This document shows, one piece after another, positions 1-64,000 of a stretch of 64,000 bases of DNA (positions are counted from its first letter, which is position 1; every line of letters begins with the position of its first letter). Source of the stretch: a virus. The notes beneath the pieces were generated by a model that searched no databases, had not been told where the DNA came from, and worked only from the letters and a program-made list of their open reading frames with translations. A program made the position numbers and the translations under genes. Location: the IMG/VR virus record IMGVR_UViG_3300009093_000034, positions 30,632 to 94,631 of that record. The stretch is one strand, 5' to 3'.

Positions 1-1
1 G

Positions 2-802
2 AACATCAGAAAGGACATTGTTTCTTACTACAGAGACCACCCTGGAAAAAGTTTGGCCTACGACTTGACCAACCTTAACCAGAACAACAACCCAGTTACC
101 AACGCTATCGCTGATAACTTCAGGGGACAGTGGTTGAACAACATCGAGAACGACAACAACGATCCATGGTCTGCTATGTCTGGTGTTGGTATCATCTCTG
201 ACTTGAGTGTTAACTGTTCTGCAGCCGGAAGAACAAGAAGCTTTGACGAAGAGTACAAGCTTCATGCTGTTCCAGAGCTTGCTAAGAAAGCTGTTGCAAG
301 GATTCTTGATCAAGATCCTACTCTTGCATCAGAAGGTAGATTAGATCACATCATTGGTTGGAGCTTCTTGAAGCCAGCCAAACCTGAGTATGTAGTTGAA
401 GACTTCACTCTTAAGAACTTAAGAGAAAAGTTTGTAAAGTATGGAACCCTGGACACTCTAGCAAGTTATGAGTTCTTGGTTCCACAATATATCGATCAAG
501 ATCAAGACTTGGTCGGAGTCAGAACGGTCTCAAACCGAGGTCTCAGAGAGGCTAGAGTTCATCAGATCGTTATCGTTTCTGGATTTAATTTGGTAGATCA
601 GTTTAAAGCTGTCGACGCACACCTCTACGCATACAACAACTTTGAAACTGACATCGCGACGATCAAAGATCATTATGACTTTGATATCTTCATGGAACAG
701 ATCTTCAGTTTCATCATCGCGGTTGTTTTCTTCATCTGTTTTGGTGCAGTTTACTCTTTGGAAGGTACGCTAGAAGACAAGCTTCGCTCATCTGACGAAT
801 AA
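2..802 (+). CDS. hypothetical protein, 5'-partial at window edge; C-terminal hydrophobic (TM) segment
   Basis: Open frame runs from position 2 with no upstream stop. The ORF track start at 53 is a TTG. The C-terminus IFSFIIAVVFFICFGAVY is hydrophobic. Confidence 0.45.
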   Translation, partial: NIRKDIVSYYRDHPGKSLAYDLTNLNQNNNPVTNAIADNFRGQWLNNIENDNNDPWSAMSGVGIISDLSVNCSAAGRTRSFDEEYKLHAVPELAKKAVARILDQDPTLASEGRLDHIIGWSFLKPAKPEYVVEDFTLKNLREKFVKYGTLDTLASYEFLVPQYIDQDQDLVGVRTVSNRGLREARVHQIVIVSGFNLVDQFKAVDAHLYAYNNFETDIATIKDHYDFDIFMEQIFSFIIAVVFFICFGAVYSLEGTLEDKLRSSDE

Positions 803-809
803 CTAATTT

Positions 810-1163
810 TTGCTTGAGGTGAGCAGTATGATAAATCTTGATAGTTTCCTACAGAGTTTTTTGTGCGTTATGTTCACCTTGGCTGGAATTGTCATTCGAG
901 ACTTTTTTCTAAAGTCTAGCAGAAAGAAACACTGGCGCCACAAGATGGTTCTTAGTTTTGTTCTAGGCCTTCTTCTTTTTTTCGGAAAGAGCTTGATGTT
1001 CCCTCAAGTTAAGGATGAGTTTGCCATAGCTTTTGTTGCTGTGCTCGTAGGTCTAATTGGAGATATGCTCTTCTTAACCTTCCTTAACAAACCTTTCAAG
1101 TTCTTTGAGTTGATGAAAGGGATGAAGGAGCTCTCGAAAGACGAAGATGAAAAGAAGAAATGA
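810..1163 (+). CDS. small membrane protein
   Basis: 117 aa with multiple hydrophobic helices. The alternative ATG at 828 follows a GAGGTGAG RBS-like element. Confidence 0.4.
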   Translation: MLEVSSMINLDSFLQSFLCVMFTLAGIVIRDFFLKSSRKKHWRHKMVLSFVLGLLLFFGKSLMFPQVKDEFAIAFVAVLVGLIGDMLFLTFLNKPFKFFELMKGMKELSKDEDEKKK

Positions 1164-1915
1164 CCCTTTTAGAAATAACAGAACCTGTCGTCACAGCAGC
1201 CACCACAACCAACACCGACGTTAACTCGGCTCTCACCTCTATCTGGAATGGGTTCAGTGCCCTTTACAATTCTAGTCCAGCCTTTCAAACCATCATTCTC
1301 GCGAGTTTTTGGGGTATAGTTCTACTCATCTTGTTAGGTGTTATCTCGAAAAAAGACAAGGATAAGAAAACAGCTTCTGGTCCAACAGATCCTAAGAACA
1401 TCTACTGGAAGAACAAGAAAGACCTATACGACAAGCTAAGAAAGACCACAAGAGATTTTGGAAACTCTTATAGTACTTTGTTGAACTCTGAGTTTTACAG
1501 ACGAGCTCTTGAGGTTGGGGTTCCATCCAAGTATCTCTTCTCGTGGGAAGAAGCAAAAGACTGGAACTCCTTTTTCTCTGCTCTTGGAACAAGGGTCTTG
1601 ACCCAACTCTTTGATGATATCGAGAACAATGGCTTCGAGACCATAGCTGATGAAGAGGTTGAAAGTTTCCTGTCGCATAAGGTAGCTCTTCAACGAGGAA
1701 AGATCTACCAAGCTGTGACCGAAGAGTTTCAACAGGAGATCTTTCACAGAGGGCCTCAAGGCGACTTCTACTCAAGAACAAGGATCATGACTTACGGAGA
1801 GATCTCATTGATCATAGAGAAAGCCATGTCTTTTCTTGAACTTGAGGTCAGAAAGATCTATAAGACAGCCATCGACGAGGCCAAAAAGGTCCAAAGACTG
1901 ATCGAAGAAGACTAA
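1160..1915 (+). CDS. hypothetical protein with N-terminal TM helix
   Basis: 251 aa ORF with ATGA start/stop overlap to the upstream gene. It has a hydrophobic stretch ILASFWGIVLLILLGVI. Confidence 0.45.
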   Translation: MTLLEITEPVVTAATTTNTDVNSALTSIWNGFSALYNSSPAFQTIILASFWGIVLLILLGVISKKDKDKKTASGPTDPKNIYWKNKKDLYDKLRKTTRDFGNSYSTLLNSEFYRRALEVGVPSKYLFSWEEAKDWNSFFSALGTRVLTQLFDDIENNGFETIADEEVESFLSHKVALQRGKIYQAVTEEFQQEIFHRGPQGDFYSRTRIMTYGEISLIIEKAMSFLELEVRKIYKTAIDEAKKVQRLIEED

Positions 1916-2151
1916 GCACTTTTTGATCATTTGACACTAATTGAACATCTTAAGGTAAGCGCTTTAGTCCTTAAGAAATCTTGGAAAATATGCCGAATAT
2001 GCCAAACCTAAATGAAGAGGCCAATGGTGCTGGCCAAACGTCTCGACCCTTATATGTTGAGCAAAAACCAAGCAACTCCGTATGGTGTTGCATACACTTT
2101 CATCGTCCTCTAATCTTATAAGCGCAAAAGATCAAGACACAAGGGAAACTA

Positions 2152-3402
2152 ATGAGTTTCAACGTAAAAGAATTTAAGGAGCGCGCAAAGGCCGCTGCTC
2201 TTAAGGAAGCTGCTGCCGCTGGCAGAGCTCCAGCACAGGCTCCTGCTCCTGCAGCAAAGCCTACTAACGACAAGATCGCTTCTCTCAAAGAAAAGATCCA
2301 GACCAAGCTCGCTGAGAAGAAGGCTGCTCAAGCCGCTGCACCAGCAGGAGATGCTGATCGACAAGCTAGACTCAAGGCTTTCAAGGAAAACTTGATTACT
2401 AAGAGGAGAGCCGCTAAGCTCCAAGAGAATCGTGTTGCAAGAAACACCGCAGCCAAGGAAACCGGACGCAACCTCAAGGAAGAGACTCTTCTTCTTAAGA
2501 AGAGAGTTCAGAACTTGAAGAACTGGTTCAAGGAGAACGAAGGAGTTCTCGGAGCCGGTGTAGATCCTTACGCAGCAGGAACCATCCCAGGTCAAGCTGT
2601 TCCAGGTCTAGAACCTTCCATGGATCCTAACGCTCCAGCTCAACCTCCTGTTCAGCTTCCTCCAGAAGTCGTTGCAGAGATTCAGAGCATCGCAACCGCA
2701 GCAGAGTCTTTGGCTCAGCTCGCCGGTATCGAACCTGCTACCAACCTCGGTGCAGAACCTGGTTCTGATGTTCCAGCAACCACTGCAGATGGAGAAGGCG
2801 GAGCTCTTCCTCAGGCACAACCTGGTGTAAACCCTGTTCTTGAGTCCATCAGGAAGAGAAAGATCGACTCTATCAAGGAGAAGCTTGCTGCTCGTAAGGC
2901 AGAGAGCCTCGCTGAGAAGAAGACCACTGAAGATGACGAGATCGCCGCTCTTCAGGAAAAGGCTGCAAAGCGCAGAGCTGCTCTTCAAGAGCTTCGTGCT
3001 AAGGTCATGGCAGAGTCTTTCAATGATCAAGAAGCAACTGATGACCTCGTTCAGGCTCTTGAGATCAACCCTTCTTACCCTTACCCTACCGCTCCAAAGT
3101 ACACCGACCGCTCTGAAGTTCTTCCAACCGCAGGAACTAAGAGAGGCAACGAGACAGGTTCCTTTACCCCCGGTAAGAACACTCTCAAGCCTGGTCATGT
3201 CTGGAAGCCTGGCACCTTGAAGGTCTCTGGTTCTACCAAGGAACTTCAGATCCACAACCAATCCGCAGACGCTCCTGAGGGAACCGCTCTTCGTGAAGAT
3301 GGTCAGTTGGATCCTGAGAACTGGGCAGATCGCCACGTTCTTAAGATGACTGAGAGCAAGGTTGACTTCCAAGCTCTTCTTAAGAAGGGACTTCTCGGTT
3401 AA
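2152..3402 (+). CDS. Ala/Lys-rich coiled-coil protein, scaffold/core-like (head module)
   Basis: 416 aa of low complexity, Ala/Lys/Glu rich. A strong terminator hairpin lies downstream at 3425-3458. It sits upstream of the capsid gene cluster. Confidence 0.5.
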   Translation: MSFNVKEFKERAKAAALKEAAAAGRAPAQAPAPAAKPTNDKIASLKEKIQTKLAEKKAAQAAAPAGDADRQARLKAFKENLITKRRAAKLQENRVARNTAAKETGRNLKEETLLLKKRVQNLKNWFKENEGVLGAGVDPYAAGTIPGQAVPGLEPSMDPNAPAQPPVQLPPEVVAEIQSIATAAESLAQLAGIEPATNLGAEPGSDVPATTADGEGGALPQAQPGVNPVLESIRKRKIDSIKEKLAARKAESLAEKKTTEDDEIAALQEKAAKRRAALQELRAKVMAESFNDQEATDDLVQALEINPSYPYPTAPKYTDRSEVLPTAGTKRGNETGSFTPGKNTLKPGHVWKPGTLKVSGSTKELQIHNQSADAPEGTALREDGQLDPENWADRHVLKMTESKVDFQALLKKGLLG

Positions 3403-3424
3403 TCAATCGTTAGTCTGATGTTAA

Positions 3425-3458
3425 AACCTCCACCCTAGGGTGGAGGTTTTCTTTTTTC
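3425..3458 (+). terminator. rho-independent terminator
   Basis: CCTCCACCC-TA-GGGTGGAGG hairpin followed by TTTTCTTTTTT. Confidence 0.75.
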
Positions 3459-3487
3459 AAAGCACTAACTAAGAATAAGGAATCATT

Positions 3488-5479
3488 ATGGGACAACTTC
3501 AGAGATTTAGAGAATCCTTCACCATGCAACAAGGTCAATTCGAAAGAATTCCTTTGACCGAAGCTCTCCAAGAAAAGTATCACATTCCTGAGACCGTCAA
3601 GAGACTTACTGAATCTACCAAATATCAAGAGGCTACGACTAGACTTGTTGAAAAGGCTTTCAAAGACCTTGAGGAATCAGGTACTTCAGTAGAACTTATC
3701 TCTAGATTACGAGAAGCTCTAAAAGTAACACTTCCTGAAAACAGGAACCTTTACAAGTTTCCAGTCTCAAAGTACGACAACCTAAACATCAACAAGCGCC
3801 GATACCCAAAGAAACTTTGGGAAAGAGTTATTCATGATCAAGAAGATCGTTGGAAAGGACTCTCAGGTCTTGCTGACCACCCATCTGACGATTCTGATGG
3901 AGAGTTCAAGAACTCATCTATCGTTTGGTTGGACATGGAGATCGACCCAAAAACTAACCTAGTTTGGGGTGTGGGTGTTTTTGTTGGTCCTTACGGAAGA
4001 CTTGCACAAGAGATCATTGACGTTGGTGGACGTGTTGGATTCAGCTCTTCAGGTTTTGGAGAGCTTGGTTATGACGGTGAGACCGTTGATCCAGAGTCCT
4101 ACATCATCGAGCGTGTTGCAGACCTAGTTCTAAACCCTTCTCAAGGTGTTTATGGTGCTTCTGACAACAACTTGAATGTAGAGTACTCGTCTCAGAAACC
4201 TGTTAAAGAAAATTCTACTAATTCTCTAGAAACCCTTTCTCGGGTGGAGGAAAAACACCGAATGTCTGAACAAACTAAACCTGCTATTAGCAAGATCGAG
4301 GAGAAGAAGTTCCGAAGAGACGTTGAGTCTCTCTTGAACGACGCTTCTAAGTTAGCCGACCCTCAGGTTCGTCTTGTAGAACTCACAGAGATCCTCGACG
4401 CCTTTGAGGAAGGAATTGCTCCTGATCTTAGAGAAAAGGTTGAGACCGAGATCTTAGCTGAGAAGCTCAAGATCGAGACCATGCTTCGTGAAACAAGCGA
4501 GACCCTTTCCGCTTTTGGAGCTACTAGCCCTGATGCTATCAAGGCCGGAGTTGCTCTTCTTGCCGAAGAGGTTAACCTAGTCGCTGCTGAGGCAAAAGAC
4601 TGGGAGAAGATCGCTATTGCCCTAAGAGACAGCAACAAGTCTCTTAAGGAAGAGAACCAGAAGCTCTCTGCAGAGCTTTCTATCCGTCCTTCTGTTGATG
4701 CTTTCGGAAAACTCACTGAGAAGGTCAAGGTTCTTGAAGAACAAAAGCACAAGTTCGCTACTAAGTATCTTCAGGAAGCTGAAGAAGAGAACGAAACATC
4801 AGAAGAGATGGAAAAGAAGATGGAGTCTCTTAACAATGAGATCTCTGGTCTTAAGTCCAAGATTCTTGAGTTCGTCTCCCAAGAGAAGAAGTTCGCTTCT
4901 GCTCATGCTGCCGAGATCACCGAGTCCAAGAAAGAAGTTGAGTCAGCTAAGAAGTTGGCCGAGGAATCTAAGCTTGCTCTAGAAGAAGCCGAGACCACCA
5001 TCGACCTTCAGGAACAACAGATCACCAGACTTCAGAACAGTCTCAAGGAAACTAGAGTCGCTGCTCAGAAGCTTGAGGAAGAATACGTAAACTTCCAGAA
5101 TCAAGTTAAGCTTGAGAGTGCACCTCCTAAGATCGTTCCTCGCTTTGAGGAGAGAGTCAATGGACTCTTGAACTTCAGAGAGAACAACGGTGTTGAAGTT
5201 GAAGCTCTTTGGCAGACCTTGACCGATCGTCACGGTTCTGCTATTAAGCCTTTTGAGAAGAACATCAGAGGAGCCAAGACCATCAGAGAGGCTACCTCAG
5301 CTTACTACCGAGCACTTCCTGAGTTTGAAGAGAACAACATCGCTCTTCACGAAGCTGAACTTCCAGATTCTACCTCTGTTACCAGACAAGAAAGAGTTGA
5401 GATGTTCGAGCGCCAAGGTGTTAAGTTTGGTGGAAAGACCTTGATCGACAGAGTCCTTGAGAGAAAGGGCTACCAGTAA
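3488..5479 (+). CDS. coiled-coil scaffold-like protein (possible prohead protease-scaffold fusion)
   Basis: 663 aa. The C-terminal ~400 aa are heptad-rich and Glu/Lys-rich, resembling phage scaffolding proteins. A globular N-terminal domain carries the GFSSSGFG motif. The gene is positioned just before the capsid gene. Confidence 0.5.
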   Translation: MGQLQRFRESFTMQQGQFERIPLTEALQEKYHIPETVKRLTESTKYQEATTRLVEKAFKDLEESGTSVELISRLREALKVTLPENRNLYKFPVSKYDNLNINKRRYPKKLWERVIHDQEDRWKGLSGLADHPSDDSDGEFKNSSIVWLDMEIDPKTNLVWGVGVFVGPYGRLAQEIIDVGGRVGFSSSGFGELGYDGETVDPESYIIERVADLVLNPSQGVYGASDNNLNVEYSSQKPVKENSTNSLETLSRVEEKHRMSEQTKPAISKIEEKKFRRDVESLLNDASKLADPQVRLVELTEILDAFEEGIAPDLREKVETEILAEKLKIETMLRETSETLSAFGATSPDAIKAGVALLAEEVNLVAAEAKDWEKIAIALRDSNKSLKEENQKLSAELSIRPSVDAFGKLTEKVKVLEEQKHKFATKYLQEAEEENETSEEMEKKMESLNNEISGLKSKILEFVSQEKKFASAHAAEITESKKEVESAKKLAEESKLALEEAETTIDLQEQQITRLQNSLKETRVAAQKLEEEYVNFQNQVKLESAPPKIVPRFEERVNGLLNFRENNGVEVEALWQTLTDRHGSAIKPFEKNIRGAKTIREATSAYYRALPEFEENNIALHEAELPDSTSVTRQERVEMFERQGVKFGGKTLIDRVLERKGYQ

Positions 5480-5510
5480 TAGATAAAAGAGACAGCGCCC
5501 AAGTCGTCTC

Positions 5511-5541
5511 GAGCCTTCTCGTAAGAGAAGGCTTTTTTTTT
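5511..5541 (+). terminator. rho-independent terminator
   Basis: GCCTTCTC-GTAA-GAGAAGGC hairpin followed by a T9 run. Confidence 0.75.
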
Positions 5542-5568
5542 GCTCTTAACTAATTACCTAAAGGAACA

Positions 5569-7083
5569 ATGATGCAAAAGAAAGCTTCATCATTCGATGA
5601 ACTCTGGGACAGGGTTTACTCACAGTACCAAGAAGACGCTGCCATAGAGCTCGGACACAACCCTCAAGCAAAACCTGGGGATGAAGAAGCTACCGCTTGG
5701 TTCAGAAACACGAAGAACGGGCAGTATGACATCCCAAGCTCTGAGAACTACATCAAGACCGTTGCCAATCAATTGAAGATGGGTCCAACCCCTTTGCCAC
5801 AAGACTTTGTGGCCTTTCTTAACTCTGCTGTCAAGCAATTTGGTCCTCAGATGCCTGATGTCATTGTTTATGACCAGTTAGACCAAAAGACCATCAACAA
5901 CATCAACTCAAGATTCCCTAATTTCTTCATCACAAGTGTCGTTCAGATCAAGGACCATAACACAGGAAAACCTGTTGGTGTTTGGGGAGTCTTCAAACCT
6001 TCTAGCAACGCTACCGCAGCTTATGACAACACTAGAGTCATGAAAAGACTTGACACCATGAAAGAAGCCGGAGGCCCTTTGAGCATTGGAAACAGCTTCT
6101 TAGGTTCACTCTATGGTGCAGCAGGAAACATGATCACCAAAGGTGTTGGAAAGCTCTTCAATAAAGACGCAAGCAAGCCAACCACTCCAGTCAGTCCTCA
6201 ACCTCAACAAGTCTCTACTGCTCAACAAACCGACAACCCAGCTTCTCCTAACAGACCTGGTATCTCCGTCCAAGGTGTGACCGCTGGTCCTGAAGAGTAC
6301 CAGAAGGTTGATCAACTTGTTCAAGCTTTGATCAAGACCTTTGGTTCTCAACCAAAGAAAGAAGACTTGTCCTCTGAAGCCAGAGAGTTCATCAAGGCTT
6401 ATGGTCTTGAAAAGATGTTTGAAGCAGACCTTCGTTCTGGTCTTCAAAGTGTCCAGACCTTCTTAAGAACCCTTCAGGGAAAAGGAAGCTCTCAAAAGTG
6501 GGGACTTCAAGATTTCCAGAACCTCTCCACTCTTCTTGATGATCCAGATGTTCAAGCTCTTCTAAAACAAAAGAAGATCGTCTCAAACTTGAACAAAGCT
6601 GACTTCCAGATCTTGATTCAAACTGTTGAACAAAAGACCGGTAAAGATCAAGGCAACAAACAGAACCAAGCCATCAAAACAAGCTCAGACCCTAGAGTTG
6701 TGGCAGCTGGATACACGGATCTCTTCAAGAAACTCGCTATGGATCCAAAAGCCAAAGGTGAAGCCGTCAATCTTTGGAGAGCTAACCACCAATCTACAGA
6801 TTTAACCACTTGGTCTGTTAATGACCTCAAGACAATCGACAACTTAGCTGCAACCTTCTTAGGTCCTAACATGGTGATCAACGCTAATCTAGTTAAGAAC
6901 TCTGAGAACCCATCTTTGACTCTTGGTGGAAAACAAGTTCAATCAGCACCTGTTCCACAAGCAACTCCAGGAGCAAATAAAGCTACAGTTGATGCCATTA
7001 CTAAATACATGAATACACATAAGATGATAGCTGCAGACAAAGAAGCCTTTTCTAGAGTTCTTAGATTGTTGAAATCTAATTAA
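5569..7083 (+). CDS. hypothetical head-module protein
   Basis: 504 aa ORF between the scaffold-like and capsid genes. It has a Pro/Gln-rich linker and no recognisable catalytic motifs. Confidence 0.45.
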   Translation: MMQKKASSFDELWDRVYSQYQEDAAIELGHNPQAKPGDEEATAWFRNTKNGQYDIPSSENYIKTVANQLKMGPTPLPQDFVAFLNSAVKQFGPQMPDVIVYDQLDQKTINNINSRFPNFFITSVVQIKDHNTGKPVGVWGVFKPSSNATAAYDNTRVMKRLDTMKEAGGPLSIGNSFLGSLYGAAGNMITKGVGKLFNKDASKPTTPVSPQPQQVSTAQQTDNPASPNRPGISVQGVTAGPEEYQKVDQLVQALIKTFGSQPKKEDLSSEAREFIKAYGLEKMFEADLRSGLQSVQTFLRTLQGKGSSQKWGLQDFQNLSTLLDDPDVQALLKQKKIVSNLNKADFQILIQTVEQKTGKDQGNKQNQAIKTSSDPRVVAAGYTDLFKKLAMDPKAKGEAVNLWRANHQSTDLTTWSVNDLKTIDNLAATFLGPNMVINANLVKNSENPSLTLGGKQVQSAPVPQATPGANKATVDAITKYMNTHKMIAADKEAFSRVLRLLKSN

Positions 7084-7315
7084 AATAGAAGAGTTTTTAT
7101 CTTTTTCGAAAGCTGCTACTAACTTATCAGGATTAGCGATACTAACTAAATCGTAAGCTAATAATTCGGCTTTATATGCCGAGAATTGATAATGGGATAC
7201 CTTAAACTGCCCAACAACGGATCTGTCAACAACATATGGACAACGAGAATTGCCGGATGTGCTTCGAGTCACTTTTACTCAGACGTTTTTACAATACACG
7301 CAAAAGGAAAACATT

Positions 7316-9094
7316 ATGTCAGGTGGAATCACCGGAAGAATGAACAGCGAATTGCGCGAAGCTATCACTGATAAGCTTTACCGCGATGAGCGCTCCTACC
7401 GCGACGACAAGCTCGTTGAAAAGTGGAACAGAATTCCCGAGGTAGGAAAGAATATTAAGAAGCTCGACGAAGGAACCGCAAGGCTCTTGGCTCGTCACTT
7501 GGAAAACCAAGCTCGCTTCATGGGTCGCTTGACTGAGGCCCAACTCTCTAGCGGATTCCAGGGTTTCTCCCCTGAGAACATGCTTCGTTTGGTTCGTTTG
7601 GCATACCCAAACACCATCAGAAACAAGCTCTTCACCGAGTTCGCAATGGAATCCGCAAAGGACTCCATCAAGTATATCCGCCCTGTCTACACCACCACCG
7701 CTAACGGTCAGAACTTGAACGATCGTACCTTCGGTGTTCCTGGTTGGTCAAACGCTGGCGATGCCTACGATCCTGCCGATCCTTGGAACCTTAACGGTTC
7801 GAACGACATCAACAACAGCGACTACCGCAGAGCAATGTACGAAACCAACGAAGATCGTTACACCAACCCAATGGCTAACGCTCTTGTTGCAACTTTCGAC
7901 GGAACTCACACTTGGACCGTTTACGACTCTGTTAAGGCAGTTCAGACGTTCTCTGCCGTTACCGACACATCAGCTGTTGCTAACGTTGGTGGAACCACTC
8001 TAACCCTTAACACCACCGGAACTTGGGTCATCTATGGTACTCTTACCATCGGTACCACCCACGCCGCAGTCGGTTCTTCTGCCTTCTCTCTCGGCTACGT
8101 CGATGGATACGCTTCTCTCTTCACTGCAGCAGACAGCTATCCTCCTTCCGCCGGAACTGGTTGGCACCTTCAGGAGCAGAACGTCATCGCTACTCAGAAC
8201 AAGACTGGCGCTGCTCTCTCCGTTAACGGATCTTGGATGATCAAGTCTGGATCCACTCTCACCATCACCGCAACCTCCCTCGTTGGTGTGTTCGCTCTCG
8301 GTGGTGCAGATGCCGCAAACGTCCGCGGTGGTTATGGCCGTTTTAACCCAGAAGGTGACTTCCAGGGTAACTTCCTTGGTGAAGTTGAGTTGATCATGAC
8401 CGACTACTGGTTCAGACCACAGCCAACTACCATTGGTGTTACGTGGAGCCAGTTGACCGAGCTTGTTCTCGACACCTCCTTCGGAGTTGCCGCTGAGGAG
8501 CTCTTGGTTGACTACGCTGGCCAGGAAATCAAGAGATCTCTCGACGTTCGCGCCGTAAAGATCGCTTACCAAGCCGCCAAGATGAACCCAAGCTACTACA
8601 CGATCACCTTTGATGCATCCTCTGGAAATAGCACGGACGACTCTTACCTCTCTACCGCTCAGACCTTCACTCAGGCTATCGCCCGTGTTGCAGACGTTCA
8701 ATTGAACGATATCAACCGTGGTGGAGTTAGCCGAATGGTTGGTGGACCTGCAGCAATGACTTACCTCCGCATGGTCGGTGGTTTCTCTGCTAAGGGCCAG
8801 ATGACCCCAGTCGGTGGTCACCAGATTGGAGAGCTTCAGGGCATTCCATTGTTCAAGGTTCCTTCTAACGTCATCCCTGATGACGAGATCCTTTGTGTTT
8901 GGAAGAACGACGAGAACGAGGCAGACGTTGCAGTTGCCTTCGGTACCTTGGTTCCTTTCTTCAGCACTGGTATCATCCAGAGGAAGAACTTCTACAAGGA
9001 AGCAGGTCTTTCGACCTACGGTGACTGGAACGTTCTAAACAGACGTTACCTTGGTCTTATCAAGATCACCGGTCTCCGCCAGCTCCAGAACTAA
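7316..9094 (+). CDS. major capsid protein, T4 gp23-like
   Basis: 593 aa. An ATG with an AAAAGGAAAA RBS lies inside the longer tracked ORF. The N-terminal region LVRLAYPNTIRNKLFTEF parallels T4 gp23 MVRRAIPNLIAFDI. ENQ and K..L.A.Y blocks are also shared with gp23. A strong terminator follows the gene. Confidence 0.7.
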   Translation: MSGGITGRMNSELREAITDKLYRDERSYRDDKLVEKWNRIPEVGKNIKKLDEGTARLLARHLENQARFMGRLTEAQLSSGFQGFSPENMLRLVRLAYPNTIRNKLFTEFAMESAKDSIKYIRPVYTTTANGQNLNDRTFGVPGWSNAGDAYDPADPWNLNGSNDINNSDYRRAMYETNEDRYTNPMANALVATFDGTHTWTVYDSVKAVQTFSAVTDTSAVANVGGTTLTLNTTGTWVIYGTLTIGTTHAAVGSSAFSLGYVDGYASLFTAADSYPPSAGTGWHLQEQNVIATQNKTGAALSVNGSWMIKSGSTLTITATSLVGVFALGGADAANVRGGYGRFNPEGDFQGNFLGEVELIMTDYWFRPQPTTIGVTWSQLTELVLDTSFGVAAEELLVDYAGQEIKRSLDVRAVKIAYQAAKMNPSYYTITFDASSGNSTDDSYLSTAQTFTQAIARVADVQLNDINRGGVSRMVGGPAAMTYLRMVGGFSAKGQMTPVGGHQIGELQGIPLFKVPSNVIPDDEILCVWKNDENEADVAVAFGTLVPFFSTGIIQRKNFYKEAGLSTYGDWNVLNRRYLGLIKITGLRQLQN

Positions 9095-9120
9095 TCTAGA
9101 CTAGATTCTTAAGTCAAGAA

Positions 9121-9150
9121 AAACCCTCTCGAAAGAGAGGGTTTTTTATT
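9121..9150 (+). terminator. rho-independent terminator after capsid gene
   Basis: ACCCTCTC-GAAA-GAGAGGGT hairpin followed by TTTTTTATTTT. Confidence 0.8.
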
Positions 9151-9176
9151 TTATACTTAGACATAAGGAAAACTAT

Positions 9177-9707
9177 ATGACACACTACTTCAGCACAGAA
9201 GATCTAGAACGACTCATGATGAATCAGATCCAATACCAAAAGGATCTAGATGAAGAATTTAAGGTTCCTCTTCTTGACATTGGTTCAACTCTTGAACGTC
9301 ACCTTCGAAGCATTGAGATCCCATCGGATAGAGTCAAGATCTTGGTGATGAACACCTCTGTTGAGAAGTTCACCATCAACAACACTGAGGTGATCATCCA
9401 TGCAAAGCCGATCCCAACTCTGGAGTCAAAGGATCTCGAGTTCTTTCCAGAGCAAAAGAGATACATTGAAGAAAACATTCAAGACGTGTTTGATACTCTG
9501 ACAGAGTTCGACTTCTTGGTCTTCGGTCTTTTCATCCCATATGTGTTGAATGGAACCATGACTTGGAACACTGACATCAATGAACAACCTAACGCTCTTA
9601 AGACCTCAGCCTTCTTGGGAGGTTACATGGTCTTAACCACAAAGACATCTCCTTACTCGTTGGATGCTTACTCCAAGGAATGGAGAAAGATGCTTGACAA
9701 TAGTTAG
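9177..9707 (+). CDS. short capsid-termini-like paralog 1
   Basis: 176 aa. The N-terminus NQIQYQKDLDE and the C-terminal LVFGLFIPYVLNG motif echo the MCP termini. It has an RBS AAGGAAAA. Confidence 0.5.
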   Translation: MTHYFSTEDLERLMMNQIQYQKDLDEEFKVPLLDIGSTLERHLRSIEIPSDRVKILVMNTSVEKFTINNTEVIIHAKPIPTLESKDLEFFPEQKRYIEENIQDVFDTLTEFDFLVFGLFIPYVLNGTMTWNTDINEQPNALKTSAFLGGYMVLTTKTSPYSLDAYSKEWRKMLDNS

Positions 9708-9736
9708 GTTTATACTATGTTGATTAGGAGATCCTT

Positions 9737-10279
9737 ATGATCGAAGTTCCAGAAACAGAACTCTATGGAATGTTTCAAAACCAACTTAAGTTCCAAGAAA
9801 GACTTCCTGAGACTAACACTTTTCTAAAGTTCCTTCCTCCGATCGATGTGGGAACTAAGATTAGAAAGGTCTTTGGAACTCTAAATGTTCCTGAGAATAC
9901 TAAAATCATCTCTTTGGATACAGCCAAAGCTGCCTATTCTTACAAAAAAGATGCTCTAGATAAAGCTCTTTTCTTTCCAGAAGAAGGAGATTCTGTCTAC
10001 TACTTCAGAGTTAGACCAATCTCCTTACTAGGTGAAGTTTACACCCATCCTTCAGATCAAGAAAGAGACTTTTTCTTAGATTTCAAGAACAATCTAGAAA
10101 ACTTCATTAACGAGATCTCAAACAAAACAAATGATCCTTCTAAAAAGATAGTTCTAGGAATTCTAGTTCCATTCTTCCTTACTGGAGCTATTCAAAGAGA
10201 GAACTTCTTCAAGGACTCTCAATTGGCTCTGTATGGGGATTGGACCACTATTGATGTTCAGGTAAAATCAGATGATTGA
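9737..10279 (+). CDS. short capsid-termini-like paralog 2
   Basis: 180 aa. The C-terminus LGILVPFFLTGAIQRENFFKDSQLALYGDW is nearly identical in pattern to the MCP C-terminus FGTLVPFFSTGIIQRKNFYKEAGLSTYGDW. Confidence 0.55.
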   Translation: MIEVPETELYGMFQNQLKFQERLPETNTFLKFLPPIDVGTKIRKVFGTLNVPENTKIISLDTAKAAYSYKKDALDKALFFPEEGDSVYYFRVRPISLLGEVYTHPSDQERDFFLDFKNNLENFINEISNKTNDPSKKIVLGILVPFFLTGAIQRENFFKDSQLALYGDWTTIDVQVKSDD

Positions 10280-10778
10280 AGAGACTTTGATAAAGGTGAT
10301 CTCCCAATCTCAGCTTGATCAACTTTACGAGAACCAAAAAAACTATTACTACACCCTAAACGACCATCATCCTTTGGTAGATGCTCTCCCTCTCTATAAG
10401 GTCAAAGAAGCCTTGGAACAAGTCTTTCAAGGTCTCAATGTTCCAAATAATGTTGATTTTCATGTTGTAAGTAACCCAAACGGATTGAATGATCCAGGAG
10501 ATTGGTACAACTATGATAGGTTTACCGATGAAGGAGAGAAGGTCTCAGTTCAATATTGGTTTAGACTTTATCCTGGAAAGGTCATAGTAGAGTTGACTCC
10601 ATCGTTCTTAGATGATTACAAGAAAGAGTTTCAGAACTACATCAACAAGAACTTAGCAGAGATTAAGAGATGGCATCCTAGAAAAAAGATGGTCATGACG
10701 ATTGCCATTTGGATTCCTTTCTGGTTTAACACTTCAAGTAGAAATGTGAACTTGTTCGGCGACCATCTCATTCATTAA
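10272..10778 (+). CDS. short capsid-termini-like paralog 3
   Basis: 168 aa. It carries an N-terminal ENQ motif and a C-terminal IWIPFWFNTSSRNVNLFGD motif. Confidence 0.5.
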   Translation: MIEETLIKVISQSQLDQLYENQKNYYYTLNDHHPLVDALPLYKVKEALEQVFQGLNVPNNVDFHVVSNPNGLNDPGDWYNYDRFTDEGEKVSVQYWFRLYPGKVIVELTPSFLDDYKKEFQNYINKNLAEIKRWHPRKKMVMTIAIWIPFWFNTSSRNVNLFGDHLIH

Positions 10779-10787
10779 GGAAAAAGT

Positions 10788-11741
10788 ATGAAACTATCTT
10801 ATGAACAAAAGATTCAAATCTTAATTGATAATCAACTAAAGTACATGAAAACTCTTAAAGACGAAGACAAGAAACGTTTTCCCTTTAAAGAAGAACATGT
10901 AGAAAAGATGGTAAGAACCATCTTCAAAGAAGATGGTGTGATCAATCAAATGTTTGATTGGACAACTTCTCCTGTAGGAGAACCATTAACCACAGATTAC
11001 CTGGTAACATCTATGTCTGGTCCAGAAGATGGGATTCCAGAAGTTACTCTTGATATAAAAACCCATACGTTCACAAAGGGTCATCATTCTTATCTAGTAA
11101 CATCGTCATCTAAACTTGACGAGATTAAAGAAAGTATGAAAATATGGGGAGAAGAAGTTCTTATTCAGATTGTAGCTGAAGCACTACGAAACAGTTTAGG
11201 GTCTCGTTTCATCAAAGAGATTCAAAAAATCATTGAGTTGAATCCTTATTACAAAAGCCTATTTGATATACCTTTCTCTATAGAAGAGACAGAGGGAAGA
11301 TCGTTTGTTAAATCGGTAGACGTTTCATTCGTTCAAAATTATGTTCATGCTGAAGCAAGTATGTACAGACAACTCACTAGAGGTGGAGTTACTCATATTT
11401 TATCAGGTGTTTTAATGGATTCTTATTGGAGAGTCCACCAGCAATTTGATTGGAGATCTGCTACTCAACCAGTTTTTATTCATAGAACGGGATCTATCCA
11501 AGGAATCCAGATGTGGAGAGGCCCAAAACATCTTATTGAAGAAAGTTCTGGTTATTTTCTTTGGAAAAATCCAGATATAGAAGAAGATAAGCTAATGACT
11601 CTCGCTATTCAAACCCCTTTTATTTTAAGTAACAGATCAAACGATTTCTCTTCTAACGAGTTCTTCTTTGACGGAGACTTAGTAGTCTTTCAACCAGGAT
11701 ACGTAAGAGAGATTAAACTCTTAGGTTTGCCATCCATCTAA
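10788..11741 (+). CDS. capsid-termini-like paralog 4 (longer)
   Basis: 317 aa. The N-terminus has IDNQLKYMKTL and the C-terminus has LAIQTPFILSNRSNDFSSNEFFFDGD. Confidence 0.5.
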   Translation: MKLSYEQKIQILIDNQLKYMKTLKDEDKKRFPFKEEHVEKMVRTIFKEDGVINQMFDWTTSPVGEPLTTDYLVTSMSGPEDGIPEVTLDIKTHTFTKGHHSYLVTSSSKLDEIKESMKIWGEEVLIQIVAEALRNSLGSRFIKEIQKIIELNPYYKSLFDIPFSIEETEGRSFVKSVDVSFVQNYVHAEASMYRQLTRGGVTHILSGVLMDSYWRVHQQFDWRSATQPVFIHRTGSIQGIQMWRGPKHLIEESSGYFLWKNPDIEEDKLMTLAIQTPFILSNRSNDFSSNEFFFDGDLVVFQPGYVREIKLLGLPSI

Positions 11742-11758
11742 CTATTAACTAATTTAAC

Positions 11759-12010
11759 ATGCCACTAAAACCTCGAATCGGTGTCCACTACGAAAGCATC
11801 AGGCCACAAGAAACCGCTGAGATGGCCATTCAACGACTTAAGATCAGACCTAAGGATTGGGTCATTCTTCCTATCATCAAACTTTCTGGATCTCAAAAGA
11901 TCCTTCCACTTAAGTTCTCAGGTATCTCAGACTCGATGACTAAGATCGAAGGACCTGGTTTTATCATTGAAAAAATGTACGATCTTTTGACTAAATCCCA
12001 AATCTCTTAA
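11759..12010 (+). CDS. hypothetical protein
   Basis: 83 aa ORF in the + strand array. Confidence 0.4.
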   Translation: MPLKPRIGVHYESIRPQETAEMAIQRLKIRPKDWVILPIIKLSGSQKILPLKFSGISDSMTKIEGPGFIIEKMYDLLTKSQIS

Positions 12011-12021
12011 GATATTGTAAG
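12008..12021 (+). promoter_or_regulatory. conserved promoter-like motif TAAGATATTGTAAG (copy 1)
   Basis: Member of the 8-copy GATATTGTA motif family. It lies 10-15 nt upstream of an RBS GAGAGG and the start of a membrane-protein gene. Confidence 0.55.
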
Positions 12022-12028
12022 ACGAGAG

Positions 12029-12331
12029 GTGAACATGATCGGAAAACTGATTGGTGGTGTGGTCCTCGTGATCATCGCTGCTATTCTGTTCTGGCTGATT
12101 TGGGGTCTTCTGACCCCCTGGATCGTCAATTCCATCCCCGCTGGGGAGTGGAAAGCTTTCATGGGTGTGGTGGTCACCATCGTCGTGGGTTGGTTTGGAG
12201 GAATCGTTCTTCCTCTGGTCCCCCTGATTGCTGGTATCGTCTTCATCTTCAAGTTCTTCGGTCAGGCTTTTGCCTTGGCCACCGGTTCGAACATCGGTAA
12301 GTATCGTTACCGTGGTCGTCCCTACCAGTAA
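12029..12331 (+). CDS. GC-rich membrane protein (promoter-gene-terminator cassette)
   Basis: 100 aa with three hydrophobic helices. Codon usage is markedly GC-richer than the neighbours. The likely ATG is at 12035. Confidence 0.5.
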   Translation: MNMIGKLIGGVVLVIIAAILFWLIWGLLTPWIVNSIPAGEWKAFMGVVVTIVVGWFGGIVLPLVPLIAGIVFIFKFFGQAFALATGSNIGKYRYRGRPYQ

Positions 12332-12350
12332 GAACTTTCAGTTTTGTTAA

Positions 12351-12380
12351 AGATCCTCCCGAAAGGGAGGATTTTTTATT
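12351..12380 (+). terminator. rho-independent terminator
   Basis: ATCCTCCC-GAAA-GGGAGGAT hairpin followed by TTTTTTATT. Confidence 0.8.
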
Positions 12381-12398
12381 GTCTTCTAGATATACTAC

Positions 12399-12413
12399 TG
12401 AGATATTGTAGCC
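12399..12413 (+). promoter_or_regulatory. conserved promoter-like motif TGAGATATTGTAGCC (copy 2)
   Basis: The motif ends 6 nt before the ATG at 12417, implying a leaderless or near-leaderless transcript. Confidence 0.55.
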
Positions 12414-12416
12414 ATC

Positions 12417-12641
12417 ATGGATGAACTTACTTGGGAACAGGTGAAAGACGGTAAGCACGAAGAGTGGAACGCCGTCCAGAAAGATCACGTTCAGGCTTAC
12501 ATCAAGAGACTCTCTGCTTTTCGTCTCGATGTGAAGTTTCGGAACCCGACCATTGAGGACTTTGAGTTCCTCGGTTCTTTGGGAGAAGCTAAGTCTTTGA
12601 CCCGAGAAGAACTGGCTAAGGTCGAACCCATCTCAAAGTAG
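12417..12641 (+). CDS. hypothetical protein (GC-rich cassette)
   Basis: 74 aa, with codon usage resembling the other motif-driven genes. Confidence 0.45.
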   Translation: MDELTWEQVKDGKHEEWNAVQKDHVQAYIKRLSAFRLDVKFRNPTIEDFEFLGSLGEAKSLTREELAKVEPISK

Positions 12642-12648
12642 GAATAAC

Positions 12649-12861
12649 ATGGCCGAAGTTCACGCCGAGATTGAATATATCCATCCCACCGAAGGACACT
12701 CTGTCCACAGTGACATCTGTCCTCCTGATTGTGACTCTGAAGGACTTTCTGATCTTGAGTATCGGAAGTTTCTTCATGATTGTCTTGACGAGTGGTTGGA
12801 CAAGTCCAAAGGCACTGGCATCTTCTACATCAAGAATGTCGATGCTAAGATTGATTTTTAA
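12649..12861 (+). CDS. hypothetical Cys/His-containing small protein
   Basis: 70 aa. It is preferred over the overlapping alternative frame 12671..12868 on codon usage and RBS spacing. Confidence 0.4.
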   Translation: MAEVHAEIEYIHPTEGHSVHSDICPPDCDSEGLSDLEYRKFLHDCLDEWLDKSKGTGIFYIKNVDAKIDF

Positions 12862-12881
12862 CCTGTAAAGGAACTAGAAGA

Positions 12882-13130
12882 ATGAGTCAGTATGTCAACG
12901 AAAACGTTGCCATTGAGTTTGCCCAGACGGGTACCTTGATTGGCAAGACCGAGCCTTCCAGGGAAACCAAGTGGACCTGGTGGGAAGTTTATACCAAGGA
13001 CGACAGAATCGTCGCTTGTGTTGTCGATGAAGAGAACGGAATCATCTGCGGAGAAGAGATCTCCAGGCAGGAACTCCCTGGATACGTTGACGATATCGAG
13101 AATGCCCTAGAGACCCTCGTGGAGGCCTAA
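12882..13130 (+). CDS. hypothetical protein
   Basis: 82 aa with an RBS GGAACTAGAAGAATG. Confidence 0.45.
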   Translation: MSQYVNENVAIEFAQTGTLIGKTEPSRETKWTWWEVYTKDDRIVACVVDEENGIICGEEISRQELPGYVDDIENALETLVEA

Positions 13131-13131
13131 C

Positions 13132-13413
13132 ATGCCCGCAGTTCGATTTGAGTCCAATCTGGACGTCCTGAAAGGAAAGATAGGTGGAACCTTTGATCAT
13201 TGGGAAGGAGAACTTCCTAAGGTTGGAGATCAACTAAGGATCACCACTCAGAAAGGAGAACTCAGATTCGAGATCTTGTCAAAGACATGGTTTCTTGGAT
13301 CCTCTCCTACTTGTGTCTTTTACGTGAGTGTTCCTACCGATCTCTACAAGGAAGAAGGAACTTCTAAGATGAAGACTCTTCCTAAAGAATGGACTGACGT
13401 CTACTACAAGTAA
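13132..13413 (+). CDS. hypothetical protein
   Basis: 93 aa ORF immediately following the previous stop. Confidence 0.45.
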   Translation: MPAVRFESNLDVLKGKIGGTFDHWEGELPKVGDQLRITTQKGELRFEILSKTWFLGSSPTCVFYVSVPTDLYKEEGTSKMKTLPKEWTDVYYK

Positions 13414-13422
13414 GGAGATTCT

Positions 13423-13623
13423 ATGGACTTCGGAAAGTACTTTCAGAGCATGTTGGACATCAATGCACAACGATGGAAGTTGGCTCTTACTCCTGAAGGG
13501 ATCGTAATAGACATTGCCGCAATCCTTTTGATCGTAGGAATCACACTTTGGATCAAGTGGGATGACGTTCGAGATGTCTTCAGTACTCTTAAGAAGATGA
13601 GAGATCTTAAAAAGAAAAAGTAA
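13423..13623 (+). CDS. small TM protein
   Basis: 66 aa with a hydrophobic IVIDIAAILLIVGITLWI segment. Confidence 0.4.
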   Translation: MDFGKYFQSMLDINAQRWKLALTPEGIVIDIAAILLIVGITLWIKWDDVRDVFSTLKKMRDLKKKK

Positions 13624-13630
13624 CAACATC

Positions 13631-14122
13631 ATGAAAAAATTTATCTTCCTCGATATTGACGGAGTTCTCGCAACCACTTGGCACAAACGCCTTGAGGATG
13701 GAGAGCTCTGTTTCAATGAGGCACCAGTCAGAAACTTTAACGATCTTTGTACGGCGGTACCTGATGCAAAGATCATCATCACCTCAACATGGCGTCTTGG
13801 TAGAACTGTTGATGAGTTGAGAGCTATCTTCAAGTTTAGAGGTTTTCTTTATCCTGAGAGGATCATCGATAAAACTCTCAGATTCTTCTACAACTACGAC
13901 CTCAGCGATGGAACCTCTGCATCTAAAGGAGTTCCTAGAGGTGTTGAGATCGCTCATTGGATGGATCATCATCTCATTGATGAGGATGAGATCTCCTACT
14001 TGATTCTTGATGACGACTCAGACATGATGCTCCGTCAAGGCAACCATTTCCTTCGAACCAATAGTTCTAGAGGTTTGACTTCGACAAACGTCAAAAGAGC
14101 GATTAAGATCCTAAATGGCTAG
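13631..14122 (+). CDS. HAD-like hydrolase (phosphatase/nucleotidase family)
   Basis: The N-terminal FIFLDIDGVLAT matches HAD motif I DxDG(T/V). Confidence 0.5.
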   Translation: MKKFIFLDIDGVLATTWHKRLEDGELCFNEAPVRNFNDLCTAVPDAKIIITSTWRLGRTVDELRAIFKFRGFLYPERIIDKTLRFFYNYDLSDGTSASKGVPRGVEIAHWMDHHLIDEDEISYLILDDDSDMMLRQGNHFLRTNSSRGLTSTNVKRAIKILNG

Positions 14123-14309
14123 AACGATCCTCATCACCGGAAATTTTCCTATCTACAAAAACGGTCACAAGACTGGAAAGACTGAGTTCGTTGTCTCTCA
14201 TGGAGTCAACGAAGAGACAGGAAGGAACGTGATTCTTCCCTGTGAACACCCTGCCATGCTCGGTGCAAAGTTCGACTCACAACTTCAAGAGTGGGTGTTG
14301 GAGAATTAA
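14115..14309 (+). CDS. hypothetical protein
   Basis: 64 aa. Confidence 0.35.
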   Translation: MARTILITGNFPIYKNGHKTGKTEFVVSHGVNEETGRNVILPCEHPAMLGAKFDSQLQEWVLEN

Positions 14310-14310
14310 T

Positions 14311-14505
14311 ATGCAAAGTCTCTACGATTGGTTTGATCCCAGTCTTATTACTCATCTTCGTGCTTTACGGTATGCAGATGAACATGGCCATTTTCCTGAA
14401 GATTTCATCGTAAATGGTGTTGAGGTCGGGCCTACTGACATCATTGGTATCTACGCTAAGGTAGCTCAAGCTCACCTTACCGAGAAGCTTGGACCAAGGA
14501 AATAA
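14311..14505 (+). CDS. hypothetical protein
   Basis: ATG at 14311, directly after the upstream stop. It shares the frame of the longer tracked ORF 14242..14505. Confidence 0.4.
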   Translation: MQSLYDWFDPSLITHLRALRYADEHGHFPEDFIVNGVEVGPTDIIGIYAKVAQAHLTEKLGPRK

Positions 14506-14507
14506 CC

Positions 14508-14954
14508 ATGTTCAGATTTTCAAAACCAAAAGAAGCTCCTACTCGTCACGAAGTAGAAGAAGCCCAAGAACTTTACGACAAAGATCCTGAAGGTTTGGTC
14601 TTTTTCCGTAAACTCCAGTCCATGGAGCCACCCTACACTCTTAAGAGACACTTTGGATTTTTCTTCGGCGGAAACTCTTCCATCATGTACCAAGATACCC
14701 GAATTCATACTATGCAGGACTTGAGTGCTAAGGCAACAGTTCTCATAGCCAATGGTGCTTACAGAGAAGGTATGCTCCATCAATGGAATGAGACTCGAAC
14801 CAAGGTTGATGAACTCATCTCTACTTTGAAGAAGACAGCTAAGAATCTCAAAGATGATACTTTGGTCTCAATGGCCGAAGGAATGGCCAACGAGATAATT
14901 GCCAAGACCATTGAAGAAGTGATCATTCAAGAGATCAAGAAACTTCGATCATGA
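14508..14954 (+). CDS. hypothetical protein
   Basis: 148 aa. Confidence 0.45.
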   Translation: MFRFSKPKEAPTRHEVEEAQELYDKDPEGLVFFRKLQSMEPPYTLKRHFGFFFGGNSSIMYQDTRIHTMQDLSAKATVLIANGAYREGMLHQWNETRTKVDELISTLKKTAKNLKDDTLVSMAEGMANEIIAKTIEEVIIQEIKKLRS

Positions 14955-15331
14955 TGGCTCCTGTGTTTCCTTTTTTTATGTTCGCTGGACTCTTTTCTAA
15001 AAAGAAAGAAGAGACTAAGGTACCAGAGGTTCAAACTTATCCTGATCGATTCTTCGCTTTAGATCAATCAGAGACTGAAAGACTCATGAAGGATCATGAA
15101 AATGGAGATCCTCATATCTCTTTCCGGGTCTACAAGAATCTTCAATACTACCGAAAGTTGGTAGCTAATTACAACGAAAAGTACCAGATGTCAGTAGTCA
15201 TTTCTCCTAACGAGATGAAGTTATTCAAGAAAGAAAGAGACGATGATCTAGAAGTACTCAGGGAGTACTCTCGTCAGATCATTGCTCATTTACGGGAAGA
15301 AGCTTTTACAGGATTTTATTGGAAAAAATGA
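14951..15331 (+). CDS. hypothetical protein
   Basis: 126 aa with an ATGA overlap to the upstream gene. Confidence 0.45.
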   Translation: MMAPVFPFFMFAGLFSKKKEETKVPEVQTYPDRFFALDQSETERLMKDHENGDPHISFRVYKNLQYYRKLVANYNEKYQMSVVISPNEMKLFKKERDDDLEVLREYSRQIIAHLREEAFTGFYWKK

Positions 15332-15472
15332 TGTCTAAAATTAAAACGTGTGATGAAAAAATTGTCTTTTGAACGATTTTTGCTCTTGTAGCAAGATCCA
15401 AATCTCTCCTCTTTATCTAGTTGTCATAGCAATCGGATTAGCTATAGGAATTGCTTTGATCAAGGTTTTTAT

Positions 15473-15901
15473 ATGAGATTCACTCAAGAATGGTTTAGAA
15501 ACTCACCACAAGAAGAAGTCAAGCTATTGAATGGTGAGGAAGTTTGGGTCTGCGATTACAGATTCACCTCATTAGGCAACAAGCCTATTCGAGTCATTGT
15601 TCCGACTCTTTGTATCATCCACGTCAGTTTTTACGTGGACAAGTACTATCCTAGAGGAAACCCGATTCCTGTTGTAGAACTCAAGATCAAGAAGAACGGA
15701 AAAGATCTTAAGGTAGAAGACAACACAACGGCCTACAACAACTGGCTGAAGATCTTTAACGATGAACAAGAGTGCAGAGCTTTCTTCAGAGAACAAATGA
15801 CCGAAAACCTTGATGACCTAGACGAGTGGGAAAAAGGTCAGATAGAAAGAGCTGCAGAACTCAGAGCTACAATGCACAAGCTCCTAAAGGAACACGGATG
15901 A
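15473..15901 (+). CDS. hypothetical protein
   Basis: 142 aa. A 140-nt noncoding region containing inverted repeats lies upstream. Confidence 0.45.
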   Translation: MRFTQEWFRNSPQEEVKLLNGEEVWVCDYRFTSLGNKPIRVIVPTLCIIHVSFYVDKYYPRGNPIPVVELKIKKNGKDLKVEDNTTAYNNWLKIFNDEQECRAFFREQMTENLDDLDEWEKGQIERAAELRATMHKLLKEHG

Positions 15902-16698
15902 GCAACAAATTTAAGAACGATTCACTTGGAACAAGGATGAAGGAGAACTATGAGAACAGATCAAAGATCTTTCTCCCTCGTAGAACCTACATCATCCTTC
16001 GTGTGGATGGCAAAGCTTTTCACACATACACGCGTGGTCTATTAAGGCCTTTCGACCAGGGTTTGGTCGAAGACATGGACGCTACGGCAATCTACCTTTG
16101 CAAGAACATCATGGGTGCTCAGTTCGCCTATGTACAGTCTGACGAGATCTCTATTCTTCTCACAGACTTTGACACCAACGAGACCCAATCTTGGTTTGAC
16201 AACAATGTCCAGAAGCTTGCCTCAGTCTCTGCTTCTATGGCAACCTCAGCTTTCAACAAGGCCAGGATTTCAAGGTTCATGGCTACTACGACAGCAGTTC
16301 CTCTCGAGGATGCTGTGGACAAATTGACTTGGGCAGAGTTTGACTCTCGTGCCTTCCAGATCCCTCAGAAAGTTGAAGTAGAGAACTACTTCATCTGGCG
16401 TCAGCAGGATGCTACAAGAAACGCCATCTCCAGTGCTGCTCAATCTGTCTACTCCCACAAAGAACTTGAGGGAAAGTCTGGAGATGAGAAGCAAGAGATG
16501 ATGTTTCAGAGAGGCATCAACTTCAACGACTATGATCCTAAGTACAAAAGAGGTCGTTTGATCGTTACAGAAACTTTTCCAAGTATCTCAGTTACATCAG
16601 GTGACATGGCAATTAGAACAAAATGGGTCTCCACGGCCGCTCCTATCTTCACTCAAGATAGAGATGATCTCTCTGATAGAATTCCAGAAAGTAGGTAA
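15898..16698 (+). CDS. Thg1-like protein (tRNA-His guanylyltransferase family, 3'-5' nucleotidyltransferase)
   Basis: YIILRVDGKAFHTYT and YVQSDEISILL match the Thg1 hallmark blocks RIDGRxFHRF and QSDEYSF. The ATG at 15898 overlaps the upstream stop. Confidence 0.7.
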   Translation: MSNKFKNDSLGTRMKENYENRSKIFLPRRTYIILRVDGKAFHTYTRGLLRPFDQGLVEDMDATAIYLCKNIMGAQFAYVQSDEISILLTDFDTNETQSWFDNNVQKLASVSASMATSAFNKARISRFMATTTAVPLEDAVDKLTWAEFDSRAFQIPQKVEVENYFIWRQQDATRNAISSAAQSVYSHKELEGKSGDEKQEMMFQRGINFNDYDPKYKRGRLIVTETFPSISVTSGDMAIRTKWVSTAAPIFTQDRDDLSDRIPESR

Positions 16699-16701
16699 GA
16701 C

Positions 16702-17031
16702 ATGGAACGAGACACAGGTCCATTTAGGATCGAAGACGAAGAAGAACCAGACCTCGGACCAACCTCTGAGATTGAAGTAGTTGAAGGAGCTAGTTCTTCT
16801 GCTGAAGATAGCGAAGATTACTCCCCAAATGTCAAGATCTTCATTGACAAGGACTACTCTGGAGCCCTTTGGGTTCCTGAGAGAGATCTTCTTGAGAACA
16901 TGAGTGTGGACCAGTTGGTTCTTTATTGGAGTGATCCTTATGCTCCTATCGAAGTTCCTGCTCATGTGGTAGCTCAGCTTAAAGCCAAGGCTCACAGCCA
17001 GCTAGGATACTTGAACAAGAAACGAAGGTAA
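16702..17031 (+). CDS. hypothetical acidic protein
   Basis: 109 aa. Confidence 0.4.
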   Translation: MERDTGPFRIEDEEEPDLGPTSEIEVVEGASSSAEDSEDYSPNVKIFIDKDYSGALWVPERDLLENMSVDQLVLYWSDPYAPIEVPAHVVAQLKAKAHSQLGYLNKKRR

Positions 17032-17035
17032 GAAC

Positions 17036-17269
17036 ATGAGCTGTTTAGTTTGTGGCCAAAATGCGTTTGATAGGATTGACATCACTATCCCTGGAGTTCC
17101 CAGAGTATATTTGAAATCCTCTAGAGGAGAAGTTGATCTTTCATTTTGCACGATCTGCGGAACTGTCAAAGCTGACGTGCCCTTCCCATCTACAACTAGA
17201 GCTGCTTTGTTAGAAGATAGATATAAAAAGATCTTAGAAAGAAACAGTGGTTTGTCCACAGATCCTTGA
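17036..17269 (+). CDS. zinc-ribbon protein
   Basis: CLVCGQ...CTICG Cys pairs. Confidence 0.4.
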   Translation: MSCLVCGQNAFDRIDITIPGVPRVYLKSSRGEVDLSFCTICGTVKADVPFPSTTRAALLEDRYKKILERNSGLSTDP

Positions 17270-17281
17270 GATATTGTAGTC
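17267..17281 (+). promoter_or_regulatory. conserved promoter-like motif TGAGATATTGTAGTC (copy 3)
   Basis: It lies 20 nt upstream of the ATG at 17301, with an AGGAGG RBS between. Confidence 0.55.
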
Positions 17282-17300
17282 AACTCAAGGAGGTTTCATC

Positions 17301-17531
17301 ATGCCCGCTATTTCGGATATGGTCGAGAAGTACAAGGAACGAGTGATCGTTCTGGAACGGAAGATCTCGAACGCTGGTTACGGTGGATCCTCTGACTACA
17401 CGTCGGAGACTGAACGTGAGACCTTGATTGAGGTCATCAATGATCTCGAGGCCATGTCTGGTCTCGAAAGAACCATCTTCCCTGAACCCTTCAAGGAAGG
17501 TTGGCACGGAATGATTGGAGGTCCGAACTAA
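17301..17531 (+). CDS. hypothetical protein (GC-rich cassette)
   Basis: 76 aa with a strong RBS. Confidence 0.45.
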   Translation: MPAISDMVEKYKERVIVLERKISNAGYGGSSDYTSETERETLIEVINDLEAMSGLERTIFPEPFKEGWHGMIGGPN

Positions 17532-17915
17532 ATGGACGACACTGCTAAGGCATTTTCAGGACTTGCGATTCTTCTTCTGCTCATCTTGTGGTGTTGTGGA
17601 AGTTGCATCGGGACGGTCAGCAATCAGGCTGACATGACCGCTACTGTTATCAAAGCAGAACGGATTAACAATAGGTCCAACAACGGATCTCGTTACTTGG
17701 TCTTTACCAAGGACGTGAAGAGTCTGAGCGGAGACAGCTCTGCAACTGAAGAGGTCTTCGAAGACACCGATGAGTGGGTCTTCGGAAAGTTCAACTCTTC
17801 GGATCTGTACGGAAGCCTGACTCCCGGTACTCGTTATCAGTTCCACGTGTCTGGTGTTCGTAACCAGATGTTCTCGTGGTATCGCAACATCATCAAAGCT
17901 GAAGAGGTGAAGTAA
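17532..17915 (+). CDS. secreted/lipoprotein-like protein
   Basis: N-terminal signal-like LAILLLLILWCCGSC. Confidence 0.45.
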   Translation: MDDTAKAFSGLAILLLLILWCCGSCIGTVSNQADMTATVIKAERINNRSNNGSRYLVFTKDVKSLSGDSSATEEVFEDTDEWVFGKFNSSDLYGSLTPGTRYQFHVSGVRNQMFSWYRNIIKAEEVK

Positions 17916-17916
17916 C

Positions 17917-18375
17917 ATGTCCAAGACTCCTGCTGAACAACTTTCCATTGCGATCTCGATCGCTTCGAAGGGCCATGAAGGGGTCTTGGATAAGGGCGGC
18001 TCGCCCTACATCCTTCATCCTCTTCACGTGATGAACGCTGTTGCCCATCTTGGCTATCTGTGCATGGCTGCTGGTGTTCTTCATGACACTATTGAAGACA
18101 CTGACACCACTGCTCAGAATCTGCGTGACGCTGGTCTCGAAGAGAACGTGGTCATGACTGTCTTGGCCGTCTCTCGCCCTAATGGAGTTCTCTATGATGA
18201 CTTCATCAAGGCGATTGGAGCTACCCCCGGTATCGTAGGAACTTGGGCTCGGGCCATCAAGTTGGCTGACATCGAACACAACTCTACCGTCACTCGCCTC
18301 AAGGGTGTGGCTAAGAAGGACTTCGATCGTCTTCAGAAGTATGTCTATGCATACCAGTATCTGAAGGAAGTGTAA
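17917..18375 (+). CDS. small alarmone hydrolase (RelA/SpoT-type HD domain, (p)ppGpp hydrolase-like)
   Basis: KGHEGVLDKGGSPYILHPLHV...AAGVLHDTIEDT matches the SpoT HD-domain signature H..R.SGEPYI.HP...LLHDV.EDT. Confidence 0.65.
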   Translation: MSKTPAEQLSIAISIASKGHEGVLDKGGSPYILHPLHVMNAVAHLGYLCMAAGVLHDTIEDTDTTAQNLRDAGLEENVVMTVLAVSRPNGVLYDDFIKAIGATPGIVGTWARAIKLADIEHNSTVTRLKGVAKKDFDRLQKYVYAYQYLKEV

Positions 18376-18376
18376 G

Positions 18377-18559
18377 ATGAGTTTCAACTCTGTGGTTACT
18401 GCTGTTACTCCTACCTCTCCTCTCAACAAGAAGAACAAGACCAACTTTGGTTTGGAATTCTGGAAGAAGCTAGCTTCCAAACAGAAGGAAGCAGATCCTG
18501 AACGTCACGAATCCAAAGAATACCTTCAGCAACACACCGAAGGATGGGAGGATCTCTAA
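18377..18559 (+). CDS. hypothetical protein
   Basis: 60 aa. Confidence 0.35.
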   Translation: MSFNSVVTAVTPTSPLNKKNKTNFGLEFWKKLASKQKEADPERHESKEYLQQHTEGWEDL

Positions 18560-18801
18560 TGAGTAAAGGTACTCTTTTCATCCAAGGTAGTGTTGGCCAG
18601 GTCTCTGATGCTGATAAGGCTTGGGACCTCGTGGTCAAGGCTGGCGAAGAGAAGATGGATTTAGCTGATCGTCTTATTGGCTACAAAGAAAAGTCCATCA
18701 TGTATGGCTTTGCTTTGAAAGAGATCCGTAAGCTCATCGCTGGTAAGAAAGATACTACCTCGATGGCCATCCGAAAGATCATCCTAGAAATTCAATCATG
18801 A
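18544..18801 (+). CDS. hypothetical protein
   Basis: 85 aa. Confidence 0.4.
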   Translation: MGGSLMSKGTLFIQGSVGQVSDADKAWDLVVKAGEEKMDLADRLIGYKEKSIMYGFALKEIRKLIAGKKDTTSMAIRKIILEIQS

Positions 18802-19109
18802 GTTCTGCTACTATTGACGTAGATCCTAAAGATTTGAAAGTCATGAACTCTCATGGCTATGACAACGTTTTCTTCTGGGATGAAATTCCTTGTACGTGCG
18901 ACGCCTGTCGACATGTGGTCTCACGTAAGACTCTTGTGAGATCCCAAGAACAAGGGGTCTTTCTTTTGATCCACCCTACGAAGTACAGTGAGTACAGCAC
19001 CATTGTGAACTCCATCTTTCTCAACAGAGTTTTCACTGGAAATGAGATCTGGTTAAGATCTGAGTGCAAACGATATGGGATCAAGATCCTCAAAGAGATT
19101 CGACTATGA
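18798..19109 (+). CDS. hypothetical Cys-rich protein
   Basis: 103 aa with a CTCDAC motif. Confidence 0.4.
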   Translation: MSSATIDVDPKDLKVMNSHGYDNVFFWDEIPCTCDACRHVVSRKTLVRSQEQGVFLLIHPTKYSEYSTIVNSIFLNRVFTGNEIWLRSECKRYGIKILKEIRL

Positions 19110-19438
19110 CAAACAAAAAGAAAAGTATCAAAGATCAAATGAATGATTTGATTTTATCAGACTCTAACACCATTCAAGGAAAGTTCAAGATCATCAAAAG
19201 CATCAATTGGGATAAATTCCAAGATCATCTTCGACTTGGAATCTTTATCTTTTTGGGAGTTTGGTGTGTCTTTTCTTTTGTCTGGTGGTGCTTTCACATT
19301 CATGGTTGGGGACAAGACCGATCCTTCTTTGGGTTTGCTTGGGCCATTACAGTCAGCATGGAAGGCGTAATAGCTGGAATTGGAGCATTCGTTCTTTTTG
19401 TCATGTTTGTTCTGTGGCTATTTAAGGTAAACAAATGA
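19106..19438 (+). CDS. membrane protein
   Basis: The ATG at 19106 overlaps the upstream stop (ATGA). It has two hydrophobic helices. Confidence 0.4.
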   Translation: MTNKKKSIKDQMNDLILSDSNTIQGKFKIIKSINWDKFQDHLRLGIFIFLGVWCVFSFVWWCFHIHGWGQDRSFFGFAWAITVSMEGVIAGIGAFVLFVMFVLWLFKVNK

Positions 19439-19911
19439 AGATTGCAGAAGCCCGTGAAAAAGTCAAAGATCTCATCTGGAACCAAGCTAATGTCTATGGT
19501 GACCAGATCATGAGTCGAGATACTCTCGACGCCATTCGTGCTGTTTTGAAAGACAGCCAGAGAAACGCAAAGAAGACTCCCAAGATTGTCAAGACTCCTA
19601 ATTTCATGGTAGGTCTTCCTAAGTTTGAAGGAAAGATCGGTGAAGAGATTCCTGTAAAGTTTGGAAACAAAGTTTACAAGACTAGAATCGACCACATGGG
19701 AACTCAAAGATTTCTCCCCATCCCCGGCTACGAAAAGTACGCTGAAGACTTCATGATCGATGGTGGACCTAACGAGTGGATAGCCCGTATGTACAAGGGA
19801 GAACTTACTAGTCAGGAAGTTTTCAATCGTAGAATCGGTGGTTATAGTATCAGTGGTTTCTGTGATTGCTACCCTAGCTACCAGTGCATCAATCCTCTTT
19901 GGGAGACCTGA
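19435..19911 (+). CDS. hypothetical protein
   Basis: 158 aa. Confidence 0.45.
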   Translation: MKIAEAREKVKDLIWNQANVYGDQIMSRDTLDAIRAVLKDSQRNAKKTPKIVKTPNFMVGLPKFEGKIGEEIPVKFGNKVYKTRIDHMGTQRFLPIPGYEKYAEDFMIDGGPNEWIARMYKGELTSQEVFNRRIGGYSISGFCDCYPSYQCINPLWET

Positions 19912-19917
19912 AGTTCA

Positions 19918-20160
19918 ATGAGAATCAAACCTCCTGTTCCAGACCCTTACGAACACATTCATGGAAAGTTCGTCCCCTTCTTCTACAGAACTTGTTTAGA
20001 TTGTAAAGACAAGGTTAAGGGAGAACCTGTGTGGCAGGTTATCATCCATGAGTTCCACGGTTTCGAAGATCCTCGTGTACCAAAGACAAAGTACATTTGC
20101 TTTCAATGTGCTCCTGACATTGCCAAAGCTAATAAAATAAGAAAGGAACATAGCAGATGA
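19918..20160 (+). CDS. zinc-finger protein
   Basis: CLDCKD...CFQC. Confidence 0.4.
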   Translation: MRIKPPVPDPYEHIHGKFVPFFYRTCLDCKDKVKGEPVWQVIIHEFHGFEDPRVPKTKYICFQCAPDIAKANKIRKEHSR

Positions 20161-20360
20161 AAGATCTTATCGAAGCTCTCCAGATTTTCCTAAAGTACAG
20201 TGATACAGACTACCCAACTAACTGTACTCATGATTGTCTTTATGTCGATGTGGATCCTGAACTTGTATCAGATGAAGACAAAGTTCATCTTAGCGAACTA
20301 AGCTTTGATCCTGATGAGGATAGTCCAGGATTTTACTCTTATCGTTTTGGGTCTTGCTAA
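20157..20360 (+). CDS. hypothetical protein
   Basis: 67 aa. Confidence 0.35.
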   Translation: MKDLIEALQIFLKYSDTDYPTNCTHDCLYVDVDPELVSDEDKVHLSELSFDPDEDSPGFYSYRFGSC

Positions 20361-20795
20361 ATGACTTTAGTTTGGAAGGACCTAGGTCCCATCGATGATC
20401 GTAAACCTAACGCTGTAGATCGTTGGGATGCTACTAAGGTTTATACTCTTGGTAACATCGTAAACTATCAAGCTCACTTCTACAAAGTAAAGTACTTTAT
20501 GGAAGGAGAGGAAGAACCTCCTGAAGCTACAGTTGTCCAAGTAGGTCTTCCTCCTGGAACTAAGATAGAGAAAGGTCCTCTTCTTGGACTATTAGAGAAG
20601 ATGAGAGCCGAGGCCATGAACTCCTTAACTTCGAGTTCCAAAGTGCTAGAACGTCTCACTTCTACCAATCTCAACTTTCCTAGACTTGGTGCGATCAACG
20701 ACATAATGATTGAACGAAGTAATGTCTTGGAAAGAATCAGAACCATCGATGAGATTGTCATCGAGGCACAATACTTAGGATTGATCAAAATATGA
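20361..20795 (+). CDS. hypothetical protein
   Basis: 144 aa. Confidence 0.45.
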   Translation: MTLVWKDLGPIDDRKPNAVDRWDATKVYTLGNIVNYQAHFYKVKYFMEGEEEPPEATVVQVGLPPGTKIEKGPLLGLLEKMRAEAMNSLTSSSKVLERLTSTNLNFPRLGAINDIMIERSNVLERIRTIDEIVIEAQYLGLIKI

Positions 20796-21091
20796 AAGCA
20801 CTAGATCAAAATTCAGAAGAACTTAATCCTGGAGACAGGATCGCTTGGGCCTCTCAGCATGGTCACACTTGCTATCTCAAGATTGGCAAGATCATCTCTG
20901 TCGAGATGAAGAAGGTTAATGAGTGGTCTGATCGGGTCAAGTGCGTGATCAAGGCCGAGACCACAATGGTTGAACCTTGGACCTGGAATGGTCAAGACCA
21001 ACGTAAGACTTACGTTGGAAGAGTGGAGAGCACTCGACTTATTTCTGACGATAGCTCAGACTATTACTTTGCACAGGCGGTGAAACTATGA
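20792..21091 (+). CDS. hypothetical protein
   Basis: 99 aa. Confidence 0.4.
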   Translation: MKALDQNSEELNPGDRIAWASQHGHTCYLKIGKIISVEMKKVNEWSDRVKCVIKAETTMVEPWTWNGQDQRKTYVGRVESTRLISDDSSDYYFAQAVKL

Positions 21092-21477
21092 AGAAGATTC
21101 TCTTAGCTCTTGCTGTCTTTCTTTTGGTCTCTTTTCAAGCTACGGCTTCTATTGCTCCGCCTGAGAAGTTGACCAATCCAAACCCAGATCCACAAACAGA
21201 AGCTCCTGAACCTCAAGTTCAAGGAGAAGATGATCAACAAGTTCCGGATGACGGAATAGAAGATCTTGTGGTTATCTGGGCAGAGAAGCTTGAAGATCTT
21301 AAGGACATGGTCCATGAGTTCTTCGACAAAGGTTATGTCGCTATCGACACGATAAAAGAAGCCATGATGGCTGAACGAGACGAGAATGGCAATATGACAG
21401 GAAACGTTCTGTACGTGTACATTCAAAAGATGGTGAAGTTCAAGACTCCACCTCAAACCCCTCCTGAGGTAGATTAA
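21088..21477 (+). CDS. secreted acidic protein
   Basis: Signal peptide MKKILLALAVFLLVSFQATA. Confidence 0.45.
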   Translation: MKKILLALAVFLLVSFQATASIAPPEKLTNPNPDPQTEAPEPQVQGEDDQQVPDDGIEDLVVIWAEKLEDLKDMVHEFFDKGYVAIDTIKEAMMAERDENGNMTGNVLYVYIQKMVKFKTPPQTPPEVD

Positions 21478-21478
21478 G

Positions 21479-21817
21479 ATGGATCCTTCTGAAAAGTTCA
21501 TCGATGAGTTCAAGTCTAATGCTCAAGACATCGTAAGGAAGTGGCTTCCTGGCCAGAGCTATGGTTACAACGAAGTTGTCATTGAACTCGAAGAGATCCT
21601 TAGGATCACTATCGACAACATCGCTGGAGTTTGGCGCGTTGAAGATGACACCATCAAGTCAAAGCGTCGTGATATGGTCAAGATTCTTGCTCACTACTCT
21701 CAAAGAGATATGGACGTTGGTTTCTTTAACCAAGGACCACATGAATTGGCTAGAAAGGCCAAAGCTCTTGTAGATGAAGTGTACAAGATCACCGACCAAA
21801 AGTCTAAGCTAACTTAA
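21479..21817 (+). CDS. hypothetical protein
   Basis: 112 aa. Confidence 0.45.
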   Translation: MDPSEKFIDEFKSNAQDIVRKWLPGQSYGYNEVVIELEEILRITIDNIAGVWRVEDDTIKSKRRDMVKILAHYSQRDMDVGFFNQGPHELARKAKALVDEVYKITDQKSKLT

Positions 21818-21846
21818 CTCAGTTTACAAATTCTAACTAAGTTAAG

Positions 21847-22494
21847 ATGAGATTTACTATGAAAAAGCTATTCATCACAGTGATGATCTCTCTTTTCTTG
21901 TGGGGTTGTACGGTAACCAAGACCGTTGAGGTCTCTCCTACACCTACACCAGATCCTATCGCAGTACAACCTCCAACTTTCATTCCTCAAACCATCGAGA
22001 TGCCCTTGGAGTTTCAACTTCCCATGAAGGACCCTATCGTTACAAGCCGTTTTGGATATCGAAATGACTTGAAGAAAGGTCCAATGGGTGGTGGAGACTC
22101 TATTCACATGGGACTCGACATGATCCCGAAGAATAGAAAGTTGATCCATGCTCCTATCTTGGCAGCAGCGGATGGAGAGGTTGTTATTGTTTATCCTCCT
22201 CCGAGCAAGAAGTTCAAAGGTCATGTCGTTTTTGGTGGTTGTATTCAGATCAAGAGTGACTCCGGCTGGAGAACCAAGTCTGGAAAGATCATTTGGGCGT
22301 ACACCTTGTACGGACACATGAGTGATGTTTGGATGACAGAAGGCACCATGGTCAAAGCTGGTCAAGTCATAGGTCTGATGGGAAACACAGGACAAGCTGA
22401 AGGCTATCACCTCCACTTCGAGGTCTCATTTGACCCTGAAGACTTTCTTCCAGAGCTTGATGCTCTTCCTACTCTACGAAAGGCTCAAGACTAA
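21847..22494 (+). CDS. M23 family metallopeptidase (LytM-like), secreted/lipoprotein; candidate lysin
   Basis: HMGLDM (HxxxD) and GNTGQAEGYHLHFE (HxH) are M23 signatures. It has an N-terminal signal peptide with LWGC. Confidence 0.7.
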   Translation: MRFTMKKLFITVMISLFLWGCTVTKTVEVSPTPTPDPIAVQPPTFIPQTIEMPLEFQLPMKDPIVTSRFGYRNDLKKGPMGGGDSIHMGLDMIPKNRKLIHAPILAAADGEVVIVYPPPSKKFKGHVVFGGCIQIKSDSGWRTKSGKIIWAYTLYGHMSDVWMTEGTMVKAGQVIGLMGNTGQAEGYHLHFEVSFDPEDFLPELDALPTLRKAQD

Positions 22495-22495
22495 C

Positions 22496-22990
22496 ATGTC
22501 AGACGAAAAGAAAGTCTACGAAGAAAAGAGAGTTTACATCTACGTCCAAGAACCTGGTCAATATTGCATGAGATGCCCAGAGTGTCATGAAGAACATGAT
22601 CTTCTTTGGTCGGAGTTCAAGAGCTCTATCTGGTGTAACAAGTGCCAGAAGGATCAGTATCTTCCATTGGACTCTACAGATAGTGGAGTCTTCTCTGGTC
22701 CGATCATGCTTCATACCTCTGAGCTCTTAGGCATGCGATTTGATCGTCTCTACATTGAACAAGACAAGATCCTTGTTCAAGAGGTCTACATCGACATGAC
22801 AGACTCAGAGGATGAGATCGTAGAGAAGATCAAGAAGGGAGAGATCGAACTTCTTGATGGACCACAGTACCTTGAGTACTTGGACAAACGAAGAAAACAT
22901 CTTGAGAGCCAAATGTCTACTGGACTGAAGGCTGAGATCAAGGATACTAGGGAACAACAAAATGACACCGATGATTCAAAAGTTGATTGA
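22496..22990 (+). CDS. zinc-binding protein
   Basis: ATG at 22496 just after the M23 stop. It has CMRCPEC...CNKC motifs. Confidence 0.45.
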   Translation: MSDEKKVYEEKRVYIYVQEPGQYCMRCPECHEEHDLLWSEFKSSIWCNKCQKDQYLPLDSTDSGVFSGPIMLHTSELLGMRFDRLYIEQDKILVQEVYIDMTDSEDEIVEKIKKGEIELLDGPQYLEYLDKRRKHLESQMSTGLKAEIKDTREQQNDTDDSKVD

Positions 22991-23273
22991 GAAAAGAGAT
23001 CGTCAACTCCAACAAAAGAAAGACAAAGATAAGAAAGACAAGCAAAAGGGAACCATCAAGGTTATCAAGATGATTGAGAAGATCATCCGAAAAGGACGAT
23101 TTCCACTACCTGATTGGAACCCAAATTACTTGGGTGGGTTCGATCTTTCTAATCTTCCTAAGTTTAGTTTGAAGAAGGTTCAGGAAAAGTTTCCTGATCT
23201 TAATCTTTCATGGAACTCTAATGAGACTAGTAGTGACGAGTATTCTTTAGACATCTATTTGAAGAGAGTCTAA
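22962..23273 (+). CDS. hypothetical basic protein
   Basis: 103 aa, Lys-rich. Confidence 0.4.
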   Translation: MTPMIQKLIEKRDRQLQQKKDKDKKDKQKGTIKVIKMIEKIIRKGRFPLPDWNPNYLGGFDLSNLPKFSLKKVQEKFPDLNLSWNSNETSSDEYSLDIYLKRV

Positions 23274-23451
23274 ATGAAAAAACCAAAAGAACAAAAACCT
23301 AAAGTTGAAGTTGAAGAACATGTAACTGGATCCGTGTTCTCTTTCCAGTTACCAGACTCTTTCTATGAGTCTGAGATCTACAAGAACAACTCTGGTGGTA
23401 CAATGACCACAGAACAGTGTCAAAGAGCCAGAGAGAACTATCGTTGGTAAC

Positions 23452-23781
23452 ATGAAAAAACTTTATCACAGAATCAAAAAAGTCTATGGTGTTTTTCCCA
23501 AGTATGATCTTCACACCTTTCAATTTGAAGGTTCAGAAACTACTATTTTTTTCAGAGTAGTTTCTGATAGTCCTAGAGTCAATGGAATTTTCACTTTCTT
23601 AGATTTTCTCCAAAAGAATGGAGATCTTTTGGTGATTGAAGAGATCACCAAGAAAAAGTTCAAACCTCTTCCTGATCATCTTTGCGATGGTTGTGGGGAA
23701 GAACGAAAATATCACCATGCTGGAACTTTGTGTAGTGATAACAACGGTGGTTTCACTCTTAAAGAAGAAGATATGATATGA
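23452..23781 (+). CDS. hypothetical protein
   Basis: 109 aa. Confidence 0.4.
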   Translation: MKKLYHRIKKVYGVFPKYDLHTFQFEGSETTIFFRVVSDSPRVNGIFTFLDFLQKNGDLLVIEEITKKKFKPLPDHLCDGCGEERKYHHAGTLCSDNNGGFTLKEEDMI

Positions 23782-24044
23782 GTGGTCCAGCTCCAAAGCA
23801 TGGACAACCTACCCACCATGAAGCTGTTCATCACGTTTATCTTACTGTAGAACAGATGGAGAAGATGACAACTCAACGTCTTCTAGCTTACTTCAAGAAA
23901 CACTTGATGCATGATCCATTCTATCCTTCCAGTGAAAAAGAAAAACATGACGAGTGGGAGATGGTTAGAGCTAAAGCTCAAAGTATACTATCAAGTAGAG
24001 AACATGTTCCTTCTAAGAGGGAACTCCAAAAGAGAAAGAAATGA
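23778..24044 (+). CDS. hypothetical protein
   Basis: 88 aa. Confidence 0.4.
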   Translation: MSGPAPKHGQPTHHEAVHHVYLTVEQMEKMTTQRLLAYFKKHLMHDPFYPSSEKEKHDEWEMVRAKAQSILSSREHVPSKRELQKRKK

Positions 24045-24463
24045 CACGATACGTTTTAGGTTTTCTTTTTGATGACGAAAAGAACACGGTCGTCTTGATC
24101 AAGAAAAACAAGCCTGTTTGGCAAAAAGGTCTCTTGAACGGTGTTGGTGGGAAGATCGAAGAAGGTGAACTTCCTATAGTCGCTATGGTAAGAGAGTTTG
24201 AAGAGGAAACGTCTGTGAAAACAGACAACCTTGATTGGAAGCACTTTGCTGGTGTTGAAGGCGAAGGTTACTCCATCGCTTGTTTCTACACCATCAGTTC
24301 TGACTACATGAAAAACGTCAAGACCATGGAAGAAGAAGTGATCGAGATTCGTAGGATTCGAGATCTTCAAGATCTTCCTATAGTCTCCAATCTTCTTTGG
24401 TTGGTTCACCTTGCAAAAGATGAAAACAATGGTAACCATCCTACTGTTCAAGTAAAGTACTAA
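24041..24463 (+). CDS. Nudix hydrolase
   Basis: GGKIEEGELPIVAMVREFEEETSV fits the Nudix box Gx5Ex7REUxEExGU almost perfectly. Confidence 0.65.
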   Translation: MTRYVLGFLFDDEKNTVVLIKKNKPVWQKGLLNGVGGKIEEGELPIVAMVREFEEETSVKTDNLDWKHFAGVEGEGYSIACFYTISSDYMKNVKTMEEEVIEIRRIRDLQDLPIVSNLLWLVHLAKDENNGNHPTVQVKY

Positions 24464-24491
24464 ATGACTGTTATTCTTCTGTGTGTACTAA

Positions 24492-24959
24492 TTGTACATG
24501 AGAAGAACCTATAGAATAGAAAAGTCTTTAGATATTGAGGAGTTCATTAGAATAACTAATGAATCGTTAACCATGAAACAAGCTGCTGTGAAACTTGGTC
24601 TTCATTTTAATAGTTTCAGAAGAATAGCAGTAAAGTATGGAGTTTATCGACCTAATCGTGGAGGCAAAGGAACCCATAAGCATAAAGAAAATGGGACTAC
24701 ACCTCTTACTGAAATTTTGGAAGGAAACCATCCATCATATCAAACGTTTAGATTAAAACTTAGATTAATTTCAGAAGGAATTTTTATTCCAGAATGTTCT
24801 GAATGCAAAAATACTCAATGGAATAAAAAAGAAATTCCTTTAGAGTTAGATCACATAGATGGAAATTCTTCTAACCATCTTTTAGACAACTTACGATTGT
24901 TATGTCCAAATTGTCATGCACAAACTGAGACGTATAGAGGAAAAAACAAAAAGTTTTGA
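24492..24959 (+). CDS. HNH homing endonuclease with N-terminal HTH
   Basis: CSECKN...LDHIDGNSSNHLLDNLRLLCPNCH is an HNH motif. Its AT-rich codon usage is distinct from the flanks. Confidence 0.7.
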   Translation: MYMRRTYRIEKSLDIEEFIRITNESLTMKQAAVKLGLHFNSFRRIAVKYGVYRPNRGGKGTHKHKENGTTPLTEILEGNHPSYQTFRLKLRLISEGIFIPECSECKNTQWNKKEIPLELDHIDGNSSNHLLDNLRLLCPNCHAQTETYRGKNKKF

Positions 24960-24969
24960 GATATTACTC
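24954..24969 (+). promoter_or_regulatory. promoter-like motif variant TTTTGAGATATTACTC (copy 4) upstream of tRNA
   Basis: Variant of the TGAGATATTGTAG family, ending about 10 nt before the tRNA 5' end. Confidence 0.45.
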
Positions 24970-24979
24970 AAGCAAGTGA

Positions 24980-25090
24980 GCGGGAGTGGAGAAATGGTGA
25001 GACTCAGCGGACTTATGAATGCATTCTAACTAGTGCATTGAATAAATCCGCTGCTTAAGAGGCGTGCCGGTTCGAGTCCGGTCTCCCGCA
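24980..25090 (+). tRNA. tRNA-like gene (111 nt) with long variable arm and apparent 28-nt insertion in the anticodon loop; candidate anticodon UAU
   Basis: 7-bp acceptor GCGGGAG/CTCCCGC with discriminator A. U8, A14, GG and A21 are present in the D-arm. The T-arm is GCCGG-TTCGAGT-CCGGT. The anticodon stem GCGGA/UCCGC encloses 35 nt instead of 7. The variable arm is GCTT-AAG-AGGC. Confidence 0.55.
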
Positions 25091-25138
25091 GAAGTTGGAC
25101 CGTAGAGTTCAACGATTTCCCAAAGAGGAGGATAACCA

Positions 25139-25591
25139 ATGAGTTATCTCACTGCTACTACTCAGGACATTCAGGACGTCGCTAAGACCCTGATTTATGC
25201 CACTGACAAGACCACGTCCCGCGACATTCTGGAGAAGATGCGCGCCGACAATTACTGGATCAACCAGACCGAGGTCGCTGCTGCGCTTCGTGATCTTCTG
25301 GCCACGGATCCTTCCTACGTTCGGACCTTTCAGCCCGATGCCTCGGTTCCTACCGGTGGCTACTTCATCTACGGCCTTGCGAGCGTGATCAAGACCACGG
25401 CCTCTGCCCCTGTCTACCCTGCGAAGGTGAAGAAGGTTCAGACTGTTGGTGACTACGAAGCTCGTGACAAGAACGATCCCAACTGGACCCTCGTTCGTTA
25501 CGACAACGTCACCGAGAACCAGGCCAAGCATCTCTTCTCCGAAGAGTACGGCGTCGCCTACACTGACGTTCGCGTCAAGAAGGCTGTCTAA
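25139..25591 (+). CDS. hypothetical protein (GC-rich island)
   Basis: 150 aa with a strong RBS AGAGGAGG. Its GC-rich codon usage differs from the phage backbone. Confidence 0.5.
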   Translation: MSYLTATTQDIQDVAKTLIYATDKTTSRDILEKMRADNYWINQTEVAAALRDLLATDPSYVRTFQPDASVPTGGYFIYGLASVIKTTASAPVYPAKVKKVQTVGDYEARDKNDPNWTLVRYDNVTENQAKHLFSEEYGVAYTDVRVKKAV

Positions 25592-25619
25592 GAAAAAAGT
25601 TTCTCTTGAAAAGAGAGGC

Positions 25620-25634
25620 TGAGATATTGTATAC
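25620..25634 (+). promoter_or_regulatory. conserved promoter-like motif TGAGATATTGTATAC (copy 5)
   Basis: No ORF follows it. A terminator lies 150 nt downstream. Confidence 0.5.
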
Positions 25635-25800
25635 GTAATGACCTAGAGCTTGAGCATAGGTTAAGCCAAACGGTAAAGTAAAGGCCGCCAAATAGCAAAA
25701 GGGAGGGTTTCTATCTTCTAAAGATCTAAACCACTATATTTTGTTTTTTTAATAGATTGTTTTTCGAAAAGGGAACCTGTTGGTTCCCTTTTCCTTTTTG
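25635..25800 (+). ncRNA. candidate small non-coding RNA (promoter-to-terminator unit without ORF)
   Basis: Bounded by motif copy 5 and the strong terminator at 25767-25800. The only ORF inside is ATG-ACC-TAG. Confidence 0.35.
25767..25800 (+). terminator. rho-independent terminator
   Basis: GGGAACC-TGTT-GGTTCCC hairpin followed by TTTTCCTTTTT. Confidence 0.8.
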
Positions 25801-25809
25801 TGAAGAGAA

Positions 25810-25824
25810 TGAGATATTGTAGAC
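25810..25824 (+). promoter_or_regulatory. conserved promoter-like motif TGAGATATTGTAGAC (copy 6) upstream of PARP-like gene
   Basis: 26 nt upstream of the ATG at 25850. Confidence 0.55.
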
Positions 25825-25849
25825 AACTTATAGTTCATGGAGACTACAG

Positions 25850-27061
25850 ATGGCCCGTATTGAAAAGCTGATCATGGTGACCGGTGAAGAGAATCACAAC
25901 AAGGTCTATGAGCTGATCGACAACGAGAACGGTACTTGTACCGCCAAGTGGGGTCGGGTTGGCGCTGCTCTTCAGGAGTGCAACTACCCCATCAGCGAGT
26001 TTGAAAAGAAGCTCAAGGAAAAGGTCAAGAAGGGCTATCGCGTGATCACCGATCTTCTGTCTGTCGAGAAAAGTGATGGTAAGACCACCACTACGGACGA
26101 CGAAGAGGTAAAGATCCAGAACATGTCCCGTGAGGCCATGGAGTTGATCAACTTCCTCCAGAGTTGTGCTAAGGGCATCGTCAAGCAGAACTACACCGTC
26201 AAAGTTGCCGACGTTACTCAGAAGCAGATCGACGCTGCTCAGGCCATCCTGGACGGACTGGTTGCTCTGTCCAACCAGAACTGGTCTCGTGAAGAGGCCA
26301 ACAAGATCCTTTTGGATCTTTACAACACCATCCCCCGGAAGATGAGCAACACCAAGAACTTCCTCATCCAGATCGACAACATCACGAAGAAGCGCCTTCA
26401 GGAGTTGATCTCCAGTGAAGCCGATCTTCTTGACGTTATGCGCGGTCAGGTTCAGACCACGAACGTTGCTCCCAAGTCTTCCACTGGCGAAGTCAAGTTG
26501 GATATTGAGATTCGTCTCGCTACTCCCGATGAGATCGATGAGATCTCCAAGAAGACTGACTTTGATGTTCGTAGTGCTGCAAGGATCTATCGGGTGGAGA
26601 ACACCAAGACCAAGAATCGCTACGAAAGTATCAACAAGCAGAATGAACAGCTTCTCTACCACGGTTCTCGCAGCCAGAACTGGTGGTCGATCATCAACGG
26701 CGGTTTGAAGATTCGTCCGACCAACGCCGTTCACACTGGCTCGATGTTCTCCGATGGTATCTACGCTGCTGACAAAGCTCAGAAGTCTCTCGGTTACACC
26801 GACGGTGGTTATTGGACTGGTAGCAGTGGTTCCTCGAAGAGGTTCCTCGGCATCTACAGTTTCAACCTCGGTCGTCAGTGGGATCTGTTCGCTGGTGGTC
26901 AGCGTCATGCCAGCTGGATGATGCAGCTCAACCTGAAGAAGATCAACGACAAGGGTTTTGACTCTCTGTTCGCTAAGGGTGGAGCAGATCTTCGCAACAA
27001 TGAGATGATCGTGTTCGAAGAGGCTCGCTGCACCATCAAGTATCTGATCGAGATGCGTTAA
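25850..27061 (+). CDS. PARP-like ADP-ribosyltransferase (WGR domain + helical domain + ART catalytic domain)
   Basis: The N-terminal WGRVG is a WGR motif. The C-terminal LYHGSRSQNWWSIINGG, GIYAADKAQKS and NEMIVFEEARCTIKYLIE blocks supply the H-Y-E triad of PARP catalytic domains. Confidence 0.75.
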   Translation: MARIEKLIMVTGEENHNKVYELIDNENGTCTAKWGRVGAALQECNYPISEFEKKLKEKVKKGYRVITDLLSVEKSDGKTTTTDDEEVKIQNMSREAMELINFLQSCAKGIVKQNYTVKVADVTQKQIDAAQAILDGLVALSNQNWSREEANKILLDLYNTIPRKMSNTKNFLIQIDNITKKRLQELISSEADLLDVMRGQVQTTNVAPKSSTGEVKLDIEIRLATPDEIDEISKKTDFDVRSAARIYRVENTKTKNRYESINKQNEQLLYHGSRSQNWWSIINGGLKIRPTNAVHTGSMFSDGIYAADKAQKSLGYTDGGYWTGSSGSSKRFLGIYSFNLGRQWDLFAGGQRHASWMMQLNLKKINDKGFDSLFAKGGADLRNNEMIVFEEARCTIKYLIEMR

Positions 27062-27063
27062 CC

Positions 27064-27300
27064 ATGTCAAAGTTTGAGATCTCCATCGAAGCTGGTCTCC
27101 TTATGAAAGGTCAGGTTAGACGTCTCCTTGAAAAAACCAAGAGAGATCTTCTTTGGAACAATCCTCAAGCTTACGTTGAGATCTACGAAGAATCATACTT
27201 TCTTGAATCTGAATTTACCTTCAGGGTCAAGAACATCAACGAAGTCGAACGTCTTGCTCTTCTGAAGTATTTTCAGAAGATCGACCAGGAGACCTTATGA
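27064..27300 (+). CDS. hypothetical protein
   Basis: 78 aa immediately downstream of the PARP-like gene. Confidence 0.4.
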   Translation: MSKFEISIEAGLLMKGQVRRLLEKTKRDLLWNNPQAYVEIYEESYFLESEFTFRVKNINEVERLALLKYFQKIDQETL

Positions 27301-27408
27301 GAACTTCTTGGCAAAGAGGCTACGATGCCTATTGGGACTATCCTGAGATGGTTCCTGATTTGAGCTCTCCTAGAGAGTTCAGAATGGGCTGGTGGGCAGC
27401 CTACGACG

Positions 27409-27708
27409 ATGATCATGATTGGGGAGTTTGGTATGCCTACTGAAAAGATCTCTCATTTCCTTGTCTTCCACCAAGAAGACGAACACTTCGGTATCTATGG
27501 AGTGTTTAACTCCATGGAAGACATCTTCGTCTCCATCAACAAAGAATCTCCGATGACCAAAGTTCGTTTGATCCACATGGGCCGAATCCATGAGATGGAA
27601 GGTACCGAGATCGTTGATGAGATCTACATCGACGAGGTGAAAGAGTTCATCGATGTTGGTCTTGAAGAACTCACCATTGCTCAAGAGAATGGGATGGAGG
27701 AGATCTGA
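27409..27708 (+). CDS. hypothetical acidic protein
   Basis: 99 aa. Confidence 0.35.
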   Translation: MIMIGEFGMPTEKISHFLVFHQEDEHFGIYGVFNSMEDIFVSINKESPMTKVRLIHMGRIHEMEGTEIVDEIYIDEVKEFIDVGLEELTIAQENGMEEI

Positions 27709-27929
27709 TGATCAAGATTGAGATTGAAGGTTACGAACCTAACTCGGTTGAGTTCCTTCGTAAGGAACATGGTCTCTACCATCATCTGAGAGATCTTTTC
27801 AACAAAGGTGAGCTCACCATTTGGGAGATGAACACGGTCGACAAGATCATGAATGGTCATCTCAGAGACATCAAGAGAGGCCTCATTGAAAGAGGTCTCA
27901 TGACCGAAAAAGAAGTAGAAAAGGTTTAA
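27708..27929 (+). CDS. hypothetical protein
   Basis: 73 aa with an ATGA overlap. Confidence 0.35.
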   Translation: MIKIEIEGYEPNSVEFLRKEHGLYHHLRDLFNKGELTIWEMNTVDKIMNGHLRDIKRGLIERGLMTEKEVEKV

Positions 27930-27931
27930 CC

Positions 27932-28171
27932 ATGCCTCTTGTTTTTGTTTACGTTCCGATCTTTCCTCATCCAATGTATCGAAGTGGAGGTGGAGGCGAT
28001 CCTAGGATCGTATTTGTTTGCCTTGGAGCTATTCTTCTTTCTGTTGTACTTTGTCTTTTGGCCAAATGGGCCTTTGACACGTACGAAAAAATGAAAGACA
28101 ACAGAAAGTTCCGAAGGTTCTCTCCTCCTAAAAGGAACAACAAGAGAGTTCCTAGAAAGTGGTTGAGTTAA
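27932..28171 (+). CDS. small TM protein
   Basis: Hydrophobic LGAILLSVVLCLLAKWAF. Confidence 0.35.
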   Translation: MPLVFVYVPIFPHPMYRSGGGGDPRIVFVCLGAILLSVVLCLLAKWAFDTYEKMKDNRKFRRFSPPKRNNKRVPRKWLS

Positions 28172-28183
28172 GGAAGTTTTGAA

Positions 28184-28516
28184 ATGAGTCTTTTTCTTTC
28201 AGACAGTCGATCATCTTTTGATGAAAATTCTCCTGTCCAAGCCAACACCTACTCTCCCCGCCTTGGAAAGAAACTTAGCGGAAAGGTTCATGTTGGAAAC
28301 CTGGAGATTGACAACAGCGATTTTTGCGAGTTGGTCCTTTACTTTTTGACCAACACAGACCTTGATCCTGAACATGATTCCAGAGAGTCTCTTTTGAAGA
28401 CTCTCAAAGAGTTGAATATCACGGAACACGGCTACAATCAGGGCTATCGAAGGATCATCTGGAACCCAACCAACGATCCTAACGCCGGTAAATGGGTCGA
28501 CAACGAGAACCAGTAG
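28184..28516 (+). CDS. hypothetical protein
   Basis: 110 aa. Confidence 0.4.
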   Translation: MSLFLSDSRSSFDENSPVQANTYSPRLGKKLSGKVHVGNLEIDNSDFCELVLYFLTNTDLDPEHDSRESLLKTLKELNITEHGYNQGYRRIIWNPTNDPNAGKWVDNENQ

Positions 28517-28522
28517 TATACT

Positions 28523-29095
28523 ATGACCATGGAATTTTACGAAGCAAACTACCAAATCCAGATGGACCCAGTGTTCCTAGAGAACATCAAATGGGGAAAG
28601 CCCAGGTCTGGTCACGATGAAGGAACCATTCACGCTCACATCGACGAACTTTGTCGAAACCTTGAGAAAGTAGAGAAGATCTCTGATCTGGAGAAGAACA
28701 AGCTTCTCTTCATGATCCTTGTTCACGACACTTTTAAGAAGGATGCCACTCCGGACTCTGCGATTGAGGATCCTAACTCTCATGCCTCTTTGGCTGTCCA
28801 GTACGCCAAGAAGTTCACAGATGACAAGGATGTTTTGACGATCCTTCAGTACCACGATCTGAACTTCTCTTTGTCCAAGTCTTTCCAGAAGACAGGCTCC
28901 TACAACGTAGGAAGGCTCTACAACCTTATTGGAAAGTTAACAGATGATGGAGTCAAGCTTCTTATCATCTTCACCTACATTGATGGGTGGACCAAAGGTA
29001 AGGACCATAGCAAACTTCCTTGGTTCAAGGATGAGATCCTGAACAAGAGGGCCATTCACTGGTCAGAACAATGGATCGAACAATTTAAGGACTAA
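28523..29095 (+). CDS. possible HD-domain hydrolase
   Basis: The order H...HD...H...HD...D (GHDEGTIHAHIDEL, ILVHDTFK, ILQYHD) suggests an HD domain. The assignment is weak. Confidence 0.4.
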   Translation: MTMEFYEANYQIQMDPVFLENIKWGKPRSGHDEGTIHAHIDELCRNLEKVEKISDLEKNKLLFMILVHDTFKKDATPDSAIEDPNSHASLAVQYAKKFTDDKDVLTILQYHDLNFSLSKSFQKTGSYNVGRLYNLIGKLTDDGVKLLIIFTYIDGWTKGKDHSKLPWFKDEILNKRAIHWSEQWIEQFKD

Positions 29096-29097
29096 CA

Positions 29098-29589
29098 ATG
29101 AAAACTGTAGCAGAATATACGAAGATTCGATTTAAGAACCCAATGGTTCCAGCATACGGAGACGTCATCTCTGTAGTCTTGTCAGATGCTAAGAACATCG
29201 CCATCGCTGACGGTAAACGAGAGGTCAGCAACAACGATCTTCTTGTTGCTGCTAGGAAGTATCTCATTGATCTCTATGAGACTTGCCTCTCTATCTCTGT
29301 TGCCACTGGTCATCACGGAGCTCTTGGTCCTTCTGTTCCTGATGAACTAAAGTCCAAGATCGCAGTTGCCTATCATGTGTTCTTTCCTGACGTGAAGACG
29401 CCTGACGAGACCAACAAACTTGTGGAGTCTTACATGGCCTCCAATGGTCTCTCTTATGAGATCAAGAATCTCAACCAGATCAAGAACGCTTTTGCTCTTG
29501 ATGAAACCCTAGACTGGGTGGCCTTTAGACTTTGGACTAGCGCTAACCTCGCTATCCCTGAAAAGAAAGACAAAAAGAAAAAGGAATAA
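29098..29589 (+). CDS. hypothetical protein
   Basis: 163 aa. Confidence 0.45.
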   Translation: MKTVAEYTKIRFKNPMVPAYGDVISVVLSDAKNIAIADGKREVSNNDLLVAARKYLIDLYETCLSISVATGHHGALGPSVPDELKSKIAVAYHVFFPDVKTPDETNKLVESYMASNGLSYEIKNLNQIKNAFALDETLDWVAFRLWTSANLAIPEKKDKKKKE

Positions 29590-29592
29590 AGT

Positions 29593-29829
29593 ATGGAAGT
29601 TAAGATCAAGCTCCTAGACGGTACAGACGTTACCTACGCTATCCCCGACGAAGGAAAGGGAACCCCAAATTGTCAAGGTATCTGTGTGATCCTCACACCT
29701 GATGACAAGAAGAACATTGAGGCCATGCCTGCCGAATCAAGGAAGTATCTTCTGTTTGACAATGAGAAGATGACCGAAGATGAAGCAAGAACTTTCATCG
29801 GTTCTGCCGGCTTCACAGAACTCGTATGA
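29593..29829 (+). CDS. hypothetical protein
   Basis: 78 aa. Confidence 0.4.
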   Translation: MEVKIKLLDGTDVTYAIPDEGKGTPNCQGICVILTPDDKKNIEAMPAESRKYLLFDNEKMTEDEARTFIGSAGFTELV

Positions 29830-29995
29830 CACATCTTGTCTGCCCAGCATGTGAAGCACTAGTAGAAGAAAAAGATTGGATTAAGGTTGAGATCAAAAAT
29901 GCTCAGTATGAAAATTATAGTGACGTAGGTCCTATAGTTGCATGTCCAATCTGTGGGAGTATCAAACTAAAGTTCCTCCCAGATAGGAAACAGAA

Positions 29996-30925
29996 ATGAG
30001 TGACGCAGTAGAAAAGAAAGAACCCACGTATGATGAGATCGTCAAAAGCGCTAAAGAGTACTTTGAAGAACTCAAAGCCAAGATCAAGGTCTCTAACGAT
30101 GAGCTTCTTGACCAGATCTCCACAAACTCAGCTCAGCTCTTTGCTCAGCTAGAGAGAACTGGACAGATTCAGGCCATGAAGAAACTTGTGGCTCACATTG
30201 CCTTGATTGAAAAGGAACACGAGATCATCAAGTCTGGGATCAACACCTTTGTGACCACAGATGAGATCAAAGAGTTCATTGACAAGGTTGATGGACGTGT
30301 GGTGAATCTCATTGAGCTGCATAAGTATGAGCGTGAGGTTCCTGAGAACGTGATCCAGAAGTACGAGAAGGTCAAACATCTTTTCACCACCTTCTTCGTT
30401 CTTTTCACTGACTACACAAAAGAACACGCCAAAAAGATCGCCAAGGAAAGAGATCCTATTCTCTTTGGTATGCTTCAAGACGCTGGAACCAAGGCCACGA
30501 CTCAGCGTATGTATGTGATCGGTGACTGGGAAGATGAGTATTGTGATCTTACTTTGGACCGACTTGTGTCCGAAGCCGCTGGTCTCTTTGACAGACCGAT
30601 CGCTATTCAGTTCAGAGATCCTTTGTCCCTTGACGAGATGAGAGCTAAGCTCAAGATGTTGGATGGAGAGTCCAAATCTGATAACTCTAGATGGGCAATG
30701 AACAATGTCGTGGTTACCGGAACCACTGCTTCCATGCAAAACATCTACGTTCCTGTAGTTCCATCAGAACAGGATTTTAAAGATAAGAGCATTCCTGATG
30801 AAGTTCAAGAAGTCGCAAAAGACGTTGTTGAAGAGGAAGAAACTCGAAGTCTTCTCACTAAAGATTCTGAGATTGACACCATGATTCTCCAAGAGACCAA
30901 GAAGCCTTGGTGGAAGTTCTGGTAA
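29996..30925 (+). CDS. hypothetical protein
   Basis: 309 aa. Confidence 0.5.
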   Translation: MSDAVEKKEPTYDEIVKSAKEYFEELKAKIKVSNDELLDQISTNSAQLFAQLERTGQIQAMKKLVAHIALIEKEHEIIKSGINTFVTTDEIKEFIDKVDGRVVNLIELHKYEREVPENVIQKYEKVKHLFTTFFVLFTDYTKEHAKKIAKERDPILFGMLQDAGTKATTQRMYVIGDWEDEYCDLTLDRLVSEAAGLFDRPIAIQFRDPLSLDEMRAKLKMLDGESKSDNSRWAMNNVVVTGTTASMQNIYVPVVPSEQDFKDKSIPDEVQEVAKDVVEEEETRSLLTKDSEIDTMILQETKKPWWKFW

Positions 30926-30928
30926 ACT

Positions 30929-31345
30929 ATGCTCTCAGACGTAGACCTGACCAGAGATAGAATCTTAGGTCAAGAACCTACATCAGCAAAGGACAACTTC
31001 ATACAGATCTTAGAAGGGCCTTCTAGACATAGACTTTCAATTGGAAGAAAACATGCCTCAGTCCTTTTTTACGATCTTATTGGAGAAGAGCTCCCTAAAG
31101 AACAAGATCACTTTAGAACTGATGAAAAGTTTGGGGATTGGTGGCAAGGTGGAACTTACAAAGACATCTTGAAAAGACGCGTTGATCCGTTCCATGAACA
31201 GAAAGACGATAGTTGTTACCGATGTGGAACCACGTTACTCCTATGGGAGAAACACTCAGAACTTTGTCCAGAGTGTGAACGGACCATGTCCATTCAACCC
31301 AGAAGTTCTGATGAGACTATTGAAGGGATCTTAGGTTTAAGATAA
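30929..31345 (+). CDS. zinc-ribbon protein
   Basis: CYRCG...CPEC. Confidence 0.45.
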   Translation: MLSDVDLTRDRILGQEPTSAKDNFIQILEGPSRHRLSIGRKHASVLFYDLIGEELPKEQDHFRTDEKFGDWWQGGTYKDILKRRVDPFHEQKDDSCYRCGTTLLLWEKHSELCPECERTMSIQPRSSDETIEGILGLR

Positions 31346-31355
31346 GGAGAAGACT

Positions 31356-31568
31356 ATGTTCTTCAAGATACTTTGTGCAGTGTTTCTTAACATTGCTCTA
31401 GGAATTGCTTTCTATGGCGTGGCTGTTCCGTATGCAGTCAATGAGCTTCCAGGAGGCTCTGGTTTCATCTTGGTCGGAGTAGGAATCATCCTACAGCTCT
31501 GGATCAACTGGACCATTTTCAAGAAGCCTCTCAAGGCTCTTGGTGAAAAGATTAAGGAGGACTTCTAA
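31356..31568 (+). CDS. small membrane protein (possible SPFH partner)
   Basis: 70 aa with two TM helices, directly upstream of the SPFH gene. Confidence 0.4.
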   Translation: MFFKILCAVFLNIALGIAFYGVAVPYAVNELPGGSGFILVGVGIILQLWINWTIFKKPLKALGEKIKEDF

Positions 31569-31571
31569 AAT

Positions 31572-32435
31572 ATGAGAAGTTTCAAGTTCATTTCGTTGCT
31601 GGCAGTTGTTCTGTTGGCACTGGCAAGCTGTTCTCAGCTCCAGGTTAAGGCAGGTCACGTTGGTATCATCGTTGACCAGTACGGATCTGGTTCTGGTGTT
31701 GAACAGCAGGTCGTAGGTGTAGGTTATCACAGTCTTGGCTGGAATCAGCAAGGATATGACTACCCGATCTATAAGATCCAGTACCAGTTCAAGAACAATG
31801 GCAAAGAAGGAGTGGATGAATCGATCCCCTTCCAATCTAAGGAAGGTGTGAAGTGCTCGGCTGATGTGGCCATTCAGGTCCAGGTCGAGAACGATAACAA
31901 GTCGATCATCAACTTGTTCACCAGTTACCGAGAGGACATCGAGACCGTCGTCCATACCCAGGTTCATAATCGACTTCGTGACTACATGGGTCTCTACGCA
32001 TCCAAGATGACCGTAGATGATCTGTATGGAAACAAGCGCTTTGACATGTTGATTGATGTTACCAAGGCCCTAGCGGACGAGTTCTCCAAGCAAGGTCTGA
32101 TCATTGACAACCTTAGCTTCTTGGGTGTTGTTGAGTTCCCTGAGACTATCAAGTCTGCCATTGATGCAAAGATGGCTGCTACTCAAAAGGCTCAGCAGAG
32201 AGACAACGAGATCGCGACTGCTCAGGCAAGTGCTGCTATCCAGGTCACCCAGGCTAAAGGTGAGGCCGATTCTAACCGAATCTTGGCTGCTTCGATCAGT
32301 CCTGAGATCCTGAAGCTCAAGGAGCTCCAGAACCAAGAGAAGTTCATCGAGGCTCTTTCCACAGGAAAGGCTACGATGCCTACCACGTATGTGGCAGGTG
32401 GTTCTAACTCCCAGACCTTCATTCCTTTGAAGTAA
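31572..32435 (+). CDS. SPFH/band-7 domain lipoprotein (HflK/C-stomatin-like)
   Basis: It has a lipobox LASC. The SPFH-like core is followed by an Ala/Gln-rich coiled coil AATQKAQQRDNEIATAQASAAIQVTQAKGEADSNRILAAS typical of HflK/C. Confidence 0.65.
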   Translation: MRSFKFISLLAVVLLALASCSQLQVKAGHVGIIVDQYGSGSGVEQQVVGVGYHSLGWNQQGYDYPIYKIQYQFKNNGKEGVDESIPFQSKEGVKCSADVAIQVQVENDNKSIINLFTSYREDIETVVHTQVHNRLRDYMGLYASKMTVDDLYGNKRFDMLIDVTKALADEFSKQGLIIDNLSFLGVVEFPETIKSAIDAKMAATQKAQQRDNEIATAQASAAIQVTQAKGEADSNRILAASISPEILKLKELQNQEKFIEALSTGKATMPTTYVAGGSNSQTFIPLK

Positions 32436-32454
32436 GTCATTTGATTTACTGATC

Positions 32455-32481
32455 AAGGCCCTCGTAAGAGGGCCTTTTTAT
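32455..32481 (+). terminator. rho-independent terminator
   Basis: AGGCCCTC-GTAA-GAGGGCCT hairpin followed by TTTTTATTT. Confidence 0.75.
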
Positions 32482-32488
32482 TTACTAA

Positions 32489-32833
32489 TTGATCATGCCA
32501 TTCAAGAAATCTTTAGACGTTCCTATCATCATTCGAAGAGCAACCTCGCTTTATCATCAGATCTCTGAGAAATTTCCAAATGAGTCCGGAGTCTACAGCA
32601 CAGCCTTCTTTCAATATGGTCTTCAAGTAGATGTGATGTTTGAGCCAGCTGAAGGTAAAGACTCTCCTGCAATTGAAGCTTGGGGAATTTATACTGTAAA
32701 GAGAAAGAATGGAAAAGGTTACACGTCTGGGACCTTCCCCATCTTCTATCCTGAAGCTTACAAGCTAGGTATAGTTCCAAGAGACGAGGCAGTAAATGTC
32801 CATGAACAGCTCCCTGTGGGAGCACACAGCTAA
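32489..32833 (+). CDS. hypothetical protein
   Basis: 114 aa. Confidence 0.4.
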   Translation: MIMPFKKSLDVPIIIRRATSLYHQISEKFPNESGVYSTAFFQYGLQVDVMFEPAEGKDSPAIEAWGIYTVKRKNGKGYTSGTFPIFYPEAYKLGIVPRDEAVNVHEQLPVGAHS

Positions 32834-32834
32834 A

Positions 32835-33263
32835 ATGAAAAAAGCTGCCGATAAATGGGCAGCTAAACAAAAACCCCAATGGGGTGATGAAAAATGGCAA
32901 AGAGATCTAGACGAGTTTGGTGGTCTTGGTTACGATATCGTTCAAGACATAGTAGATGATCTAGATCGGAAGCACCAAAAGAGTGAAGACAACAAGAAGA
33001 GCATCTTCTACGAGTCTAAGTTGATCCACAAACTTGATGATAGTTTGTTCTGGGCTTTAGATAATAAATTACCTGTTGGATGGGTAGAAGTCTCACCTGA
33101 TGTTTGGGATGGTTTACAACTAAGTCCTAACTTTGTTAGGCTTGATTCAACCATGGCCAATTATAGAGGCTTTGTCATTTACAGAGTGAATGAAGGAAAA
33201 GAGCTTTGTTCTCTTCATCCTGGAGATGAAGCTCCCCCAGGATTTCAATTACAGAAACAGTGA
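32835..33263 (+). CDS. hypothetical protein
   Basis: ATG at 32835 just after the upstream stop. The tracked longer ORF from 32796 overlaps the previous gene. Confidence 0.4.
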   Translation: MKKAADKWAAKQKPQWGDEKWQRDLDEFGGLGYDIVQDIVDDLDRKHQKSEDNKKSIFYESKLIHKLDDSLFWALDNKLPVGWVEVSPDVWDGLQLSPNFVRLDSTMANYRGFVIYRVNEGKELCSLHPGDEAPPGFQLQKQ

Positions 33264-33503
33264 TTACCTACTGAAACTTCTAGCTAGAACATCTACGAAC
33301 CAATCGCAAGCTTGTTCATACTCACGTTCGTTAGAAACTTTATCTAGTCTCATTCTTAGTTGAGGAACTATGTTAGAGTCGATAGCGTAGACAGTATCTA
33401 AAATAACTCTGATGACTTCTTCATTGACCTCGTTTGAATCAAATCCTTCGAGTTGATCAAGGTCTTCTTCTAATTTCTTCAAAGTCTGAATGGGATCTTT
33501 CAT
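33264..33503 (-). CDS. hypothetical acidic protein
   Basis: 79 aa, the last gene of the minus-strand block. Confidence 0.4.
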   Translation of the reverse strand: MKDPIQTLKKLEEDLDQLEGFDSNEVNEEVIRVILDTVYAIDSNIVPQLRMRLDKVSNEREYEQACDWFVDVLARSFSR

Positions 33504-33505
33504 TC

Positions 33506-34897
33506 TTATAATACCTCTAATTGATCAGCAATGGTTCTAAAAAATTGTTTCAAAGTTGATATGTACTTGTCTCTTGGTTCATTTTTAACCGTAAGAACAT
33601 CACTACCCTCATAATGAAGATCAATGAACTCTTCAGCATCTTTGTCGTATTCTTCTTTGAAGAAGTTAAAAAAGGAACCTTGAGGATCATCAGAAGCCTT
33701 TTCTGCGGCAGAAACTAATACCTTTAGAATATTTACACCTGCCCAAACTTCACCATCTCCCATCATGTCTCTAGCATTTTCTAGAGGCAGTAATATAGAA
33801 ACGTTCTCTTCATCAAAAAGTGCTGGAGTATCTCCTTTCTCAGGATCTTCAATGATGTTTCCCTTTGTAGTTGCTTTGGATACATCATAGTCTACTCTAT
33901 TAAGAACTTCATCCAATCTGTTCAGTACGTTAATCATCTTGTTCATTTTGCTTTCCTTTAGGTATGGGTTATCTTTAACCTTTGTAGCCATGTCCTCAAT
34001 CTCTTCATCAGACATCCAGTCTGCCCAAAAGACCTTAGAGTTTACATCTTTGATGATCTCAGGAATAGAAGTTCCTCTTCTGACTTCATCGGCGATGAAC
34101 TTTTGAAGTCTGTCTAGATTTTCAGTAACATCTTTTTTGAAGTCTTCACTCTCAAAATCCATGTAGTCGATAGTCTTTCCTAGGATCTTCTTAAGCTCTG
34201 AGCGAGAAAACTTGTACTTCTTCTCAAGACGATCAAGGATATCTTCTCGTGGAAAACCTTCATCAATCAAACCTTCGAACTCATCTTCAATTTGACCGTT
34301 CGTGATCTCTTTGTTCTTTGGATCACGATCATTTAACCAATCATTGTAAGCTTCCATAGCACTAGACATCTCAGAACCCATGAGATCTTGTAGAGCGATA
34401 AGCATGTCCTCTCTATCGTAACCACCACGCTTCATATCGTCGAGGATCTCGTTTAGTTCGTCTTGATAAGTCATACTTTCCTCCAGTTTAGAGTTCTCTT
34501 TAAGAGAAGAATTCCACGTAGAACTACCTTCTTTCTTCCAAGACCAATCAATTTTTCCAGTGGTCTCGTTTTGAATTCCTCTGTAGATGAAGTCACATAG
34601 ACTGTAGAACTCGATACCTTTGATACTTGGAAGTTTAGTGGTTCTTGGGCTATCAGGAGCCTTATCCATTATATCCCGATAAGGATCATCATTGTTGTAG
34701 TAGTGGATGAAGTTAGGGTGTTCTTCAATACCTGCGCAGTCTCCCCCTGAGATCAACTTATCTGCTTTTTTTGCAGATATATAGTACTTGGTGAGAATCC
34801 TATAAGTAAATTCAGGAAAACCGTCTCCATGAGAATAGATAGATTTATAACTATCCCAATCTTTCAGTTTTAAGAAGATCGCTGCTCTTGTTGCCAT
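33506..34897 (-). CDS. hypothetical acidic protein (structural module?)
   Basis: 463 aa, Asp/Glu-rich. Confidence 0.5.
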   Translation of the reverse strand: MATRAAIFLKLKDWDSYKSIYSHGDGFPEFTYRILTKYYISAKKADKLISGGDCAGIEEHPNFIHYYNNDDPYRDIMDKAPDSPRTTKLPSIKGIEFYSLCDFIYRGIQNETTGKIDWSWKKEGSSTWNSSLKENSKLEESMTYQDELNEILDDMKRGGYDREDMLIALQDLMGSEMSSAMEAYNDWLNDRDPKNKEITNGQIEDEFEGLIDEGFPREDILDRLEKKYKFSRSELKKILGKTIDYMDFESEDFKKDVTENLDRLQKFIADEVRRGTSIPEIIKDVNSKVFWADWMSDEEIEDMATKVKDNPYLKESKMNKMINVLNRLDEVLNRVDYDVSKATTKGNIIEDPEKGDTPALFDEENVSILLPLENARDMMGDGEVWAGVNILKVLVSAAEKASDDPQGSFFNFFKEEYDKDAEEFIDLHYEGSDVLTVKNEPRDKYISTLKQFFRTIADQLEVL

Positions 34898-36372
34898 TAT
34901 TCAGTTCCTTCTGGGTTTTGAATATAGTTCTCAAGAATGTTTCTAGTGTAAGAGTCTCCGCCTATTGTTTCAACGAACTCTTGGTTCTCTTGGAAGGTCT
35001 TAAGATCTTTCTCATAAGAGATGAAAGCTCTTTCCAAAGACTCTTTGTACTCTTTGGACTCCATCTTCTCACCACAATCTGGGCAAACGTAAGTTCCGCC
35101 ACCTTCATTCAAGAAGTCTTGAAGAAGTCCGGCACAACCTGGGCAAGCACCTTCATTCTTGAAAAACTTGGTGTCGTGATTGAAGACCTTATCTTCTGGA
35201 GCAGATGGATAATGTGGATCATCCCAATGAGACTTAGACTTGAGAAGTTTTTCATTCAACTTGCTCTTTTTGGCTTGACTAAGAACTGATTCTGCGAAGG
35301 ACACGTCATCTGCATCCCAAAGTACCAAACTTGGTTCAAACTCTTTGGTGATGAACTCAGAGGCCTTAGTAGCTGGCCAACCAAGACCATTCATAAGAAG
35401 TTGCTTGGCTCTTTCAATCACGATGTCCACATCTTCAGGAGAGACTTTCAAAGCTTCTGTTAAAGAAACAGATTCGTTGATCTCGTTTACTTTTTTAGCA
35501 AGATTCTTGATGACCTTGTTTCTACCTTGAGCAGAAACATATCGTTGAATATAAAAAGGGTTGTATTCTTTCTTCAAAGAATCTTCTAACTTGTTAGCTA
35601 GATCCCCTGTAACTCCAAGTTCATTCAAGATTCCTTGAATGATCTCCTCATATAACTTTTGTGTCTTCTCGTCTGCTTTGATTGTTTCGGTAATAGGACC
35701 ATGAGTTTCTGGATAGTTGATCTCAGCTAATCCTCCTGGAGAGTTCCAGGGATCACTGTTAGTGTCTTCTCTGTCTTGTAATTTTTCTTTAACAGATTCA
35801 ACCCAATCGTTGATCTGATAAACAACATCTTCAAAGGATGCGTTAAAACTTTCTGGGTATCCTTCATTTAAGATGTTATTAATACCGTCGCCTAAGGATC
35901 CTTCAGCAGTATCAAAAGCAAGTGAAGCCCAGAATCCGTTGACCTCAAAAGCAGCAGAAGCAAAATTTTCTAAAGCTTCAACCAATTCAGGAATTCTTTC
36001 TTTATCAAATATGTCAAACGAGGGATTAAAACTAGATTCCTTAAGAGGACTTTTCTTTTTACTTCCCTGGTACTCATCGTACCAAGAGAGAACACCTTCA
36101 AGGATTTTGTAAGGAGACTTCTTAGCCTCTTCGTTCAAGTTCACTCGAACAGGCATCTTGTCGTTGGTGATCCAAGAGCTAACAGCTTCTAAAACCTTAT
36201 CTAGGTCCGTCTCTGTCTTACTAGCTTTCTCAACAACCTTGATTAGAGAAGCAACACCTCTCCAATCCATTCCCCACTCTTTGAACTTTCCTAGATCTTT
36301 ACCTGAGTTCTTAAACTCAAAGGTGAGACCGTTGATCTTGTCTACTAAAATATTTCCGCTATCACTTGGCAT
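34897..36372 (-). CDS. hypothetical protein with C-terminal Cys cluster
   Basis: 491 aa with CPGCAG...CPDCG near the C-terminus. It has an RBS GGAGGAATGAATCCATG. Confidence 0.5.
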   Translation of the reverse strand: MPSDSGNILVDKINGLTFEFKNSGKDLGKFKEWGMDWRGVASLIKVVEKASKTETDLDKVLEAVSSWITNDKMPVRVNLNEEAKKSPYKILEGVLSWYDEYQGSKKKSPLKESSFNPSFDIFDKERIPELVEALENFASAAFEVNGFWASLAFDTAEGSLGDGINNILNEGYPESFNASFEDVVYQINDWVESVKEKLQDREDTNSDPWNSPGGLAEINYPETHGPITETIKADEKTQKLYEEIIQGILNELGVTGDLANKLEDSLKKEYNPFYIQRYVSAQGRNKVIKNLAKKVNEINESVSLTEALKVSPEDVDIVIERAKQLLMNGLGWPATKASEFITKEFEPSLVLWDADDVSFAESVLSQAKKSKLNEKLLKSKSHWDDPHYPSAPEDKVFNHDTKFFKNEGACPGCAGLLQDFLNEGGGTYVCPDCGEKMESKEYKESLERAFISYEKDLKTFQENQEFVETIGGDSYTRNILENYIQNPEGTE

Positions 36373-36436
36373 GGATTCATTCCTCCGAGATTCTTTATCA
36401 ATTAGTGCAAATAACTCGTAAGTTTATAGGAACGCA

Positions 36437-36466
36437 TAAAAAAAGCACCCCGAAGGGTGCTTTTTC
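36437..36466. terminator. bidirectional rho-independent terminator
   Basis: AAAAAAAGCACCCC-GAAG-GGGTGCTTTTT is a symmetric hairpin with T-runs on both strands. It ends the minus-strand fibre operon. Confidence 0.75.
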
Positions 36467-36482
36467 AATCGAAAGAGATTGA

Positions 36483-37013
36483 TTAGATCTCAAGAGCGGT
36501 TGCGGTAACTCCGGTGACGGTAACCGTACCACCCGTAACAGCGAGCTGAGAGAAGTCGAACCAGTAAGAGGTACCTGGAACAACGGTAGCAAAACCGTGA
36601 AGAACGAATCCGACGGTTTGAGCAGCGACGGCCTCGACGAAGGTCTGAGCAATACCAACCAAGGTACCAGCGACTGCGGCACCGTTAGCAGGAGCAGCAC
36701 CAGTTCCAATTCTGGCATCAAGAGTTGCACCATCAGAGATGGTTCCGTTCTTAACAACACCAGTGATGGTGATCTCTACCTGAGTAGAGAAAGCTGGGGT
36801 GATGGATCCTGCAAGTCCACCCATGACTGCGGTAGCAGAGGTAGTTCCGGCTGGTGAAGCTGCGGTTACCTGAGCTGCGACTCTTCCGGAAGCTGGACCA
36901 AAGGCTGGTGACCATCTACCAACCTCGCCACCTTGGTTCTGCAAGAACATACCAATGTGGAGATCACTTGCTGCCTCAACAACTGTTGGGACTAAAGACT
37001 GTACTTGTGACAT
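36483..37013 (-). CDS. GC-rich Ala/Gly/Thr-rich protein (fibre-operon terminal gene)
   Basis: 176 aa with an RBS TAAGGAG. Its codon usage is the GC-richest in the block. Confidence 0.5.
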   Translation of the reverse strand: MSQVQSLVPTVVEAASDLHIGMFLQNQGGEVGRWSPAFGPASGRVAAQVTAASPAGTTSATAVMGGLAGSITPAFSTQVEITITGVVKNGTISDGATLDARIGTGAAPANGAAVAGTLVGIAQTFVEAVAAQTVGFVLHGFATVVPGTSYWFDFSQLAVTGGTVTVTGVTATALEI

Positions 37014-37062
37014 AAAGACTCCTTAGAAAATCTCCATGTTACTCATGGGTTTTCTACCCTAG

Positions 37063-37263
37063 TTAGTGGGAAGGGGTCACTACGGTTCGGTCTAAAAACT
37101 CGCTTCTAGCAGTTTGCATAAGAATATTCACTTCACCTTCGTCATAAAAACGATTCTTCTTGGCATAGGTCTTAACCCAAGAGTAAACCGTCCAATAATA
37201 CACGAAAGGTTGTTGGTGAAATTCTTTGATAAAGAGATCGATCTGATCTTTTGAGACACTCAT
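37063..37263 (-). CDS. hypothetical small protein
   Basis: 66 aa. Confidence 0.4.
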   Translation of the reverse strand: MSVSKDQIDLFIKEFHQQPFVYYWTVYSWVKTYAKKNRFYDEGEVNILMQTARSEFLDRTVVTPSH

Positions 37264-37269
37264 GATAAG

Positions 37270-39267
37270 TTAGTTTCCTAGTCTAGTGATTTGAGCCCAG
37301 TCGTTAGATCCACCACCATTTGTTCCGGTGATGTCCCTAAATTGGATTGCATCTCCTGCTAAGAGCTGGAGTTTTATTGCACTGTGGTAAGTTCCAGTGG
37401 TTGGAGGACTCATCATAACTCTTAAGTTAGATCCATTCTTCACAAGCTCAATAACGTGGTTAGTAGTAGTTCCGTTCACAATGGAACATTCATATAATCC
37501 TGAGACCGGTATGGTAAAAGTACCGGCGCTATACATGTTATGAGTATCTACTACTTTGGTAGTATACAAGATCGGGTTGTTAATCGTTGCAGCAGAAGAC
37601 CCAATGTAGTCTGCATGAACAAGAGCTGGTTGTTCTGCTGTGTTTCCATTAGAGATCTTTCTGATTCTCCAGAGAAAAGTTGAGAAAGTTGACCAATCGT
37701 CTCCTGCTCCACCATAAGCAGCACCAGAAGCAGGTCTTGCATAACGAGCAAAGCCAACTGTGACGTCAGTTCCTGTGATTCCGTTGAACCTAGTTCCAAA
37801 GTCAACCGTGTTTTGTCTCAAGTAATAAAGACCTAAGTTTCCTCTATCAGCACTGACCCAAGTTTTTCCAGAGTCAACAGAGTACTCAAAGGTTAGAATG
37901 TCACTAGGTTGAACATTTCTTTGAAATCTAACCACTTTGCTTCTAGCAACTGTCAATGTTACAGGGAACAAAGATCCTGCTGGACCAGGAACTGATGTAG
38001 AAACTGTTGCGTCAGAGTCAGCAGTAGCTGAGTTAGATGCGTACTCAGTAAAGTCTGTGTAAAGATTTATATTGACTGGCCAAGTAGAGATAGGTATGGT
38101 ACACTCAAGAGAAACTCGAATCACAGTAGTTGATAGCGCAAAGTTTGCACTGTTCCAATAACCAAGACCAACAGCAGACCCGTTTGTGTTAAGATCGGAG
38201 ATCAACAATCTTGTTGAATCAAAAGCGCTAACTGAACCACTTCCGTAAGACGTACCATTGAAGATCTTAACAGCTCCAAGAACTGTACCGTTAAAGTTTA
38301 CACCATCATCCAACACAATGTTTGTGGTGTCTATCGTGTATCCAGAAGGAAGAGAGATGAGATAAACACCTGAACCTGCAGAGCCTGCTGCTGTTTGATT
38401 CAAAGTCCAGAACAATCTCATTTTAGAACCAATTCGACTCCAAGAAGCTTTTTGAGTGTTTGTTCCAAGAGTAGGGTTGCTTGTTACTCCTGTGAGAGTT
38501 GGAGTGTAAGTACTTTCTGATCCAATGGCAGCAGCTTGAATTTGAACGTAAGAGCTAACCTGGATCTTAGCTAAGTTCACTGTATAAGCTAAAGCAGAGG
38601 TTGAGGCCACATGGAAGATAACACGATAACTTAAAGAAGATGATGCAAAGAACGAACAAGAGAACTTAGCTGGTTGAGTAGCTGTGCTAGGTAGAGATGA
38701 CAATGAAAGAGGAATTAAGACTGAGTTTGTGATGTCATATAAAAAGACGGCCATGTCATTGTCAGCATAATTTGAAGAGGTCTTGTAAGACAATGTGAAG
38801 GTAAGTTGTTGACCTCTATCTGAGTTTGAGATTTGGAAGGTCTCAGAGACACCTTGACCTTGACGATTCGCCGCATCTTTAGTAAAGAGAAAATCACTTG
38901 TGAGATCTAGAGGAGTTGTGGTGTTGACAGCCACTGTCACGTTTGGAGAACCACCGGTACCATCAACTGGAGAAGTCGATGCAGCGTCGGCGTAAGTTGA
39001 GACGTTTGTTAAACCTTGACCACCTGAAGGGTTTGAAATGTATCCAGTTGATCCTGATCCACTTGAGACTGTGGTCCAATAAGTTTGAGAGGTATCTAAG
39101 AGAGGGTCTTGTCCTGTGTTTGCTTGAACAGCTTCGAACAAAGATCCGTTTCTGTTGACAATGGCTTGAATTGGATAAGGAACTCCAGCGGACCAGAGAG
39201 CAACTTGAATGTCTGATTGCCTGATAGCAGGAGAAAGGGCAATTGGCCAACCTAAGGATCTTGACAT
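37270..39267 (-). CDS. tail fibre protein with CBM-like module and C1q-like C-terminal domain
   Basis: 665 aa. It shares an N-terminal jelly-roll-like module (FTKDAANRQGQG...) with the 1472-aa fibre. It shares a C-terminal ~110-aa domain (VDTH..G.F..P..GLY...KNGS...GD.I...ITRLG) with the two upstream ORFs. Confidence 0.65.
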   Translation of the reverse strand: MSRSLGWPIALSPAIRQSDIQVALWSAGVPYPIQAIVNRNGSLFEAVQANTGQDPLLDTSQTYWTTVSSGSGSTGYISNPSGGQGLTNVSTYADAASTSPVDGTGGSPNVTVAVNTTTPLDLTSDFLFTKDAANRQGQGVSETFQISNSDRGQQLTFTLSYKTSSNYADNDMAVFLYDITNSVLIPLSLSSLPSTATQPAKFSCSFFASSSLSYRVIFHVASTSALAYTVNLAKIQVSSYVQIQAAAIGSESTYTPTLTGVTSNPTLGTNTQKASWSRIGSKMRLFWTLNQTAAGSAGSGVYLISLPSGYTIDTTNIVLDDGVNFNGTVLGAVKIFNGTSYGSGSVSAFDSTRLLISDLNTNGSAVGLGYWNSANFALSTTVIRVSLECTIPISTWPVNINLYTDFTEYASNSATADSDATVSTSVPGPAGSLFPVTLTVARSKVVRFQRNVQPSDILTFEYSVDSGKTWVSADRGNLGLYYLRQNTVDFGTRFNGITGTDVTVGFARYARPASGAAYGGAGDDWSTFSTFLWRIRKISNGNTAEQPALVHADYIGSSAATINNPILYTTKVVDTHNMYSAGTFTIPVSGLYECSIVNGTTTNHVIELVKNGSNLRVMMSPPTTGTYHSAIKLQLLAGDAIQFRDITGTNGGGSNDWAQITRLGN

Positions 39268-39662
39268 TATGAACCTATCCTAGTGATCTGAATATAGCTG
39301 GCCGTAGGACTGCTTGACGCAGTTCCTGTAGTGTCACGCACATCGATAGTATCATTGACTGCCAGACGAACAGTCGTCACCAATTGTACACGACCTGAAC
39401 TACTACCGTCAGAGCCTTGCTTGAATGCACTACCATTTTTGTAAAGAGTCACAATATGACCTGACGATACTATGCAAAGAGCTGTGATTTGATACACACC
39501 AGCTTTAGGCGCGGTAAACTTCCAGGTACCTGTACCTGTGGTTACACATGAATCTGTATCTTCAACGAGTGTGGACCAGTTGATCGGAGTGTTAATTGTT
39601 GCTGCATCTGAGTTTGAATACTCAGCACGAATGAGGGATGTTTCCATCCATAGTTTAGCCAT
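39267..39662 (-). CDS. stand-alone C1q/TNF-like domain protein (fibre tip paralog)
   Basis: 131 aa. GTWKFTAPKAGVYQI...LYKNGSAF...VNDTIDV...IQITRIGS matches the C-terminal domains of both fibre proteins. Confidence 0.6.
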   Translation of the reverse strand: MAKLWMETSLIRAEYSNSDAATINTPINWSTLVEDTDSCVTTGTGTWKFTAPKAGVYQITALCIVSSGHIVTLYKNGSAFKQGSDGSSSGRVQLVTTVRLAVNDTIDVRDTTGTASSSPTASYIQITRIGS

Positions 39663-42600
39663 TAGCTACCGATCCTTGTGATCTGGATCCACACGTTAAC
39701 GTCTGATGGTTGAGAAGCAGCACTGTCGTTTTGAAGCCAGATCTGATCTCCTACTACCAATCGAAGAGTGATGTTTGAAGAACCAGAGGTTGCTGTTACT
39801 GGAGTGGTACCAAAGTACCTCCATCTAGAACCATTCTTAAAGATCTGACAGTTACCTGCTGTTCCTGTGGTATAGGAGTTGGTTTCTACCAAATAGAGTC
39901 CAGCAACTGGACAAACGAACTTCCAGCTTGCTCCTGTTGTGACAGCACTGTGAGTATCTTCCACTTTCGTTTGAAAGTTAAGAACTACGTTAGTTGCCGT
40001 GGAAGGAACAGAGATGTACTCAGCTCTAACCATGGATGGTTGTTCAGCCATGTTTCCATTGCTGACTTTTCTAACTCGCCACTTAACAGTAGAAAACGCA
40101 CTCCAAGCTGAACCGTTATTGGTTCCATAAGTTGATCCAGGATAAATACCGCTGTTTCCTATTTCTACTAGAGCTCGTTTCTTGTTGGTTGTGTCTCGTC
40201 TTACTTGAACACCATATCTGGCGTTACCTTGAACAGCAAATTCCATAAAAGCATAAAGAGGTCCCCAACCTATTCCGTTATCGTTTATCTCTAGAATAAG
40301 TTGGTCTGTAGATTGAATCTCTCTAGCAAAGTCAACAGCGTACTTTGTGGAGAATCCGTTAGAGAAGTCTGTACTGACAACAGCAACAAAAGCACTTCCA
40401 TCTTGACCAGTTTTTTGTCCTGTGGTAAAGGTGGTGTTGGTAGTTGTTCCTCCAGATCCATCGTTAGATGCATACTCTGTGAAATCGCTTGCTAGGTTTA
40501 CATTTGACGACCATTGAGAGATCTTAGCCTGGAAGTAAACTGTGATGACGTCTGTAGACGCCCATGTGATTGGGGTGGTTGCTGTCCATGCTGTAGCTCC
40601 GTTACCACCAAAGGGGTAACGATACTCCAAGTTAAATCCGATTCCTCCGCCTAGAAGACCAGGAGATAAATCACCACCATAACGTGAAGATGAGTGGGTT
40701 CCTATTGCATATCCAACAGGCCTGAAGGTTGAGGTTAATCCTGAAGGGAAAAGAACGTTGATCTGACCAGTAACTGCTCCAGATAAGGTGATAGCTATGA
40801 CACCTTCCAAAAGATCGCCTTTACGCCAAACGTGAGAGTTTGCTAGGTCGATAGTTCCAGGAACGTTTTGGAAAGACATTTGACCGGCGTACTCTCCACC
40901 AATTGCTGCTCCAAGAACTGGAATGAATGGAGTGATAGTAACTTGATCGATGTTCATGGTCCAAGCAAGAGCGTTTGTTGTGGCAACATGGAAAACCAAA
41001 CGATAACTTGTTGATGTCGAAGCTGGCCAGAAGGTAGCTGAGAAATAGGTTCCAGCTGAAGCAGTTGGAAGAGAGTTTATTGAGATCGGAATGAAGTTCG
41101 AGTTTGTCTTATCATATAGATAGGCTAGAATGTCTCCTGCAGCGTAGTTTGTTGATGTCTTGAAGTAGAAGGACAAACCTAGAGTGGAACCTAGAACAGC
41201 CGGATCCAAGGTAAAGTCATATGAGATTCCTTGACCTTGTCTGTTGGCAGCATCTTTGGTAATTAGACCATCGCCTGTTCCAATGAGAGGTGTTGTTCCA
41301 TTTCTAGCTAGAGTAAGGACAGCTGTTCCACCAGTTCCATCAACTGGCGTTGCTGAAGCTCCATCGTTGTATGTTGCCCAGCCAGAGATATCACTCTCAA
41401 ATGTTCCATTAGAAATGTAGTTCAATCCACTGGACGGGTTGGTGAAGATGACGCTAGGGTTGTTCAACAAAACTGTATCAGGGAAAGCTTGAACTGTCCA
41501 AAAAGAGATCACTGTTCCAGTTGAGTCTTTTACACTTAAAGAGGAAAGATCTGGAATGTTAAAGGTGGTTGAACCATCTCCAACTCCATAAGAAGTTCCC
41601 CACAATGAGAACAACTGAGAATAAAAAGATCTACCAACAGCAGCTCCGTTCAATTGTAAGAGGTTTCCTGGAAGAGATCCAACAGAACCTGTCCAAAGAG
41701 TTGTTCTTCCAAGTCCTACAAGAGCCGTTGTTCCTGTGATGACTTGAACAGGCTCACCAATGGTGATCAAGAGGTCGGTGGCGTTGACAGCGATACCGAT
41801 AGCAACTCTGAAGCTTCCAATGGTGATGGTGTTAGGATCTGTGATGACTTGGCCATTTGTACCAAGATAGTAAAAGGTTCCAGGTGTCATTCCTGATCCG
41901 AAACCAACCATGATCGAGCCAGAGGCTTGCCAAACAATGGTAGCTGCAGAAGCTCCTCCATTGAAAGCTATTCCAATAGCAGTAGCTGTTGTCTCGGTGT
42001 CGTTGCTAGCGTGTTGAAGTGTTCCAGAGGACGTGATGTAGACCACTCTCTTGGTGGTGACTGCGTTTGTTCCTACGGTTCCTGTAGATGAAGCAGAACC
42101 TCCAACAGGAGTCCAGTTTGCGTGGGTTGTGTCTGTTGATGGATCGTGGTTTAGGTTACCGTTGGCGTTAGAAGAATAGGCAACACCTAATCTGTTGATG
42201 ATCGCGTATTGGGTGTAGGTAACGTTTGATTGCCAAAGAGGAAGAGACGAGATTCTAAAAGCTTCTTTGACTGAAGCTTGAGAAGGCGGTTGAGTAGTGG
42301 AGTTTGATGCGAAGGTAGCATCATCTATGGCAGCAAGACCAGACAAAGCTGAACTGAGACCCGTGACATTAGCTATGACTACGTTAGCAAACACTCCTGA
42401 AGCTGATAAAAATTTACCTGCTGCAGTATCACCAGAAGCTGGTGCAGGAACCACACCTTGAGTTCCACCAGATCCTGAATCTCCTATGAAAGTAGGAAGA
42501 TGAACCATAACTGAAGAAGGACTGTTAGCTTGAGGAATAGCAGAACTTCCTGAAAAGTTACTGAGGATAGCATTGTTTGGTATGCTAGCCATCTTAGTAA

Positions 42601-44080
42601 GAGTTACTGCTCCGTTTGAGATCGTTGTAGAAAGAGATCCGGCAGAGTTTGTTACATCTCCAGTTAAGGCAGGAAACTGAGCAGCCTGTAAGGTTCCTGA
42701 TACATCAGAGCTAAGAGAGATAGACAAGAGGGTCTTAACTTGAGAAGGCGTTAATGCGGCTGGAGTGGCTGGAGATCCCGTGTTGTTTCCGATGATAGAG
42801 TTGGCTGCCAGGTTTGCCATCTTGGAAAGACCAACTGCTCCAGCAGAGATGGTAACAGACAATGAGCCTGATGTTGTGGTAGCATCTCCTGTTAAGGCCG
42901 GAAATTGAGCAGCTTGAAGAGTTCCAGAGACATCTGTAGAAAGAGAGATCGCTAGTAAGGTTTTAACTTGAGTTGAGGTCAACTCAGATGGTGCTGCTGA
43001 AGAACCTGAAACGTTGCCTAAGATCGATGAGTTGGAGATGTTAGCCAACATTGACAAGGTGACTTGACTAGCTCCGATTGAGAACTGAGTTCCAGTAAGT
43101 GTTAAACCAGAGCCTGCTGTGTAACTAGGAACAGCGGAGAACTGGACGAAAGTGATGTTTGTGGTTCCTACGGTCAAACCTGAAGTAGGTGTTGTACAAA
43201 CCCATCCTGTTGAAGCATTTATTGTACCAGAAAGAACTAGAGAGAAAGCACCGAAGAACTCCGTAGGAGCATCCATACCAACAGATCTTGTAAGAACTAC
43301 AAAGAGTCCAGCTCCACCGGCGTTGGTGACTGTATAAAGACCATTGTGAGGTTGATTTCCTCCTGTCTCGTTCTTAACTAGAACAACATCGCCTAACGAA
43401 AGAACAACGCCATCTATGGTTAAGGTTCCACTTCCGTTCATGGTGATCGTAGCACCGACTCCTGAGGTTCCGTTGGAGTAGGTGTTGGAAGGAAGAGCCG
43501 TTGTTGTGGCTACTTTAGCAGAAGATTTGACAGACAAGCCTTGAGCTGTCATGTCAACGTAGTTCTTGGTAGCGATGTCTTGAGCAGCAGAAGGATCAAC
43601 GACTTGAGCTCGGCCAGATCCATCTCTTAGAACTGGTTGGTTTACTGTTGCTGAAGAGGTTCCTACTACCACCCAAGTTCCACCAGCTGATAAGAACTTA
43701 TGACTAGAGAAATCTCCAGAGGCTGGAGCTGGAACTAGACCAGCTGTTCCTCCAGAACCTGAGTCTCCAACCAAGATAGAAAGGTAAGCTGTGATGGCTG
43801 AGATCGCTGTAGCGACAGGTATTGCTGGAGACCCTGTGACGTTGGCTAGAACAGTGTGAGACGCTATGTTTCCTAGACCACCTGCTGCTAAAGCATCTTC
43901 TAGGTCTGGGATATCTGAGATCTGAGGATAAGGTTGGTTGTCTCTCTTGATCCCGTTCTCAGGATCAAACTCCATGGACCTACCATTCTGAGAAATGGTG
44001 ATCTTAGCTCCGGCCGTGATCTGTCCGGTTGTTTTGAGAGTACCGGTAAGGATGGATGGAACTAGGAGAGGATTTGCCAT
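39662..44080 (-). CDS. large tail fibre protein (1472 aa) with internal tandem repeats
   Basis: GDSGSGGTxGxVPAPASGD..KFLSAxG(T/V)W occurs twice. About 75-aa repeats (SQVKTLLxISLSxDVSGTLQAAQFPALTGD) occur about 2.5 times. It also has a CBM-like module and a C1q-like C-terminus. Confidence 0.75.
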   Translation of the reverse strand: MANPLLVPSILTGTLKTTGQITAGAKITISQNGRSMEFDPENGIKRDNQPYPQISDIPDLEDALAAGGLGNIASHTVLANVTGSPAIPVATAISAITAYLSILVGDSGSGGTAGLVPAPASGDFSSHKFLSAGGTWVVVGTSSATVNQPVLRDGSGRAQVVDPSAAQDIATKNYVDMTAQGLSVKSSAKVATTTALPSNTYSNGTSGVGATITMNGSGTLTIDGVVLSLGDVVLVKNETGGNQPHNGLYTVTNAGGAGLFVVLTRSVGMDAPTEFFGAFSLVLSGTINASTGWVCTTPTSGLTVGTTNITFVQFSAVPSYTAGSGLTLTGTQFSIGASQVTLSMLANISNSSILGNVSGSSAAPSELTSTQVKTLLAISLSTDVSGTLQAAQFPALTGDATTTSGSLSVTISAGAVGLSKMANLAANSIIGNNTGSPATPAALTPSQVKTLLSISLSSDVSGTLQAAQFPALTGDVTNSAGSLSTTISNGAVTLTKMASIPNNAILSNFSGSSAIPQANSPSSVMVHLPTFIGDSGSGGTQGVVPAPASGDTAAGKFLSASGVFANVVIANVTGLSSALSGLAAIDDATFASNSTTQPPSQASVKEAFRISSLPLWQSNVTYTQYAIINRLGVAYSSNANGNLNHDPSTDTTHANWTPVGGSASSTGTVGTNAVTTKRVVYITSSGTLQHASNDTETTATAIGIAFNGGASAATIVWQASGSIMVGFGSGMTPGTFYYLGTNGQVITDPNTITIGSFRVAIGIAVNATDLLITIGEPVQVITGTTALVGLGRTTLWTGSVGSLPGNLLQLNGAAVGRSFYSQLFSLWGTSYGVGDGSTTFNIPDLSSLSVKDSTGTVISFWTVQAFPDTVLLNNPSVIFTNPSSGLNYISNGTFESDISGWATYNDGASATPVDGTGGTAVLTLARNGTTPLIGTGDGLITKDAANRQGQGISYDFTLDPAVLGSTLGLSFYFKTSTNYAAGDILAYLYDKTNSNFIPISINSLPTASAGTYFSATFWPASTSTSYRLVFHVATTNALAWTMNIDQVTITPFIPVLGAAIGGEYAGQMSFQNVPGTIDLANSHVWRKGDLLEGVIAITLSGAVTGQINVLFPSGLTSTFRPVGYAIGTHSSSRYGGDLSPGLLGGGIGFNLEYRYPFGGNGATAWTATTPITWASTDVITVYFQAKISQWSSNVNLASDFTEYASNDGSGGTTTNTTFTTGQKTGQDGSAFVAVVSTDFSNGFSTKYAVDFAREIQSTDQLILEINDNGIGWGPLYAFMEFAVQGNARYGVQVRRDTTNKKRALVEIGNSGIYPGSTYGTNNGSAWSAFSTVKWRVRKVSNGNMAEQPSMVRAEYISVPSTATNVVLNFQTKVEDTHSAVTTGASWKFVCPVAGLYLVETNSYTTGTAGNCQIFKNGSRWRYFGTTPVTATSGSSNITLRLVVGDQIWLQNDSAASQPSDVNVWIQITRIGS
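42520..43110 (-). repeat. tandem ~225-nt coding repeats within tail fibre gene
   Basis: Protein residues ~325-520 form about 2.5 near-identical units. The repeat is visible at nucleotide level. Confidence 0.6.
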
Positions 44081-44104
44081 AACTTTGATAATTAGTCAAA
44101 TTTT

Positions 44105-44119
44105 TGAGATATTTTAGAC
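44105..44119 (+). promoter_or_regulatory. promoter-like motif TGAGATATTTTAGAC (copy 7)
   Basis: 17 nt upstream of the ATG at 44136, with an AAGAGG RBS between. It lies in the divergent region opposite the fibre operon. Confidence 0.5.
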
Positions 44120-44135
44120 GAAAGAGGTACGCTAA

Positions 44136-44471
44136 ATGATCCGTACTGAGCGCGAGCTCTGCTCATACATCCACAATGAGATGAACTTTAATCTCAATGC
44201 CCAGTTCGGTGACTTCAAGAGAGTCGTCCTTCAGAAGGATCACTCTATTGATGACAACGAGATCAAGATCACGTACTCATCCAATGACTCCAAGACCAAG
44301 AGAACCATCGATACTCTGATCGCCAAGAAGAAACCTTACGGAGAGTACATTCTCCAGATCAAGGATCTTCCGTCGGCGATTTACTTCCTCAGCTGCATCA
44401 ACGAGTTTGATACTCTTGATGAAAAGCATCGGGTGAGCATGATCGACCAGCTCTTTAGGAGCGTTCAATGA
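44136..44471 (+). CDS. hypothetical protein (tandem paralog A)
   Basis: 111 aa. It shares the MI(R/Q)xExxLCxxI N-terminus and the FLxxxN...LF(R/E)SV C-terminus with the next ORF. Confidence 0.45.
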   Translation: MIRTERELCSYIHNEMNFNLNAQFGDFKRVVLQKDHSIDDNEIKITYSSNDSKTKRTIDTLIAKKKPYGEYILQIKDLPSAIYFLSCINEFDTLDEKHRVSMIDQLFRSVQ

Positions 44472-44815
44472 TTCAATCAGAAGCTGACCTTTGCCGGTTT
44501 ATCCGTTTCGGTCAGATGCCTTCTTGGCCTGCTGGACGCTTTCAAACCTATTTTGAAAGCAATAATCTTTTGATCGTAACTTACCATCCTTACCATCCTC
44601 AGGCAAGTTCAGATCTTATTAAAGTACTATCTATCGAGTATTTTCCAAGCGAGTTTGCTTCTGGAATCCTTGGTGGTTGTCGTCTCTCTGTTCATGACAA
44701 AGCCAGTGCTATGATCTTCTTGACTCAAGTGAATTCAATGCAAGAGCCTCTTTACCTGGAAGAAGAAATCAAGCGTCTTAAGGACATCTCTGATCTTTTT
44801 GAGAGTGTAAAATGA
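44468..44815 (+). CDS. hypothetical protein (tandem paralog B)
   Basis: 115 aa, paralogous to 44136..44471. Confidence 0.45.
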   Translation: MIQSEADLCRFIRFGQMPSWPAGRFQTYFESNNLLIVTYHPYHPQASSDLIKVLSIEYFPSEFASGILGGCRLSVHDKASAMIFLTQVNSMQEPLYLEEEIKRLKDISDLFESVK

Positions 44816-45591
44816 GCTCAGAACTTGCTAACCTCGCAGTCTATAACGCTGGCATGAAGAAGTCGATGATGGACAAGATGTTCTTCATCGACAAAGTCGA
44901 TGCCCATGTTTTCATCGACTATGGCTGTGCCGACGGAACTCTCATTCACTTTCTTCGAGGTCTCTTTCCTGAGTTCATCTACTATGGCTTTGACATCTCT
45001 GAAGACATGATCCAGGAAGCCAAGAAGAAGAACCCTGAGATCGCTCACAACTTCACCTCCGACTGGAGTTACATCTCTGACAGAATTCCTTCTCTTAGAG
45101 GAGAGGGAAAGATCTCTGTTCTCTTGTCCTCGATCATCCACGAGGTCTACAGCTACGGAACCGGAAACGATGTTGAGACTTTCTGGGATCGAATCTTCAA
45201 TGATGGTTTTGACTACATCGTTATCAGAGACATGATGCCCAGCACGAGTATGAACCGCCAGGCTGACATCAACGACGTAGCCAAGATCTACCGTAAGGCT
45301 GATAAAGAAAAGCTCTACGAGTTCCAGCAGACTTGGGGTTCTATCGAGAACAACAAGAGCATGATCCACTGGTTCCTCAAGTATCGTTACGACGACAACT
45401 GGGAACGTGAAGTCAAAGAGAACTATCTCCCTTTGAATCGGGAACAGTTCTTGAGCATGCTTCCAGACAACTACGACATCACCTTTCATGAGCACTTCAT
45501 TCTTCCTTACCTCCTCACTCAGGTTCAGAAAGACTTTGGAGTCGTGATCAAGGATAACACTCACTTGAAATTGATCTTAAGGAAAGCATGA
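44812..45591 (+). CDS. class I SAM-dependent methyltransferase
   Basis: VFIDYGCADGT is motif I. An acidic FDISEDM forms motif II. SSIIHEV forms motif IV. Confidence 0.6.
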   Translation: MSSELANLAVYNAGMKKSMMDKMFFIDKVDAHVFIDYGCADGTLIHFLRGLFPEFIYYGFDISEDMIQEAKKKNPEIAHNFTSDWSYISDRIPSLRGEGKISVLLSSIIHEVYSYGTGNDVETFWDRIFNDGFDYIVIRDMMPSTSMNRQADINDVAKIYRKADKEKLYEFQQTWGSIENNKSMIHWFLKYRYDDNWEREVKENYLPLNREQFLSMLPDNYDITFHEHFILPYLLTQVQKDFGVVIKDNTHLKLILRKA

Positions 45592-45893
45592 TGGAAGTAG
45601 GAATTTTCATAGTGATCTTGTCTGCGGCTTTCCTAGTTTGTGTTCTTCTTTGCGTTGTTGCCACGTGCTCAGGTAACATCAAAAAATTTTATGAAAAAGA
45701 AGAAAAAGAACTTAAGGATAAGATTCTACTTTTATTGTCCTCTGGTCTAAAAGAAGAAGCTTTCCAAAAGTTCTGGTGGGATAGTCCGGAATGTATGGTG
45801 TTGAGTCCGGACATTTACAACCCCACTGACAAGATCTCAGAAGATGAAGCTAAAGAACTCTTTTTCCAAAAGTACAATGTGAGATTTTCGTGA
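45588..45893 (+). CDS. small TM protein
   Basis: Hydrophobic N-terminus VGIFIVILSAAFLVCVLLCVVATC. Confidence 0.4.
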   Translation: MMEVGIFIVILSAAFLVCVLLCVVATCSGNIKKFYEKEEKELKDKILLLLSSGLKEEAFQKFWWDSPECMVLSPDIYNPTDKISEDEAKELFFQKYNVRFS

Positions 45894-46141
45894 AGAACAA
45901 TGATGAACTCTTGAGACTTTTGATGTCTGCCAACCAAGGCTTAGGCGGACAAATCTTTGAAAAAGCTATCGTCAACATTCAGGTAGGACTTTGTCCTACT
46001 TGTGGAGAAGCTTACAAAGGTTTTAGAGATCGAGCATCTATTGAAGAGTACAGAATCAGTAGAATGTGTCAGGATTGTCAAGACTCCGTTTTCAAAGAGC
46101 CTGACGATGACGAAATGTTTTACGATCCTCCGGAAAATTAA
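45890..46141 (+). CDS. zinc-ribbon protein
   Basis: CPTCGE...CQDCQ. Confidence 0.4.
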   Translation: MKNNDELLRLLMSANQGLGGQIFEKAIVNIQVGLCPTCGEAYKGFRDRASIEEYRISRMCQDCQDSVFKEPDDDEMFYDPPEN

Positions 46142-46142
46142 G

Positions 46143-46574
46143 ATGGTTACAAGAAAAATTTGGCGTTTTGAAAACGAAAAAGGTGAAGGTCCTTATAACG
46201 GACACCCTAGTCCAAAATTTCTCTTTAAGTCTACTCATGACGGAGAGTCTAAGAAACATCCTCATCCCAAGTATGACTTTAAGAACTCTAAGATCATTAG
46301 ATTCTTAAACAACATGAACACTAAAGATCACTTTAGATGTGGATTTTCTACAAAGAAACAGGCATTTGAGTGGTTTACTGAACGAGAAAGAAAGATCTTG
46401 AAAAATAATGGCTACAATTTAGTCCGTAAAAATGCAGATAGAATCTTTAAAGGAAACAAACAAGTTATCTATATTCGTGAAGGTCATTTAGAAGAACTTG
46501 TTAAAGTTTTTCGTTTTGATCATTCTGTTCCAAAAACATTAACATCAATATATTCAATCAGGAGCTCAACATGA
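46143..46574 (+). CDS. hypothetical basic protein
   Basis: ATG at 46143 just after the upstream stop, in frame with the longer tracked ORF. Confidence 0.4.
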   Translation: MVTRKIWRFENEKGEGPYNGHPSPKFLFKSTHDGESKKHPHPKYDFKNSKIIRFLNNMNTKDHFRCGFSTKKQAFEWFTERERKILKNNGYNLVRKNADRIFKGNKQVIYIREGHLEELVKVFRFDHSVPKTLTSIYSIRSST

Positions 46575-47122
46575 TGCTACAGACCATTGAAGGAAACCTA
46601 ATCACTCTCGCCCTTGAAGGCAAGTTCGACATGATCGCTCATGGTTGTAACTGCTTCCATACCATGGGAGGAGGGATCGCCAAGTCTATTTCTGAGACTT
46701 TTCCTGAAGCTCTTCAAGCCGACAGGGTCTTTGGAGAAAGAGGAAACGTTTGGAAGCTTGGTCAGGCTTCCAAGGCTACGATCTTTCGTGGAGACACTCA
46801 GTTTGTTGTGGTGAACCTCTATACTCAGTTTGAGCCTGGAGCCAACTTTGAATACTTGGCCTTGATCAACTCTTTAGAGCATCTCAAGAAATACTTGGAT
46901 ATTCATCTCTACGATCGAGTGTCCGATAAACCTTACCGTCTTGGTTTTCCCAAGATCGGAGCTGGTATTGGTGGTGGAGATTGGGACCAGATCTACCAGA
47001 TCATTGACCAGTCTCTTGACGAGAAGTATCGTGAGGAACAGGGAGTCGAAATCACGGTTGTCGAGTTCATTCCTCCTAATCCTCTTCAGGAGATCGTTGT
47101 TCGTTCTCTTCAGAAGAAGTAA
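46571..47122 (+). CDS. macrodomain protein (Poa1-like ADP-ribose processing)
   Basis: MIAHGCNCFHTMGGGIAKSI matches the Poa1/macro signature iaHqcNc.g.MGaGIA. Confidence 0.6.
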   Translation: MMLQTIEGNLITLALEGKFDMIAHGCNCFHTMGGGIAKSISETFPEALQADRVFGERGNVWKLGQASKATIFRGDTQFVVVNLYTQFEPGANFEYLALINSLEHLKKYLDIHLYDRVSDKPYRLGFPKIGAGIGGGDWDQIYQIIDQSLDEKYREEQGVEITVVEFIPPNPLQEIVVRSLQKK

Positions 47123-47286
47123 GCCATGGAAACAATAGAAGAACAGATTGAAAATATGCTCATCATGGCCTCGGCTATGAGAGTTTCCAATCTTCCTATC
47201 TCAATCAAGATTGCAGCACTCGAAGTTGAAGTAGCCCTTAGAAAATTAGGGCTAGAGATTCTCAAAGCAAAGGTAGAAGAACCTGT

Positions 47287-47592
47287 ATGAAAAAGATCAT
47301 TACTCTTTTGATCCTCTTGGTAGGACTCACTCTCTCCGTTGGAGCTGAAAAGGCTGATATCAGTGGAACTGTGTCTAGACCTGGATATAGTTCTTACGAC
47401 TATCATCTAGATATTACTCAGGTTCCTCAGGCTCCTGCTGAGTACAAGCTCGTAGAAGCCAAGGATGCTGCTGAGCTCACTCATTTGATCACCGAGATGG
47501 TGAAGATCGGTTGGGTTCCTCTTGGTCAGGCGTTTATGAGCAACACTGGAAACCACTTTTACCAGACCATGGTGAAGTACGGAAGGTACTAA
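47287..47592 (+). CDS. secreted protein
   Basis: Signal peptide MKKIITLLILLVGLTLSVGA. Confidence 0.4.
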   Translation: MKKIITLLILLVGLTLSVGAEKADISGTVSRPGYSSYDYHLDITQVPQAPAEYKLVEAKDAAELTHLITEMVKIGWVPLGQAFMSNTGNHFYQTMVKYGRY

Positions 47593-47593
47593 C

Positions 47594-47887
47594 ATGCCCC
47601 CAGAATTCGATTCAATCAAAAGGTACTCCGAGATCGAAGATGGTATCGTAGATAGAATGGCCGTCTCAGCTTTTGGAGAAGCCACAACTCGAATGGAGAA
47701 AGATGGAGACGATGCCTCAGAGTGGCTCGCTCTTGATCTTTCAGATTCTCTACTCTATCTTCTCAAGTCTGACTCGATCCTCAAGAAACTTAAGAAGGCT
47801 CTCGGGACTCCTTTCAATGAAGAGCTTTATCTTGATCAGTTAGAAGCCATCAGAGACCAGGTGAGACAATTTTACGAGATCATGTAA
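47594..47887 (+). CDS. hypothetical acidic protein
   Basis: 97 aa. Confidence 0.4.
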   Translation: MPPEFDSIKRYSEIEDGIVDRMAVSAFGEATTRMEKDGDDASEWLALDLSDSLLYLLKSDSILKKLKKALGTPFNEELYLDQLEAIRDQVRQFYEIM

Positions 47888-48135
47888 TGTCCACCGAAAA
47901 AGAGTTCTCCGACATCATCAAGAAGACTCAAGAAGACGAAGCGACTTACCAATTTTTGAAGTCAAGAAATAAGGCTCAAAGGATCTACGTTTGGAACTGG
48001 ATCTATCGAGGTTTTTGTTTTCTTCCACTTCAAGCTGTTGCTCCTTTCATGTTTTGGTTTGTCTTTTTATCAAATCATGGAATGTTTCAAAACCCTGAAG
48101 ACATAAATTGGTTCGGGCCGTTCTCATGCTCTTGA
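47887..48135 (+). CDS. hypothetical protein
   Basis: 82 aa with a hydrophobic C-terminal half. Confidence 0.3.
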   Translation: MSTEKEFSDIIKKTQEDEATYQFLKSRNKAQRIYVWNWIYRGFCFLPLQAVAPFMFWFVFLSNHGMFQNPEDINWFGPFSCS

Positions 48136-48647
48136 TGTTAGGTGTTTTAGCTTTCTTTGTCGGATGGATGTGTATCGATGGCCTTCGTAAGATCATGATG
48201 GACTCTTTCTTGGAAAGATTCGATGACGTTGATGACGATGATGATGTCGAGGATGCAGATTTTGTTTGGCCAGACTATAAAGCTCCTGATAGAAAAGTTT
48301 CTTTCTTGGGAAAACAGTTCTCAGCTACAAATGCCATGCTTTGGTTGACAGCTAGACAAGAAAGAATTCCAGCTGAAAAACGTCAAAGACAGATTGAACG
48401 AGATGTCAAGAGAAACCAAAGAAATGCAGAGCTCATGCGAAAGCAGGAGTTGTTGAGTGCTAAACAAAAGGTCCGAAATGAAGAGAAAAGAATCTTCAAA
48501 ACCTCTAGAAAACGAAAAGCTGTTCTTGAGTGGATCAAAGAAGTCGGTGCTATCAACGATCCTGAGATCTACAAGAAAGTTATCAATGATCTAAAGATCG
48601 CTTTGAACGAAGGAAAAGAAAATGTGGGTCAAACAAGTCAGTCCTGA
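48108..48647 (+). CDS. membrane-anchored basic protein
   Basis: N-terminal TM followed by a Lys/Arg/Glu-rich segment. Confidence 0.4.
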   Translation: MVRAVLMLLMLGVLAFFVGWMCIDGLRKIMMDSFLERFDDVDDDDDVEDADFVWPDYKAPDRKVSFLGKQFSATNAMLWLTARQERIPAEKRQRQIERDVKRNQRNAELMRKQELLSAKQKVRNEEKRIFKTSRKRKAVLEWIKEVGAINDPEIYKKVINDLKIALNEGKENVGQTSQS

Positions 48648-48834
48648 TCCGAAACTAGTGTTGTATCACGGAATCTGTGATTACTGCGGTGATCCTAACG
48701 CTCAGGTCTATCGAGCACATGTTTCTGCTGGAGGGCCTTTAAGGTACGACTCATCTAACCACGATGATATCAAAAGATGCCTTCATTATCTCAAGAAAAG
48801 AGTAGAGTCTTTAGAGAAAAATCAAAAAGACTAA
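48622..48834 (+). CDS. hypothetical Cys-containing protein
   Basis: 70 aa with CDYCGD. Confidence 0.35.
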   Translation: MWVKQVSPDPKLVLYHGICDYCGDPNAQVYRAHVSAGGPLRYDSSNHDDIKRCLHYLKKRVESLEKNQKD

Positions 48835-48840
48835 TTCCTT

Positions 48841-49536
48841 ATGCACCAAAATCTTAGCTATCTCAAATGGTGGTTCAAGTACCGTCCGAGCGTCTTCTGG
48901 TTTAGCATCAGGGACGCTTTCAAGTATCCAAAACATACCATAAGAAATCTTATCACCTTCTTCTCAAACGATGGAGTCCGTCACTCAGATTCTTGGAGTC
49001 CATACTCTGCTCTGTCTGAGAAATTCTTGAGGATGACCAAGACTTTTAGACAAAAAGTTCATGGGTACCCTGGAATCGAAGGTGACTCAAACTGTGATAC
49101 TTACGAGCACTGGCAAGACACCATCAAGAAGATCAGACTTGCACACTTTTGGATTTGGTGGCAGGACAACGATCCATCTTGGATGATCGAGTCTTCTGAA
49201 GATCGTAAGAATGTCTATCTCTGGTTAAAGAAAAAGTACCCTTTTGCTGCAGAGTTCATAACTCCAAGGTTCTTGAAAAGATGGCACACCGATGTGCATC
49301 TTGAGTGGAACTTGGAGATCGATTGGAACGAGATAGAAGATCACACGGTTGAAGGCACTTATTATCACTCTGATTTTAAGTTTATCAACAAGAAAACTGG
49401 TGAGATCTTTCCTTGCGTCAATGCTCTAGATGAACCTGATGGTTGGGGAAACAACGAACTTCGTCAAGAGATGGAGAAAAAGTACTTAGAAGGGAGTGAT
49501 CTCTTTCATAAGTACTACAGGAACCTTTGGGACTAA
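48841..49536 (+). CDS. hypothetical Trp-rich protein
   Basis: 231 aa. Confidence 0.45.
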   Translation: MHQNLSYLKWWFKYRPSVFWFSIRDAFKYPKHTIRNLITFFSNDGVRHSDSWSPYSALSEKFLRMTKTFRQKVHGYPGIEGDSNCDTYEHWQDTIKKIRLAHFWIWWQDNDPSWMIESSEDRKNVYLWLKKKYPFAAEFITPRFLKRWHTDVHLEWNLEIDWNEIEDHTVEGTYYHSDFKFINKKTGEIFPCVNALDEPDGWGNNELRQEMEKKYLEGSDLFHKYYRNLWD

Positions 49537-49542
49537 CTTTCA

Positions 49543-50130
49543 ATGGGAAAGACTGCAGTTTTTACATTTGCAAGAATGAATCCTCCAACTTTAGGTCATG
49601 AACTATTGCTCTCAGAACTTGTCATTCAAGCCTTAGAAAAGAAAGCTGATCCATTTCTTTTCCTTTCCCACACAGAAGACTCTAAGAAAAACCCTATTCC
49701 TTACGGGAACAAAGTTAAATTTGTCAAAGAACTTTTCAAAGATAAGTTCCCTGAACTCCATATCTACTCAGGAGAGAGCTGCAAGAACCCTAGAGAAGCT
49801 CTCTCTTTCCTTTACAATCTTGACGATTACTCTGAGGTGATTGGAGTCTTTGGTAGTGATCGAGTGGATGACATGTACGATCTTATGACCAGAGGAAACG
49901 GAAAAGAAGGTCTTTCATCTGGTTTCTATCTCTTCAACAAACTCTCTGTCACATCAGCCGGAGAACGAGACCCAGAACAAGATGGAGTTGAAGGTGTTTC
50001 TGCCACTAAACTCCGTGAGTACGCTCTAGAAAATGACTTTGAGTCCTTCAAAAAAGGTCTTCCAGAGGCTGACGAAACACTAATTAATAACATCTTTCTA
50101 ACGACCCAACGAGGACTTGAACGTGCCTGA
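49543..50130 (+). CDS. nicotinamide/nicotinate mononucleotide adenylyltransferase-like (HxGH nucleotidyltransferase)
   Basis: FARMNPPTLGHELL is the (T/H)xGH motif. VSATKLRE is the ISSTxIR motif of the NadD/NadM family. Confidence 0.6.
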   Translation: MGKTAVFTFARMNPPTLGHELLLSELVIQALEKKADPFLFLSHTEDSKKNPIPYGNKVKFVKELFKDKFPELHIYSGESCKNPREALSFLYNLDDYSEVIGVFGSDRVDDMYDLMTRGNGKEGLSSGFYLFNKLSVTSAGERDPEQDGVEGVSATKLREYALENDFESFKKGLPEADETLINNIFLTTQRGLERA

Positions 50131-52261
50131 AAAAACTATCCCTAACTCTGGAGCGGTCTCTTCTGATCGAATCCTTCAAAAGAACGTTTTTCCAACCATT
50201 GAGGTCTTTGTTGATAAGATCTTGAACTTGGTTCCTCACCAGAAGTATGGCGTGATCGGATCTACTGGAAAGAAACAAGACAACGGAGATATCGACCTAG
50301 GCCTTGAAACCTCTTTGACCTTAGATCAAGTGAGTGCTGTCCTAAACGACCTTGACGTTGATCATGTGGTTCAAAAAGGACTTAATGAGATCAATTGTCG
50401 ATTTCCTCAGTATGAGAACGGAGCTCACAAGTTAGATCTTTGGGTTCAGGTTGACTTGATGTTAGGAAATTTGGATTGGTTGGAGTTCGTGTTCTACGTG
50501 GACAAGGACACCAAGTACAAGCCGATGGCTAGAACTGGTCTTCTCTTCGGTCTACTCAAAGTAGCTGCTATGCCTATCGCTGGCCAAAACACACCTCAAG
50601 GTCCATCTAATGAAGTTTGGTCTTTTGCTCCTACTCGTGGTATGTTCACCAAGGTTGGAACCAAAAGAACTAACAGAAAAGGTGAAGAAGTCATCGATTG
50701 GACCAACTCGTCTTCTTATACCCCTGACCCAAACAAGTTTTGTGAGATCGCCTTTGAACAAGCTAGGCGCGCTGTAAAACCCTCTGAACTAGAAACTTCC
50801 TTTGAAGGTTGTTGGAAGGTTATGACAGACGTTTTCTCTAACAACCCTACTCTCTTAGGTCAACTCGCAGAGTATGTCATGAACTTCTGTAAGGACAAGG
50901 GAGTCTCACCGGTTCCTGAGCTTGAACAATGGACCAAAGCCTTGAAGGTTCAAGAGTCTATTGAACAACTTCTTGAATACGTTGAGTACATCAAGGGTCA
51001 CAAAAACTCCTCTGGAGAATCTGCTCCTTGGGTCATCAAACAACATAACACTGGAAAGATCCTCTCAAGCCACTCCTCTGAGGCCAAGGCTAAGGCTCAC
51101 CTCGGTCAGATGGAGATGCACAAACATCTGGAAGAAAAGTATGACACTAGGGATGACGGAAGTGAGCTCGCTAGTTTCCTTCTTGATCCTCGTGTCATCC
51201 AAGAACTTCGTAGATCATCAGAGCCTTTGAGAACTTTGGTGGTCGACGGACTCAGACAATTTGGTATCTCTGTCAAAGACTCTACTAAGAGTGAAGACTC
51301 CGACTTTATCTACCCAGACGTAGGTATTGAAGGCGGAGTGATGTATCCTAATGGAAAACTTCAGATCATCATTGACGTTGATCAAGTTGAGGAAATTCTT
51401 GCTGGTCTTAGGTTTGATGGTCTAGATCAATACAAGAAGTTCATTAGGTATCTAGCAGCTGTCTACGCTCATGAAAAGATTCATGATGCCCAGTACAAAG
51501 CATCAGGTGAAGAATATACTTTGAGAAAAAAAGATCTCTTATCTCTCACAGGAGACGACAGAGATTATCTCTCGAACGAAAGAGAGATTCATGCTCAGGC
51601 TTCCAGTGCAGTAGATGAATGGATAGCCGAAGGTTATGCTCCAGAACAAATTAGAAAATGGTTAACTAACACAGTTGAGTTGATCCGTCATGCTAAAGAT
51701 GCTCCTGCTATTATGGACTATTGGAAAGGTTTTGGCATCTACAAGAGTGAAGAAAGTCAAAAGGTCTGGCGACAGTTCTTGAAGCAGGTTTATGACTTTA
51801 CTCAACAAAAGATGATCAAAGAATCCACAGATAGTGACAAGATCGCAATGTTCATCAACAGGCCTTCTGAAGCCATCAAAGAAGGAAAGTTCTATTGGCA
51901 AGATCCTACCAACGATGAGATCCACGGTGGAAAGATCATTAGTGTTGATGCTCCTGACTTCATCGTTGAGGTCGAGTGTGAACTCTGTGGAAAGACTTGT
52001 TACACAGACAACTTCAGAGACTCACAAGATAAAGAATGGTGGATCAAAGCTCAAAAGCTCTTAGAAGGTGTTTCTCAAAGTGCTATTCAAGCTTATCAAC
52101 AGCAAAAGAACTCCCCTGAGAAACATAAGGTAGATATTGTCTCAACTGAGATGGCAGCTCCAGAGAACGGGGTGAACTTCTTGGCTGGAGGTGGAAGACC
52201 TCAAGATCTTCAACCTGCCACGGTTAGGTATGACTCAAATGGAAAACTCAGAAACGAATGA
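50117..52261 (+). CDS. Pol-beta-superfamily nucleotidyltransferase domain protein with C-terminal HExxH region (714 aa)
   Basis: YGVIGSTGKKQDNGDIDLGLE is the hG[GS]...D.D NTase signature. YAHEKIHDAQ is an HExxH motif. The start is non-ATG (TTG at 50117 or GTG at 50123). Confidence 0.5.
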   Translation: MNVPEKTIPNSGAVSSDRILQKNVFPTIEVFVDKILNLVPHQKYGVIGSTGKKQDNGDIDLGLETSLTLDQVSAVLNDLDVDHVVQKGLNEINCRFPQYENGAHKLDLWVQVDLMLGNLDWLEFVFYVDKDTKYKPMARTGLLFGLLKVAAMPIAGQNTPQGPSNEVWSFAPTRGMFTKVGTKRTNRKGEEVIDWTNSSSYTPDPNKFCEIAFEQARRAVKPSELETSFEGCWKVMTDVFSNNPTLLGQLAEYVMNFCKDKGVSPVPELEQWTKALKVQESIEQLLEYVEYIKGHKNSSGESAPWVIKQHNTGKILSSHSSEAKAKAHLGQMEMHKHLEEKYDTRDDGSELASFLLDPRVIQELRRSSEPLRTLVVDGLRQFGISVKDSTKSEDSDFIYPDVGIEGGVMYPNGKLQIIIDVDQVEEILAGLRFDGLDQYKKFIRYLAAVYAHEKIHDAQYKASGEEYTLRKKDLLSLTGDDRDYLSNEREIHAQASSAVDEWIAEGYAPEQIRKWLTNTVELIRHAKDAPAIMDYWKGFGIYKSEESQKVWRQFLKQVYDFTQQKMIKESTDSDKIAMFINRPSEAIKEGKFYWQDPTNDEIHGGKIISVDAPDFIVEVECELCGKTCYTDNFRDSQDKEWWIKAQKLLEGVSQSAIQAYQQQKNSPEKHKVDIVSTEMAAPENGVNFLAGGGRPQDLQPATVRYDSNGKLRNE

Positions 52262-52800
52262 GCATGTCCAACTGGTTAAGAGGAAATGCTTTTCAAGAGA
52301 AAGACGAATACTATACGCCTAAAATTTTAGTAGATATAATTGTTCCTTATGTGCCTGCTGGATCAACAGTATGGCTCCCATTTGATACTGAAGACTCCGA
52401 GTTTGTTCATGCGTTTAAGCACACACATGAGGTAGTCTTCTCTCACATCTGGGAAGGAAAAGACTTCTTTGATTTCATTCCAGACAAAGTTGACTACGTC
52501 ATCAGTAATCCTCCCTATTCTAGAAAGATGGATGTTTTGAAGAGACTCTATGACTTAGATTTTCCTTTCGCTATGGTTCTCCCTCTTCCTTGTTTAAACT
52601 ATCAAGAGGTTGGAAAGTTCTTTTTAGATCGAGAACTTCAGCTCTTGATCCCAGACAAGAAAGTCTCTTTTAATGGAAACACAGCGTCTTTCAACAGTAC
52701 CTTCTTTTGTCACAAACTTCTACCTTCCAACTTGATGTTTGCTCACTTAGAACACAACAATACTGGGAAGAACTTTGTTGGAAGTAGAATGATCTCTTAA
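52258..52800 (+). CDS. putative DNA N6-adenine methyltransferase (small phage Dam-like)
   Basis: YYTP and VISNPPYS are (D/N)PPY catalytic motifs. Confidence 0.5.
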   Translation: MSMSNWLRGNAFQEKDEYYTPKILVDIIVPYVPAGSTVWLPFDTEDSEFVHAFKHTHEVVFSHIWEGKDFFDFIPDKVDYVISNPPYSRKMDVLKRLYDLDFPFAMVLPLPCLNYQEVGKFFLDRELQLLIPDKKVSFNGNTASFNSTFFCHKLLPSNLMFAHLEHNNTGKNFVGSRMIS

Positions 52801-52831
52801 ATTTCTAAGATATATTATCAGTAGGTTCAAT

Positions 52832-54043
52832 ATGCCAAACACAGACAAAAATCACTCCACTCACATTGAAGACTCTGTCCTACAAGGTCCGAAGAAGATC
52901 CAAATGGCGATCCTCTTCTTTGAAGGTCTTCTCAACAACTCGTCTAGTCTAACCAAGAGTCTCAAGATCGACGGAGCTCCCGTTGTCTTGGCAGGTTCCA
53001 ACGCTGTTGGGATCACCAGGCCTTTTGTTGCAGCCAAGTCCTTCTTGAACAACGGTAAGGTCGCGACCAACGAGGATGAGATCCAAGAGCTCTTTGGAGA
53101 TCGTCCTGGTCTTGCTTCCAAGATGAAGAAGCTTCTTGAGCTCCTTCCAGAACTTCAGATCCCTGAAGGAGAGATTTGGAGAGGAGACTTGCTCTTCTCT
53201 AAAGACACTCTTCAAAACGAAGGTGGAAACAACTACTTCCACCCTAACACTCTTGTTTATGCTCCAAACTCCCAATCTGAGATTGATGCTGTCAATCAAG
53301 CAGACATCGGAATCATCTGGCACACCTACTACACAGGGGAGACACTTACGTCTCTCACAGCTCATGCCGATCTCGATGTCTACCGATTGAAACCTTCTAC
53401 ATCTGTTTTTACTCTGAGTCCTCTCTTCAAACAAGAAGAGCTCTCCATTGAGGAAACCTTCTTGATCAAGAGTACATTGGCAACAGTCAAGGAAAGATTC
53501 AGAGGTCTGATGGCTGGTTCTGTTGGAGCTACGTACGCCGAAGTTCTTAAGAACAAGGTGTTTCTTGAACACCTCACAACCTACCTCAATCACTTGATCA
53601 GACAAGGAAAAGGAATCTACCAGTTCTCTCCTACGGATCTTGCTTACAGCTGGATCCCTCAACGATATGAGCAAAAGATCGAAGGTCTTAAGACTGAGAA
53701 GTTCAAGACCAAGTGGAAGAACGAACGAGACTCCTACATCGATGCTGCTAGGTTCATTGAACCTGTCCTTGGTCAGATGATCTCCTTGATGAAAGCCCTT
53801 GTTCACGTCAAGGCTTTGTTCATCCAAAACTTCAACTCTTTGAAAGATCTTCCTTTCATGACCTTCTACAAAAAGAAGATCGATGATCGGGCTGTGTTGG
53901 TCAAGACTGCTCATGAAGGCTTTGTCATCACGGACAAGAAAGGAAACTCTTTTAAGCTTGTTGACCGAGAAGAGTTCACGAAGATCAACTTTGGAGTTGA
54001 TACTGTTCGCGGATGGAAGGAAGAGTCGAAACAAGTCCAATGA
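52832..54043 (+). CDS. putative nucleotidyltransferase/ligase-like protein
   Basis: LKIDGAPV is a KxDG motif-I-like block. The C-terminal HEGFVITDKKGNSFKLVD resembles ligase motifs IV/V. The assignment is tentative because the motif spacing is unusually long. Confidence 0.4.
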   Translation: MPNTDKNHSTHIEDSVLQGPKKIQMAILFFEGLLNNSSSLTKSLKIDGAPVVLAGSNAVGITRPFVAAKSFLNNGKVATNEDEIQELFGDRPGLASKMKKLLELLPELQIPEGEIWRGDLLFSKDTLQNEGGNNYFHPNTLVYAPNSQSEIDAVNQADIGIIWHTYYTGETLTSLTAHADLDVYRLKPSTSVFTLSPLFKQEELSIEETFLIKSTLATVKERFRGLMAGSVGATYAEVLKNKVFLEHLTTYLNHLIRQGKGIYQFSPTDLAYSWIPQRYEQKIEGLKTEKFKTKWKNERDSYIDAARFIEPVLGQMISLMKALVHVKALFIQNFNSLKDLPFMTFYKKKIDDRAVLVKTAHEGFVITDKKGNSFKLVDREEFTKINFGVDTVRGWKEESKQVQ

Positions 54044-54053
54044 CTAATTGGGC

Positions 54054-56240
54054 ATGAGCACTAACAGCCTCCAGTTCTTAGGACCATGGGATCCCACCTC
54101 TGGTGCCTTTCCAATCATTCCCAGCAACGCAACGAGTGCTTACTACTTCGTTGACCATGCTGGTACTTTTAACTCTTTCAACTTTGAAGTAGGAGATTGG
54201 CTTCTCTTCATAGAAGATTCTGTTGGAAACGGAACGTGGTACCAAACAACTGGTGGTGTCATCCAGATCGCTCTAAGTCATAGCGATTTCCATGGACACT
54301 CTTACACTCACGGACCTGTTGATCCTGTAGGCCAAACCATAGGCGGAGTTGTTCTTCCTAACCTACAAGTTGAGATCAAGCAAGCTCTTGGAACCTTGTT
54401 CCAAAATCCTTCTGGAAACCCAGTTGTTTTCACGTATGATCCTGTAGCTAACACAGTTGTTGCTACGGTCAAACACGATGACACTCTAGATATAACAAAT
54501 GCAGGACAACTTAGAGTTGTTTCTTCTGGCGGTTCTTCTCAACCTAGTGAGATCACACCTGACGACATCGTTGGTTTTGATGCAGCTGTCATTGCTGCTG
54601 TCGGTGCCAACCAATTTGCTTCTCCCTCCTCTAAAGCAGTTCAGTTCGCTTTTGACCCAAATACTAGTTCGGTCTCTGCTGATGTCAAGATCGACGGCAG
54701 CTCAATCACCAAGAACAATCTTGGACAACTCCAGTCTAATCCTGTAGGAGCTCAACTTGCTGCTCCTCAACAGATCATAGGCCTTCCAACCTCTGGAAAT
54801 TATGACGATGGAGCCGAGAACTTGGCTAACATGAAGATCGTCGATGCTGTTGCTACATTGAACAGATTGATCAAAGTCATGGAAGCTGCACTAGATGTTG
54901 CTGAAGCTGCTCCTTCTTTGAACCTTGGGGACTACACCTTAACCTTTGCAGGAACCACAGTTACCGCTAAAGCAGTTTCTGATGGAACTGACATTCAAGT
55001 TTACACGATAGCTCCTACTGTTCCTCAAGTTGGTCCATTCAAGAGAGTCAATGGAAACCTCAATGTTTTCTTAGACAGTACTCTTGTAGGAACTCTTGTT
55101 ATTGACACAGCTGACTTAACCGGTCAAGTCAATGGGGACTTGACCGTTGTCCATGACACTGACCTTTACGAAGACATTCCTTTCTTCTTCGGAAGATACA
55201 AGGTCTTGGATGCTTTGGTCACCATCCTAGATTCCTTAACTGAAGGGACTCACGAGATCATCCTTCAGAGTACCGGAGATAACCAGTCTGTTTCGAACGT
55301 CTTCAATTTTGCTGATACAAACGTTACAGGTTCCATTGATGAAGAGAGTTCAACTATCATCACCTTCGGTGCTGGTGAACATCTCTCCGGAGTTCCAGTT
55401 CTTTCTACTCCAAACGTTTTGGTCGGGCCTCTTTTCGTAGATAACGTAGCTAAGCAGTTCTATCAAGGAACAGACATTGTTGAGCTGGCAAGCCCATCAC
55501 TTCACTTTGACGTAGCTACTCCTACTTCTGAACCTACAGAGGATAACTTCACCGTTCTTGAGACCAACTCTTTGAGTGGAACTCTTCCTGGTTCCTTCTT
55601 CAGTTCTGTCTCTTTGGACTTCACGATCTTTACAATAGGACACAAGAATGTAGGAACTCAGAATGTCACCATTCCTAAGAGATGGGACGCTTCTATTGTT
55701 CTTGAAACTTCAGGAAATCCAATAGCAAGAATTGATTCAGGAAGCGGAGATTTTGATTTCACTGGTTCAGACTATGATTCTACAGTAAGTCTTGTGGACA
55801 ACACAGAACTTCAGATTGAGAACAGAAAGATCAAGTTCCCTACTCAAGACTATACCACTTTGAGTGGACCAGATTACTCTGGTATCGTCCAAGGTTCTGC
55901 TTTTAGATATTGTACCTTGGTAGAAACTTCAGGGGTCACTAGTGCTACAGGTTTTGACTTGGATCTCAGAGGACTCACCACCATCAATGGATCTAATCCT
56001 CTCAAGGTTCTCATCAAGGTTGGTTCCAACCCAGTTGTAGATGCTACACTTCCGTACAACTCAGGAAACACTTGGCAAGATGGAGTTCCTGGTTGGGACC
56101 AAACTGCCACAGGACTTCCTGCTAATGTTAGAAGAATCACCTTCGGTTCTCACACCTTGACCGGTCCTCTTTACATCAAGGTCGCATACAAGGGAGCAGA
56201 TTACGAGTTAACTGTTCCTACTTCTTGGATCTTTATCTAA
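54054..56240 (+). CDS. structural protein, fibre/baseplate-like
   Basis: 729 aa from the ATG at 54054; the tracked TTG at 54048 would add 2 aa. It is Thr/Ser/Gly/Val-rich and beta-rich, with no enzymatic motifs. Confidence 0.5.
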   Translation: MSTNSLQFLGPWDPTSGAFPIIPSNATSAYYFVDHAGTFNSFNFEVGDWLLFIEDSVGNGTWYQTTGGVIQIALSHSDFHGHSYTHGPVDPVGQTIGGVVLPNLQVEIKQALGTLFQNPSGNPVVFTYDPVANTVVATVKHDDTLDITNAGQLRVVSSGGSSQPSEITPDDIVGFDAAVIAAVGANQFASPSSKAVQFAFDPNTSSVSADVKIDGSSITKNNLGQLQSNPVGAQLAAPQQIIGLPTSGNYDDGAENLANMKIVDAVATLNRLIKVMEAALDVAEAAPSLNLGDYTLTFAGTTVTAKAVSDGTDIQVYTIAPTVPQVGPFKRVNGNLNVFLDSTLVGTLVIDTADLTGQVNGDLTVVHDTDLYEDIPFFFGRYKVLDALVTILDSLTEGTHEIILQSTGDNQSVSNVFNFADTNVTGSIDEESSTIITFGAGEHLSGVPVLSTPNVLVGPLFVDNVAKQFYQGTDIVELASPSLHFDVATPTSEPTEDNFTVLETNSLSGTLPGSFFSSVSLDFTIFTIGHKNVGTQNVTIPKRWDASIVLETSGNPIARIDSGSGDFDFTGSDYDSTVSLVDNTELQIENRKIKFPTQDYTTLSGPDYSGIVQGSAFRYCTLVETSGVTSATGFDLDLRGLTTINGSNPLKVLIKVGSNPVVDATLPYNSGNTWQDGVPGWDQTATGLPANVRRITFGSHTLTGPLYIKVAYKGADYELTVPTSWIFI

Positions 56241-56257
56241 CAATTGTAAAATCTTTT

Positions 56258-56272
56258 GAGATATTGTAGATA
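56258..56272 (+). promoter_or_regulatory. conserved promoter-like motif TGAGATATTGTAGAT (copy 8), part of palindrome TGAGATAT-TGTAG-ATATCTCA
   Basis: 16 nt upstream of the ATG at 56288, with an AGGAGAG RBS. Confidence 0.55.
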
Positions 56273-56287
56273 TCTCAGGAGAGTATC

Positions 56288-56488
56288 ATGATTCAGACCC
56301 TAGCTGGCATCTGGCTGTTTGGTTGGATGCTTGCAGTTGCTACGGTTCTTCTAGACTACCCTAAGAAGGGAGCTCTGAAAGGCTGGCAGGAAACAGTCTC
56401 CATCCTTCTCTACTGTCTGGTTTTGATCCTTCTTTGGCCTCGTCGTGTTTACTGGCTTGGCAAGCAGATCTTGAAAGGTAACCCCTAA
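56288..56488 (+). CDS. small GC-rich membrane protein
   Basis: 66 aa with two TM helices. Confidence 0.4.
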   Translation: MIQTLAGIWLFGWMLAVATVLLDYPKKGALKGWQETVSILLYCLVLILLWPRRVYWLGKQILKGNP

Positions 56489-56489
56489 A

Positions 56490-57587
56490 ATGCAGAACCT
56501 TCTCGTCCTCAAGTTCATTCAGGAACATCCCAACGATTGGGAGCAGATCCTCTCTGCTGAGCCTTACCACATGTCAGTCAAGCACTACGATGGTAAGGAA
56601 CTCATCAACCAGAACTTGGTGATGCTCTCCTACAACCAGATCTTCTCCGACTTCCACAACCCGATCGTTCGTGAGTGCCGAGGTATCATCATCGACAAGG
56701 TCACCATGAAGGCTGTCTGTGTTCCGTTCTTCAAGTTCGGAAACCAGGGAGAGAGCTATGCTGACAAGATCGATTGGTCCACAGCTCATGTTCTCCAGAA
56801 GATCGATGGTTCTCTGATCAAGCTCTATTTCTACAATGGAACCTGGCGAATCGCCACCAATGGAACCATCAACGCTCTCGAGTGTGATCTTCCTTCGGAC
56901 CTTGGTCCTTCGAAGACCTTCGGTGAGTTGTTCTTGAACAACATCCCTGTGGACAGCTTCCTCGACATCGCCGACAAAGACTACACTTACATGTTTGAGA
57001 TCTGCTCTCCTTGGAACCGGGTGGTAACTCCCTGGCAGACCACCGAGATCTTCTTCTTGGGCATGCGTCACAACGAGACCCTTCAGGAAACTCTTCCTGA
57101 TGACCGGTTCATGCCGATCCTTCCTCCGAAGATGTATCCTCTGACCTCTTTGGCTGAGGTCGAAGCTGCTTCCAAAGAGCTTCCCTTCCAGGATGAAGGT
57201 TATGTCGTCGTTGACGCTGACTTCAAGCGTGTCAAGATCAAGGGTCCGGCTTACGTCAAGATCCACCATCTCCGTTCTGAAGGGCCCTTCACCATGAAGC
57301 GTGCCTTCGAGTTGGTTCAGGCCAATGAAGTTGGTGAGTTTCTTTCGTACTATCCCGAGTATACTAACGTTGTAGAAGGTGTTCGTTCCAAATTGGACGT
57401 CATCAAGGAAGCTCTGAAGGAACAGGAAACTCTTGTTTTCTCCCAGAACTTCCTTAGCCGAAAGGACTACGCTCTCTTTGTCAAGGACTTCCAGTACAAG
57501 TCTTACTTCTTCTCGAAGTTGGATGGCAAGGTGTCTGGCATCGACGAGTACGTTTCTAAACTCAAGTTCGATCAGGTTCAACTGTGA
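56490..57587 (+). CDS. RNA ligase 1 (T4 RnlA-like)
   Basis: VLQKIDGSLIKLYF is nucleotidyltransferase motif I KxDG(S/T). Its 365-aa length is comparable to T4 Rnl1. Confidence 0.7.
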   Translation: MQNLLVLKFIQEHPNDWEQILSAEPYHMSVKHYDGKELINQNLVMLSYNQIFSDFHNPIVRECRGIIIDKVTMKAVCVPFFKFGNQGESYADKIDWSTAHVLQKIDGSLIKLYFYNGTWRIATNGTINALECDLPSDLGPSKTFGELFLNNIPVDSFLDIADKDYTYMFEICSPWNRVVTPWQTTEIFFLGMRHNETLQETLPDDRFMPILPPKMYPLTSLAEVEAASKELPFQDEGYVVVDADFKRVKIKGPAYVKIHHLRSEGPFTMKRAFELVQANEVGEFLSYYPEYTNVVEGVRSKLDVIKEALKEQETLVFSQNFLSRKDYALFVKDFQYKSYFFSKLDGKVSGIDEYVSKLKFDQVQL

Positions 57588-57817
57588 AAAAAGAAAAGCC
57601 TTTATATCGAATCCTAGAAAAACACAGTAAGTTCTACCCTCAATGGCGAGGGTGGTTTTTCTGGAATTATTTTGAAGCAGATCCTGACACCGGAGAAGTT
57701 AAAGTTTGGAAAGAAACTTTAACTGCTGCCAAGCAGTACATCAAGTTCCACATTCAAGCTGTAAAAGAAGTTGAAGAAATGTGGAACCCTAAGATCGTGA
57801 TCCATAGTTTTGAATAG
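57584..57817 (+). CDS. hypothetical protein
   Basis: 77 aa. Confidence 0.4.
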   Translation: MKKEKPLYRILEKHSKFYPQWRGWFFWNYFEADPDTGEVKVWKETLTAAKQYIKFHIQAVKEVEEMWNPKIVIHSFE

Positions 57818-57834
57818 GAGTACATCATAAGAGT

Positions 57835-58347
57835 ATGAACAAAATTTTCACAAATGCAAACGTCTCAGCAATGGCCTCGGGCTTATCCTTAGTGGAAAAT
57901 CCTGAGGCTATTTCTATTGTGGTCCAAAAGGATCCGTCATCTTTTCATCGATCTTCTGAGTTCTTGGAGTTTACCAAGAAAGCCTTTCAGATGATGGTTG
58001 ACTCTGAAGTCCCAGTCCTTTCCTCTGTTGAGGTTAGTGAGTTTCCGGTTGAGGGAAATAATGGAGACTGGTTTCTCTGGTGGCACAAGACCCGCCAGCC
58101 TATCGTCTGTCTTAGTCCTACCTTCTACATCACCAAGAGAGTCTCAAGGTCCAACAAGCACATTCGTTGGGATCGCGCTGCCCACAATGCCTTCAGTGGC
58201 ATCAATGGTTACGCTCCTAGCATCAGAGCTGTTTGGTACGAGTTCGATGTTGATGGAAAGTTGGTCAAGTCTTTCAAGGATCTTGTCAAGGATGAAGCAG
58301 CAGACTTCCAAAGAGGAACTCTTCTTCTTAGAGGAAAGCTAAAGTGA
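57835..58347 (+). CDS. hypothetical protein
   Basis: 170 aa. Confidence 0.45.
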   Translation: MNKIFTNANVSAMASGLSLVENPEAISIVVQKDPSSFHRSSEFLEFTKKAFQMMVDSEVPVLSSVEVSEFPVEGNNGDWFLWWHKTRQPIVCLSPTFYITKRVSRSNKHIRWDRAAHNAFSGINGYAPSIRAVWYEFDVDGKLVKSFKDLVKDEAADFQRGTLLLRGKLK

Positions 58348-58553
58348 TCACCACAATCTCTTTCCTTTGGCTGATGGGATTCCTTGGTTGTCTAGTTCAT
58401 TTCACTTTGGAAAAGATCAAGTTCGTTAGGTTCGACGAGTTTGGATGGGAGTGGTTTCACTCTGCTCACTGGCTAGTTTGTTCTGTTGTCTTGTTCTTTA
58501 TCTGGCCAGCTTATGGCTTGATCCCAAAGTTTCGTCTCATCAGTAAAATGTAA
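58344..58553 (+). CDS. small TM protein
   Basis: 69 aa with two hydrophobic helices. Confidence 0.4.
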   Translation: MITTISFLWLMGFLGCLVHFTLEKIKFVRFDEFGWEWFHSAHWLVCSVVLFFIWPAYGLIPKFRLISKM

Positions 58554-58919
58554 ATAAAGGGAACTCTGTTTCAGCGTAACAACCGAAGTTAGCGCCGACA
58601 AAATGAGATGATGCGAAAGGCCTTGGGGAGCACAAGGTACCAACGAGTAGCTACCATCTCACGTACTGTCTCTCATGCCCCTGAGAGAACTTCCGTTTTA
58701 AGAAGCGACCACGAATTGCTTCCCAGGTTGCGGAAGAACAAATAGTTCCCGAGCAAAGTAGTGTAACGGTTTCGCACGACCAGTGTCTACTGGTTAGTTC
58801 TAGGATCATCCCCTAGACTTTGCTATTGCTCTTGAATTCCACGTAAAGGAGGTTAACCATTCACATGAATTCCAAGGACAACTTTCACACTTCACACATC
58901 ATAAGGTCTTCTCACGAAA

Positions 58920-59594
58920 ATGAAAACTATCGAAAGCAGTCCGCTCAACGACCGAGACTTGATCTACGAGATCAAGAACAACCAGGAAACATCTAGTAAA
59001 AACAGGTGGATCCTTTTCAAACGCTATGAGAATCTGATACATAAGCACTGGCATGGACTTAGAAATACTCTAGACAACTCTAGGTATGTCCAAGACGTCA
59101 AAGACGACTTTTACAGTGATGCCTTCATCACCTTCTGTAGCGCGTTGGATGCTATCAATCTCGACAAGGTTCGAGACAACAAGTGGAAGTTCCTAGGGTA
59201 CTTTGGCTGGTACCTTTCAAATCAAAGGAACTCTTCAGCCAGACGAATCATCAAGAAGCACCAGAAAGAAACTGCGATTGAGATTGCAGTTGAGAACCCA
59301 AGATCTTCTAGACCAAAGAACATCTATATCACAGATAGTTTCGATCATCTGTCTTCTCTTTCTACAGAGGAAGAAGTGATCAAGAACGATGAGTCACAGA
59401 GATTTTGGACGGCTTTGAACAGGTGCAAGACCAAGATTTGGTCTTCAGTAGAATCTGAGATCTTCGATCGAAGAGAGAAAGGAGAATCGATCGGAACCAT
59501 CGGACAGTCGATGAAGTTGTCAACTCCCATCATTAGAAAAACGTTATCTTCCATGCTATCAACTCTTAAGGTGGAAGCAGAGAAATCATTCTAA
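58920..59594 (+). CDS. sigma-70 family RNA polymerase sigma factor (phage-encoded)
   Basis: DDFYSDAFITF...KFLGYFGWYLSNQRN resembles sigma region 2 (FSTYATWWIRQ). The C-terminal ESIGTIGQSMKLSTPIIRKTLSS is a region-4-like HTH. Confidence 0.55.
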   Translation: MKTIESSPLNDRDLIYEIKNNQETSSKNRWILFKRYENLIHKHWHGLRNTLDNSRYVQDVKDDFYSDAFITFCSALDAINLDKVRDNKWKFLGYFGWYLSNQRNSSARRIIKKHQKETAIEIAVENPRSSRPKNIYITDSFDHLSSLSTEEEVIKNDESQRFWTALNRCKTKIWSSVESEIFDRREKGESIGTIGQSMKLSTPIIRKTLSSMLSTLKVEAEKSF

Positions 59595-59638
59595 CCAGAA
59601 ACGATCTTGCGTTAAAGCAAGGGATCTGAGTCCCAAAG

Positions 59639-59670
59639 AAAAAGCCCTCTTTCGAGGGCTTTTTTATTTT
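59639..59670. terminator. bidirectional rho-independent terminator
   Basis: AGCCCTC-TTTC-GAGGGCT is flanked by A-run and T-run. It serves the + sigma gene and the - RHH gene. Confidence 0.75.
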
Positions 59671-59879
59671 CTGATGATTTGAACTTGTTTACCATCAGGT
59701 TTTTCAATCAAGATCTTTGATCCTTTTTGTTCTTGTCTGATCAAGTATTGACAGTACTCAAGATCTTTTCTAAAGATCTCAGAGACAGCCAAGTTCACAC
59801 TCTGATTTGATTCTTTAAGTCTTCTCATAAGACTTCGTGGCAAGGTCACGACAACCGTGACCCTATCAGGATCTTCCAT
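59664..59879 (-). CDS. ribbon-helix-helix (Arc/CopG-like) DNA-binding protein
   Basis: RVTVVVTLPRSLMRRLKESNQSVNLAVSEIF fits the RHH beta-strand/helix pattern. It has an RBS AGGAGAG. Confidence 0.5.
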   Translation of the reverse strand: MEDPDRVTVVVTLPRSLMRRLKESNQSVNLAVSEIFRKDLEYCQYLIRQEQKGSKILIEKPDGKQVQIIRK

Positions 59880-59890
59880 TGTTCTCTCCT

Positions 59891-61972
59891 TTATGCAAAA
59901 ACCAACTCATCTTCAGGCTTGAGAGAGTAAGCGGGTTTGACTCCCTTGGTGGTCTTCACAGGATCAAAGGTGTTGAACGTGTAGGTTTTTCCTGTGGTTT
60001 CATCTAACACCTCGTAAAGAACTGGTAGGTCCAACTCTTTTCCTAGAGCGAAGACGTTGAAGGCAGTGAGACTGTGAAGGTCTGCTCCCATCTTTGGGTC
60101 TGTGTAAACTCCATACAAGGTTCTATCTCTACCAGCATTGTTCAAGCTTGTGTCGATAGCTGCAATTCTTGCTTGAAGAGAAGCGTAGTCAACCGTGGCC
60201 AACAGATAGTCTTCTGTGTTTGGAGACGTGATACATCTCTTAACCAGTTCAGCCAAGTCTCCGTGAGCAGGGATGTTTTGAAGGTTTGGGTTACTGCATC
60301 GGCCTCGGCCAGACTCAGTCAACATGACACCGTAGTTAGGATGCATTCTGAAACTGTTGTCTTCAGGATGGTACTTGATGTACTGCTCCCAACCCTTTTC
60401 ACTATCTTCTGAGCTTGAGATAAACGCCTTGAGGATTGTTTTCAACGATCTGAGCTCTTGAAGTTCTTCAGCTCCAGCTCTTCCTTTTTGCTTCCAACGT
60501 TCTAGACAAGCATCGTCCGTGATGTACAGACCAACCTTGGTTCTACCGAGCTCTTCCCAACCCATGGACTCAAAAAGTCGACCTAGAGCATGAGTACTGT
60601 TGAAGTCAAAGTCTCTAGTGATGTTCCAAAGTCCAGCCAACTTGGCCTCTAGTCTTTCAACCTCACCAAGAATTCTTGCTCTTGAACTTTGAAGCTCCGT
60701 CTTATTGACGTAGACACCTCGGTACTCTATCTCAGCGAACACTCGGTAAGCTGGCATCATGATCTCGTTGTAGTAACGTTCCATAGACCATGAAGGATCT
60801 TTCTCGTTTGGATATCTTTCATCCAACTCTCTGAGTTGGGACAATTGAGCAAAGTACACTCTGAATGCCAGGATGGCGTCTTTTGTAGCATAAGGAAAAC
60901 AAATGTGCTTTGGGATCAACGAGTAGTCTTCAACTCCAGTCTTCTCTTTGTAAAGGTCCAACTCTCTGTCATACCCTCCGAATGGGGTGTAGTAGTAAGT
61001 GGAAGGTTTAAGACCATTGTATCTCTGTTCATTGATGACGTGGCCGAGCTCGACAGTATCCCCGTAAACACAAGCAAAGGGAACTCCCTCTTGCCAAAGC
61101 CACTTAACGTCGAACTTGAGGTTAGCACCGATCTGTCTCTTCTTCTTGAGAAGTCTGTTCAGTGTTGGTTTATCAACTAGATGCCAAGGAACATAGTAAC
61201 CAGTCTCTCCGTCAAATGAGAACGTAAAACAAACAATTTTGTTTCCAAAGAAACTAAGACTGTTGGTTTCCAAGTCCCAAGAGAGGAAGGGATATCGATC
61301 ATCGTCTTCATATCTTTCACAGATCTCAATGAACTCTTCCGTAGTTTGAATATCAACTAGCTTCAGTTCAGGAATATCAGGAGGAGAGAGATCATAGTCT
61401 TGAGCCCAACTGAACTGATACTCAGCGAACCTTGTCTTGTACGTATCAACAGGAAACTCAGGATTTGATGGGACATTGTTCTTCCTCATGACTGGAACAA
61501 AGATCTCAAGGAAGGAGTCTAGAGGAAAGACCCACGTGTTAGCATCTGGAGACCAAAAGTAAGTCTTATTGAAAATGATGTCTCTAAAACAATCGATGGT
61601 GATGTCTGCACTTTTGTTGATAGCATAAAGAGCAGAACCTACTGCAAAGATAGCACGAGCACCTTCTGAGTACTTTTTCCAATTGGTTTGATTTGACCTA
61701 TAAAACTTAGCCAAACCTCCAGTGATCTCCTCTTTTTTAACGTCTACGTTCAAACTATACAAAATCTTGAAGCTTCTAATTCCATTCTTGAGAACAAACT
61801 TCTCGATCCTCTTAAGTTTCACAGGGGAGTAAAGTTCATCCAATAGAATGACATAAAAAGGTTCGTCTGGTTGAATATGATCAAGTGCTAATGCATCATG
61901 AACCATGTCAGCAGCAAGAACTTTCTTTGTTGCAGATGTGTTAAGTCCACCAAAACTAAAACTAAAACTCAT
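59891..61972 (-). CDS. family A DNA polymerase, N-terminal portion (3'-5' exonuclease + palm up to motif A); C-terminal motifs B/C not encoded here
   Basis: FLSWDLETNSL is Exo I. CSNPNLQNIPA is the Pol I-type NPNLQNIP block. LLATVDYASLQARIAA is motif A (DYSQIELR). The ORF ends before motif B (RxxxKxxxFGxxYG) and motif C (HDE). Confidence 0.7.
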   Translation of the reverse strand: MSFSFSFGGLNTSATKKVLAADMVHDALALDHIQPDEPFYVILLDELYSPVKLKRIEKFVLKNGIRSFKILYSLNVDVKKEEITGGLAKFYRSNQTNWKKYSEGARAIFAVGSALYAINKSADITIDCFRDIIFNKTYFWSPDANTWVFPLDSFLEIFVPVMRKNNVPSNPEFPVDTYKTRFAEYQFSWAQDYDLSPPDIPELKLVDIQTTEEFIEICERYEDDDRYPFLSWDLETNSLSFFGNKIVCFTFSFDGETGYYVPWHLVDKPTLNRLLKKKRQIGANLKFDVKWLWQEGVPFACVYGDTVELGHVINEQRYNGLKPSTYYYTPFGGYDRELDLYKEKTGVEDYSLIPKHICFPYATKDAILAFRVYFAQLSQLRELDERYPNEKDPSWSMERYYNEIMMPAYRVFAEIEYRGVYVNKTELQSSRARILGEVERLEAKLAGLWNITRDFDFNSTHALGRLFESMGWEELGRTKVGLYITDDACLERWKQKGRAGAEELQELRSLKTILKAFISSSEDSEKGWEQYIKYHPEDNSFRMHPNYGVMLTESGRGRCSNPNLQNIPAHGDLAELVKRCITSPNTEDYLLATVDYASLQARIAAIDTSLNNAGRDRTLYGVYTDPKMGADLHSLTAFNVFALGKELDLPVLYEVLDETTGKTYTFNTFDPVKTTKGVKPAYSLKPEDELVFA

Positions 61973-62210
61973 TATTTTCCTTCTTTATCAAAAGTAATAT
62001 ATAGACTAATGTGCAAATTTACTCACCAATGCAAATAAGAAAAAGTTAATATGGATTCCTAGATTGTTCATTTTGAACAGTGTGTAAAATGAGCAGCATA
62101 TATAAGAATCTAACATAATAAGAATCTTAGTACTTAGGGTCAAACCCGGATCAACAAGAGGTTGATTGGAGTTCATGAAGTTTTTACTGGACCATGTTAT
62201 ACTTGTTTGT

Positions 62211-63854
62211 ATGGCAAAAGAACTCCGATACTCAAACGATTCCAGACAACGCATGTTCAAGGGAGTTGACAAGCTTGCAAAAGCTGTCATGACGACTCTT
62301 GGCCCAAGAGGACGAACAGTCATCATTCAAAAGACCTTCGGGTCTCCTTTGATCACAAAGGACGGTGTGACCGTCGCTAGAGAAATAGAACTTCCAGATC
62401 CTTATGAGAACCTAGGTGCTCAGTTGATCAAGGAAGCTGCGATCAGAACTAATGATCTCGCAGGAGACGGTACCACAACGGCAACAACGTTGGCCTACTC
62501 CTTGATCAATCAAGGTCTTAAGAAGATCTCCGAGGGTTTTGACCCGATTGAGATCAAGAAAGGAATGGAAGAAGCTACTCTTAGAGCTCAGAAACACCTT
62601 CAGTCTTTTAAGATGGATGTTCAGGATACCAAAGACATCAGGCATGTTGCAACCATCTCAGCCAACAACGATGCAGAACTTGGTGGCCTTCTGGCTGAAG
62701 CCTTTGATCACATTGGAAATGACGGAATTGTGACAGTAGAGGATTCTCCAAATCGACAGACCTTTGTCTCATATTCCGAAGGACTCGAGTATGATGAAGG
62801 ATACGCAACTCCGTTCATTATCAACGACCCTAGAGGAATTGTTACTTATCAGAACCCAAGGTTCTTGCTCATTGATAGTGAGCTGAACAGCTTTCACATC
62901 ATAGTCAAGATACTCGAGAAGTGGACGAGAGACGGTTGTAAGTATCCTTTCGTCATTGTTGCTACTGGGTTTTCTAACGAAGTTCTGACGACTATCGGTC
63001 AGAATGTTCAAGGTGGAAAAAGACCTATAGCTTGTTTCAAAGCTCCAGGTTTTGGAGAGAAGAAACAGGTTTACTTGAAGGACTTGGCTGCTGCTTTGGG
63101 AGCATCCATCTTTACACAACAAGAGGTTGGTCTTCAACTAGCTCAGTTCCAAGAAGAACACCTTGGAAAAGCTGGTTCCTTGAAGCTTACCTCAAACAGA
63201 ACAACCATCGTTGATCCTAAGGGAGACGGAGAGGCATTTGAAAAACATGTTCAAGAACTTAGAGAGATGGAAGCAGAGTCTACTTCAGGCTTTGAAAAAG
63301 AACTTCTCCAAGAGCGACTCGCTAAACTCGCTGGTGGAGTTGCTGTGGTTCACGTTGGTGCTTCAACCGAAGTTGAACTCAAGGAAAAGAAACACAGGGT
63401 TGAAGACGCTCTGAATGCAACTAGAGCTGCTCTAGAAGAAGGTATTGTCATCGGTGGAGGAAACACACTCCTTAGAGTGGCAAAGCTTCTTTCTCAAAAC
63501 ATCAAGAACCTTGGATCACCAGGTTTTATGGCTGGTTACAACGCAGTGGTAAGAGGTCTTAGAGAACCATTCTATCAGATCGCTTATAACGCTGGAAAGT
63601 CTCTAGAAGATATCGTCGAAGCCGTTCCAATCATTACCAAGACTGGAAGCACCAACATGGGTTGGAACGCTTTGACTGATACCTTTGGAGACCTATATGA
63701 AGAGGGAGTTATCGACCCCATCAAGGTCACTCGATATGCCTTAGAACACGCAGCTTCTGTTGCTGCTATCTTCATGGTGGTTGAGTGTGCTATCATCGAT
63801 CAAGGAAACATCCGTGTCGTACCTAATGGCTCGGAGTTAATGGGAGAATTCTAA
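62211..63854 (+). CDS. groEL: GroEL/Cpn60 chaperonin homolog
   Basis: From the internal ATG at 62211: MAKELRYSNDSRQRMFKGVDKLAKAVMTTLGPRGRTVII...ITKDGVTVAREIEL...NDLAGDGTTTATTLA matches the GroEL N-terminus and the ATP-binding DGTTTAT block. Confidence 0.85.
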   Translation: MAKELRYSNDSRQRMFKGVDKLAKAVMTTLGPRGRTVIIQKTFGSPLITKDGVTVAREIELPDPYENLGAQLIKEAAIRTNDLAGDGTTTATTLAYSLINQGLKKISEGFDPIEIKKGMEEATLRAQKHLQSFKMDVQDTKDIRHVATISANNDAELGGLLAEAFDHIGNDGIVTVEDSPNRQTFVSYSEGLEYDEGYATPFIINDPRGIVTYQNPRFLLIDSELNSFHIIVKILEKWTRDGCKYPFVIVATGFSNEVLTTIGQNVQGGKRPIACFKAPGFGEKKQVYLKDLAAALGASIFTQQEVGLQLAQFQEEHLGKAGSLKLTSNRTTIVDPKGDGEAFEKHVQELREMEAESTSGFEKELLQERLAKLAGGVAVVHVGASTEVELKEKKHRVEDALNATRAALEEGIVIGGGNTLLRVAKLLSQNIKNLGSPGFMAGYNAVVRGLREPFYQIAYNAGKSLEDIVEAVPIITKTGSTNMGWNALTDTFGDLYEEGVIDPIKVTRYALEHAASVAAIFMVVECAIIDQGNIRVVPNGSELMGEF

Positions 63855-63855
63855 A

Positions 63856-64000
63856 ATGGCAAAAGACGTGATTGAGACTAGAGGTCTCTTTCAAGTAAGA
63901 ATCACACCTACCCTCAAGTGGCCGTTCAAGACCATGCCTATTTTTTATGATTCTAGGCACGTGTTCTTGAACACCAAAGACGCTGAGGCTTATAAGCCCT
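63856..64000 (+). CDS. hypothetical protein, 3'-partial at window edge
   Basis: ATG at 63856 directly after the groEL stop. The frame is open to the window end. Confidence 0.3.
   Translation, partial: MAKDVIETRGLFQVRITPTLKWPFKTMPIFYDSRHVFLNTKDAEAYKP

What the first reader, a model, noticed from the sequence alone, without database searches (positions are those of the whole stretch)
9177..11741. Array of four short ORFs retaining only the N- and C-terminal motifs of the major capsid protein
Four consecutive ORFs of 176, 180, 168 and 317 aa lie immediately downstream of the gp23-like MCP. Each has an N-terminal (E/D)NQ-x-(K/Y) helix motif like the MCP N-terminal ENQARF. Each ends with a hydrophobic P-F-(F/I/W) ... 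(G/N) ... NF ... (Y)GD(W) block. In ORF 9737 this block is LVPFFLTGAIQRENFFK...LALYGDW, almost identical to the MCP C-terminus LVPFFSTGIIQRKNFYK...LSTYGDW. They look like mini-capsid proteins lacking the central domains. Possible roles are vertex or decoration subunits, prohead core components targeted via capsid-like termini, or assembly decoys. This is not the usual single gp24-type full-length paralog.
Basis: seen in the sequence. Interest (0 to 1): 0.75.

Follow-up and report, generated by a model that had tools for sequence, protein, structure and literature searches.

The report
Cut-down capsid-protein copies beside capsid gene
Next to the major capsid gene of a roughly 306-kb uncultured phage lie four fast-evolving, shortened copies of that gene; three keep only the pieces that, by alignment to phage T4, touch the scaffold and neighbouring capsomers, a kind of capsid-derived protein I found no description of.

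Summary
The four ORFs (176, 180, 168, 317 aa) exist as described, and their resemblance to the major capsid protein (MCP, 7316-9094) is significant. D (10788-11741) is a nearly complete MCP paralogue. It lacks only MCP residues 1-49 and the ~215-aa insertion domain, and it sits where T4 has gp24. A, B and C form one family of "mini-MCPs". They keep four MCP blocks in the same order as in the MCP: propeptide helix (NQ motif), N-arm, a central "YWFRPxP" strand, and the C-terminal hairpin that aligns with the T4 gp23 P loop. They have no room for the axial (A) domain. A search of 1.84 billion representative proteins found eight family members, all 139-190 aa, with no Pfam, PHROG or NCBIfam family. 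B, C and D are under purifying selection but change 8-18 times faster than the MCP. They are absent next to the MCP in 32 related loci. Structure prediction failed, so function is inferred. Best reading: accessory head-assembly or minor capsid proteins that dock through retained MCP contact elements, with D a candidate vertex protein. An immune-decoy role is not excluded.

The parts
3488..5479 (+). Context: prohead protease (T4 gp21-like N-terminal domain) fused to a long scaffold-like tail rich in charged residues.
   Evidence: A profile of 15 homologues against T4 gp21 gives hhalign probability 85%, E 6.8e-6. GLADHP aligns with ELNHP and FSSSG with VSSRG; from my own knowledge these hold the catalytic His and Ser. 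The Pfam Peptidase_S77 hit is weak (E 0.05).
7316..9094 (+). Major capsid protein (592 aa, T4 gp23 type), the parent of the paralogues. It contains a propeptide with ENQARF...RLTE|AQ, an N-arm, a ~215-aa insertion domain (about residues 130-350), and a C-terminal P-loop hairpin.
   Evidence: Pfam Gp23 E 6e-6 and PHROG 138 E 5e-7. hhalign to T4 gp23 aligns ENQ, LTE|A and KNF. There are 66 related MCP loci.
9118..9147 (+). Strong intrinsic terminator, 24 nt after the MCP stop codon and 30 nt before ORF A.
   Evidence: 13-bp stem GAAAAACCCTCTC-GAAA-GAGAGGGTTTTTT followed by a T run. It is not conserved in the sister contig L002.
9177..9707 (+). ORF A (176 aa), the most diverged mini-MCP.
   Evidence: 29.2 bits against a B/C profile; 0 of 1000 shuffles reached it, best 10.8. 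It aligns collinearly with the family. Shine-Dalgarno site AAGGAAAA. L002 has no orthologue; a Lar-family gene sits there instead.
9737..10279 (+). ORF B (180 aa), the mini-MCP closest to the MCP.
   Evidence: The blocks below match the MCP. Its orthologue in L002 is 60% identical, with pN 0.27 against pS 0.76.
9737..9961 (+). B residues 1-75: N block (propeptide NQ helix plus N-arm).
   Evidence: Aligns to MCP 50-126, E 3.3e-5. Sub-blocks give P 7.5e-4 and 1.3e-3.
9983..10048 (+). B residues 83-104: central block 'YYFRVRPISLLG'. [quoted passage not shown]
   Evidence: Aligns to MCP 356-380, P 2.4e-5. The structural assignment is inferred from its position just after the insertion domain and from PMC9546572.
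10118..10267 (+). B residues 128-177: C block, aligned with the P-loop hairpin of T4 gp23.
   Evidence: 46.7% identical to MCP 532-576. hhalign P 1.7e-13. The matching MCP segment aligns with T4 gp23 433-475, which holds the P-loop length mutations T457A, R460C and G461S.
10272..10778 (+). ORF C (168 aa), a mini-MCP whose start overlaps the end of B by 8 nt.
   Evidence: B vs C: 27% identity over 170 aa, 49 bits. The L002 orthologue (197 aa) has the same 8-nt overlap with B'.
10788..11741 (+). ORF D (317 aa), an MCP paralogue that lacks the insertion domain. It is the candidate gp24-like (vertex) shell protein.
   Evidence: D 80-317 aligns to MCP 351-590 (probability 98.8%, E 1e-16) and D 1-56 to MCP 50-106 (P 0.003). 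It keeps the MCP-invariant motifs RGGV, WKN, PF and GD. The L002 orthologue is 48% identical.
11759..12010 (+). 83-aa ORF that follows D in both phages. It may belong to the same unit; no family match.
   Evidence: 62% identical orthologue after D' in L002, dN/dS 0.16. No family hits.
12349..12376 (+). Second strong terminator, closing the unit that runs from A to ORF 12029-12331.
   Evidence: 12-bp stem followed by a T run.

Best explanation
Origin (shown). The block 9177-11741 is a lineage-specific set of internally deleted copies of the major capsid gene. One ancestral copy lost the first ~50 codons. All copies, including the relatives found elsewhere, start about 12 residues before the NQ helix.

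D (homology shown, role inferred). D also lost the surface insertion domain but keeps the rest of the core that aligns to the MCP. Given that homology and its position after the MCP, it most likely acts as a gp24-like shell protein, probably at the vertices.

A, B and C (anatomy shown). These copies have also lost the axial (A) domain. What remains is:
1. the part of the propeptide that in T4 gp23 lies inside the prohead against the scaffolding core and ends at the protease site;
2. the N-arm;
3. the returning E-loop strand;
4. the hairpin that aligns with the T4 P loop, which joins three capsomers at the quasi-threefold axis.

Mechanism (inferred). A-C are low-abundance accessory head-assembly or minor capsid proteins. 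They are recruited to the scaffold and to capsomer edges or junctions by the same contacts the MCP uses. Some are probably trimmed by the gp21-like protease at the L-x-E site that several members retain. B, C and D probably act together, because their order and the 8-nt B/C start-stop overlap are kept in the sister phage.
For: Derivation from the MCP:
- Four blocks each find their collinear partner in the MCP profile as top hit: P 7.5e-4, 1.3e-3, 2.4e-5 and 1.7e-13.
- D aligns with E 1e-16.
- Only about 27 residues lie between the central and C blocks of B, against about 155 in the MCP. An A domain cannot fit.

Real genes:
- B: pN 0.27 vs pS 0.76. C: 0.48 vs 0.75. D: 0.33 vs 0.78.
- Shine-Dalgarno sites are present.
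- The B C block is conserved at the protein level only. Third-codon-position identity to the MCP is 29%, so this is long-term constraint, not recent gene conversion.
- Four further small relatives (144-190 aa) from other metagenomes keep the same blocks. P0011 carries 'NLTEAQ' and 'FRPRP'.

Mapping to T4:
- ENQ, LTE|A and KNF align with gp23.
- gp23 is cleaved after residue 65. Its N region contacts the scaffold core. Length mutations sit in that N region (A66D, A94V, G97S) and in the P loop (T457A, R460C, G461S) (PMC9546572).

Context:
- A gp21-like protease is encoded upstream.
- The gene order resembles T4's 21-22-23-24.
- A terminator after the MCP and low GC3 in B (0.33) and D (0.28), against 0.58 for the MCP, fit low-copy products.
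- The B/C overlap and the B-C-D-orf83 order are conserved in L002.
Against: - There is no expression, proteomic or structural evidence.
- The AlphaFold model of B is weak (pLDDT 57; the C block is below 50) and the model of D is unusable (pLDDT 35).
- The block is dispensable within the clade: 32 related loci with at least 2.5 kb downstream of the MCP lack it.
- It evolves 8-18 times faster than the MCP in dN.
- ORF A is replaced by an anti-restriction gene in the sister contig.
- The visible flanks of the single-copy relatives on contigs L075-L079 (80-480 nt upstream) hold no MCP gene.
- These last four features also fit an arms-race gene.
- The Glu of the putative cleavage site is missing in B', C and P0010.
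- In an assembled lattice the quasi-threefold site is already filled by three MCP P loops. A simple 'extra subunit' role is therefore geometrically unclear (my inference).
Confidence: 0.5

Rival explanations
1. Transient assembly regulators. A-C cap the free edges of MCP capsomers or compete for scaffold sites during prohead assembly. In this way they prevent aberrant polymerisation or set capsid size. They are then cleaved and leave, so they are not in the mature virion.
For: By alignment, the retained N and C blocks include the two T4 gp23 regions where head-length mutations cluster and where the scaffold core and neighbouring capsomers are contacted. A propeptide with an L-x-E site is kept in 6 of 11 members. 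A gp21-like protease is present. The proteins are acidic and soluble.
Against: Close relatives with similar MCPs (62-74% identity) assemble heads without them. The cleavage-site Glu is not universal. There is no direct evidence.
Confidence: 0.2
2. Capsid mimics used against host immunity. A-C display conserved MCP epitopes (the N-arm, which aligns with the T4 region I recall as Gol, and the P-loop hairpin) and soak up host sensors that trigger abortive infection on detecting the capsid protein.
For: - Patchy distribution, rapid divergence and copy-number change.
- The neighbouring slot holds a Lar anti-restriction gene in L002.
- The single-copy relatives on L075-L079 have no MCP gene in the short flanks visible.
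- Another phage of the clade carries unrelated small ORFs with MCP N-arm and E-loop pieces 26 kb from its MCP gene.
- Capsid-sensing defences exist: Lit/Gol (PMC3014915) and, by their titles and abstracts, PMC9712102 and PMC13581612.
Against: - A decoy would not obviously need the propeptide, four blocks in MCP order, or overlapping (coupled) expression with a near-complete MCP paralogue.
- The genes sit inside the head module on the late strand.
- No known anti-defence family matches.
- The residue range of Gol is from my memory, not from a tool.
Confidence: 0.15
3. Weapons against related co-infecting phages. The mini-MCPs would be dominant-negative subunits that poison a competitor's capsid assembly, while the phage's own MCP tolerates them.
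For: Fast evolution, accessory distribution and retention of the inter-subunit contact elements only.
Against: B's C block is no closer to its own MCP (47%) than to a relative's MCP (51%), so there is no sign of self/non-self discrimination. Late co-expression with the phage's own MCP would risk self-poisoning.
Confidence: 0.07
4. Decaying remnants of MCP duplications, for example by-products of the homing-endonuclease or intron activity seen in MCP genes of this clade, with no function.
For: MCP genes in relatives are often interrupted or followed by duplicated 3' ends.
Against: - pN is well below pS in B, C and D.
- The reading frames are intact, with ribosome-binding sites, in two diverged phages.
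- The same four-block architecture is kept in small proteins from four further sources.
- MCP-invariant residues in the C block (P547, F548, G552, D570) are retained in most members.
Confidence: 0.04

Closest known systems
T4 gp24 (head vertex protein, paralogue of gp23)
   Same: D is a diverged paralogue of the MCP (about 26% identity). It is encoded downstream of the MCP in a protease-scaffold-MCP module, keeps the part of the MCP that aligns to the HK97-type core, and has a short N-terminal propeptide-like segment.
   Different: D lacks the insertion domain that gp24 has (PMC9546572). It shares with the MCP part of the long propeptide rather than a 10-residue one. It is absent from most relatives. 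A pentameric vertex location is untested. A-C have no counterpart in T4: T4 gp67 and gp68 show no similarity.
Family 4 ('A-domain') encapsulins
   Same: They are a precedent that the HK97 fold can be cut down to a sub-domain and persist as an independent small protein (PMC11664910).
   Different: Family 4 keeps only the A domain and forms dimers. The mini-MCPs keep the complementary parts (N-arm, E-loop strand, P-loop hairpin) and have no room for an A domain. There is no sequence relationship. The mini-MCPs are phage genes in a head module.
T4 internal and core proteins with a capsid-targeting sequence (IPI-III, Alt, gp67, gp68)
   Same: These are small proteins delivered to the scaffolding core by an N-terminal peptide that the gp21 protease removes after Glu (PMC5694885). 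The mini-MCPs carry an N-terminal helix followed, in most members, by L-x-E, and a gp21-like protease is encoded nearby.
   Different: Here the N-terminal segment is homologous to the MCP's own propeptide, not to a generic tag. No other ORF in the window has it. The rest of the protein is also MCP-derived.
Capsid-size redirecting proteins of phage satellites (P4 Sid, SaPI CpmB, PICI Ccm) - from my own knowledge, not tested here
   Same: They are small proteins that act on a helper phage's capsid lattice through scaffold-like or MCP-like contacts to change assembly. As I recall, Ccm is itself an HK97-fold MCP homologue.
   Different: Those are encoded by satellites, not by the phage. None is known to be an A-domain-less MCP fragment. 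No homology was tested or found.

Membership tests
T4 gp23/gp24-type HK97-fold capsid proteins (Pfam Gp23, PF07068) | Sequence homology to the MCP across the spine helix, A domain and C-terminal P-domain strands | tested here: met
   Applies to D only. D 80-317 aligns to MCP 351-590, hhalign probability 98.8%, E 1e-16. The invariant motifs RGGV, WKN, PF and GD are kept.
T4 gp23/gp24-type HK97-fold capsid proteins (Pfam Gp23, PF07068) | Presence of the axial (A) domain between the spine helix and the C-terminal strands | tested here: not met
   Applies to A, B and C. Only about 27 residues (one predicted helix) lie between the central and C blocks, against about 155 in the MCP. That helix has no match in the MCP (P 0.35).
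T4 gp23/gp24-type HK97-fold capsid proteins (Pfam Gp23, PF07068) | Match to the curated family model | tested here: not met
   None of A-D hits Pfam Gp23, any PHROG head family or NCBIfam. The MCP itself passes only just, at 26.3 bits against a cut-off of 24.4.
T4 gp23/gp24-type HK97-fold capsid proteins (Pfam Gp23, PF07068) | HK97 fold in three dimensions | tested here: inconclusive
gp24-like vertex protein | MCP paralogue encoded next to the MCP in the head-morphogenesis module | tested here: met
   D lies 1.7 kb downstream of the MCP on the same strand, after a gp21-like protease/scaffold gene and the MCP. The T4 gene order was checked in L080.
gp24-like vertex protein | Forms pentamers at the eleven non-portal vertices | not testable with these tools
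   This needs cryo-EM or virion proteomics with copy numbers.
Prohead proteins processed by a gp21-type (S77) protease | (L/I)-x-E cleavage motif at the end of an N-terminal propeptide | tested here: inconclusive
   The MCP clade has an invariant Glu in RLTE|AQ, aligned with T4 FLTE65|A66. In the same register, B, A, D', C', P0008 and P0011 have x-x-E. D has the Glu one residue later. B' and C have Asp. P0010 has neither.
Encapsulin Family 4 (A-domain-only HK97 truncation) | Retains only the A domain | tested here: not met
   The mini-MCPs retain the N-arm, E-loop strand and P-loop blocks and lack the A-domain region (definition from PMC11664910).
Known anti-defence or defence families | Match to a curated model | tested here: not met
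   No Pfam, PHROG or NCBIfam match for A-D. PADLOC was not run. The only anti-defence gene found nearby is the Lar homologue in L002.

The most novel reading that the evidence does not exclude
A, B and C are the first examples of a 'periphery-only' HK97-fold derivative: N-arm, E-loop strand and P-loop hairpin without an A domain. Such a protein could engage capsomer edges and the scaffolding core as a neighbouring MCP subunit would. This gives two novel readings. Either they are a phage-encoded trans-acting regulator of capsid geometry or size in a jumbo phage, or they are a capsid-mimic decoy against capsid-sensing immunity. The unrelated MCP-fragment ORFs in another member of the clade (L073) would make MCP mimicry a recurrent strategy in these phages.
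Probability: 0.25. Interest if true: 0.85.

Novelty: new variant of a known kind. Interest (0 to 1): 0.6.

Why it matters
MCP paralogues are known mainly as full-length vertex proteins such as T4 gp24. This locus shows a graded series in one operon:
- the full MCP;
- a copy without the insertion domain (D);
- copies without the insertion and axial domains (A-C).

The shortest forms keep the segments that, by alignment to T4, contact the scaffold core and join capsomers, and where T4 head-length mutations map. If they act on assembly, they offer a natural handle on how very large HK97-type capsids control geometry, which remains an open question for jumbo phages. If they are decoys, they would be a new anti-defence principle, mimicry of the capsid protein. 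Either way they define a very rare protein family with no Pfam, PHROG or NCBIfam match: eight members among 1.84 billion representatives. They are also a complementary counterpart to the A-domain-only encapsulins.

Tried and rejected
- **Known families.** Pfam, PHROG and NCBIfam scans of A-D gave nothing.
- **Annotated phages.** Megablast of 7000-12000 found no match. tblastn of the MCP found one distant hit at 24.5% identity.
- **Solved structures.** Sequence searches of the PDB with the MCP and with a 30-sequence MCP profile gave no capsid hit.
- **Structure prediction and fold search.**
  - The AlphaFold models of B and D were too weak.
- **More context for the distant relatives.**
  - Four IMG/VR scans with P0008-P0011, one with D and one with the family alignment found nothing.
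  - Their own contigs are only 1-2.3 kb.
- **Generic capsid-targeting tag.** Rejected: an HMM of the N motif hits no other ORF in the window.
- **Recent gene conversion or a recombination cassette for the MCP C-terminus.** Rejected: DNA identity is 52% and third-position identity 29%.
- **Pseudogene remnants.** Disfavoured by pN well below pS and by conservation in other lineages.
- **Relationship to T4 core proteins.** gp67, gp68 and gp22 show none.
- **hhalign option.** A run with -glob against T4 gp23 gave a meaningless alignment. The local-mode run was used instead. Its middle part is unreliable, and only the terminal segments are used.
Full report
**1. What is there**

The window is part of a roughly 306-kb phage contig (ENA ERZ27252312, k141_4393686). 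The head module on the + strand reads as follows.
- ORF 3488-5479 (663 aa). Its N-terminal domain aligns with the T4 gp21 prohead protease: hhalign probability 85%, E 6.8e-6. GLADHP aligns with ELNHP and FSSSG with VSSRG, which from my own knowledge hold the catalytic His and Ser.
- ORF 5569-7083 (504 aa), with no family match.
- The major capsid protein (MCP), 7316-9094 (592 aa). It hits Pfam Gp23 at E 6e-6 and PHROG 138 at E 5e-7.
- The four ORFs of the finding: A 9177-9707, B 9737-10279, C 10272-10778 and D 10788-11741.
- An 83-aa ORF, a 100-aa ORF rich in hydrophobic residues, and a second terminator.

A strong intrinsic terminator (13-bp stem plus T run) lies at 9118-9147, between the MCP and A. 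Another lies at 12349-12376. A, B and D have clear Shine-Dalgarno sites, and C overlaps the end of B by 8 nt. GC3 falls from 0.58 in the MCP to 0.33 in B and 0.28 in D.

**2. Is the similarity real?**

Yes.
- Pairwise BLASTP: MCP-D is 25.6% identical over 203 aa (71 bits). MCP-B is 46.7% over 45 aa (52 bits). B-C is 27% over 170 aa (49 bits).
- A has no significant direct similarity to the MCP. It scores 29.2 bits against a profile of B, C and their orthologues, while 1000 shuffles of A never exceeded 10.8. A is therefore a diverged member of the B/C family.
- A 42-sequence MCP alignment was built from related metagenomic loci. Against it, the nine-member family profile gives two collinear alignments: B 80-177 to MCP 343-579 (probability 97%, E 5e-11) and B 1-75 to MCP 50-126 (probability 72%, E 3.3e-5).
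- Cut into pieces, each block finds its collinear partner as top hit:

| Block | B residues | MCP residues | P |
|---|---|---|---|
| NQ helix | 3-28 | 52-77 | 7.5e-4 |
| N-arm | 39-74 | 74-125 | 1.3e-3 |
| Central 'YxFRxxP' strand | 83-104 | 356-380 | 2.4e-5 |
| C-terminal block | 128-177 | 530-579 | 1.7e-13 |
| Helix between central and C blocks | 105-132 | none | 0.35 |

**3. D is a different kind of thing from A-C**

D aligns end to end with the MCP. D 1-56 matches MCP 50-106 (P 0.003), and D 80-317 matches MCP 351-590 (probability 98.8%, E 1e-16). It lacks MCP residues 1-49 and the roughly 215-residue segment at MCP 130-350.

That segment sits where T4 gp23 has its insertion domain, between the two 'I-domain linkers' that are equivalent to the HK97 E-loop (PMC9546572; PMC11664910). 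D keeps the MCP-invariant motifs RGGV, WKN, PF and GD.

D is thus a near-complete capsid-shell paralogue downstream of the MCP, as gp24 is in T4 (gene order checked), but without the insertion domain.

A-C have only about 27 residues between the central and C blocks, where the MCP has about 155 (spine helix plus A domain). They cannot contain an A domain.

**4. What the retained blocks are**

A local hhalign of the MCP family against T4 gp23 is weak overall (P 0.0013), and its middle is unreliable. Its ends align identical landmarks:
- LVEKW with LLNKW, and ENQ with ENQ;
- RLTE|AQ with FLTE65|A66, the gp21 cleavage site (65 residues are removed, PMC9546572);
- MCP 86-127 with gp23 92-131;
- MCP 525-567 with gp23 433-475, including an identical KNF.

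According to PMC9546572:
- The gp23 N region is inside the unexpanded head and probably contacts the scaffolding core. It later forms the inter-capsomer arm.
- The length mutations A66D, A94V and G97S map to that N region.
- T457A, R460C and G461S map to the P loop, where three capsomers meet at the quasi-threefold axis.

By alignment, the N and C blocks of the mini-MCPs therefore correspond to the scaffold-contact region and the P-loop hairpin. [quoted passage not shown] That last assignment is my inference from position, not from a reliable alignment.

**5. Are they functional genes?**

One short contig from another sample (L002/L003, 3.2 kb) carries this order: MCP 3' end, a 77-aa ORF, B' (173 aa), C' (197 aa), D' (323 aa), and the 83-aa ORF.

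Compared with the window:

| Gene | aa identity | pN or dN | pS or dS |
|---|---|---|---|
| MCP end | 94% | dN 0.043 | dS 0.55 |
| B | 60% | pN 0.27 | pS 0.76 |
| C | 30% | pN 0.48 | pS 0.75 |
| D | 48% | pN 0.33 | pS 0.78 |

This shows purifying selection, but with 8-18 times more amino-acid change than in the MCP. Synonymous sites are saturated in B, C and D although not in the MCP. That could reflect codon bias in the MCP or mosaic ancestry.

The B C block is only 52% identical to the MCP at the DNA level, with 29% identity at third positions. Its conservation is therefore selective, not recent gene conversion.

The 8-nt B/C overlap and the order B-C-D-orf83 are kept in L002. In place of A, L002 has a Lar-family restriction-alleviation gene (Pfam E 7e-11). 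L002 has no terminator after its MCP.

**6. Distribution**

- Word-indexed searches of 5.8 billion clusters found only the phage itself and the L002 lineage.
- An exhaustive HMMER search of 1.84 billion representatives with the family profile found eight proteins in all. Four were new: P0008 (190 aa, E 4e-17), P0009 (170 aa, E 4e-13), P0010 (144 aa, E 1e-4) and P0011 (161 aa, E 6e-4).
- All four are small and carry the same blocks. P0011 has 'NLTEAQ', 'FEAFETAKD', 'FRPRP' and 'LIPFFKTGVIQRK'.
- Their contigs are 1-2.3 kb. The visible flanks, 80-480 nt upstream, show no MCP gene.
- The scan with the MCP alignment returned 70 metagenomic loci (contigs up to 326 kb). Of these, 32 have at least 2.5 kb downstream of the MCP, representing about 30 distinct phages. 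None has a mini-MCP or a D-type paralogue.
- The position after the MCP is variable. It holds radical-SAM genes in L001, endonuclease-like ORFs in L008 and L010, and other genes elsewhere.
- Two further observations suggest that MCP-derived pieces recur in this clade.
  - L040 has a 185-aa ORF beside its MCP, on the opposite strand, with an MCP-like propeptide. This is borderline.
  - The 295-kb contig of L061/L073 has three paralogous ORFs, 26 kb from its MCP gene. They carry its E-loop strand (37% over 38 aa) and its N-arm (61% over 31 aa).

**7. Structure**

AlphaFold with the shallow alignments gave a weak model for B: pLDDT 57.5 and pTM 0.59. It predicts helices at residues 6-22, 35-46, 63-75 and 108-131, and the C block is below pLDDT 50. 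The model for D was unusable at pLDDT 34.8.

**8. Interpretation**

Shown:
- The block is a set of internally deleted MCP paralogues under selection.
- A-C form a new, very rare family.
- D is a near-complete paralogue without the insertion domain.

Inferred:
- D acts as a gp24-like shell or vertex protein.
- A-C are accessory head-assembly or minor capsid proteins that use MCP-type contacts (propeptide and N-arm to the scaffold core; E-loop strand and P-loop hairpin to capsomer edges).
- Several are probably trimmed by the gp21-like protease. L-x-E is in register in 6 of 11 members.

Low codon bias and the upstream terminator suggest low copy number.

Rivals remain open. A-C could be transient edge-capping or size regulators, capsid-mimic decoys for capsid-sensing immunity, or dominant-negative weapons against related phages. 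The patchy distribution, the rapid evolution and the neighbouring Lar gene keep the arms-race readings alive. Non-functional remnants are disfavoured.

**9. Comparison with known systems**

D works like, and may be, a gp24-type paralogue, but its vertex location is untested. A-C fail the defining A-domain feature of HK97-type capsid proteins and match no curated family. The nearest conceptual precedent is the Family 4 encapsulins, which keep only the A domain (PMC11664910), the complementary truncation. Literature searches for MCP paralogues or truncated HK97 proteins in phages found no description of such proteins. The library is incomplete, so this is not proof of absence.

**10. Verdict**

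This is a new variant of a known kind (capsid-protein paralogues). Its function is unresolved but testable. Interest 0.6.

Noticed in passing
window 62166-63854 (+): Phage-encoded GroEL-type chaperonin (PHROG 5725 E 9e-141; Pfam Cpn60_TCP1 E 2e-66). T4-type MCPs depend on GroEL for folding (my own knowledge), so a phage copy in the same genome as an expanded MCP family may be relevant.
   Followed up: partly
window 15826-16698 (+); L004 16162-16962: Thg1-like tRNA-His guanylyltransferase domain (PF04446) in the phage. A HAD_SAK_2 protein lies at 13631-14122.
   Followed up: no
L009, L039, L049, L070 (also L043, L045, L047, L048): In L009, L039, L049 and L070 the MCP gene is split into an 85-127-aa N part and a 385-460-aa C part, 1.3-1.6 kb apart, breaking near the invariant 'FTEFAME' codons. 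In the other four loci the match starts at about MCP residue 94-105. This suggests intron or homing-endonuclease insertions at the most conserved site of the gene.
   Followed up: no
L010 11688-13522: A 550-aa ORF directly after the MCP is followed by a duplicated MCP 3' end ('DVQCLQPRYLGRIKITG', 76% identity over 25 aa). This looks like a mobile-element footprint.
   Followed up: partly
L002 382-615 (+): A Lar-family restriction-alleviation protein (PF14354, E 7e-11) sits between the MCP and B' in the sister contig, at the position ORF A occupies in the window.
   Followed up: yes
L073 8610-10351 (+); L074 2986-3894: In a 295-kb relative, three adjacent paralogous ORFs (130, 129 and 309 aa) share an 'ILDxxPDFFDGxxVDIGEE' motif. 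They carry pieces of that genome's own MCP: the E-loop strand at 37% over 38 aa and the N-arm at 61% over 31 aa. They lie 26 kb from the MCP gene. L074 has a 303-aa homologue.
   Followed up: partly
L073 5896-6798 (+): A flagellin-like ORF ('MVINHNLSAMYASRIENINSKNLQNTMERLSSGERINSAKDG...') in a jumbo-phage contig. This was judged by eye only; no family scan was run.
   Followed up: no
L040 11838-12392 (-): A 185-aa ORF next to the MCP on the opposite strand has an MCP-like propeptide ('LLNNQMQHLSRLTVAQ') and a C-terminal '...LLLWVSP...YWYGD'. It is a possible remote mini-MCP (MCP profile E 2e-4; N-motif HMM E 5e-3; family HMM E 0.05).
   Followed up: partly
L001/L038 12138-16657; L009 9892-11862: Large Cys-rich ORFs that look like radical-SAM proteins (judged by eye from CxxxCxxC-type motifs, no family scan) lie directly downstream of the MCP in the relatives with 62% MCP identity. 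The slot after the MCP appears to be a variable-gene hotspot.
   Followed up: no
window 8756-9091 vs 9737-11738, compared with L002: Synonymous divergence between the two phages is 0.55 in the MCP 3' end but saturated (pS about 0.75-0.78) in B, C and D. The cause could be strong codon bias in the MCP or a mosaic history in which the paralogue block and the MCP have different ancestries.
   Followed up: no

Follow-up and report, generated by a model that had tools for sequence, protein, structure and literature searches.

A 13-base motif, TGAGATATTGTAG, recurs in the intergenic DNA of this uncultured jumbo phage and almost certainly serves as a phage promoter of an already known general type ('-10 only'), a function that we infer from its geometry and placement. 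Tentatively, we take it to be the core of a promoter class that starts non-structural units, with the host polymerase and its primary sigma factor as the most likely reader. The motif aids the reading of this genome and is not a new kind of element. The window analysed here is a 64,000-nucleotide stretch of a 305,853-bp metagenomic contig. In total, 81 kb of the 306-kb genome were read, and the remainder may encode further sigma factors or a phage polymerase.

Occurrence and placement of the motif

Four exact copies occur in the window (12399, 17267, 25810 and 56257, all on the plus strand), versus no matches in 100 shuffles (0 expected). When near-copies are included, there are eight sites in the window and two beyond its edges on the same contig. 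All 10 good copies are intergenic, on the plus strand and co-oriented with the next gene. Across the 80.8 kb scanned, matches with at most one mismatch number 7 against 0.15 expected, and those with at most two number 13 against 2.6. Intragenic matches with one or two mismatches (n = 4: 34381 and 55903, plus 48781 and L003:4766 on the minus strand) are as many as chance predicts. Conservation stops sharply at the edges of the 13 nt, and the flanks of the copies are unrelated. In addition, GATATTGTA is the top-enriched 9-mer of non-coding DNA, with six of its seven window copies falling in this 5.5% of the window. An earlier note, made from the letters alone, had proposed an eight-copy motif. 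The shuffles and mismatch counts confirm its eight sites as non-random, intergenic and strand-consistent, and the motif search, run on the 80.8 kb, places only the intragenic matches at chance level. Six of its positions are kept as given, and two are corrected (24954 to 24957-24969, and 56258 to 56257).

12008..12020, plus strand: motif copy TAAGATATTGTAA, two mismatches
12349..12376, plus strand: intrinsic terminator, directly upstream of copy 12399
12399..12411, plus strand: exact copy, 22 nt past the terminator at 12349-12376
17267..17279, plus strand: exact copy, upstream of 17301-17531
24957..24969, plus strand: variant TGAGATATTACTC, first nine bases TGAGATATT perfect, last four different
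25620..25632, plus strand: copy TGAGATATTGTAT, one mismatch, abutting the hairpin 25597-25619
25766..25793, plus strand: intrinsic terminator separating copies 25620 and 25810
25810..25822, plus strand: exact copy, 16 nt past the stem of the terminator at 25766-25793
44105..44117, plus strand: copy TGAGATATTTTAG, one mismatch, in the 55-nt divergent gap 44081-44135
52811..52816, plus strand: AAGATATATTATC (TATATT, the relatives' form), weakly suggested as a variant promoter, 15 nt upstream of the DUF6267 gene 52832-54043
55903..55915, plus strand: TTAGATATTGTAC, inside gene 54048-56240, an internal promoter or chance (2.6 matches expected at that stringency)
56257..56269, plus strand: exact copy, which makes up the left arm and the loop of a perfect inverted repeat (56257-56277)
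L003:6008, outside the window on the same contig: copy TGAGATATTGAAT
L004:7406-7418, minus strand of L004, outside the window on the same contig: copy GGAGATATTGTAT

The positions of these sites bear out the earlier observation that the motif begins gene blocks, a tRNA and a small non-coding unit. Several copies overlap the end of the preceding frame: the TAA of copy 12008 is the stop codon of gene 11759-12010 (the next ATG is at 12035), and the TGA of copies 17267 and 24957 is that of ORF 17036-17269 and of the AT-rich HNH ORF 24498-24959, respectively. Copy 12008 is followed by a gene for a small membrane protein and then by the terminator at 12349-12376, forming a promoter-gene-terminator unit. 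At copy 12399, the ATG at 12417 has no Shine-Dalgarno sequence and the predicted leader is 3 nt long. The block behind copy 17267 contains the HD-domain gene 17917-18375, and the tRNA (24980-25090) begins 10 nt past copy 24957. Copy 25620 heads a unit of about 171 nt (25635-25805) with neither ORF nor tRNA, closed by the terminator at 25766-25793 plus a T-run, and copy 25810 lies upstream of the PARP-like gene 25850-27061. Copy 44105 heads the plus-strand block from 44136 (methyltransferase 44812-45591, Macro domain 46571-47122). Copy 56257 precedes a small membrane-protein gene (56288-56488) and an Rnl1-type RNA ligase (56490-57587). It is the only copy in an inverted repeat, TGAGATAT-TGTAG-ATATCTCA, a perfect 8+8 repeat that reads as the earlier note had described it. 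The distance to the start codon or tRNA, previously put at 6-30 nt, is 5-27 nt at seven of the eight window sites and does not apply at 25620.

Because copies 12399 and 25810 lie 16-22 nt past intrinsic terminators, they stand outside any upstream transcript, barring read-through. Moreover, since the 55-nt gap that holds copy 44105 is divergent, a promoter must exist within it.

Anatomy of the promoter

The motif is laid out as T-15 G-14, the hexamer GATATT (-12 to -7), GTAG and then C/purine at the predicted start. The TG is present in 8 of 10 copies. A-11 and T-7, the bases needed by every sigma-70-type factor, are invariant. Offset 14 of the motif is C in seven of the 10 copies, offset 15 is a purine in nine, and the first base of the start codon lies at offset 15 at the earliest and 40 at the latest. 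The alignment of copies has no conserved column at -35, and TTGACA-like hexamers at 16-19 nt spacing show a weak excess (p about 0.01) that involves only half of the copies, e.g. TTGACT 18 nt upstream of GATATT at 12008 and TTGATA 17 nt upstream at 44105. Both the extended -10 geometry and the lack of a conserved -35 had been proposed before, and both stand: the TG, the hexamer and the start-site context all fit.

A homologous motif is found in related phages. Relatives with PolA 52-55% identical carry G-TATATT-A at matching positions, where it fronts matching genes (primase, PolA, a metallophosphatase gene and the gene after RNR), with several ATGs at the predicted +1 to +4. It is the top intergenic k-mer in four relatives and sits after terminators, and relative L125/L126 has a tandem GGAGATATTGGAGATATTAG. 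The motif differs between two clades (GAGATATT versus G-TATATT), and the G-TATATT-A form of the more distant relatives shows neither TG at -15/-14 nor a -35 excess (p 0.35).

Which sigma factor reads the motif?

Two further elements bear on this question: a second motif, CTAAyTA, which lies upstream of structural and lysis genes and is also found in relatives, and a sigma-like ORF.

44088..44095, minus strand: second motif, (GA)CTAATTAT, in the same gap as copy 44105 on the opposite strand, 7 nt before the ATG of a 1472-aa tail-fibre gene
3465-3472, 5546-5553, 7142-7149, 11745-11752 and 21833-21840, plus strand: other copies of the second motif
37059-37066, minus strand: other copy of the second motif
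58920..59594, plus strand: sigma-like protein, 224 aa, sigma-70-family fold (domain 2, linker, domain 4)

The suggestion that ORF 58920-59594 encodes a phage sigma factor is upheld by its model, which folds like one, and by the 50 best PDB matches listed, almost all of which are sigma factors. The protein is conserved across the phage family and present in every relative, with 41-47% identity between the two clades and differences that include residues aligned to region 2.4. A search of 50,697 phage records detected no sequence relative. Domain 3, with which a sigma factor normally recognises the TG of an extended -10, is missing from the model. A canonical promoter of host type (TTGAYA-N18-TATAAT) precedes the sigma gene in four relatives, so there the sigma should be an early product that must read some promoter class. 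In the window, 2.6 kb separate copy 56257 from the sigma gene downstream, and a canonical promoter was looked for in front of this gene and not found. This sigma is a candidate reader of TGAGATATTGTAG or of CTAAyTA, which are equally good candidate targets.

In the reading that we prefer, the motif would act as an extended -10, with TG at -15/-14, GATATT at -12 to -7 and GTAG as discriminator. The predicted start of transcription lies about 7 nt past the hexamer, on the C/purine step found 2-3 nt beyond the motif, and -35 contact would be dispensable. The units started in this way would comprise host-takeover and RNA-repair genes, small membrane proteins, the tRNA and a small RNA. The reader would be the host RNA polymerase with its primary sigma, possibly plus a phage factor, whose help would account for the unusually rigid 13 bases. 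If so, the class would be early or middle, and the phage sigma would serve CTAAyTA as the late class. The host sigma is favoured by the TG, by the weak TTGACA-like excess and by the absence of domain 3 from the modelled phage sigma, and also by the position of the sigma gene behind copy 56257 without a canonical promoter of its own. On the other hand, -12 is G in all 10 copies and primary sigma prefers T there. The invariance at -13 and -6 to -3 is beyond known primary-sigma contacts and counts against the host sigma as well. In the distant relatives, where the motif has neither TG nor a -35 excess, the sequences make an unaided host holoenzyme less plausible.

By analogy with other phages, the same element and geometry could instead be read by a phage sigma (the 224-aa protein or another in the 306-kb genome) as a -10-only middle promoter, a possibility we take seriously without considering it probable. 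The host polymerase would make the sigma first, and the sigma would then redirect the polymerase to TGAGATATTGTAG. The T4 gp55 and SPO1 gp28/gp34 promoters are analogues. Thirteen near-invariant contiguous bases without a -35 are typical of phage-sigma promoters, and GATATT is the -10 of SPO1 late promoters as quoted in PMC3601020. A sigma-fold protein exists in every relative, its canonical promoter there marks it as an early product in need of a target class, the motif changes by clade in parallel with its divergence (including region 2.4), and the genes that the motif drives in relatives are those of replication, classically a middle class. However, the co-variation comes from two clades only. 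The sigma model includes a helix-turn-helix in domain 4, for which the motif offers no -35 partner, and lacks the domain 3 that would read the TG. CTAAyTA is at least as good a target, and the window's sigma gene appears to lie inside a unit driven by TGAGATATTGTAG. The SPO1 -35 is absent too, and the sigma has no detectable relative among the phage records.

Base composition of the downstream genes

Genes right behind the motif have a GC3 of 0.54-0.69 versus 0.43 elsewhere, with the highest value in gene 25139-25591, behind copy 24957 and the tRNA. GC3 declines with distance downstream (rho -0.53, permutation p<0.0005), which indicates that the motif marks unit heads. At codon positions 1+2, GC has no such trend. 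The higher GC claimed earlier for downstream genes is thus real at third positions and not at the other two. The codon shift is only partly common to the major capsid gene, and the excess includes G-ending codons (CTG, CGG, CCG and GCG) that the capsid gene avoids. Given a GC3-only excess and this partial overlap, the data establish neither a foreign origin nor a codon bias linked to expression.

These figures bear on the proposal that the motif is the joint of mobile promoter-gene (moron- or PeSL-like) cassettes, a short homology patch for foreign, GC-richer genes. Such a reading is compatible with promoter function. We consider it unlikely, although it would fit the GC3 values, the avoided codons, the self-contained unit from copy 12008 to its terminator and the pairing of a hairpin or terminator with the promoter at three copies, as in T4-type PeSL cassettes (PMC2839356, PMC4122927). 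Against it, the copies share 13 bases and not their flanks, versus about 100 bp in PeSLs and tens of bases in T4 recombination patches; GC at positions 1+2 is trendless; the closest relative has the RNA-ligase block at the same place; the relatives' homologous motif drives core replication genes; and the analysis turned up no insertion or deletion with the motif at its edge. The 'horizontally acquired cassettes' of the earlier note are therefore not supported.

Least probable is a post-transcriptional signal in 5' leaders (RNA processing or translation) or an operator of a phage regulator overlapping unrelated promoters: the motif is always near start codons, copy 56257 sits in an inverted repeat of a kind common among operators and the tandem GGAGATATTGGAGATATTAG could represent paired binding sites, but ATG spacing ranges from 2 to 27 nt with two copies lacking a downstream ORF, two copies are too close to the preceding terminators for another promoter to fit between, the motif is asymmetric, strictly oriented and palindromic in only 1 of 10 copies, and it holds a -10-like hexamer whose start-site context is correct.

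Comparison with known systems

T4 late promoters (TATAAATA, read by gp55) are, like the motif, short, highly conserved and -10-only with no -35 contribution; the sequence differs. This phage has a gp23-like capsid protein, as does T4, and a profile comparison of its sigma family with gp55 was not significant (E 0.013, probability 3%). A T4-late-like role suits CTAAyTA better than TGAGATATTGTAG.

In jumbo phages of the phiKZ/AR9 type, a multisubunit polymerase carried in the virion reads early promoters that are likewise long, rigid, AT-rich and -10-like without a -35. In contrast to phiKZ-type phages, which do not need host-type promoters, members of this phage family use canonical promoters of that type and have a sigma gene of their own, and the 81 kb read yielded no polymerase subunit genes. 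AR9 early promoters are AAATATATATTAT-N6-G (PMC5312081); the relatives' G-TATATTA contains the same TATATTA core, and the window's own motif is GAGATATTG.

Late promoters of Bacillus phage SPO1, read by gp33/gp34, are quoted in PMC3601020 as CGTTAGA-N17-19-GATATT. The hexamer so quoted is identical to that of the motif, and SPO1 also encodes its own sigma factors. However, CGTTAGA is absent at the motif copies (best match 2-4 of 7) and the genes driven are not late structural ones.

T4-type PeSLs are strong promoters before small accessory genes, often behind a stem-loop terminator, and are proposed to accompany gene shuffling; they have full consensus -35 and -10 boxes and an AT-rich upstream region, conserved over about 100 bp (PMC2839356, PMC4122927). 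The motif is likewise repeated before small genes behind terminators, but 13 bp are conserved here, with no -35 consensus and no recombination breakpoints seen.

Finally, compared with the extended -10 promoters (TGnTATAAT) of bacterial sigma-70-type holoenzymes, the motif has G for T at -12 in every copy, is far more rigid (-13 and -6 to -3 are nearly invariant) and has a form without TG in relatives. It shares with them a hexamer in which A-11 and T-7 are retained, a TG one base before that hexamer, a dispensable -35, a pyrimidine/purine step at the expected start and placement at the heads of operons.

Distribution of the motif

The earlier note had described a repeated promoter-like motif upstream of genes and, apart from small corrections of coordinates, this motif is real. 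The exact 13-nt sequence TGAGATATTGTAG is found at 12399, 17267, 25810 and 56257, always on the plus strand, and was never found in 100 shuffles. Near-copies lie at 25620 and 44105 (one mismatch) and at 12008 (two mismatches). The variant placed at 24954 is also a copy, but it starts at 24957 and reads TGAGATATTACTC, with its first nine bases intact. In addition, GATATTGTA is the top enriched 9-mer of non-coding DNA, with six of its seven copies within 5.5% of the sequence.

The window belongs to a metagenomic contig of 305,853 bp (ENA ERZ27252312, k141_4393686). Looking up genes near both window ends gave a further 8.8 kb upstream and 8.0 kb downstream, so that 80.8 kb (26% of the genome) could be read. 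Two extra copies, TGAGATATTGAAT and GGAGATATTGTAT, lie in these flanks. Over the 80.8 kb there are seven matches with at most one mismatch (0.15 expected) and 13 with at most two (2.6 expected). All 10 good copies are intergenic, on the plus strand and oriented with the next gene. The motif is thus not equally frequent in coding DNA, where the four matches (34381, 55903, 48781 on the minus strand and position 4766, minus, of the flank L003) are at chance level. Chance origin is ruled out by the shuffles, and a packaging, replication or restriction signal by the strictly intergenic, co-oriented placement. A scan of IMG/VR for TGAGATATTGTAGA returned at least 119 stretches with a single copy each, which are chance hits, and found no relative; one stretch alone (L063) has a second copy of the core, on the opposite strand.

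A probable extended -10 element

Information content is high across exactly 13 positions and at background level on either side, and therefore the copies are not duplicated segments. The layout is T-15, G-14 and A-13, followed by the hexamer G-12 A-11 T A T T-7 and a GTAG discriminator. TG at -15/-14 is present in eight of the 10 copies (the exceptions being TA at 12008 and GG at 64555, outside the window), and the hexamer GATATT in all 10, with A-11 and T-7 invariant and G rather than T at -12. Counted from the motif start, offset 14 is C in seven copies of 10 and offset 15 a purine in nine; offset 15 is where +1 would be expected, and it is our predicted transcription start. Start codons follow at offsets 15, 18, 27, 31, 31, 34 and 40 and the tRNA at 23, with none before 15. 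The first of these belongs to an uncalled 78-codon ORF outside the window, while the start codon at offset 18 (12417) has no Shine-Dalgarno sequence. Such spacing suggests that some mRNAs in this phage family may be leaderless or near-leaderless. Starts at predicted +1 to +4 without a Shine-Dalgarno sequence are seen at 12414-12419 in the window, at 7403-7401 (minus) of the downstream flank L004, and in relatives (L127 17587, L129 20601, L130 18908). At three copies, the first three motif bases (TGA or TAA) are the stop codon of the upstream gene.

The claim that there is no conserved -35 holds for the consensus, no column being conserved among the copies in that region, yet a weak TTGACA-like excess exists at 16-19 nt spacing: the best match averages 3.5/6 against 2.8 in composition-matched shuffles (p ~0.01), and five copies have a hexamer matching at four or five of six positions. 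The copy at 56257 does sit in a perfect inverted repeat, as the earlier note had it (56257-56277, 8+8 with a 5-nt loop: TGAGATAT TGTAG ATATCTCA); it forms the left arm, and is unique among the copies in this.

Genomic context and probable promoter function

The copies at 12399 and 25810 lie 22 and 16 nt downstream of strong intrinsic terminators, a distance so short that there is no room for another promoter in between. A stem-loop or terminator adjoins the copies at 12399, 25620 and 25810 and is absent at the remaining copies. The copy at 44105 falls within a 55-nt gap (44081-44135) flanked by divergent operons, and this gap holds both the main motif and the second motif, CTAAyTA, one per strand. 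The stretch 12008-12376 is a single gene with its own predicted promoter and its own terminator; copies other than 12008 and 25620 head multi-gene blocks. The spacing between motif and start codon spans a more than tenfold range, an argument against a translational role. Altogether, the motif is very probably a promoter, not a signal acting at the RNA level. Judged by its bases, it is of the extended -10 type, and nothing changes for promoters in general.

Read in this way, the motif splits the window into transcription units and sets accessory and RNA-repair genes apart from structural and lysis genes, which go with the second motif. Since only metagenomes have yielded this phage, with no close relative in culture, its gene programme can be approached through a reliable promoter motif alone.

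Gene content and relatives in databases

The gene content of the window identifies an uncultured jumbo phage. Little space separates the genes, most of which lie on the plus strand; two blocks, 33264-44080 and 59664-61972, are on the minus strand.

Selected genes of the window
Window, distant gp23-like capsid protein
Window, family-A DNA polymerase
Window, minus strand, start 44080, tail-fibre protein, 1472 aa
15826-16698, Thg1-like tRNA-His guanylyltransferase
17917-18375, HD-domain protein
25850-27061, PARP-like protein
46571-47122, Macro domain
56490-57587, Rnl1-type RNA ligase
62166-63854, GroEL-like chaperonin

The RNA-repair and ADP-ribosylation genes (Thg1-like, HD, PARP-like, Macro and Rnl1) are scattered across motif-driven blocks. 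Megablast with 20 kb of the window found nothing among 50,697 phage records. A 12,182-nt Logan contig from a different sequencing run (L005, SRR6056503) is 100% identical to window 49891-62072, hence one phage genotype is present in at least two datasets, with no polymorphism between samples over this length. In IMG/VR, no relatives of the PARP-like gene were found, and the capsid gene has a sole relative (L001, 61% identity), which has just two genes in common with the window and lacks the motif. Relatives of the RNA ligase from JGI metagenomes are unrelated phages and uninformative.

The GroEL-like chaperonin is 42-46% identical to bacterial GroELs of many phyla. Many top-ranked matches are from Spirochaetota (Treponema, Sphaerochaeta, Brevinematales, Borreliella), which may be taken as a weak hint to the host. 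Just past the window end, FliM-like, FliN-like and NUDIX proteins are encoded downstream of a motif copy (L004 5506-7140); the FliM-like gene has no close relative among 185,579 reference genomes. CheY-like response regulators adjoin the polymerase gene in four relatives (L127 10030-10437, L128 12119-13004, L129 12115-12498, L130 12099-12497). The FliM/FliN-like and CheY-like genes are hints of a possible manipulation of host motility. Over the whole window, GATC occurs 632 times (~1 per 100 nt; observed/expected 1.10 on a trinucleotide-based expectation) and GATCAAG 49 times versus 17 for its reverse complement. Since the trinucleotide expectation explains the count, GATC looks like codon and strand bias, not a signal.

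Non-coding units behind the motif

The motif also reveals non-coding genes missed by gene callers: a tRNA with an insert and a candidate small RNA.

Non-coding units and a neighbouring ORF
24498-24959, HNH homing-endonuclease-like ORF, GC 0.32, GC3 0.20, directly upstream of the tRNA
24980-25090, tRNA gene, long variable arm, anticodon loop enlarged by a 28-31-nt insert, 10 nt downstream of copy 24957
25635-25805, ORF-less unit, ~171 nt, between copy 25620 and the terminator at 25766-25793
58554-58919, conserved structured non-coding RNA, ~365 nt, upstream of the sigma gene; counterpart L125 3427-3792, minus strand

The tRNA scores 42 bits with the Rfam tRNA model; ARAGORN, run with introns permitted, assigns it as tRNA-Ile(TAT). 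Neither the default tRNA scan nor the Rfam gathering run called it; the default scan missed it because of the insert. This insert is much smaller than a group I intron would be. The HNH ORF takes its stop codon (TGA) from copy 24957. This AT-rich ORF is the only clearly foreign-looking piece in the region. The ORF-less unit has a fold z-score of -2.7 and no Rfam match, and is a candidate small RNA. The longer RNA at 58554-58919 has no Rfam match even at E<=1. Compared with L125, the closest relative of the phage, its stem changes are fully compensatory (e.g. TCTCTCA..TGAGAGA versus CCACCTA..TAGGTGG), and within it lie a conserved AAAGGAGGTTAA and, at 58752-58825, a tRNA-like element whose 'anticodon' has two bases.

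Third-position GC and the question of foreign origin

The genes downstream of the motif had been described as GC-richer, and as possible horizontally acquired cassettes. The first statement is correct for third codon positions: GC3 is 0.53 in genes within 1.5 kb downstream of the motif and 0.43 elsewhere (p 8e-5). With rising distance it falls through 0.61, 0.52, 0.46, 0.45 and 0.40 (Spearman rho -0.53, p 7e-7; permutation p<0.0005), which is independent evidence that units begin at the motif. It does not extend to codon positions 1+2, where GC has no trend with distance (rho 0.00).

Foreign origin is not established, given that positions 1+2 are flat and that the codon shift is partly capsid-like: the shift away from A-ending codons is common to the capsid gene (overall rho 0.55), and the gain in G-ending codons (CTG, CGG, CCG, GCG) is not. 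Codon optimisation is not confirmed either, as the correlation with the capsid gene among GC-ending codons is 0.12. The GC3 shift establishes neither a foreign source of these genes nor a codon bias tied to expression. The replication loci of relatives have no such gradient (rho -0.11). A comparison for motif-bounded insertions or deletions brought none to light: L125, the closest relative, retains the RNA ligase on a contig that stops short of the motif site.

The motif in related phages

Homologues of the DNA polymerase define a family of large metagenomic phages. In L125/L126, where the polymerase is 72% identical, GGAGATATTGGAGATATTAGAC lies ~50 nt upstream of the polymerase gene. In the four more distant members, L127-L130 (52-55% identical), the same two k-mers, GTATATTA and ACTAATTA, are the top intergenic ones in all four. 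Of the 47 copies of TATATT(A/G), 23 are non-coding. In several genomes, this form follows terminators and precedes matching genes, namely those for primase and polymerase, a metallophosphatase gene, the gene after ribonucleotide reductase and a 405-aa gene, before which the motif reads TATATTGTA, the same as in the window. In three genomes an ATG stands at predicted +1 or +4. Among 21 copies of the relatives' form, 16 have G at -13; TG at -15/-14 is missing, and the -35 region shows no excess (p 0.35). Given this matching element, what the window carries is the local form of a -10-only element found throughout the family.

A second motif, CTAAyTA

In the window phage and the four relatives L127-L130, 44 of 65 copies of CTAAyTA (usually with A before it) are non-coding, and no upstream (-35) partner was found.

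Copies of CTAAyTA in the window
3465-3472, plus strand
5546-5553, plus strand
7142-7149, plus strand
11745-11752, plus strand
21833-21840, plus strand
37059-37066, minus strand
44088-44095, minus strand

The motif lies 6-21 nt before the start codons at 3488, 5569, 11759 and 21847 (endolysin-like) and the minus-strand gene starts at 37013 and 44080 (tail fibre). The capsid gene also has it upstream and, beyond the window, so does the gene for ribonucleotide reductase. Nearly all sizeable intergenic gaps hold either the main motif or CTAAyTA. CTAAyTA is probably the late promoter class. The version TGACTAATTAG has stop codons in all three frames.

The phage sigma factor and the reader of the motif

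One protein of the window could read a promoter of this kind.

Sigma gene of the window and promoters of its relatives
58920-59594, sigma-fold protein, 224 aa, 2.6 kb downstream of copy 56257, behind the conserved structured RNA
L127 3545-3681, sigma-gene promoter
L128 5641-5830, sigma-gene promoter
L129 4938-5119, sigma-gene promoter
L130 5064-5182, sigma-gene promoter

The ORF has no Pfam or PDB sequence match, no tblastn match among 50,697 phage records at E 1e-5, and a weak match to PHROG 1740 'sigma factor' (E 3.7e-5). Conservation of the protein extends through the phage family. Its AlphaFold2 model (pLDDT 73) has two helical domains joined by a disordered linker. Sigma factors make up nearly all of the 50 best Foldseek matches in the PDB (E from 6e-4, probability ~1), among them models of SigD and SigH, AlgU, sigma-E, sigma-A and WhiG. 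The fold thus agrees with the earlier assignment as a sigma factor despite the lack of a Pfam or PDB sequence match and, as modelled, the protein is of the sigma-70 family, domain 2 + domain 4 type.

A canonical promoter (TTGATA/TTGCCT-N18-TATAAT or TTGACT-N18-TATGTT) stands before the sigma gene in the four relatives, so the sigma would be made early by the host polymerase and must redirect polymerase to a later class. No canonical promoter was found before the sigma gene in the window. A TTGACC-N17-TATTAT sequence stands before the DNA polymerase gene (62115-62143, minus). No phage polymerase, multisubunit or single-subunit, was seen in the 81 kb with Pfam and PDB sequence searches.

The TG of an extended -10 is normally read by sigma domain 3. 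The motif has TG at the canonical position, while the phage sigma seems to lack domain 3, which favours reading by the host primary sigma. The weak -35 signal and the early-type gene content behind the motif point the same way, as does economy, since the single known phage sigma would then serve the late motif, as in T4. We regard this reading as plausible, if a little short of an even chance. Reading by a phage sigma is a lesser but substantial possibility: it is favoured by the rigidity of 13 contiguous bases, the G at -12 and the relatives' motif, which lacks both TG and -35 and drives replication genes, the classic middle class. Moreover, clade-specific differences in the motif parallel the divergence of the sigma.

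A fuller and more tentative scheme, which we consider rather unlikely as a whole, is a three-tier programme running across the family, from host promoters through a divergent sigma to rigid -10-only promoters, with CTAAyTA as the third class. Canonical host promoters would make the new, very divergent domain 2 + domain 4 sigma; this sigma (or a partner) would read a -10-only promoter with G at -12 (TGAGATATTGTAG, or G-TATATT-A in the relatives); several of these promoters would give leaderless or near-leaderless mRNAs; and CTAAyTA, merely 6-21 nt before start codons, would drive late genes. If true, this would be a new sigma-promoter pair with unusual recognition, there being no -35 though the sigma keeps domain 4. 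Motif and sigma offer a concrete sigma/promoter pair for in vitro test.

Comparison with known systems

The motif resembles extended -10 promoters in the TG one base upstream of the hexamer, A-11 and T-7, and differs from them in G-12. Its hexamer GATATT, in all 10 copies of the window phage, is identical to that of the SPO1 gp33/gp34 late promoters (PMC3601020). However, the SPO1 -35 element, CGTTAGA at 17-19 nt, is missing (best 2-4/7 at every copy), and a tblastn search with the 224-aa protein among the 50,697 phage records turned up no gp34-like sigma. T4 late promoters are likewise -10-only, but their element is TATAAATA where ours is TGAGATATTGTAG; aligning the sigma family (A2) with T4 gp55 by hhalign gave no significant match (45 columns, E 0.013, probability 3%). 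The PeSL of T4-type phages (PMC2839356, PMC4122927) pair a terminator with a promoter before accessory genes, as three copies do here, but have consensus -35/-10 boxes, an AT-rich upstream region and ~100 bp conserved, compared with no -35 consensus and 13 bases only here.

The TATATTA core of AR9/phiKZ early promoters (PMC5312081) is present in the relatives' form of the motif, although a sigma factor and host-type promoters are used in this family. The split beta/beta' subunits of phiKZ/AR9 had no Pfam or PDB sequence match among the large window proteins, with 81 of 306 kb read. Finally, the arrangement expected of a moron, a single gene enclosed by its own promoter and terminator, applies to 12008-12376 and, without an ORF, to 25620-25805, whereas the other copies stand before blocks of several genes.

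Follow-up and report, generated by a model that had tools for sequence, protein, structure and literature searches.

Here we describe, in the genome of an uncultured jumbo phage of about 306 kb, a small protein whose sequence assigns it, with no catalytic residue lost, to the known Aph1/PbcSpo family of hydrolases, a family whose role in phages has already been shown. Judging mainly from comparison with characterized relatives, we consider it rather likely that the protein is an active ppApp hydrolase of the Aph1/PbcSpo type, serving as an orphan detoxifier of RSH synthetase toxins during infection. An initial annotation of the window (the whole 64,000-nt stretch analysed here, to which all coordinates refer) had proposed a phage-encoded, single-domain RelA/SpoT-type HD hydrolase with possible ppApp-type substrates and a part in defence interference, and the residues, the fold and the family matches all agree with that core claim.

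The hydrolase gene and its source

The gene for this Aph1/PbcSpo-type small alarmone hydrolase (SAH), which encodes an HD domain, lies at 17917..18375 on the + strand. It runs from an ATG at 17917 to a TAA at 18373-18375, and its 152-aa product contains both ILHPLHVMNAV and VLHDTIEDTD; the frame as first annotated, 152 aa with HPLHV...LHDTIEDT, was recovered exactly in coordinates and in both motifs. The preceding gene stops at 17915 and the following one starts at 18377, so the genes around the hydrolase are tightly packed. A Shine-Dalgarno-like AAGAGGTG, read from the sequence (17902..17909, + strand), stands 7 nt before the ATG, and the reading frame is a real gene with a good ribosome-binding site. 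Its description as GC-rich holds relative to the window (51.2% against a mean of 43.6%; rank 6 among 101 ORFs, about +1.8 SD) but not in absolute terms. A scan of the whole window at Rfam gathering thresholds returned no RNA families, hence no riboswitch near the gene. The PADLOC models left the hydrolase unmatched and gave no significant match for the flanking small genes or the other window genes tested.

The source element is a 305,853-bp contig, k141_4393686 of ERZ27252312, with genes for a capsid protein of the Gp23 type and for a tail-collar protein, which bears out the claim of phage origin. The capsid protein had a single, distant phage match, and a search of window positions 15-21 kb for nucleotide similarity to cultured phages gave no matches.

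Family, fold and active site

The match of the protein to RSH hydrolases is far above chance. A profile search placed it in phrog_990 (E = 2e-38), there are 102 database homologues at E <= 1e-10, and Aph1 of Bacteroides caccae (PDB 7SMG) aligns to it nearly end to end (residues 9-151 on 8-143; 42% identity, 102 bits, E = 2.3e-28). Identity reaches at most 52% for any entry in the searched databases and at most 42% for tested enzymes. For Mesh1, Rel and PaSpo enzymes the scores are 27-45 bits, from alignments that cover the N-terminal half or, at their longest, residues 5-125, and the Rel, SpoT and Mesh1 alignments in the PDB search do not exceed 39 bits. The Mesh1/SAH comparison suggested at the outset therefore holds for SAHs but not for Mesh1, the protein instead joining Aph1, with 102 bits over its full length, on what is probably an Aph1/PbcSpo branch. 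Within the SAHs the scores are 107 bits to gp220 of phage PVP-SE1 (PbcSpo) against 44.7 bits to the SAH of Salmonella phage SSU5 (PaSpo).

The C-terminal part of the protein is especially informative about this placement. When the HD-less C-terminal 60 aa were searched alone, Aph1 (7SMG) was the sole PDB match (E = 1.4e-8), and in pairwise alignment this segment is 47% identical to Aph1 Y90-E143 (E = 6e-17), the same HD-less segment that served as the query defining the Aph1 family (Ahmad et al., PMC10083569). Similarity of the C-terminal third to (p)ppGpp hydrolases of the Mesh1/Rel type was undetectable in the PDB search. Domain models tell a compatible story, as the only matches are to HD_4 and to the N-terminal 75 positions of the spoT_relA models. 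The Pfam HD_4 score (PF13328) is 26.0 bits, below the gathering cut-off of 27.2, with profile positions 1-75 of 156 matched, while precomputed match lists give PF13328 for this hydrolase and many of its homologues; the HD_4 model is a poor fit to the C-terminal half of Aph-type proteins. The 152 residues form a single hydrolase domain, modelled as one all-helical unit, and synthetase, TGS and ACT domains are absent.

An AlphaFold2 (AF2) model of the protein (pLDDT 95.8) has eight main helices, helix 8 being the last before the chain stops at residue 152. Foldseek returned the four chains of 7SMG as best PDB matches (TM 0.84-0.93, rmsd 1.5-2.5 A, 42-43% identity), with MESH1, Rel and PaSAH behind them at TM of about 0.75. 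Among these next-best structures are MESH1 with NADPH and with PAPS (5VXA, 9CHY; TM about 0.76), and promiscuity of SAHs is documented (PMC9765508). This raises the question of whether the protein might be a phosphatase for some other 2'- or 3'-phosphorylated adenosine metabolite (NADPH, pAp/PAPS or a CoA-type compound), as reported for MESH1 and the Xanthomonas orphan SAH. We regard this as the least probable of the readings weighed here, and a very improbable one: Aph1 is far closer than MESH1 in both sequence and structure, the protein keeps the signature and the C-terminal region specific to Aph enzymes, and tested Aph homologues cut ppApp efficiently (PMC10083569).

The putative catalytic apparatus is complete. 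The initial annotation had named absent metal-binding His/Asp residues as evidence that would count against it, and the alignment shows H34, H56-D57 and D118, the metal ligands, all in place. H34 and H56-D57 are invariant across 51 aligned homologues and, with E60, in all 102 of the larger set; D118 and D61 likewise do not vary among the 51, and each occurs in 101 of the 102. The catalytic dyad E60-D61 (HDTIED) and the ribose/phosphate-site asparagine N122 are each shared by 101-102 of the 102 homologues.

Residues at the base-binding site distinguish more finely among substrates. Four of the six residues of the Aph1 specificity signature are kept, namely D25 (D24 in Aph1; found in 101 of 102 homologues), R127 (R119; 101), K141 (K133; 90) and Y142 (Y134; 102). 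The other two are changed, R96 to A99 and D116 to T124, in columns that vary among the 102 homologues (R33/K19/A18... and D63/K15/R7..., respectively). The arginine of SeRel and MtRel aligns to Asp25, the same mapping as reported for the guanine-stacking R43 of TtRel (PMC10083569), so that the hydrolase is without Arg at the guanine-stacking position. In Aph1 the D24R/R119A double mutant gains ppGpp hydrolysis, while single mutants of R96 or D116 do not open the enzyme to ppGpp (PMC10083569).

These observations bear directly on whether the protein might instead hydrolyse (p)ppGpp and so collapse the stringent response of the host, thereby holding transcription, translation and nucleotide synthesis at growth-phase levels. 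The HD core is common to Rel, SpoT and Mesh1, A99 and T124 depart from the Aph1 signature, and homologues are labelled 'guanosine-3',5'-bis(diphosphate) 3'-pyrophosphohydrolase' in databases, although such names are automatic annotation and untested. All 12 purified Aph1 homologues hydrolyse ppApp, and two of the 12 also show modest ppGpp activity (PMC10083569); strict adenine specificity thus cannot be assumed. But resemblance to Rel-type enzymes amounts to 39 bits or less over the N-terminal part (at most residues 5-125), as opposed to 102 bits over the full length of Aph1; the modelled fold is without two helices of ppGpp hydrolases, helix 0 and the helix 9 that the ppGpp-hydrolysing PaSAH and SeRel possess; and Aph1 needed both positions reverted before it would cut ppGpp, whereas here Asp25 replaces the Rel arginine and R127 is kept. 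With Asp25 in place of the guanine-contacting arginine of Rel, and with R127 matching R119 of Aph1, action on (p)ppGpp and the stringent response becomes less likely, and we consider it improbable. Of the two substrate options offered initially, the ppApp type is the one that Asp25 and R127 favour; an adenosine substrate is favoured over (p)ppGpp by the sequence.

Side by side, the hydrolase and Aph1 (7SMG; PMC10083569) are both phage-borne proteins of about 150 aa with a single HD domain, aligned end to end, with identical metal ligands and ED dyad and with eight helices lacking helices 0 and 9 (predicted, for the hydrolase). Aph1 D24, R119, K133 and Y134 recur here, whereas its R96 and D116 are Ala99 and Thr124, and the hydrolase carries insertions of two residues in the alpha2-alpha3 region and five before alpha7. 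Aph1 is a tetramer that hydrolyses (p)ppApp and not (p)ppGpp (PMC10083569). Enzymes of the Mesh1, RelH, PaSAH and Rel-SpoT hydrolase-domain kind have the superfamily, metal site and ED dyad in common with the hydrolase (TM about 0.7-0.78), but possess extra helices and an Arg at the base-contacting position where the hydrolase has Asp, and are guanosine-directed or promiscuous.

Gene neighbourhood and relatives

The initial annotation placed the hydrolase in a five-gene block behind the third copy of a promoter motif. The motif itself is well supported: TGAGATATTGTAG has 10 matches with no more than two mismatches, against 2.2 +/- 1.4 expected, and none of 100 shuffles reaches 10. Seven copies are on the + strand, either intergenic or at a gene end, and six stand 5 to 27 nt before an ATG. 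The third copy along the window (17267..17279, + strand), with an extended -10-like TG-n-GATATT, overlaps the stop codon of the ORF before it, and the ATG at 17301 is 21 nt downstream; it is probably an internal promoter feeding the hydrolase gene. A sigma-70 consensus scan predicted no promoter at 17267, for want of a -35 element. The extended -10 reading of this copy comes only by analogy with the copy at 12008, for which the promoter scan scored GATATT as the -10 hexamer with TTGACT at 18 nt.

Behind the motif come a 76-aa gene (17301..17531, + strand; GC 0.50) with no family match, and a 127-aa gene (17532..17915, + strand; GC 0.48) with an N-terminal hydrophobic segment and a match to phrog_301, 'secreted protein' (E = 1.5e-16), which ends 1 nt before the hydrolase gene. 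Two small ORFs of 60 aa and about 80-85 aa follow (18377..18801, + strand), neither with a family match; altogether eight of nine flanking small ORFs were unmatched in PHROGs and Pfam. The tight co-directional run of genes extends to about 25.6 kb, no boundary was found after the two downstream ORFs that would close off a block of five, and strong terminator-like hairpins occur only at 12349-12376 and 25766-25793 in a scan of positions outside 24000-24900. In a tblastn comparison of 33 window proteins (9-27 kb) with 81 related loci, only the hydrolase itself recurred, plus an HNH endonuclease in two loci. As no neighbour is kept in the 81 loci, both a functional five-gene module and a conserved link with the Thg1 and HAD genes discussed below are rejected. 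Of the proposed arrangement, then, the third motif copy stands, while the block is unbounded downstream and its neighbours are not conserved. The gene neighbourhood favours no particular role.

Relatives of the hydrolase were found in 285 cultured phage genomes and on at least 474 IMG/VR contigs, and members of the family are common among large lytic phages. In a neighbour-joining (NJ) tree without bootstrap, the protein falls in a clade of 20 sequences nested within a superclade of 123 that contains PVP-SE1 gp220. Neither the clade nor the superclade has MuF-linked members, and Aph1, in a different clade from the hydrolase, groups with the MuF-linked loci.

This topology is relevant to the idea that the protein confers self-immunity against a (p)ppApp synthetase toxin of its own phage (Apk2/Tas1-like, and part of a virion protein such as a MuF), as Aph1 does in a Bacteroides prophage. 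In 23-24 of the best 80 IMG/VR loci a relative lies directly after genes for an SPP1-type portal and a MuF protein; in linked loci the C-terminus of the MuF protein is Tas1-like (6OX6, E = 1e-26), 15 have a small Tis1-like gene, and this portal/MuF/Tis1-like order is the arrangement of Ahmad et al. (PMC10083569). An HMM built from the MuF-Tas1-like toxins of such related loci was run against the window with hmmsearch, and no Tas1/Apk-like domain appeared at E <= 10 in these 64 kb of the 306-kb genome, for which reason we term the hydrolase an orphan within 64 kb. In MuF-linked loci no more than a few hundred bases separate the end of the toxin gene from the hydrolase gene downstream, whereas here the flanks are unrelated small ORFs; with the null result of the toxin HMM, this rules out a MuF-Apk toxin-immunity cassette at the hydrolase locus. 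Aph1 belongs to a MuF-Apk2/Tis1/Aph1 cassette of a temperate phage, whereas the present protein comes from a jumbo phage whose 64-kb window showed no toxin. Even though the search spanned 64 of the 306 kb, we judge self-immunity very unlikely, since the hydrolase also falls outside the MuF-linked clade.

Among characterized relatives, the PVP-SE1 enzyme offers the nearest parallel in setting. Gp220, which we presume to be the PVP-SE1 SAH tested in PMC7229694 since the PVP-SE1 genome has no other match, is an orphan SAH of a large lytic myovirus, 42% identical to the hydrolase (107 bits), in the same superclade and with Aph1 as its own best PDB match. It differs in its length (169 aa, with an N-terminal extension), in overlapping a 'thymidylate kinase' gene and in its enterobacterial host. 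The PVP-SE1 SAH (PbcSpo) neutralized all five toxins tested, FaRel, FaRel2, PhRel, PhRel2 and CapRel (PMC7229694), covering toxSAS that produce (p)ppApp as well as those that pyrophosphorylate tRNA, the role proposed here for the hydrolase. The SSU5 enzyme is also a stand-alone SAH that neutralizes toxSAS and has the HD core in common (35% identity over 126 aa), but it is a 213-aa PaSpo protein whose best PDB matches are Rel/Mesh1 (46-56 bits, against 33.6 for Aph1). ATfaRel of Cellulomonas marina, the type IV antitoxin of FaRel, belongs to the same named subfamily as the PVP-SE1 enzyme (PbcSpo); it degrades (pp)pApp (PMC7229694) and removes the 3'-pyrophosphate from tRNA (10.1101/2021.04.30.441581), but differs in adjoining its own toxin in a three-gene toxin-antitoxin operon.

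Proposed role during infection

We propose that the enzyme is a compact, eight-helix, metal-dependent 3'-pyrophosphohydrolase, in which Mg2+ or Mn2+ held by the HD residues and the E60-D61 dyad would cut the 3'-pyrophosphate off adenosine nucleotides, turning pppApp, ppApp and pApp into ATP, ADP and AMP plus PPi, with guanine disfavoured by Asp25 and Arg127. As an orphan it would reverse the effects of toxic RSH synthetases of several possible origins: toxSAS toxin-antitoxin or abortive-infection modules of the host, Tas1-type secreted effectors, or MuF-Apk toxins of rival phages. ATP and purine synthesis might thereby be kept going for phage replication, and tRNA possibly kept chargeable. Phage SAHs have been proposed as a bypass of alarmone-based defence (PMC7229694); for this hydrolase, both substrate and counter-defence role are inferred by analogy with its relatives.

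The last step of this scheme could also be the principal one. The hydrolase may serve tRNA 3'-end repair, its substrate being the 3'-pyrophosphorylated A76 left by CapRel, FaRel2, PhRel or PhRel2 and its effect to make the CCA ends chargeable again, and it would then be one element of a dispersed RNA-repair set of the phage. We hold this to be possible though on the whole unlikely as the main role; it is compatible with ppApp detoxification. The modified end is a 3'-pyrophosphoryl adenosine, which would suit an adenine-selective pocket, the 42% identical PVP-SE1 PbcSpo SAH neutralizes four tRNA-targeting toxSAS (PMC7229694), and ATfaRel, also PbcSpo, restored aminoacylation of FaRel2-modified tRNA in vitro (10.1101/2021.04.30.441581). 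The window moreover holds genes of the RNA-repair type, for a HAD_SAK_2 protein (13631-14122), a Thg1-like protein (15898-16698) and a T4 Rnl1-like RNA ligase (56490-57587). However, the ligase gene is 38 kb from the hydrolase; homologues of Thg1 and HAD_SAK_2 are absent within 10 kb in the 81 related loci (tblastn, E < 1e-4), so that their proximity here is not a conserved association; and we found no published tRNA assay for a compact-tetramer enzyme of the Aph1 clade. That the real job of the hydrolase is RNA repair together with precisely these partners, a Thg1-like 3'-5' polymerase, a SAK-type HAD phosphatase and an Rnl1-like ligase, seems more doubtful still. If true, RNA-end healing would join nucleotide detoxification among the functions of the Aph1 clade.

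Toxic RelA-SpoT-type synthetases (Tas1/Apk, FaRel, CapRel) act in interbacterial warfare, in competition between prophages and in anti-phage defence. Stand-alone phage hydrolases are an obvious counter-measure, and to our knowledge none has been tested in a real infection. The hydrolase described here is a further orphan example, a divergent one, carried by an uncultured phage of 306 kb. With two experimentally defined adenine-specificity residues kept and two signature positions lost, it is a useful natural variant for the study of specificity-determining residues; otherwise it confirms existing ideas and changes none, and its interest is modest.

The hydrolase gene and its carrier phage

Position and motifs of the alarmone hydrolase proposed in the initial annotation were recovered exactly when the sequence was re-read: the ORF runs on the plus strand from an ATG at 17917 to a TAA stop at 18373–18375 and encodes 152 residues, among them ILHPLHVMNAV and VLHDTIEDTD. 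This is clearly a real gene. The sequence AAGAGGTG lies 7 nt 5′ of its ATG, and the gene is packed into a tight co-directional array, between an ORF ending at 17915 and one beginning at 18377. The product matches phrog_990, ‘metal-dependent phosphohydrolase’ (E = 2e-38), and has 102 database homologues at E ≤ 1e-10, the nearest non-identical one at 52% identity; relatives occur in 285 cultured-phage records and on at least 474 IMG/VR contigs. An antisense ORF of 195 aa (17893–18480, minus strand) overlaps the whole gene; like other antisense ORFs of the region it is absent from the source-contig gene calls, and we treat it as a by-product of coding-strand composition.

The carrier is a jumbo phage that has not been cultured. 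The identical hydrolase is encoded on a metagenomic contig of 305,853 bp (ENA ERZ27252312), and the window's gene products include a Gp23-type major capsid protein (PF07068, scoring above threshold), a giant protein with a tail-collar domain, a family A DNA polymerase, a GroEL-like chaperonin and an Rnl1-like RNA ligase. Searched against 50,697 phage records, this phage has no nucleotide-level relative; its capsid protein gives a single remote match. Its jumbo-phage accessory genes include the chaperonin (62166–63854; PF00118, E = 2e-66), an SPFH/Band 7 protein (31572–32435) and a DUF6267 protein (52832–54043). Two segments 2,377 bp apart (38846–38999 and 41223–41376; ∼72% identical) fall in neighbouring large minus-strand ORFs (37270–39267 and 39662–44080), both with C1q-like C-terminal matches below the Pfam cut-off and the larger with a phage tail-collar domain; these look like duplicated tail-fibre modules. 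ARAGORN called a ‘tRNA-???’ with an irregular two-base anticodon at 58752–58825, which is probably not a functional tRNA, as the Rfam tRNA model has no match there at the gathering threshold.

The gene had also been placed in a GC-rich, motif-driven operon of five genes. The repeated motif is real: TGAGATATTGTAG occurs 10 times in the window at up to two mismatches (2.2 expected). Its seven plus-strand copies (12008, 12399, 17267, 25620, 25810, 44105 and 56257) are intergenic or sit at the end of a gene; in six cases an ATG follows after 5 to 27 nt. Copies 12399 and 25810 directly follow strong 12-bp terminator-like hairpins (12349–12376 and 25766–25793), and at 12008 the scanner takes GATATT as the −10 hexamer, with TTGACT 18 nt upstream; we interpret the motif as a putative extended −10 element (TG-n-GATATT). 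The copy at 17267–17279, which shares bases with the preceding gene's stop codon and has neither a −35 nor a preceding terminator, looks like a putative internal promoter ahead of a 76-aa ORF that starts 21 nt downstream, at 17301. Genes just 3′ of motif copies, the hydrolase included, have raised GC and GC3 (GC3 of 0.54–0.68 immediately behind copies versus a window mean of 0.45). ‘GC-rich’ thus holds in a sense relative to the window’s genes and no further (51.2% for the hydrolase, rank 6 of 101, against a mean of 43.1 ± 4.4%). The five-gene extent is not supported: up to 24 kb a hairpin scan gave only weak hairpins, inside ORFs, and nothing closes the block after its fifth gene. The first strong terminator-like hairpin detected further along lies at 25766, in scans that covered the sequence up to 24000 and from 24900.

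Family, fold and catalytic residues

General HD-domain models cover only part of the protein: Pfam HD_4 matches the N-terminal half at 26.0 bits, just below its 27.2 cut-off, and NCBIfam matches only the first 75 positions of its spoT_relA models. The best solved-structure match, end to end, is Aph1, the (p)ppApp hydrolase of Bacteroides caccae (7SMG; residues 9–151 versus 8–143, E = 2.3e-28, 102 bits), whereas alignments to Rel, SpoT and MESH1 stay within the N-terminal half or, at their longest, residues 5–125 (≤39 bits). A very confident AlphaFold model built from 51 homologues (pLDDT 95.8, pTM 0.90) returned the four 7SMG chains as top Foldseek hits (TM 0.84–0.93, rmsd 1.5–2.5 Å), followed by MESH1, Rel, PaSAH and RelH (TM about 0.7–0.78). 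In the predicted model the chain folds into eight main helices and stops right behind the eighth, sharing the compact architecture of Aph1, which lacks helices 0 and 9 of ppGpp hydrolases (Ahmad et al., 2023, PMC10083569). To define the Aph family, these authors used the HD-less C-terminal segment Y90–E143 as search query; the equivalent 60 C-terminal residues here are 47% identical to it and, searched alone against the entire PDB, match Aph1 only (E = 1.4e-8).

Turning to phage enzymes with experimental data, the protein is 42% identical (107 bits) to gp220 of Salmonella phage PVP-SE1, presumably the tested stand-alone PbcSpo hydrolase of that phage; gp220 is the sole match in that genome, and its own top PDB match is Aph1. 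The other tested phage enzyme, SSU5 PaSpo, lies on a separate branch, with just 44.7 bits and with Rel and Mesh1, not Aph1, as top PDB matches. By sequence, therefore, the hydrolase is an Aph1-type and probably a PbcSpo enzyme rather than a PaSpo or Mesh1 type.

In alignments of 102 homologues with Aph1, and separately of 51 sequences, the metal ligands H34, H56–D57 and D118, the E60–D61 dyad and N122 show no or almost no variation. Absence of the metal-binding His/Asp residues had been named beforehand as evidence against an alarmone hydrolase; all are present, which leaves the proposal unrefuted on that count.

Genomic settings of related hydrolases

Gene contexts were compared by clustering ORFs across the best 80 IMG/VR loci. 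In 23–24 of these, the hydrolase relative comes after an SPP1-type portal gene (PF05133) and the gene of a MuF-like protein with a C-terminal match to the (p)ppApp synthetase Tas1 (6OX6, E = 1e-26); a small Tis1-like gene also lies 5′ of the relative in 15 of them, and a small conserved ORF belongs to the arrangement in 16. These loci (cassette at around 4–10 kb in L010, L025, L028, L029, L036, L037, L040, L043–L045, L047–L049, L051–L053, L055, L058, L059, L065, L069, L070 and L077), many of which derive from a single metagenome (3300045988), are further examples of the Apk2–Tis1–Aph1 toxin–immunity cassette of Ahmad et al.

The hydrolase of the window differs from these: an HMM of the MuF–Tas1-like toxins found no match in the window. 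Self-immunity to a toxin unseen here and encoded elsewhere in the 306-kb genome, as the cassettes might suggest, is very unlikely. On either side lie small, unrelated ORFs, including a phrog_301 ‘secreted protein’, and among 33 neighbouring window proteins there is no regular companion of the hydrolase in 81 related loci. A rough NJ tree places the hydrolase in a 20-member clade of metagenomic sequences, nested in a group of 123 members that includes gp220 but lacks any MuF-linked gene; Aph1 clusters with the MuF-linked ones. The contigs of two relatives again show the gene amid arrays of small unknown ORFs. Thus the hydrolase gene is an orphan: an accessory gene that travels from phage to phage unaccompanied. 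On one of the two contigs (L084, 163 kb), a Tad2-like (Thoeris anti-defence) gene (937–1293) lies within a small-ORF array ∼7 kb from a homologue (P0014, 8001–8435), which hints that such hydrolases sit in anti-defence or accessory regions. An HNH endonuclease gene in the window (24498–24959) has strikingly low GC (31.8%, GC3 0.20, versus 43.6% for the genome), suggesting a recently acquired homing endonuclease; homologues lie <10 kb from the hydrolase gene in L018 and L005.

Predicted substrate and role in infection

The six-residue signature of Aph1 (D24, R96, D116, R119, K133 and Y134; Ahmad et al., 2023) is retained at four positions (D25, R127, K141 and Y142), while A99 and T124 replace R96 and D116, in columns that vary among homologues. 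Because D25 and R127 are kept, D25 standing where the SeRel and MtRel alignments have a guanine-contacting Arg, we predict with moderate confidence an adenosine-directed 3′-pyrophosphohydrolase. All 12 purified Aph homologues hydrolysed ppApp; two also had modest ppGpp activity, and joint mutation of D24 and R119 in Aph1 led to ppGpp cleavage (Ahmad et al., 2023). Hydrolysis of ppGpp to block the stringent response is accordingly an unlikely role for a protein that retains both residues, and some other phosphorylated adenosine metabolite is the least probable substrate weighed here.

The stand-alone PbcSpo hydrolase of PVP-SE1 neutralised all five toxic small alarmone synthetases tested, namely FaRel, which makes (pp)pApp, FaRel2, PhRel, PhRel2 and CapRel, and Jimmy et al. 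(2020, PMC7229694) expressly put such hydrolases forward as a way for phages to circumvent alarmone-based defence. FaRel2, PhRel, PhRel2 and CapRel pyrophosphorylate the tRNA CCA end, and the PbcSpo enzyme ATfaRel restores aminoacylation (Kurata et al., 10.1101/2021.04.30.441581). The window itself carries scattered RNA-repair-type genes: a HAD_SAK_2 phosphatase (13631–14122; PF18143, E = 1e-25), a Thg1-like 3′–5′ polymerase (15898–16698; PF04446, E = 2e-27, plus Thg1C) and the T4 Rnl1-like ligase (56490–57587; PF09511, E = 6e-11). Taken with the hydrolase, these three genes suggest that the phage invests in repairing tRNA/RNA ends. That tRNA repair is the hydrolase’s main role, which would be compatible with adenosine 3′-pyrophosphohydrolase activity, is possible if doubtful, as these genes are not its conserved neighbours elsewhere. 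Possible ADP-ribose/NAD conflict genes are a 403-aa PARP-catalytic-domain protein right behind a motif copy (25850–27061; PF00644; phrog_23333, E = 7e-49) and, upstream of it, a NUDIX hydrolase (24041–24463; weak PADLOC PDC-S07 match, E = 2e-7).

The best-supported reading is an adenosine 3′-pyrophosphohydrolase directed against the products of toxic RSH synthetases. Family, residues, fold and orphan phage context are shown by the data above, and the activity of relatives is taken from the literature. As to substrate and benefit, we infer that a Mg2+/Mn2+-dependent enzyme, expressed from the accessory-gene array, would strip the 3′-pyrophosphate that such synthetases put on ATP, ADP or AMP, and might act on tRNA ends as well, A76 being an adenosine; the ATP pool, purine synthesis and translation of the infected cell would be protected. 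The toxins could come from host toxSAS modules, Tas1-type effectors or MuF–Apk toxins of competing phages. Stand-alone phage hydrolases of the PbcSpo/Aph1 branch have been described, tested by co-expression and proposed as counter-defence (Jimmy et al., 2020), and the Aph1 family, structure and specificity determinants are published (Ahmad et al., 2023). New here are a divergent family member, its setting in a jumbo phage and its partly deviant signature, and its main value is as material for specificity and infection experiments.
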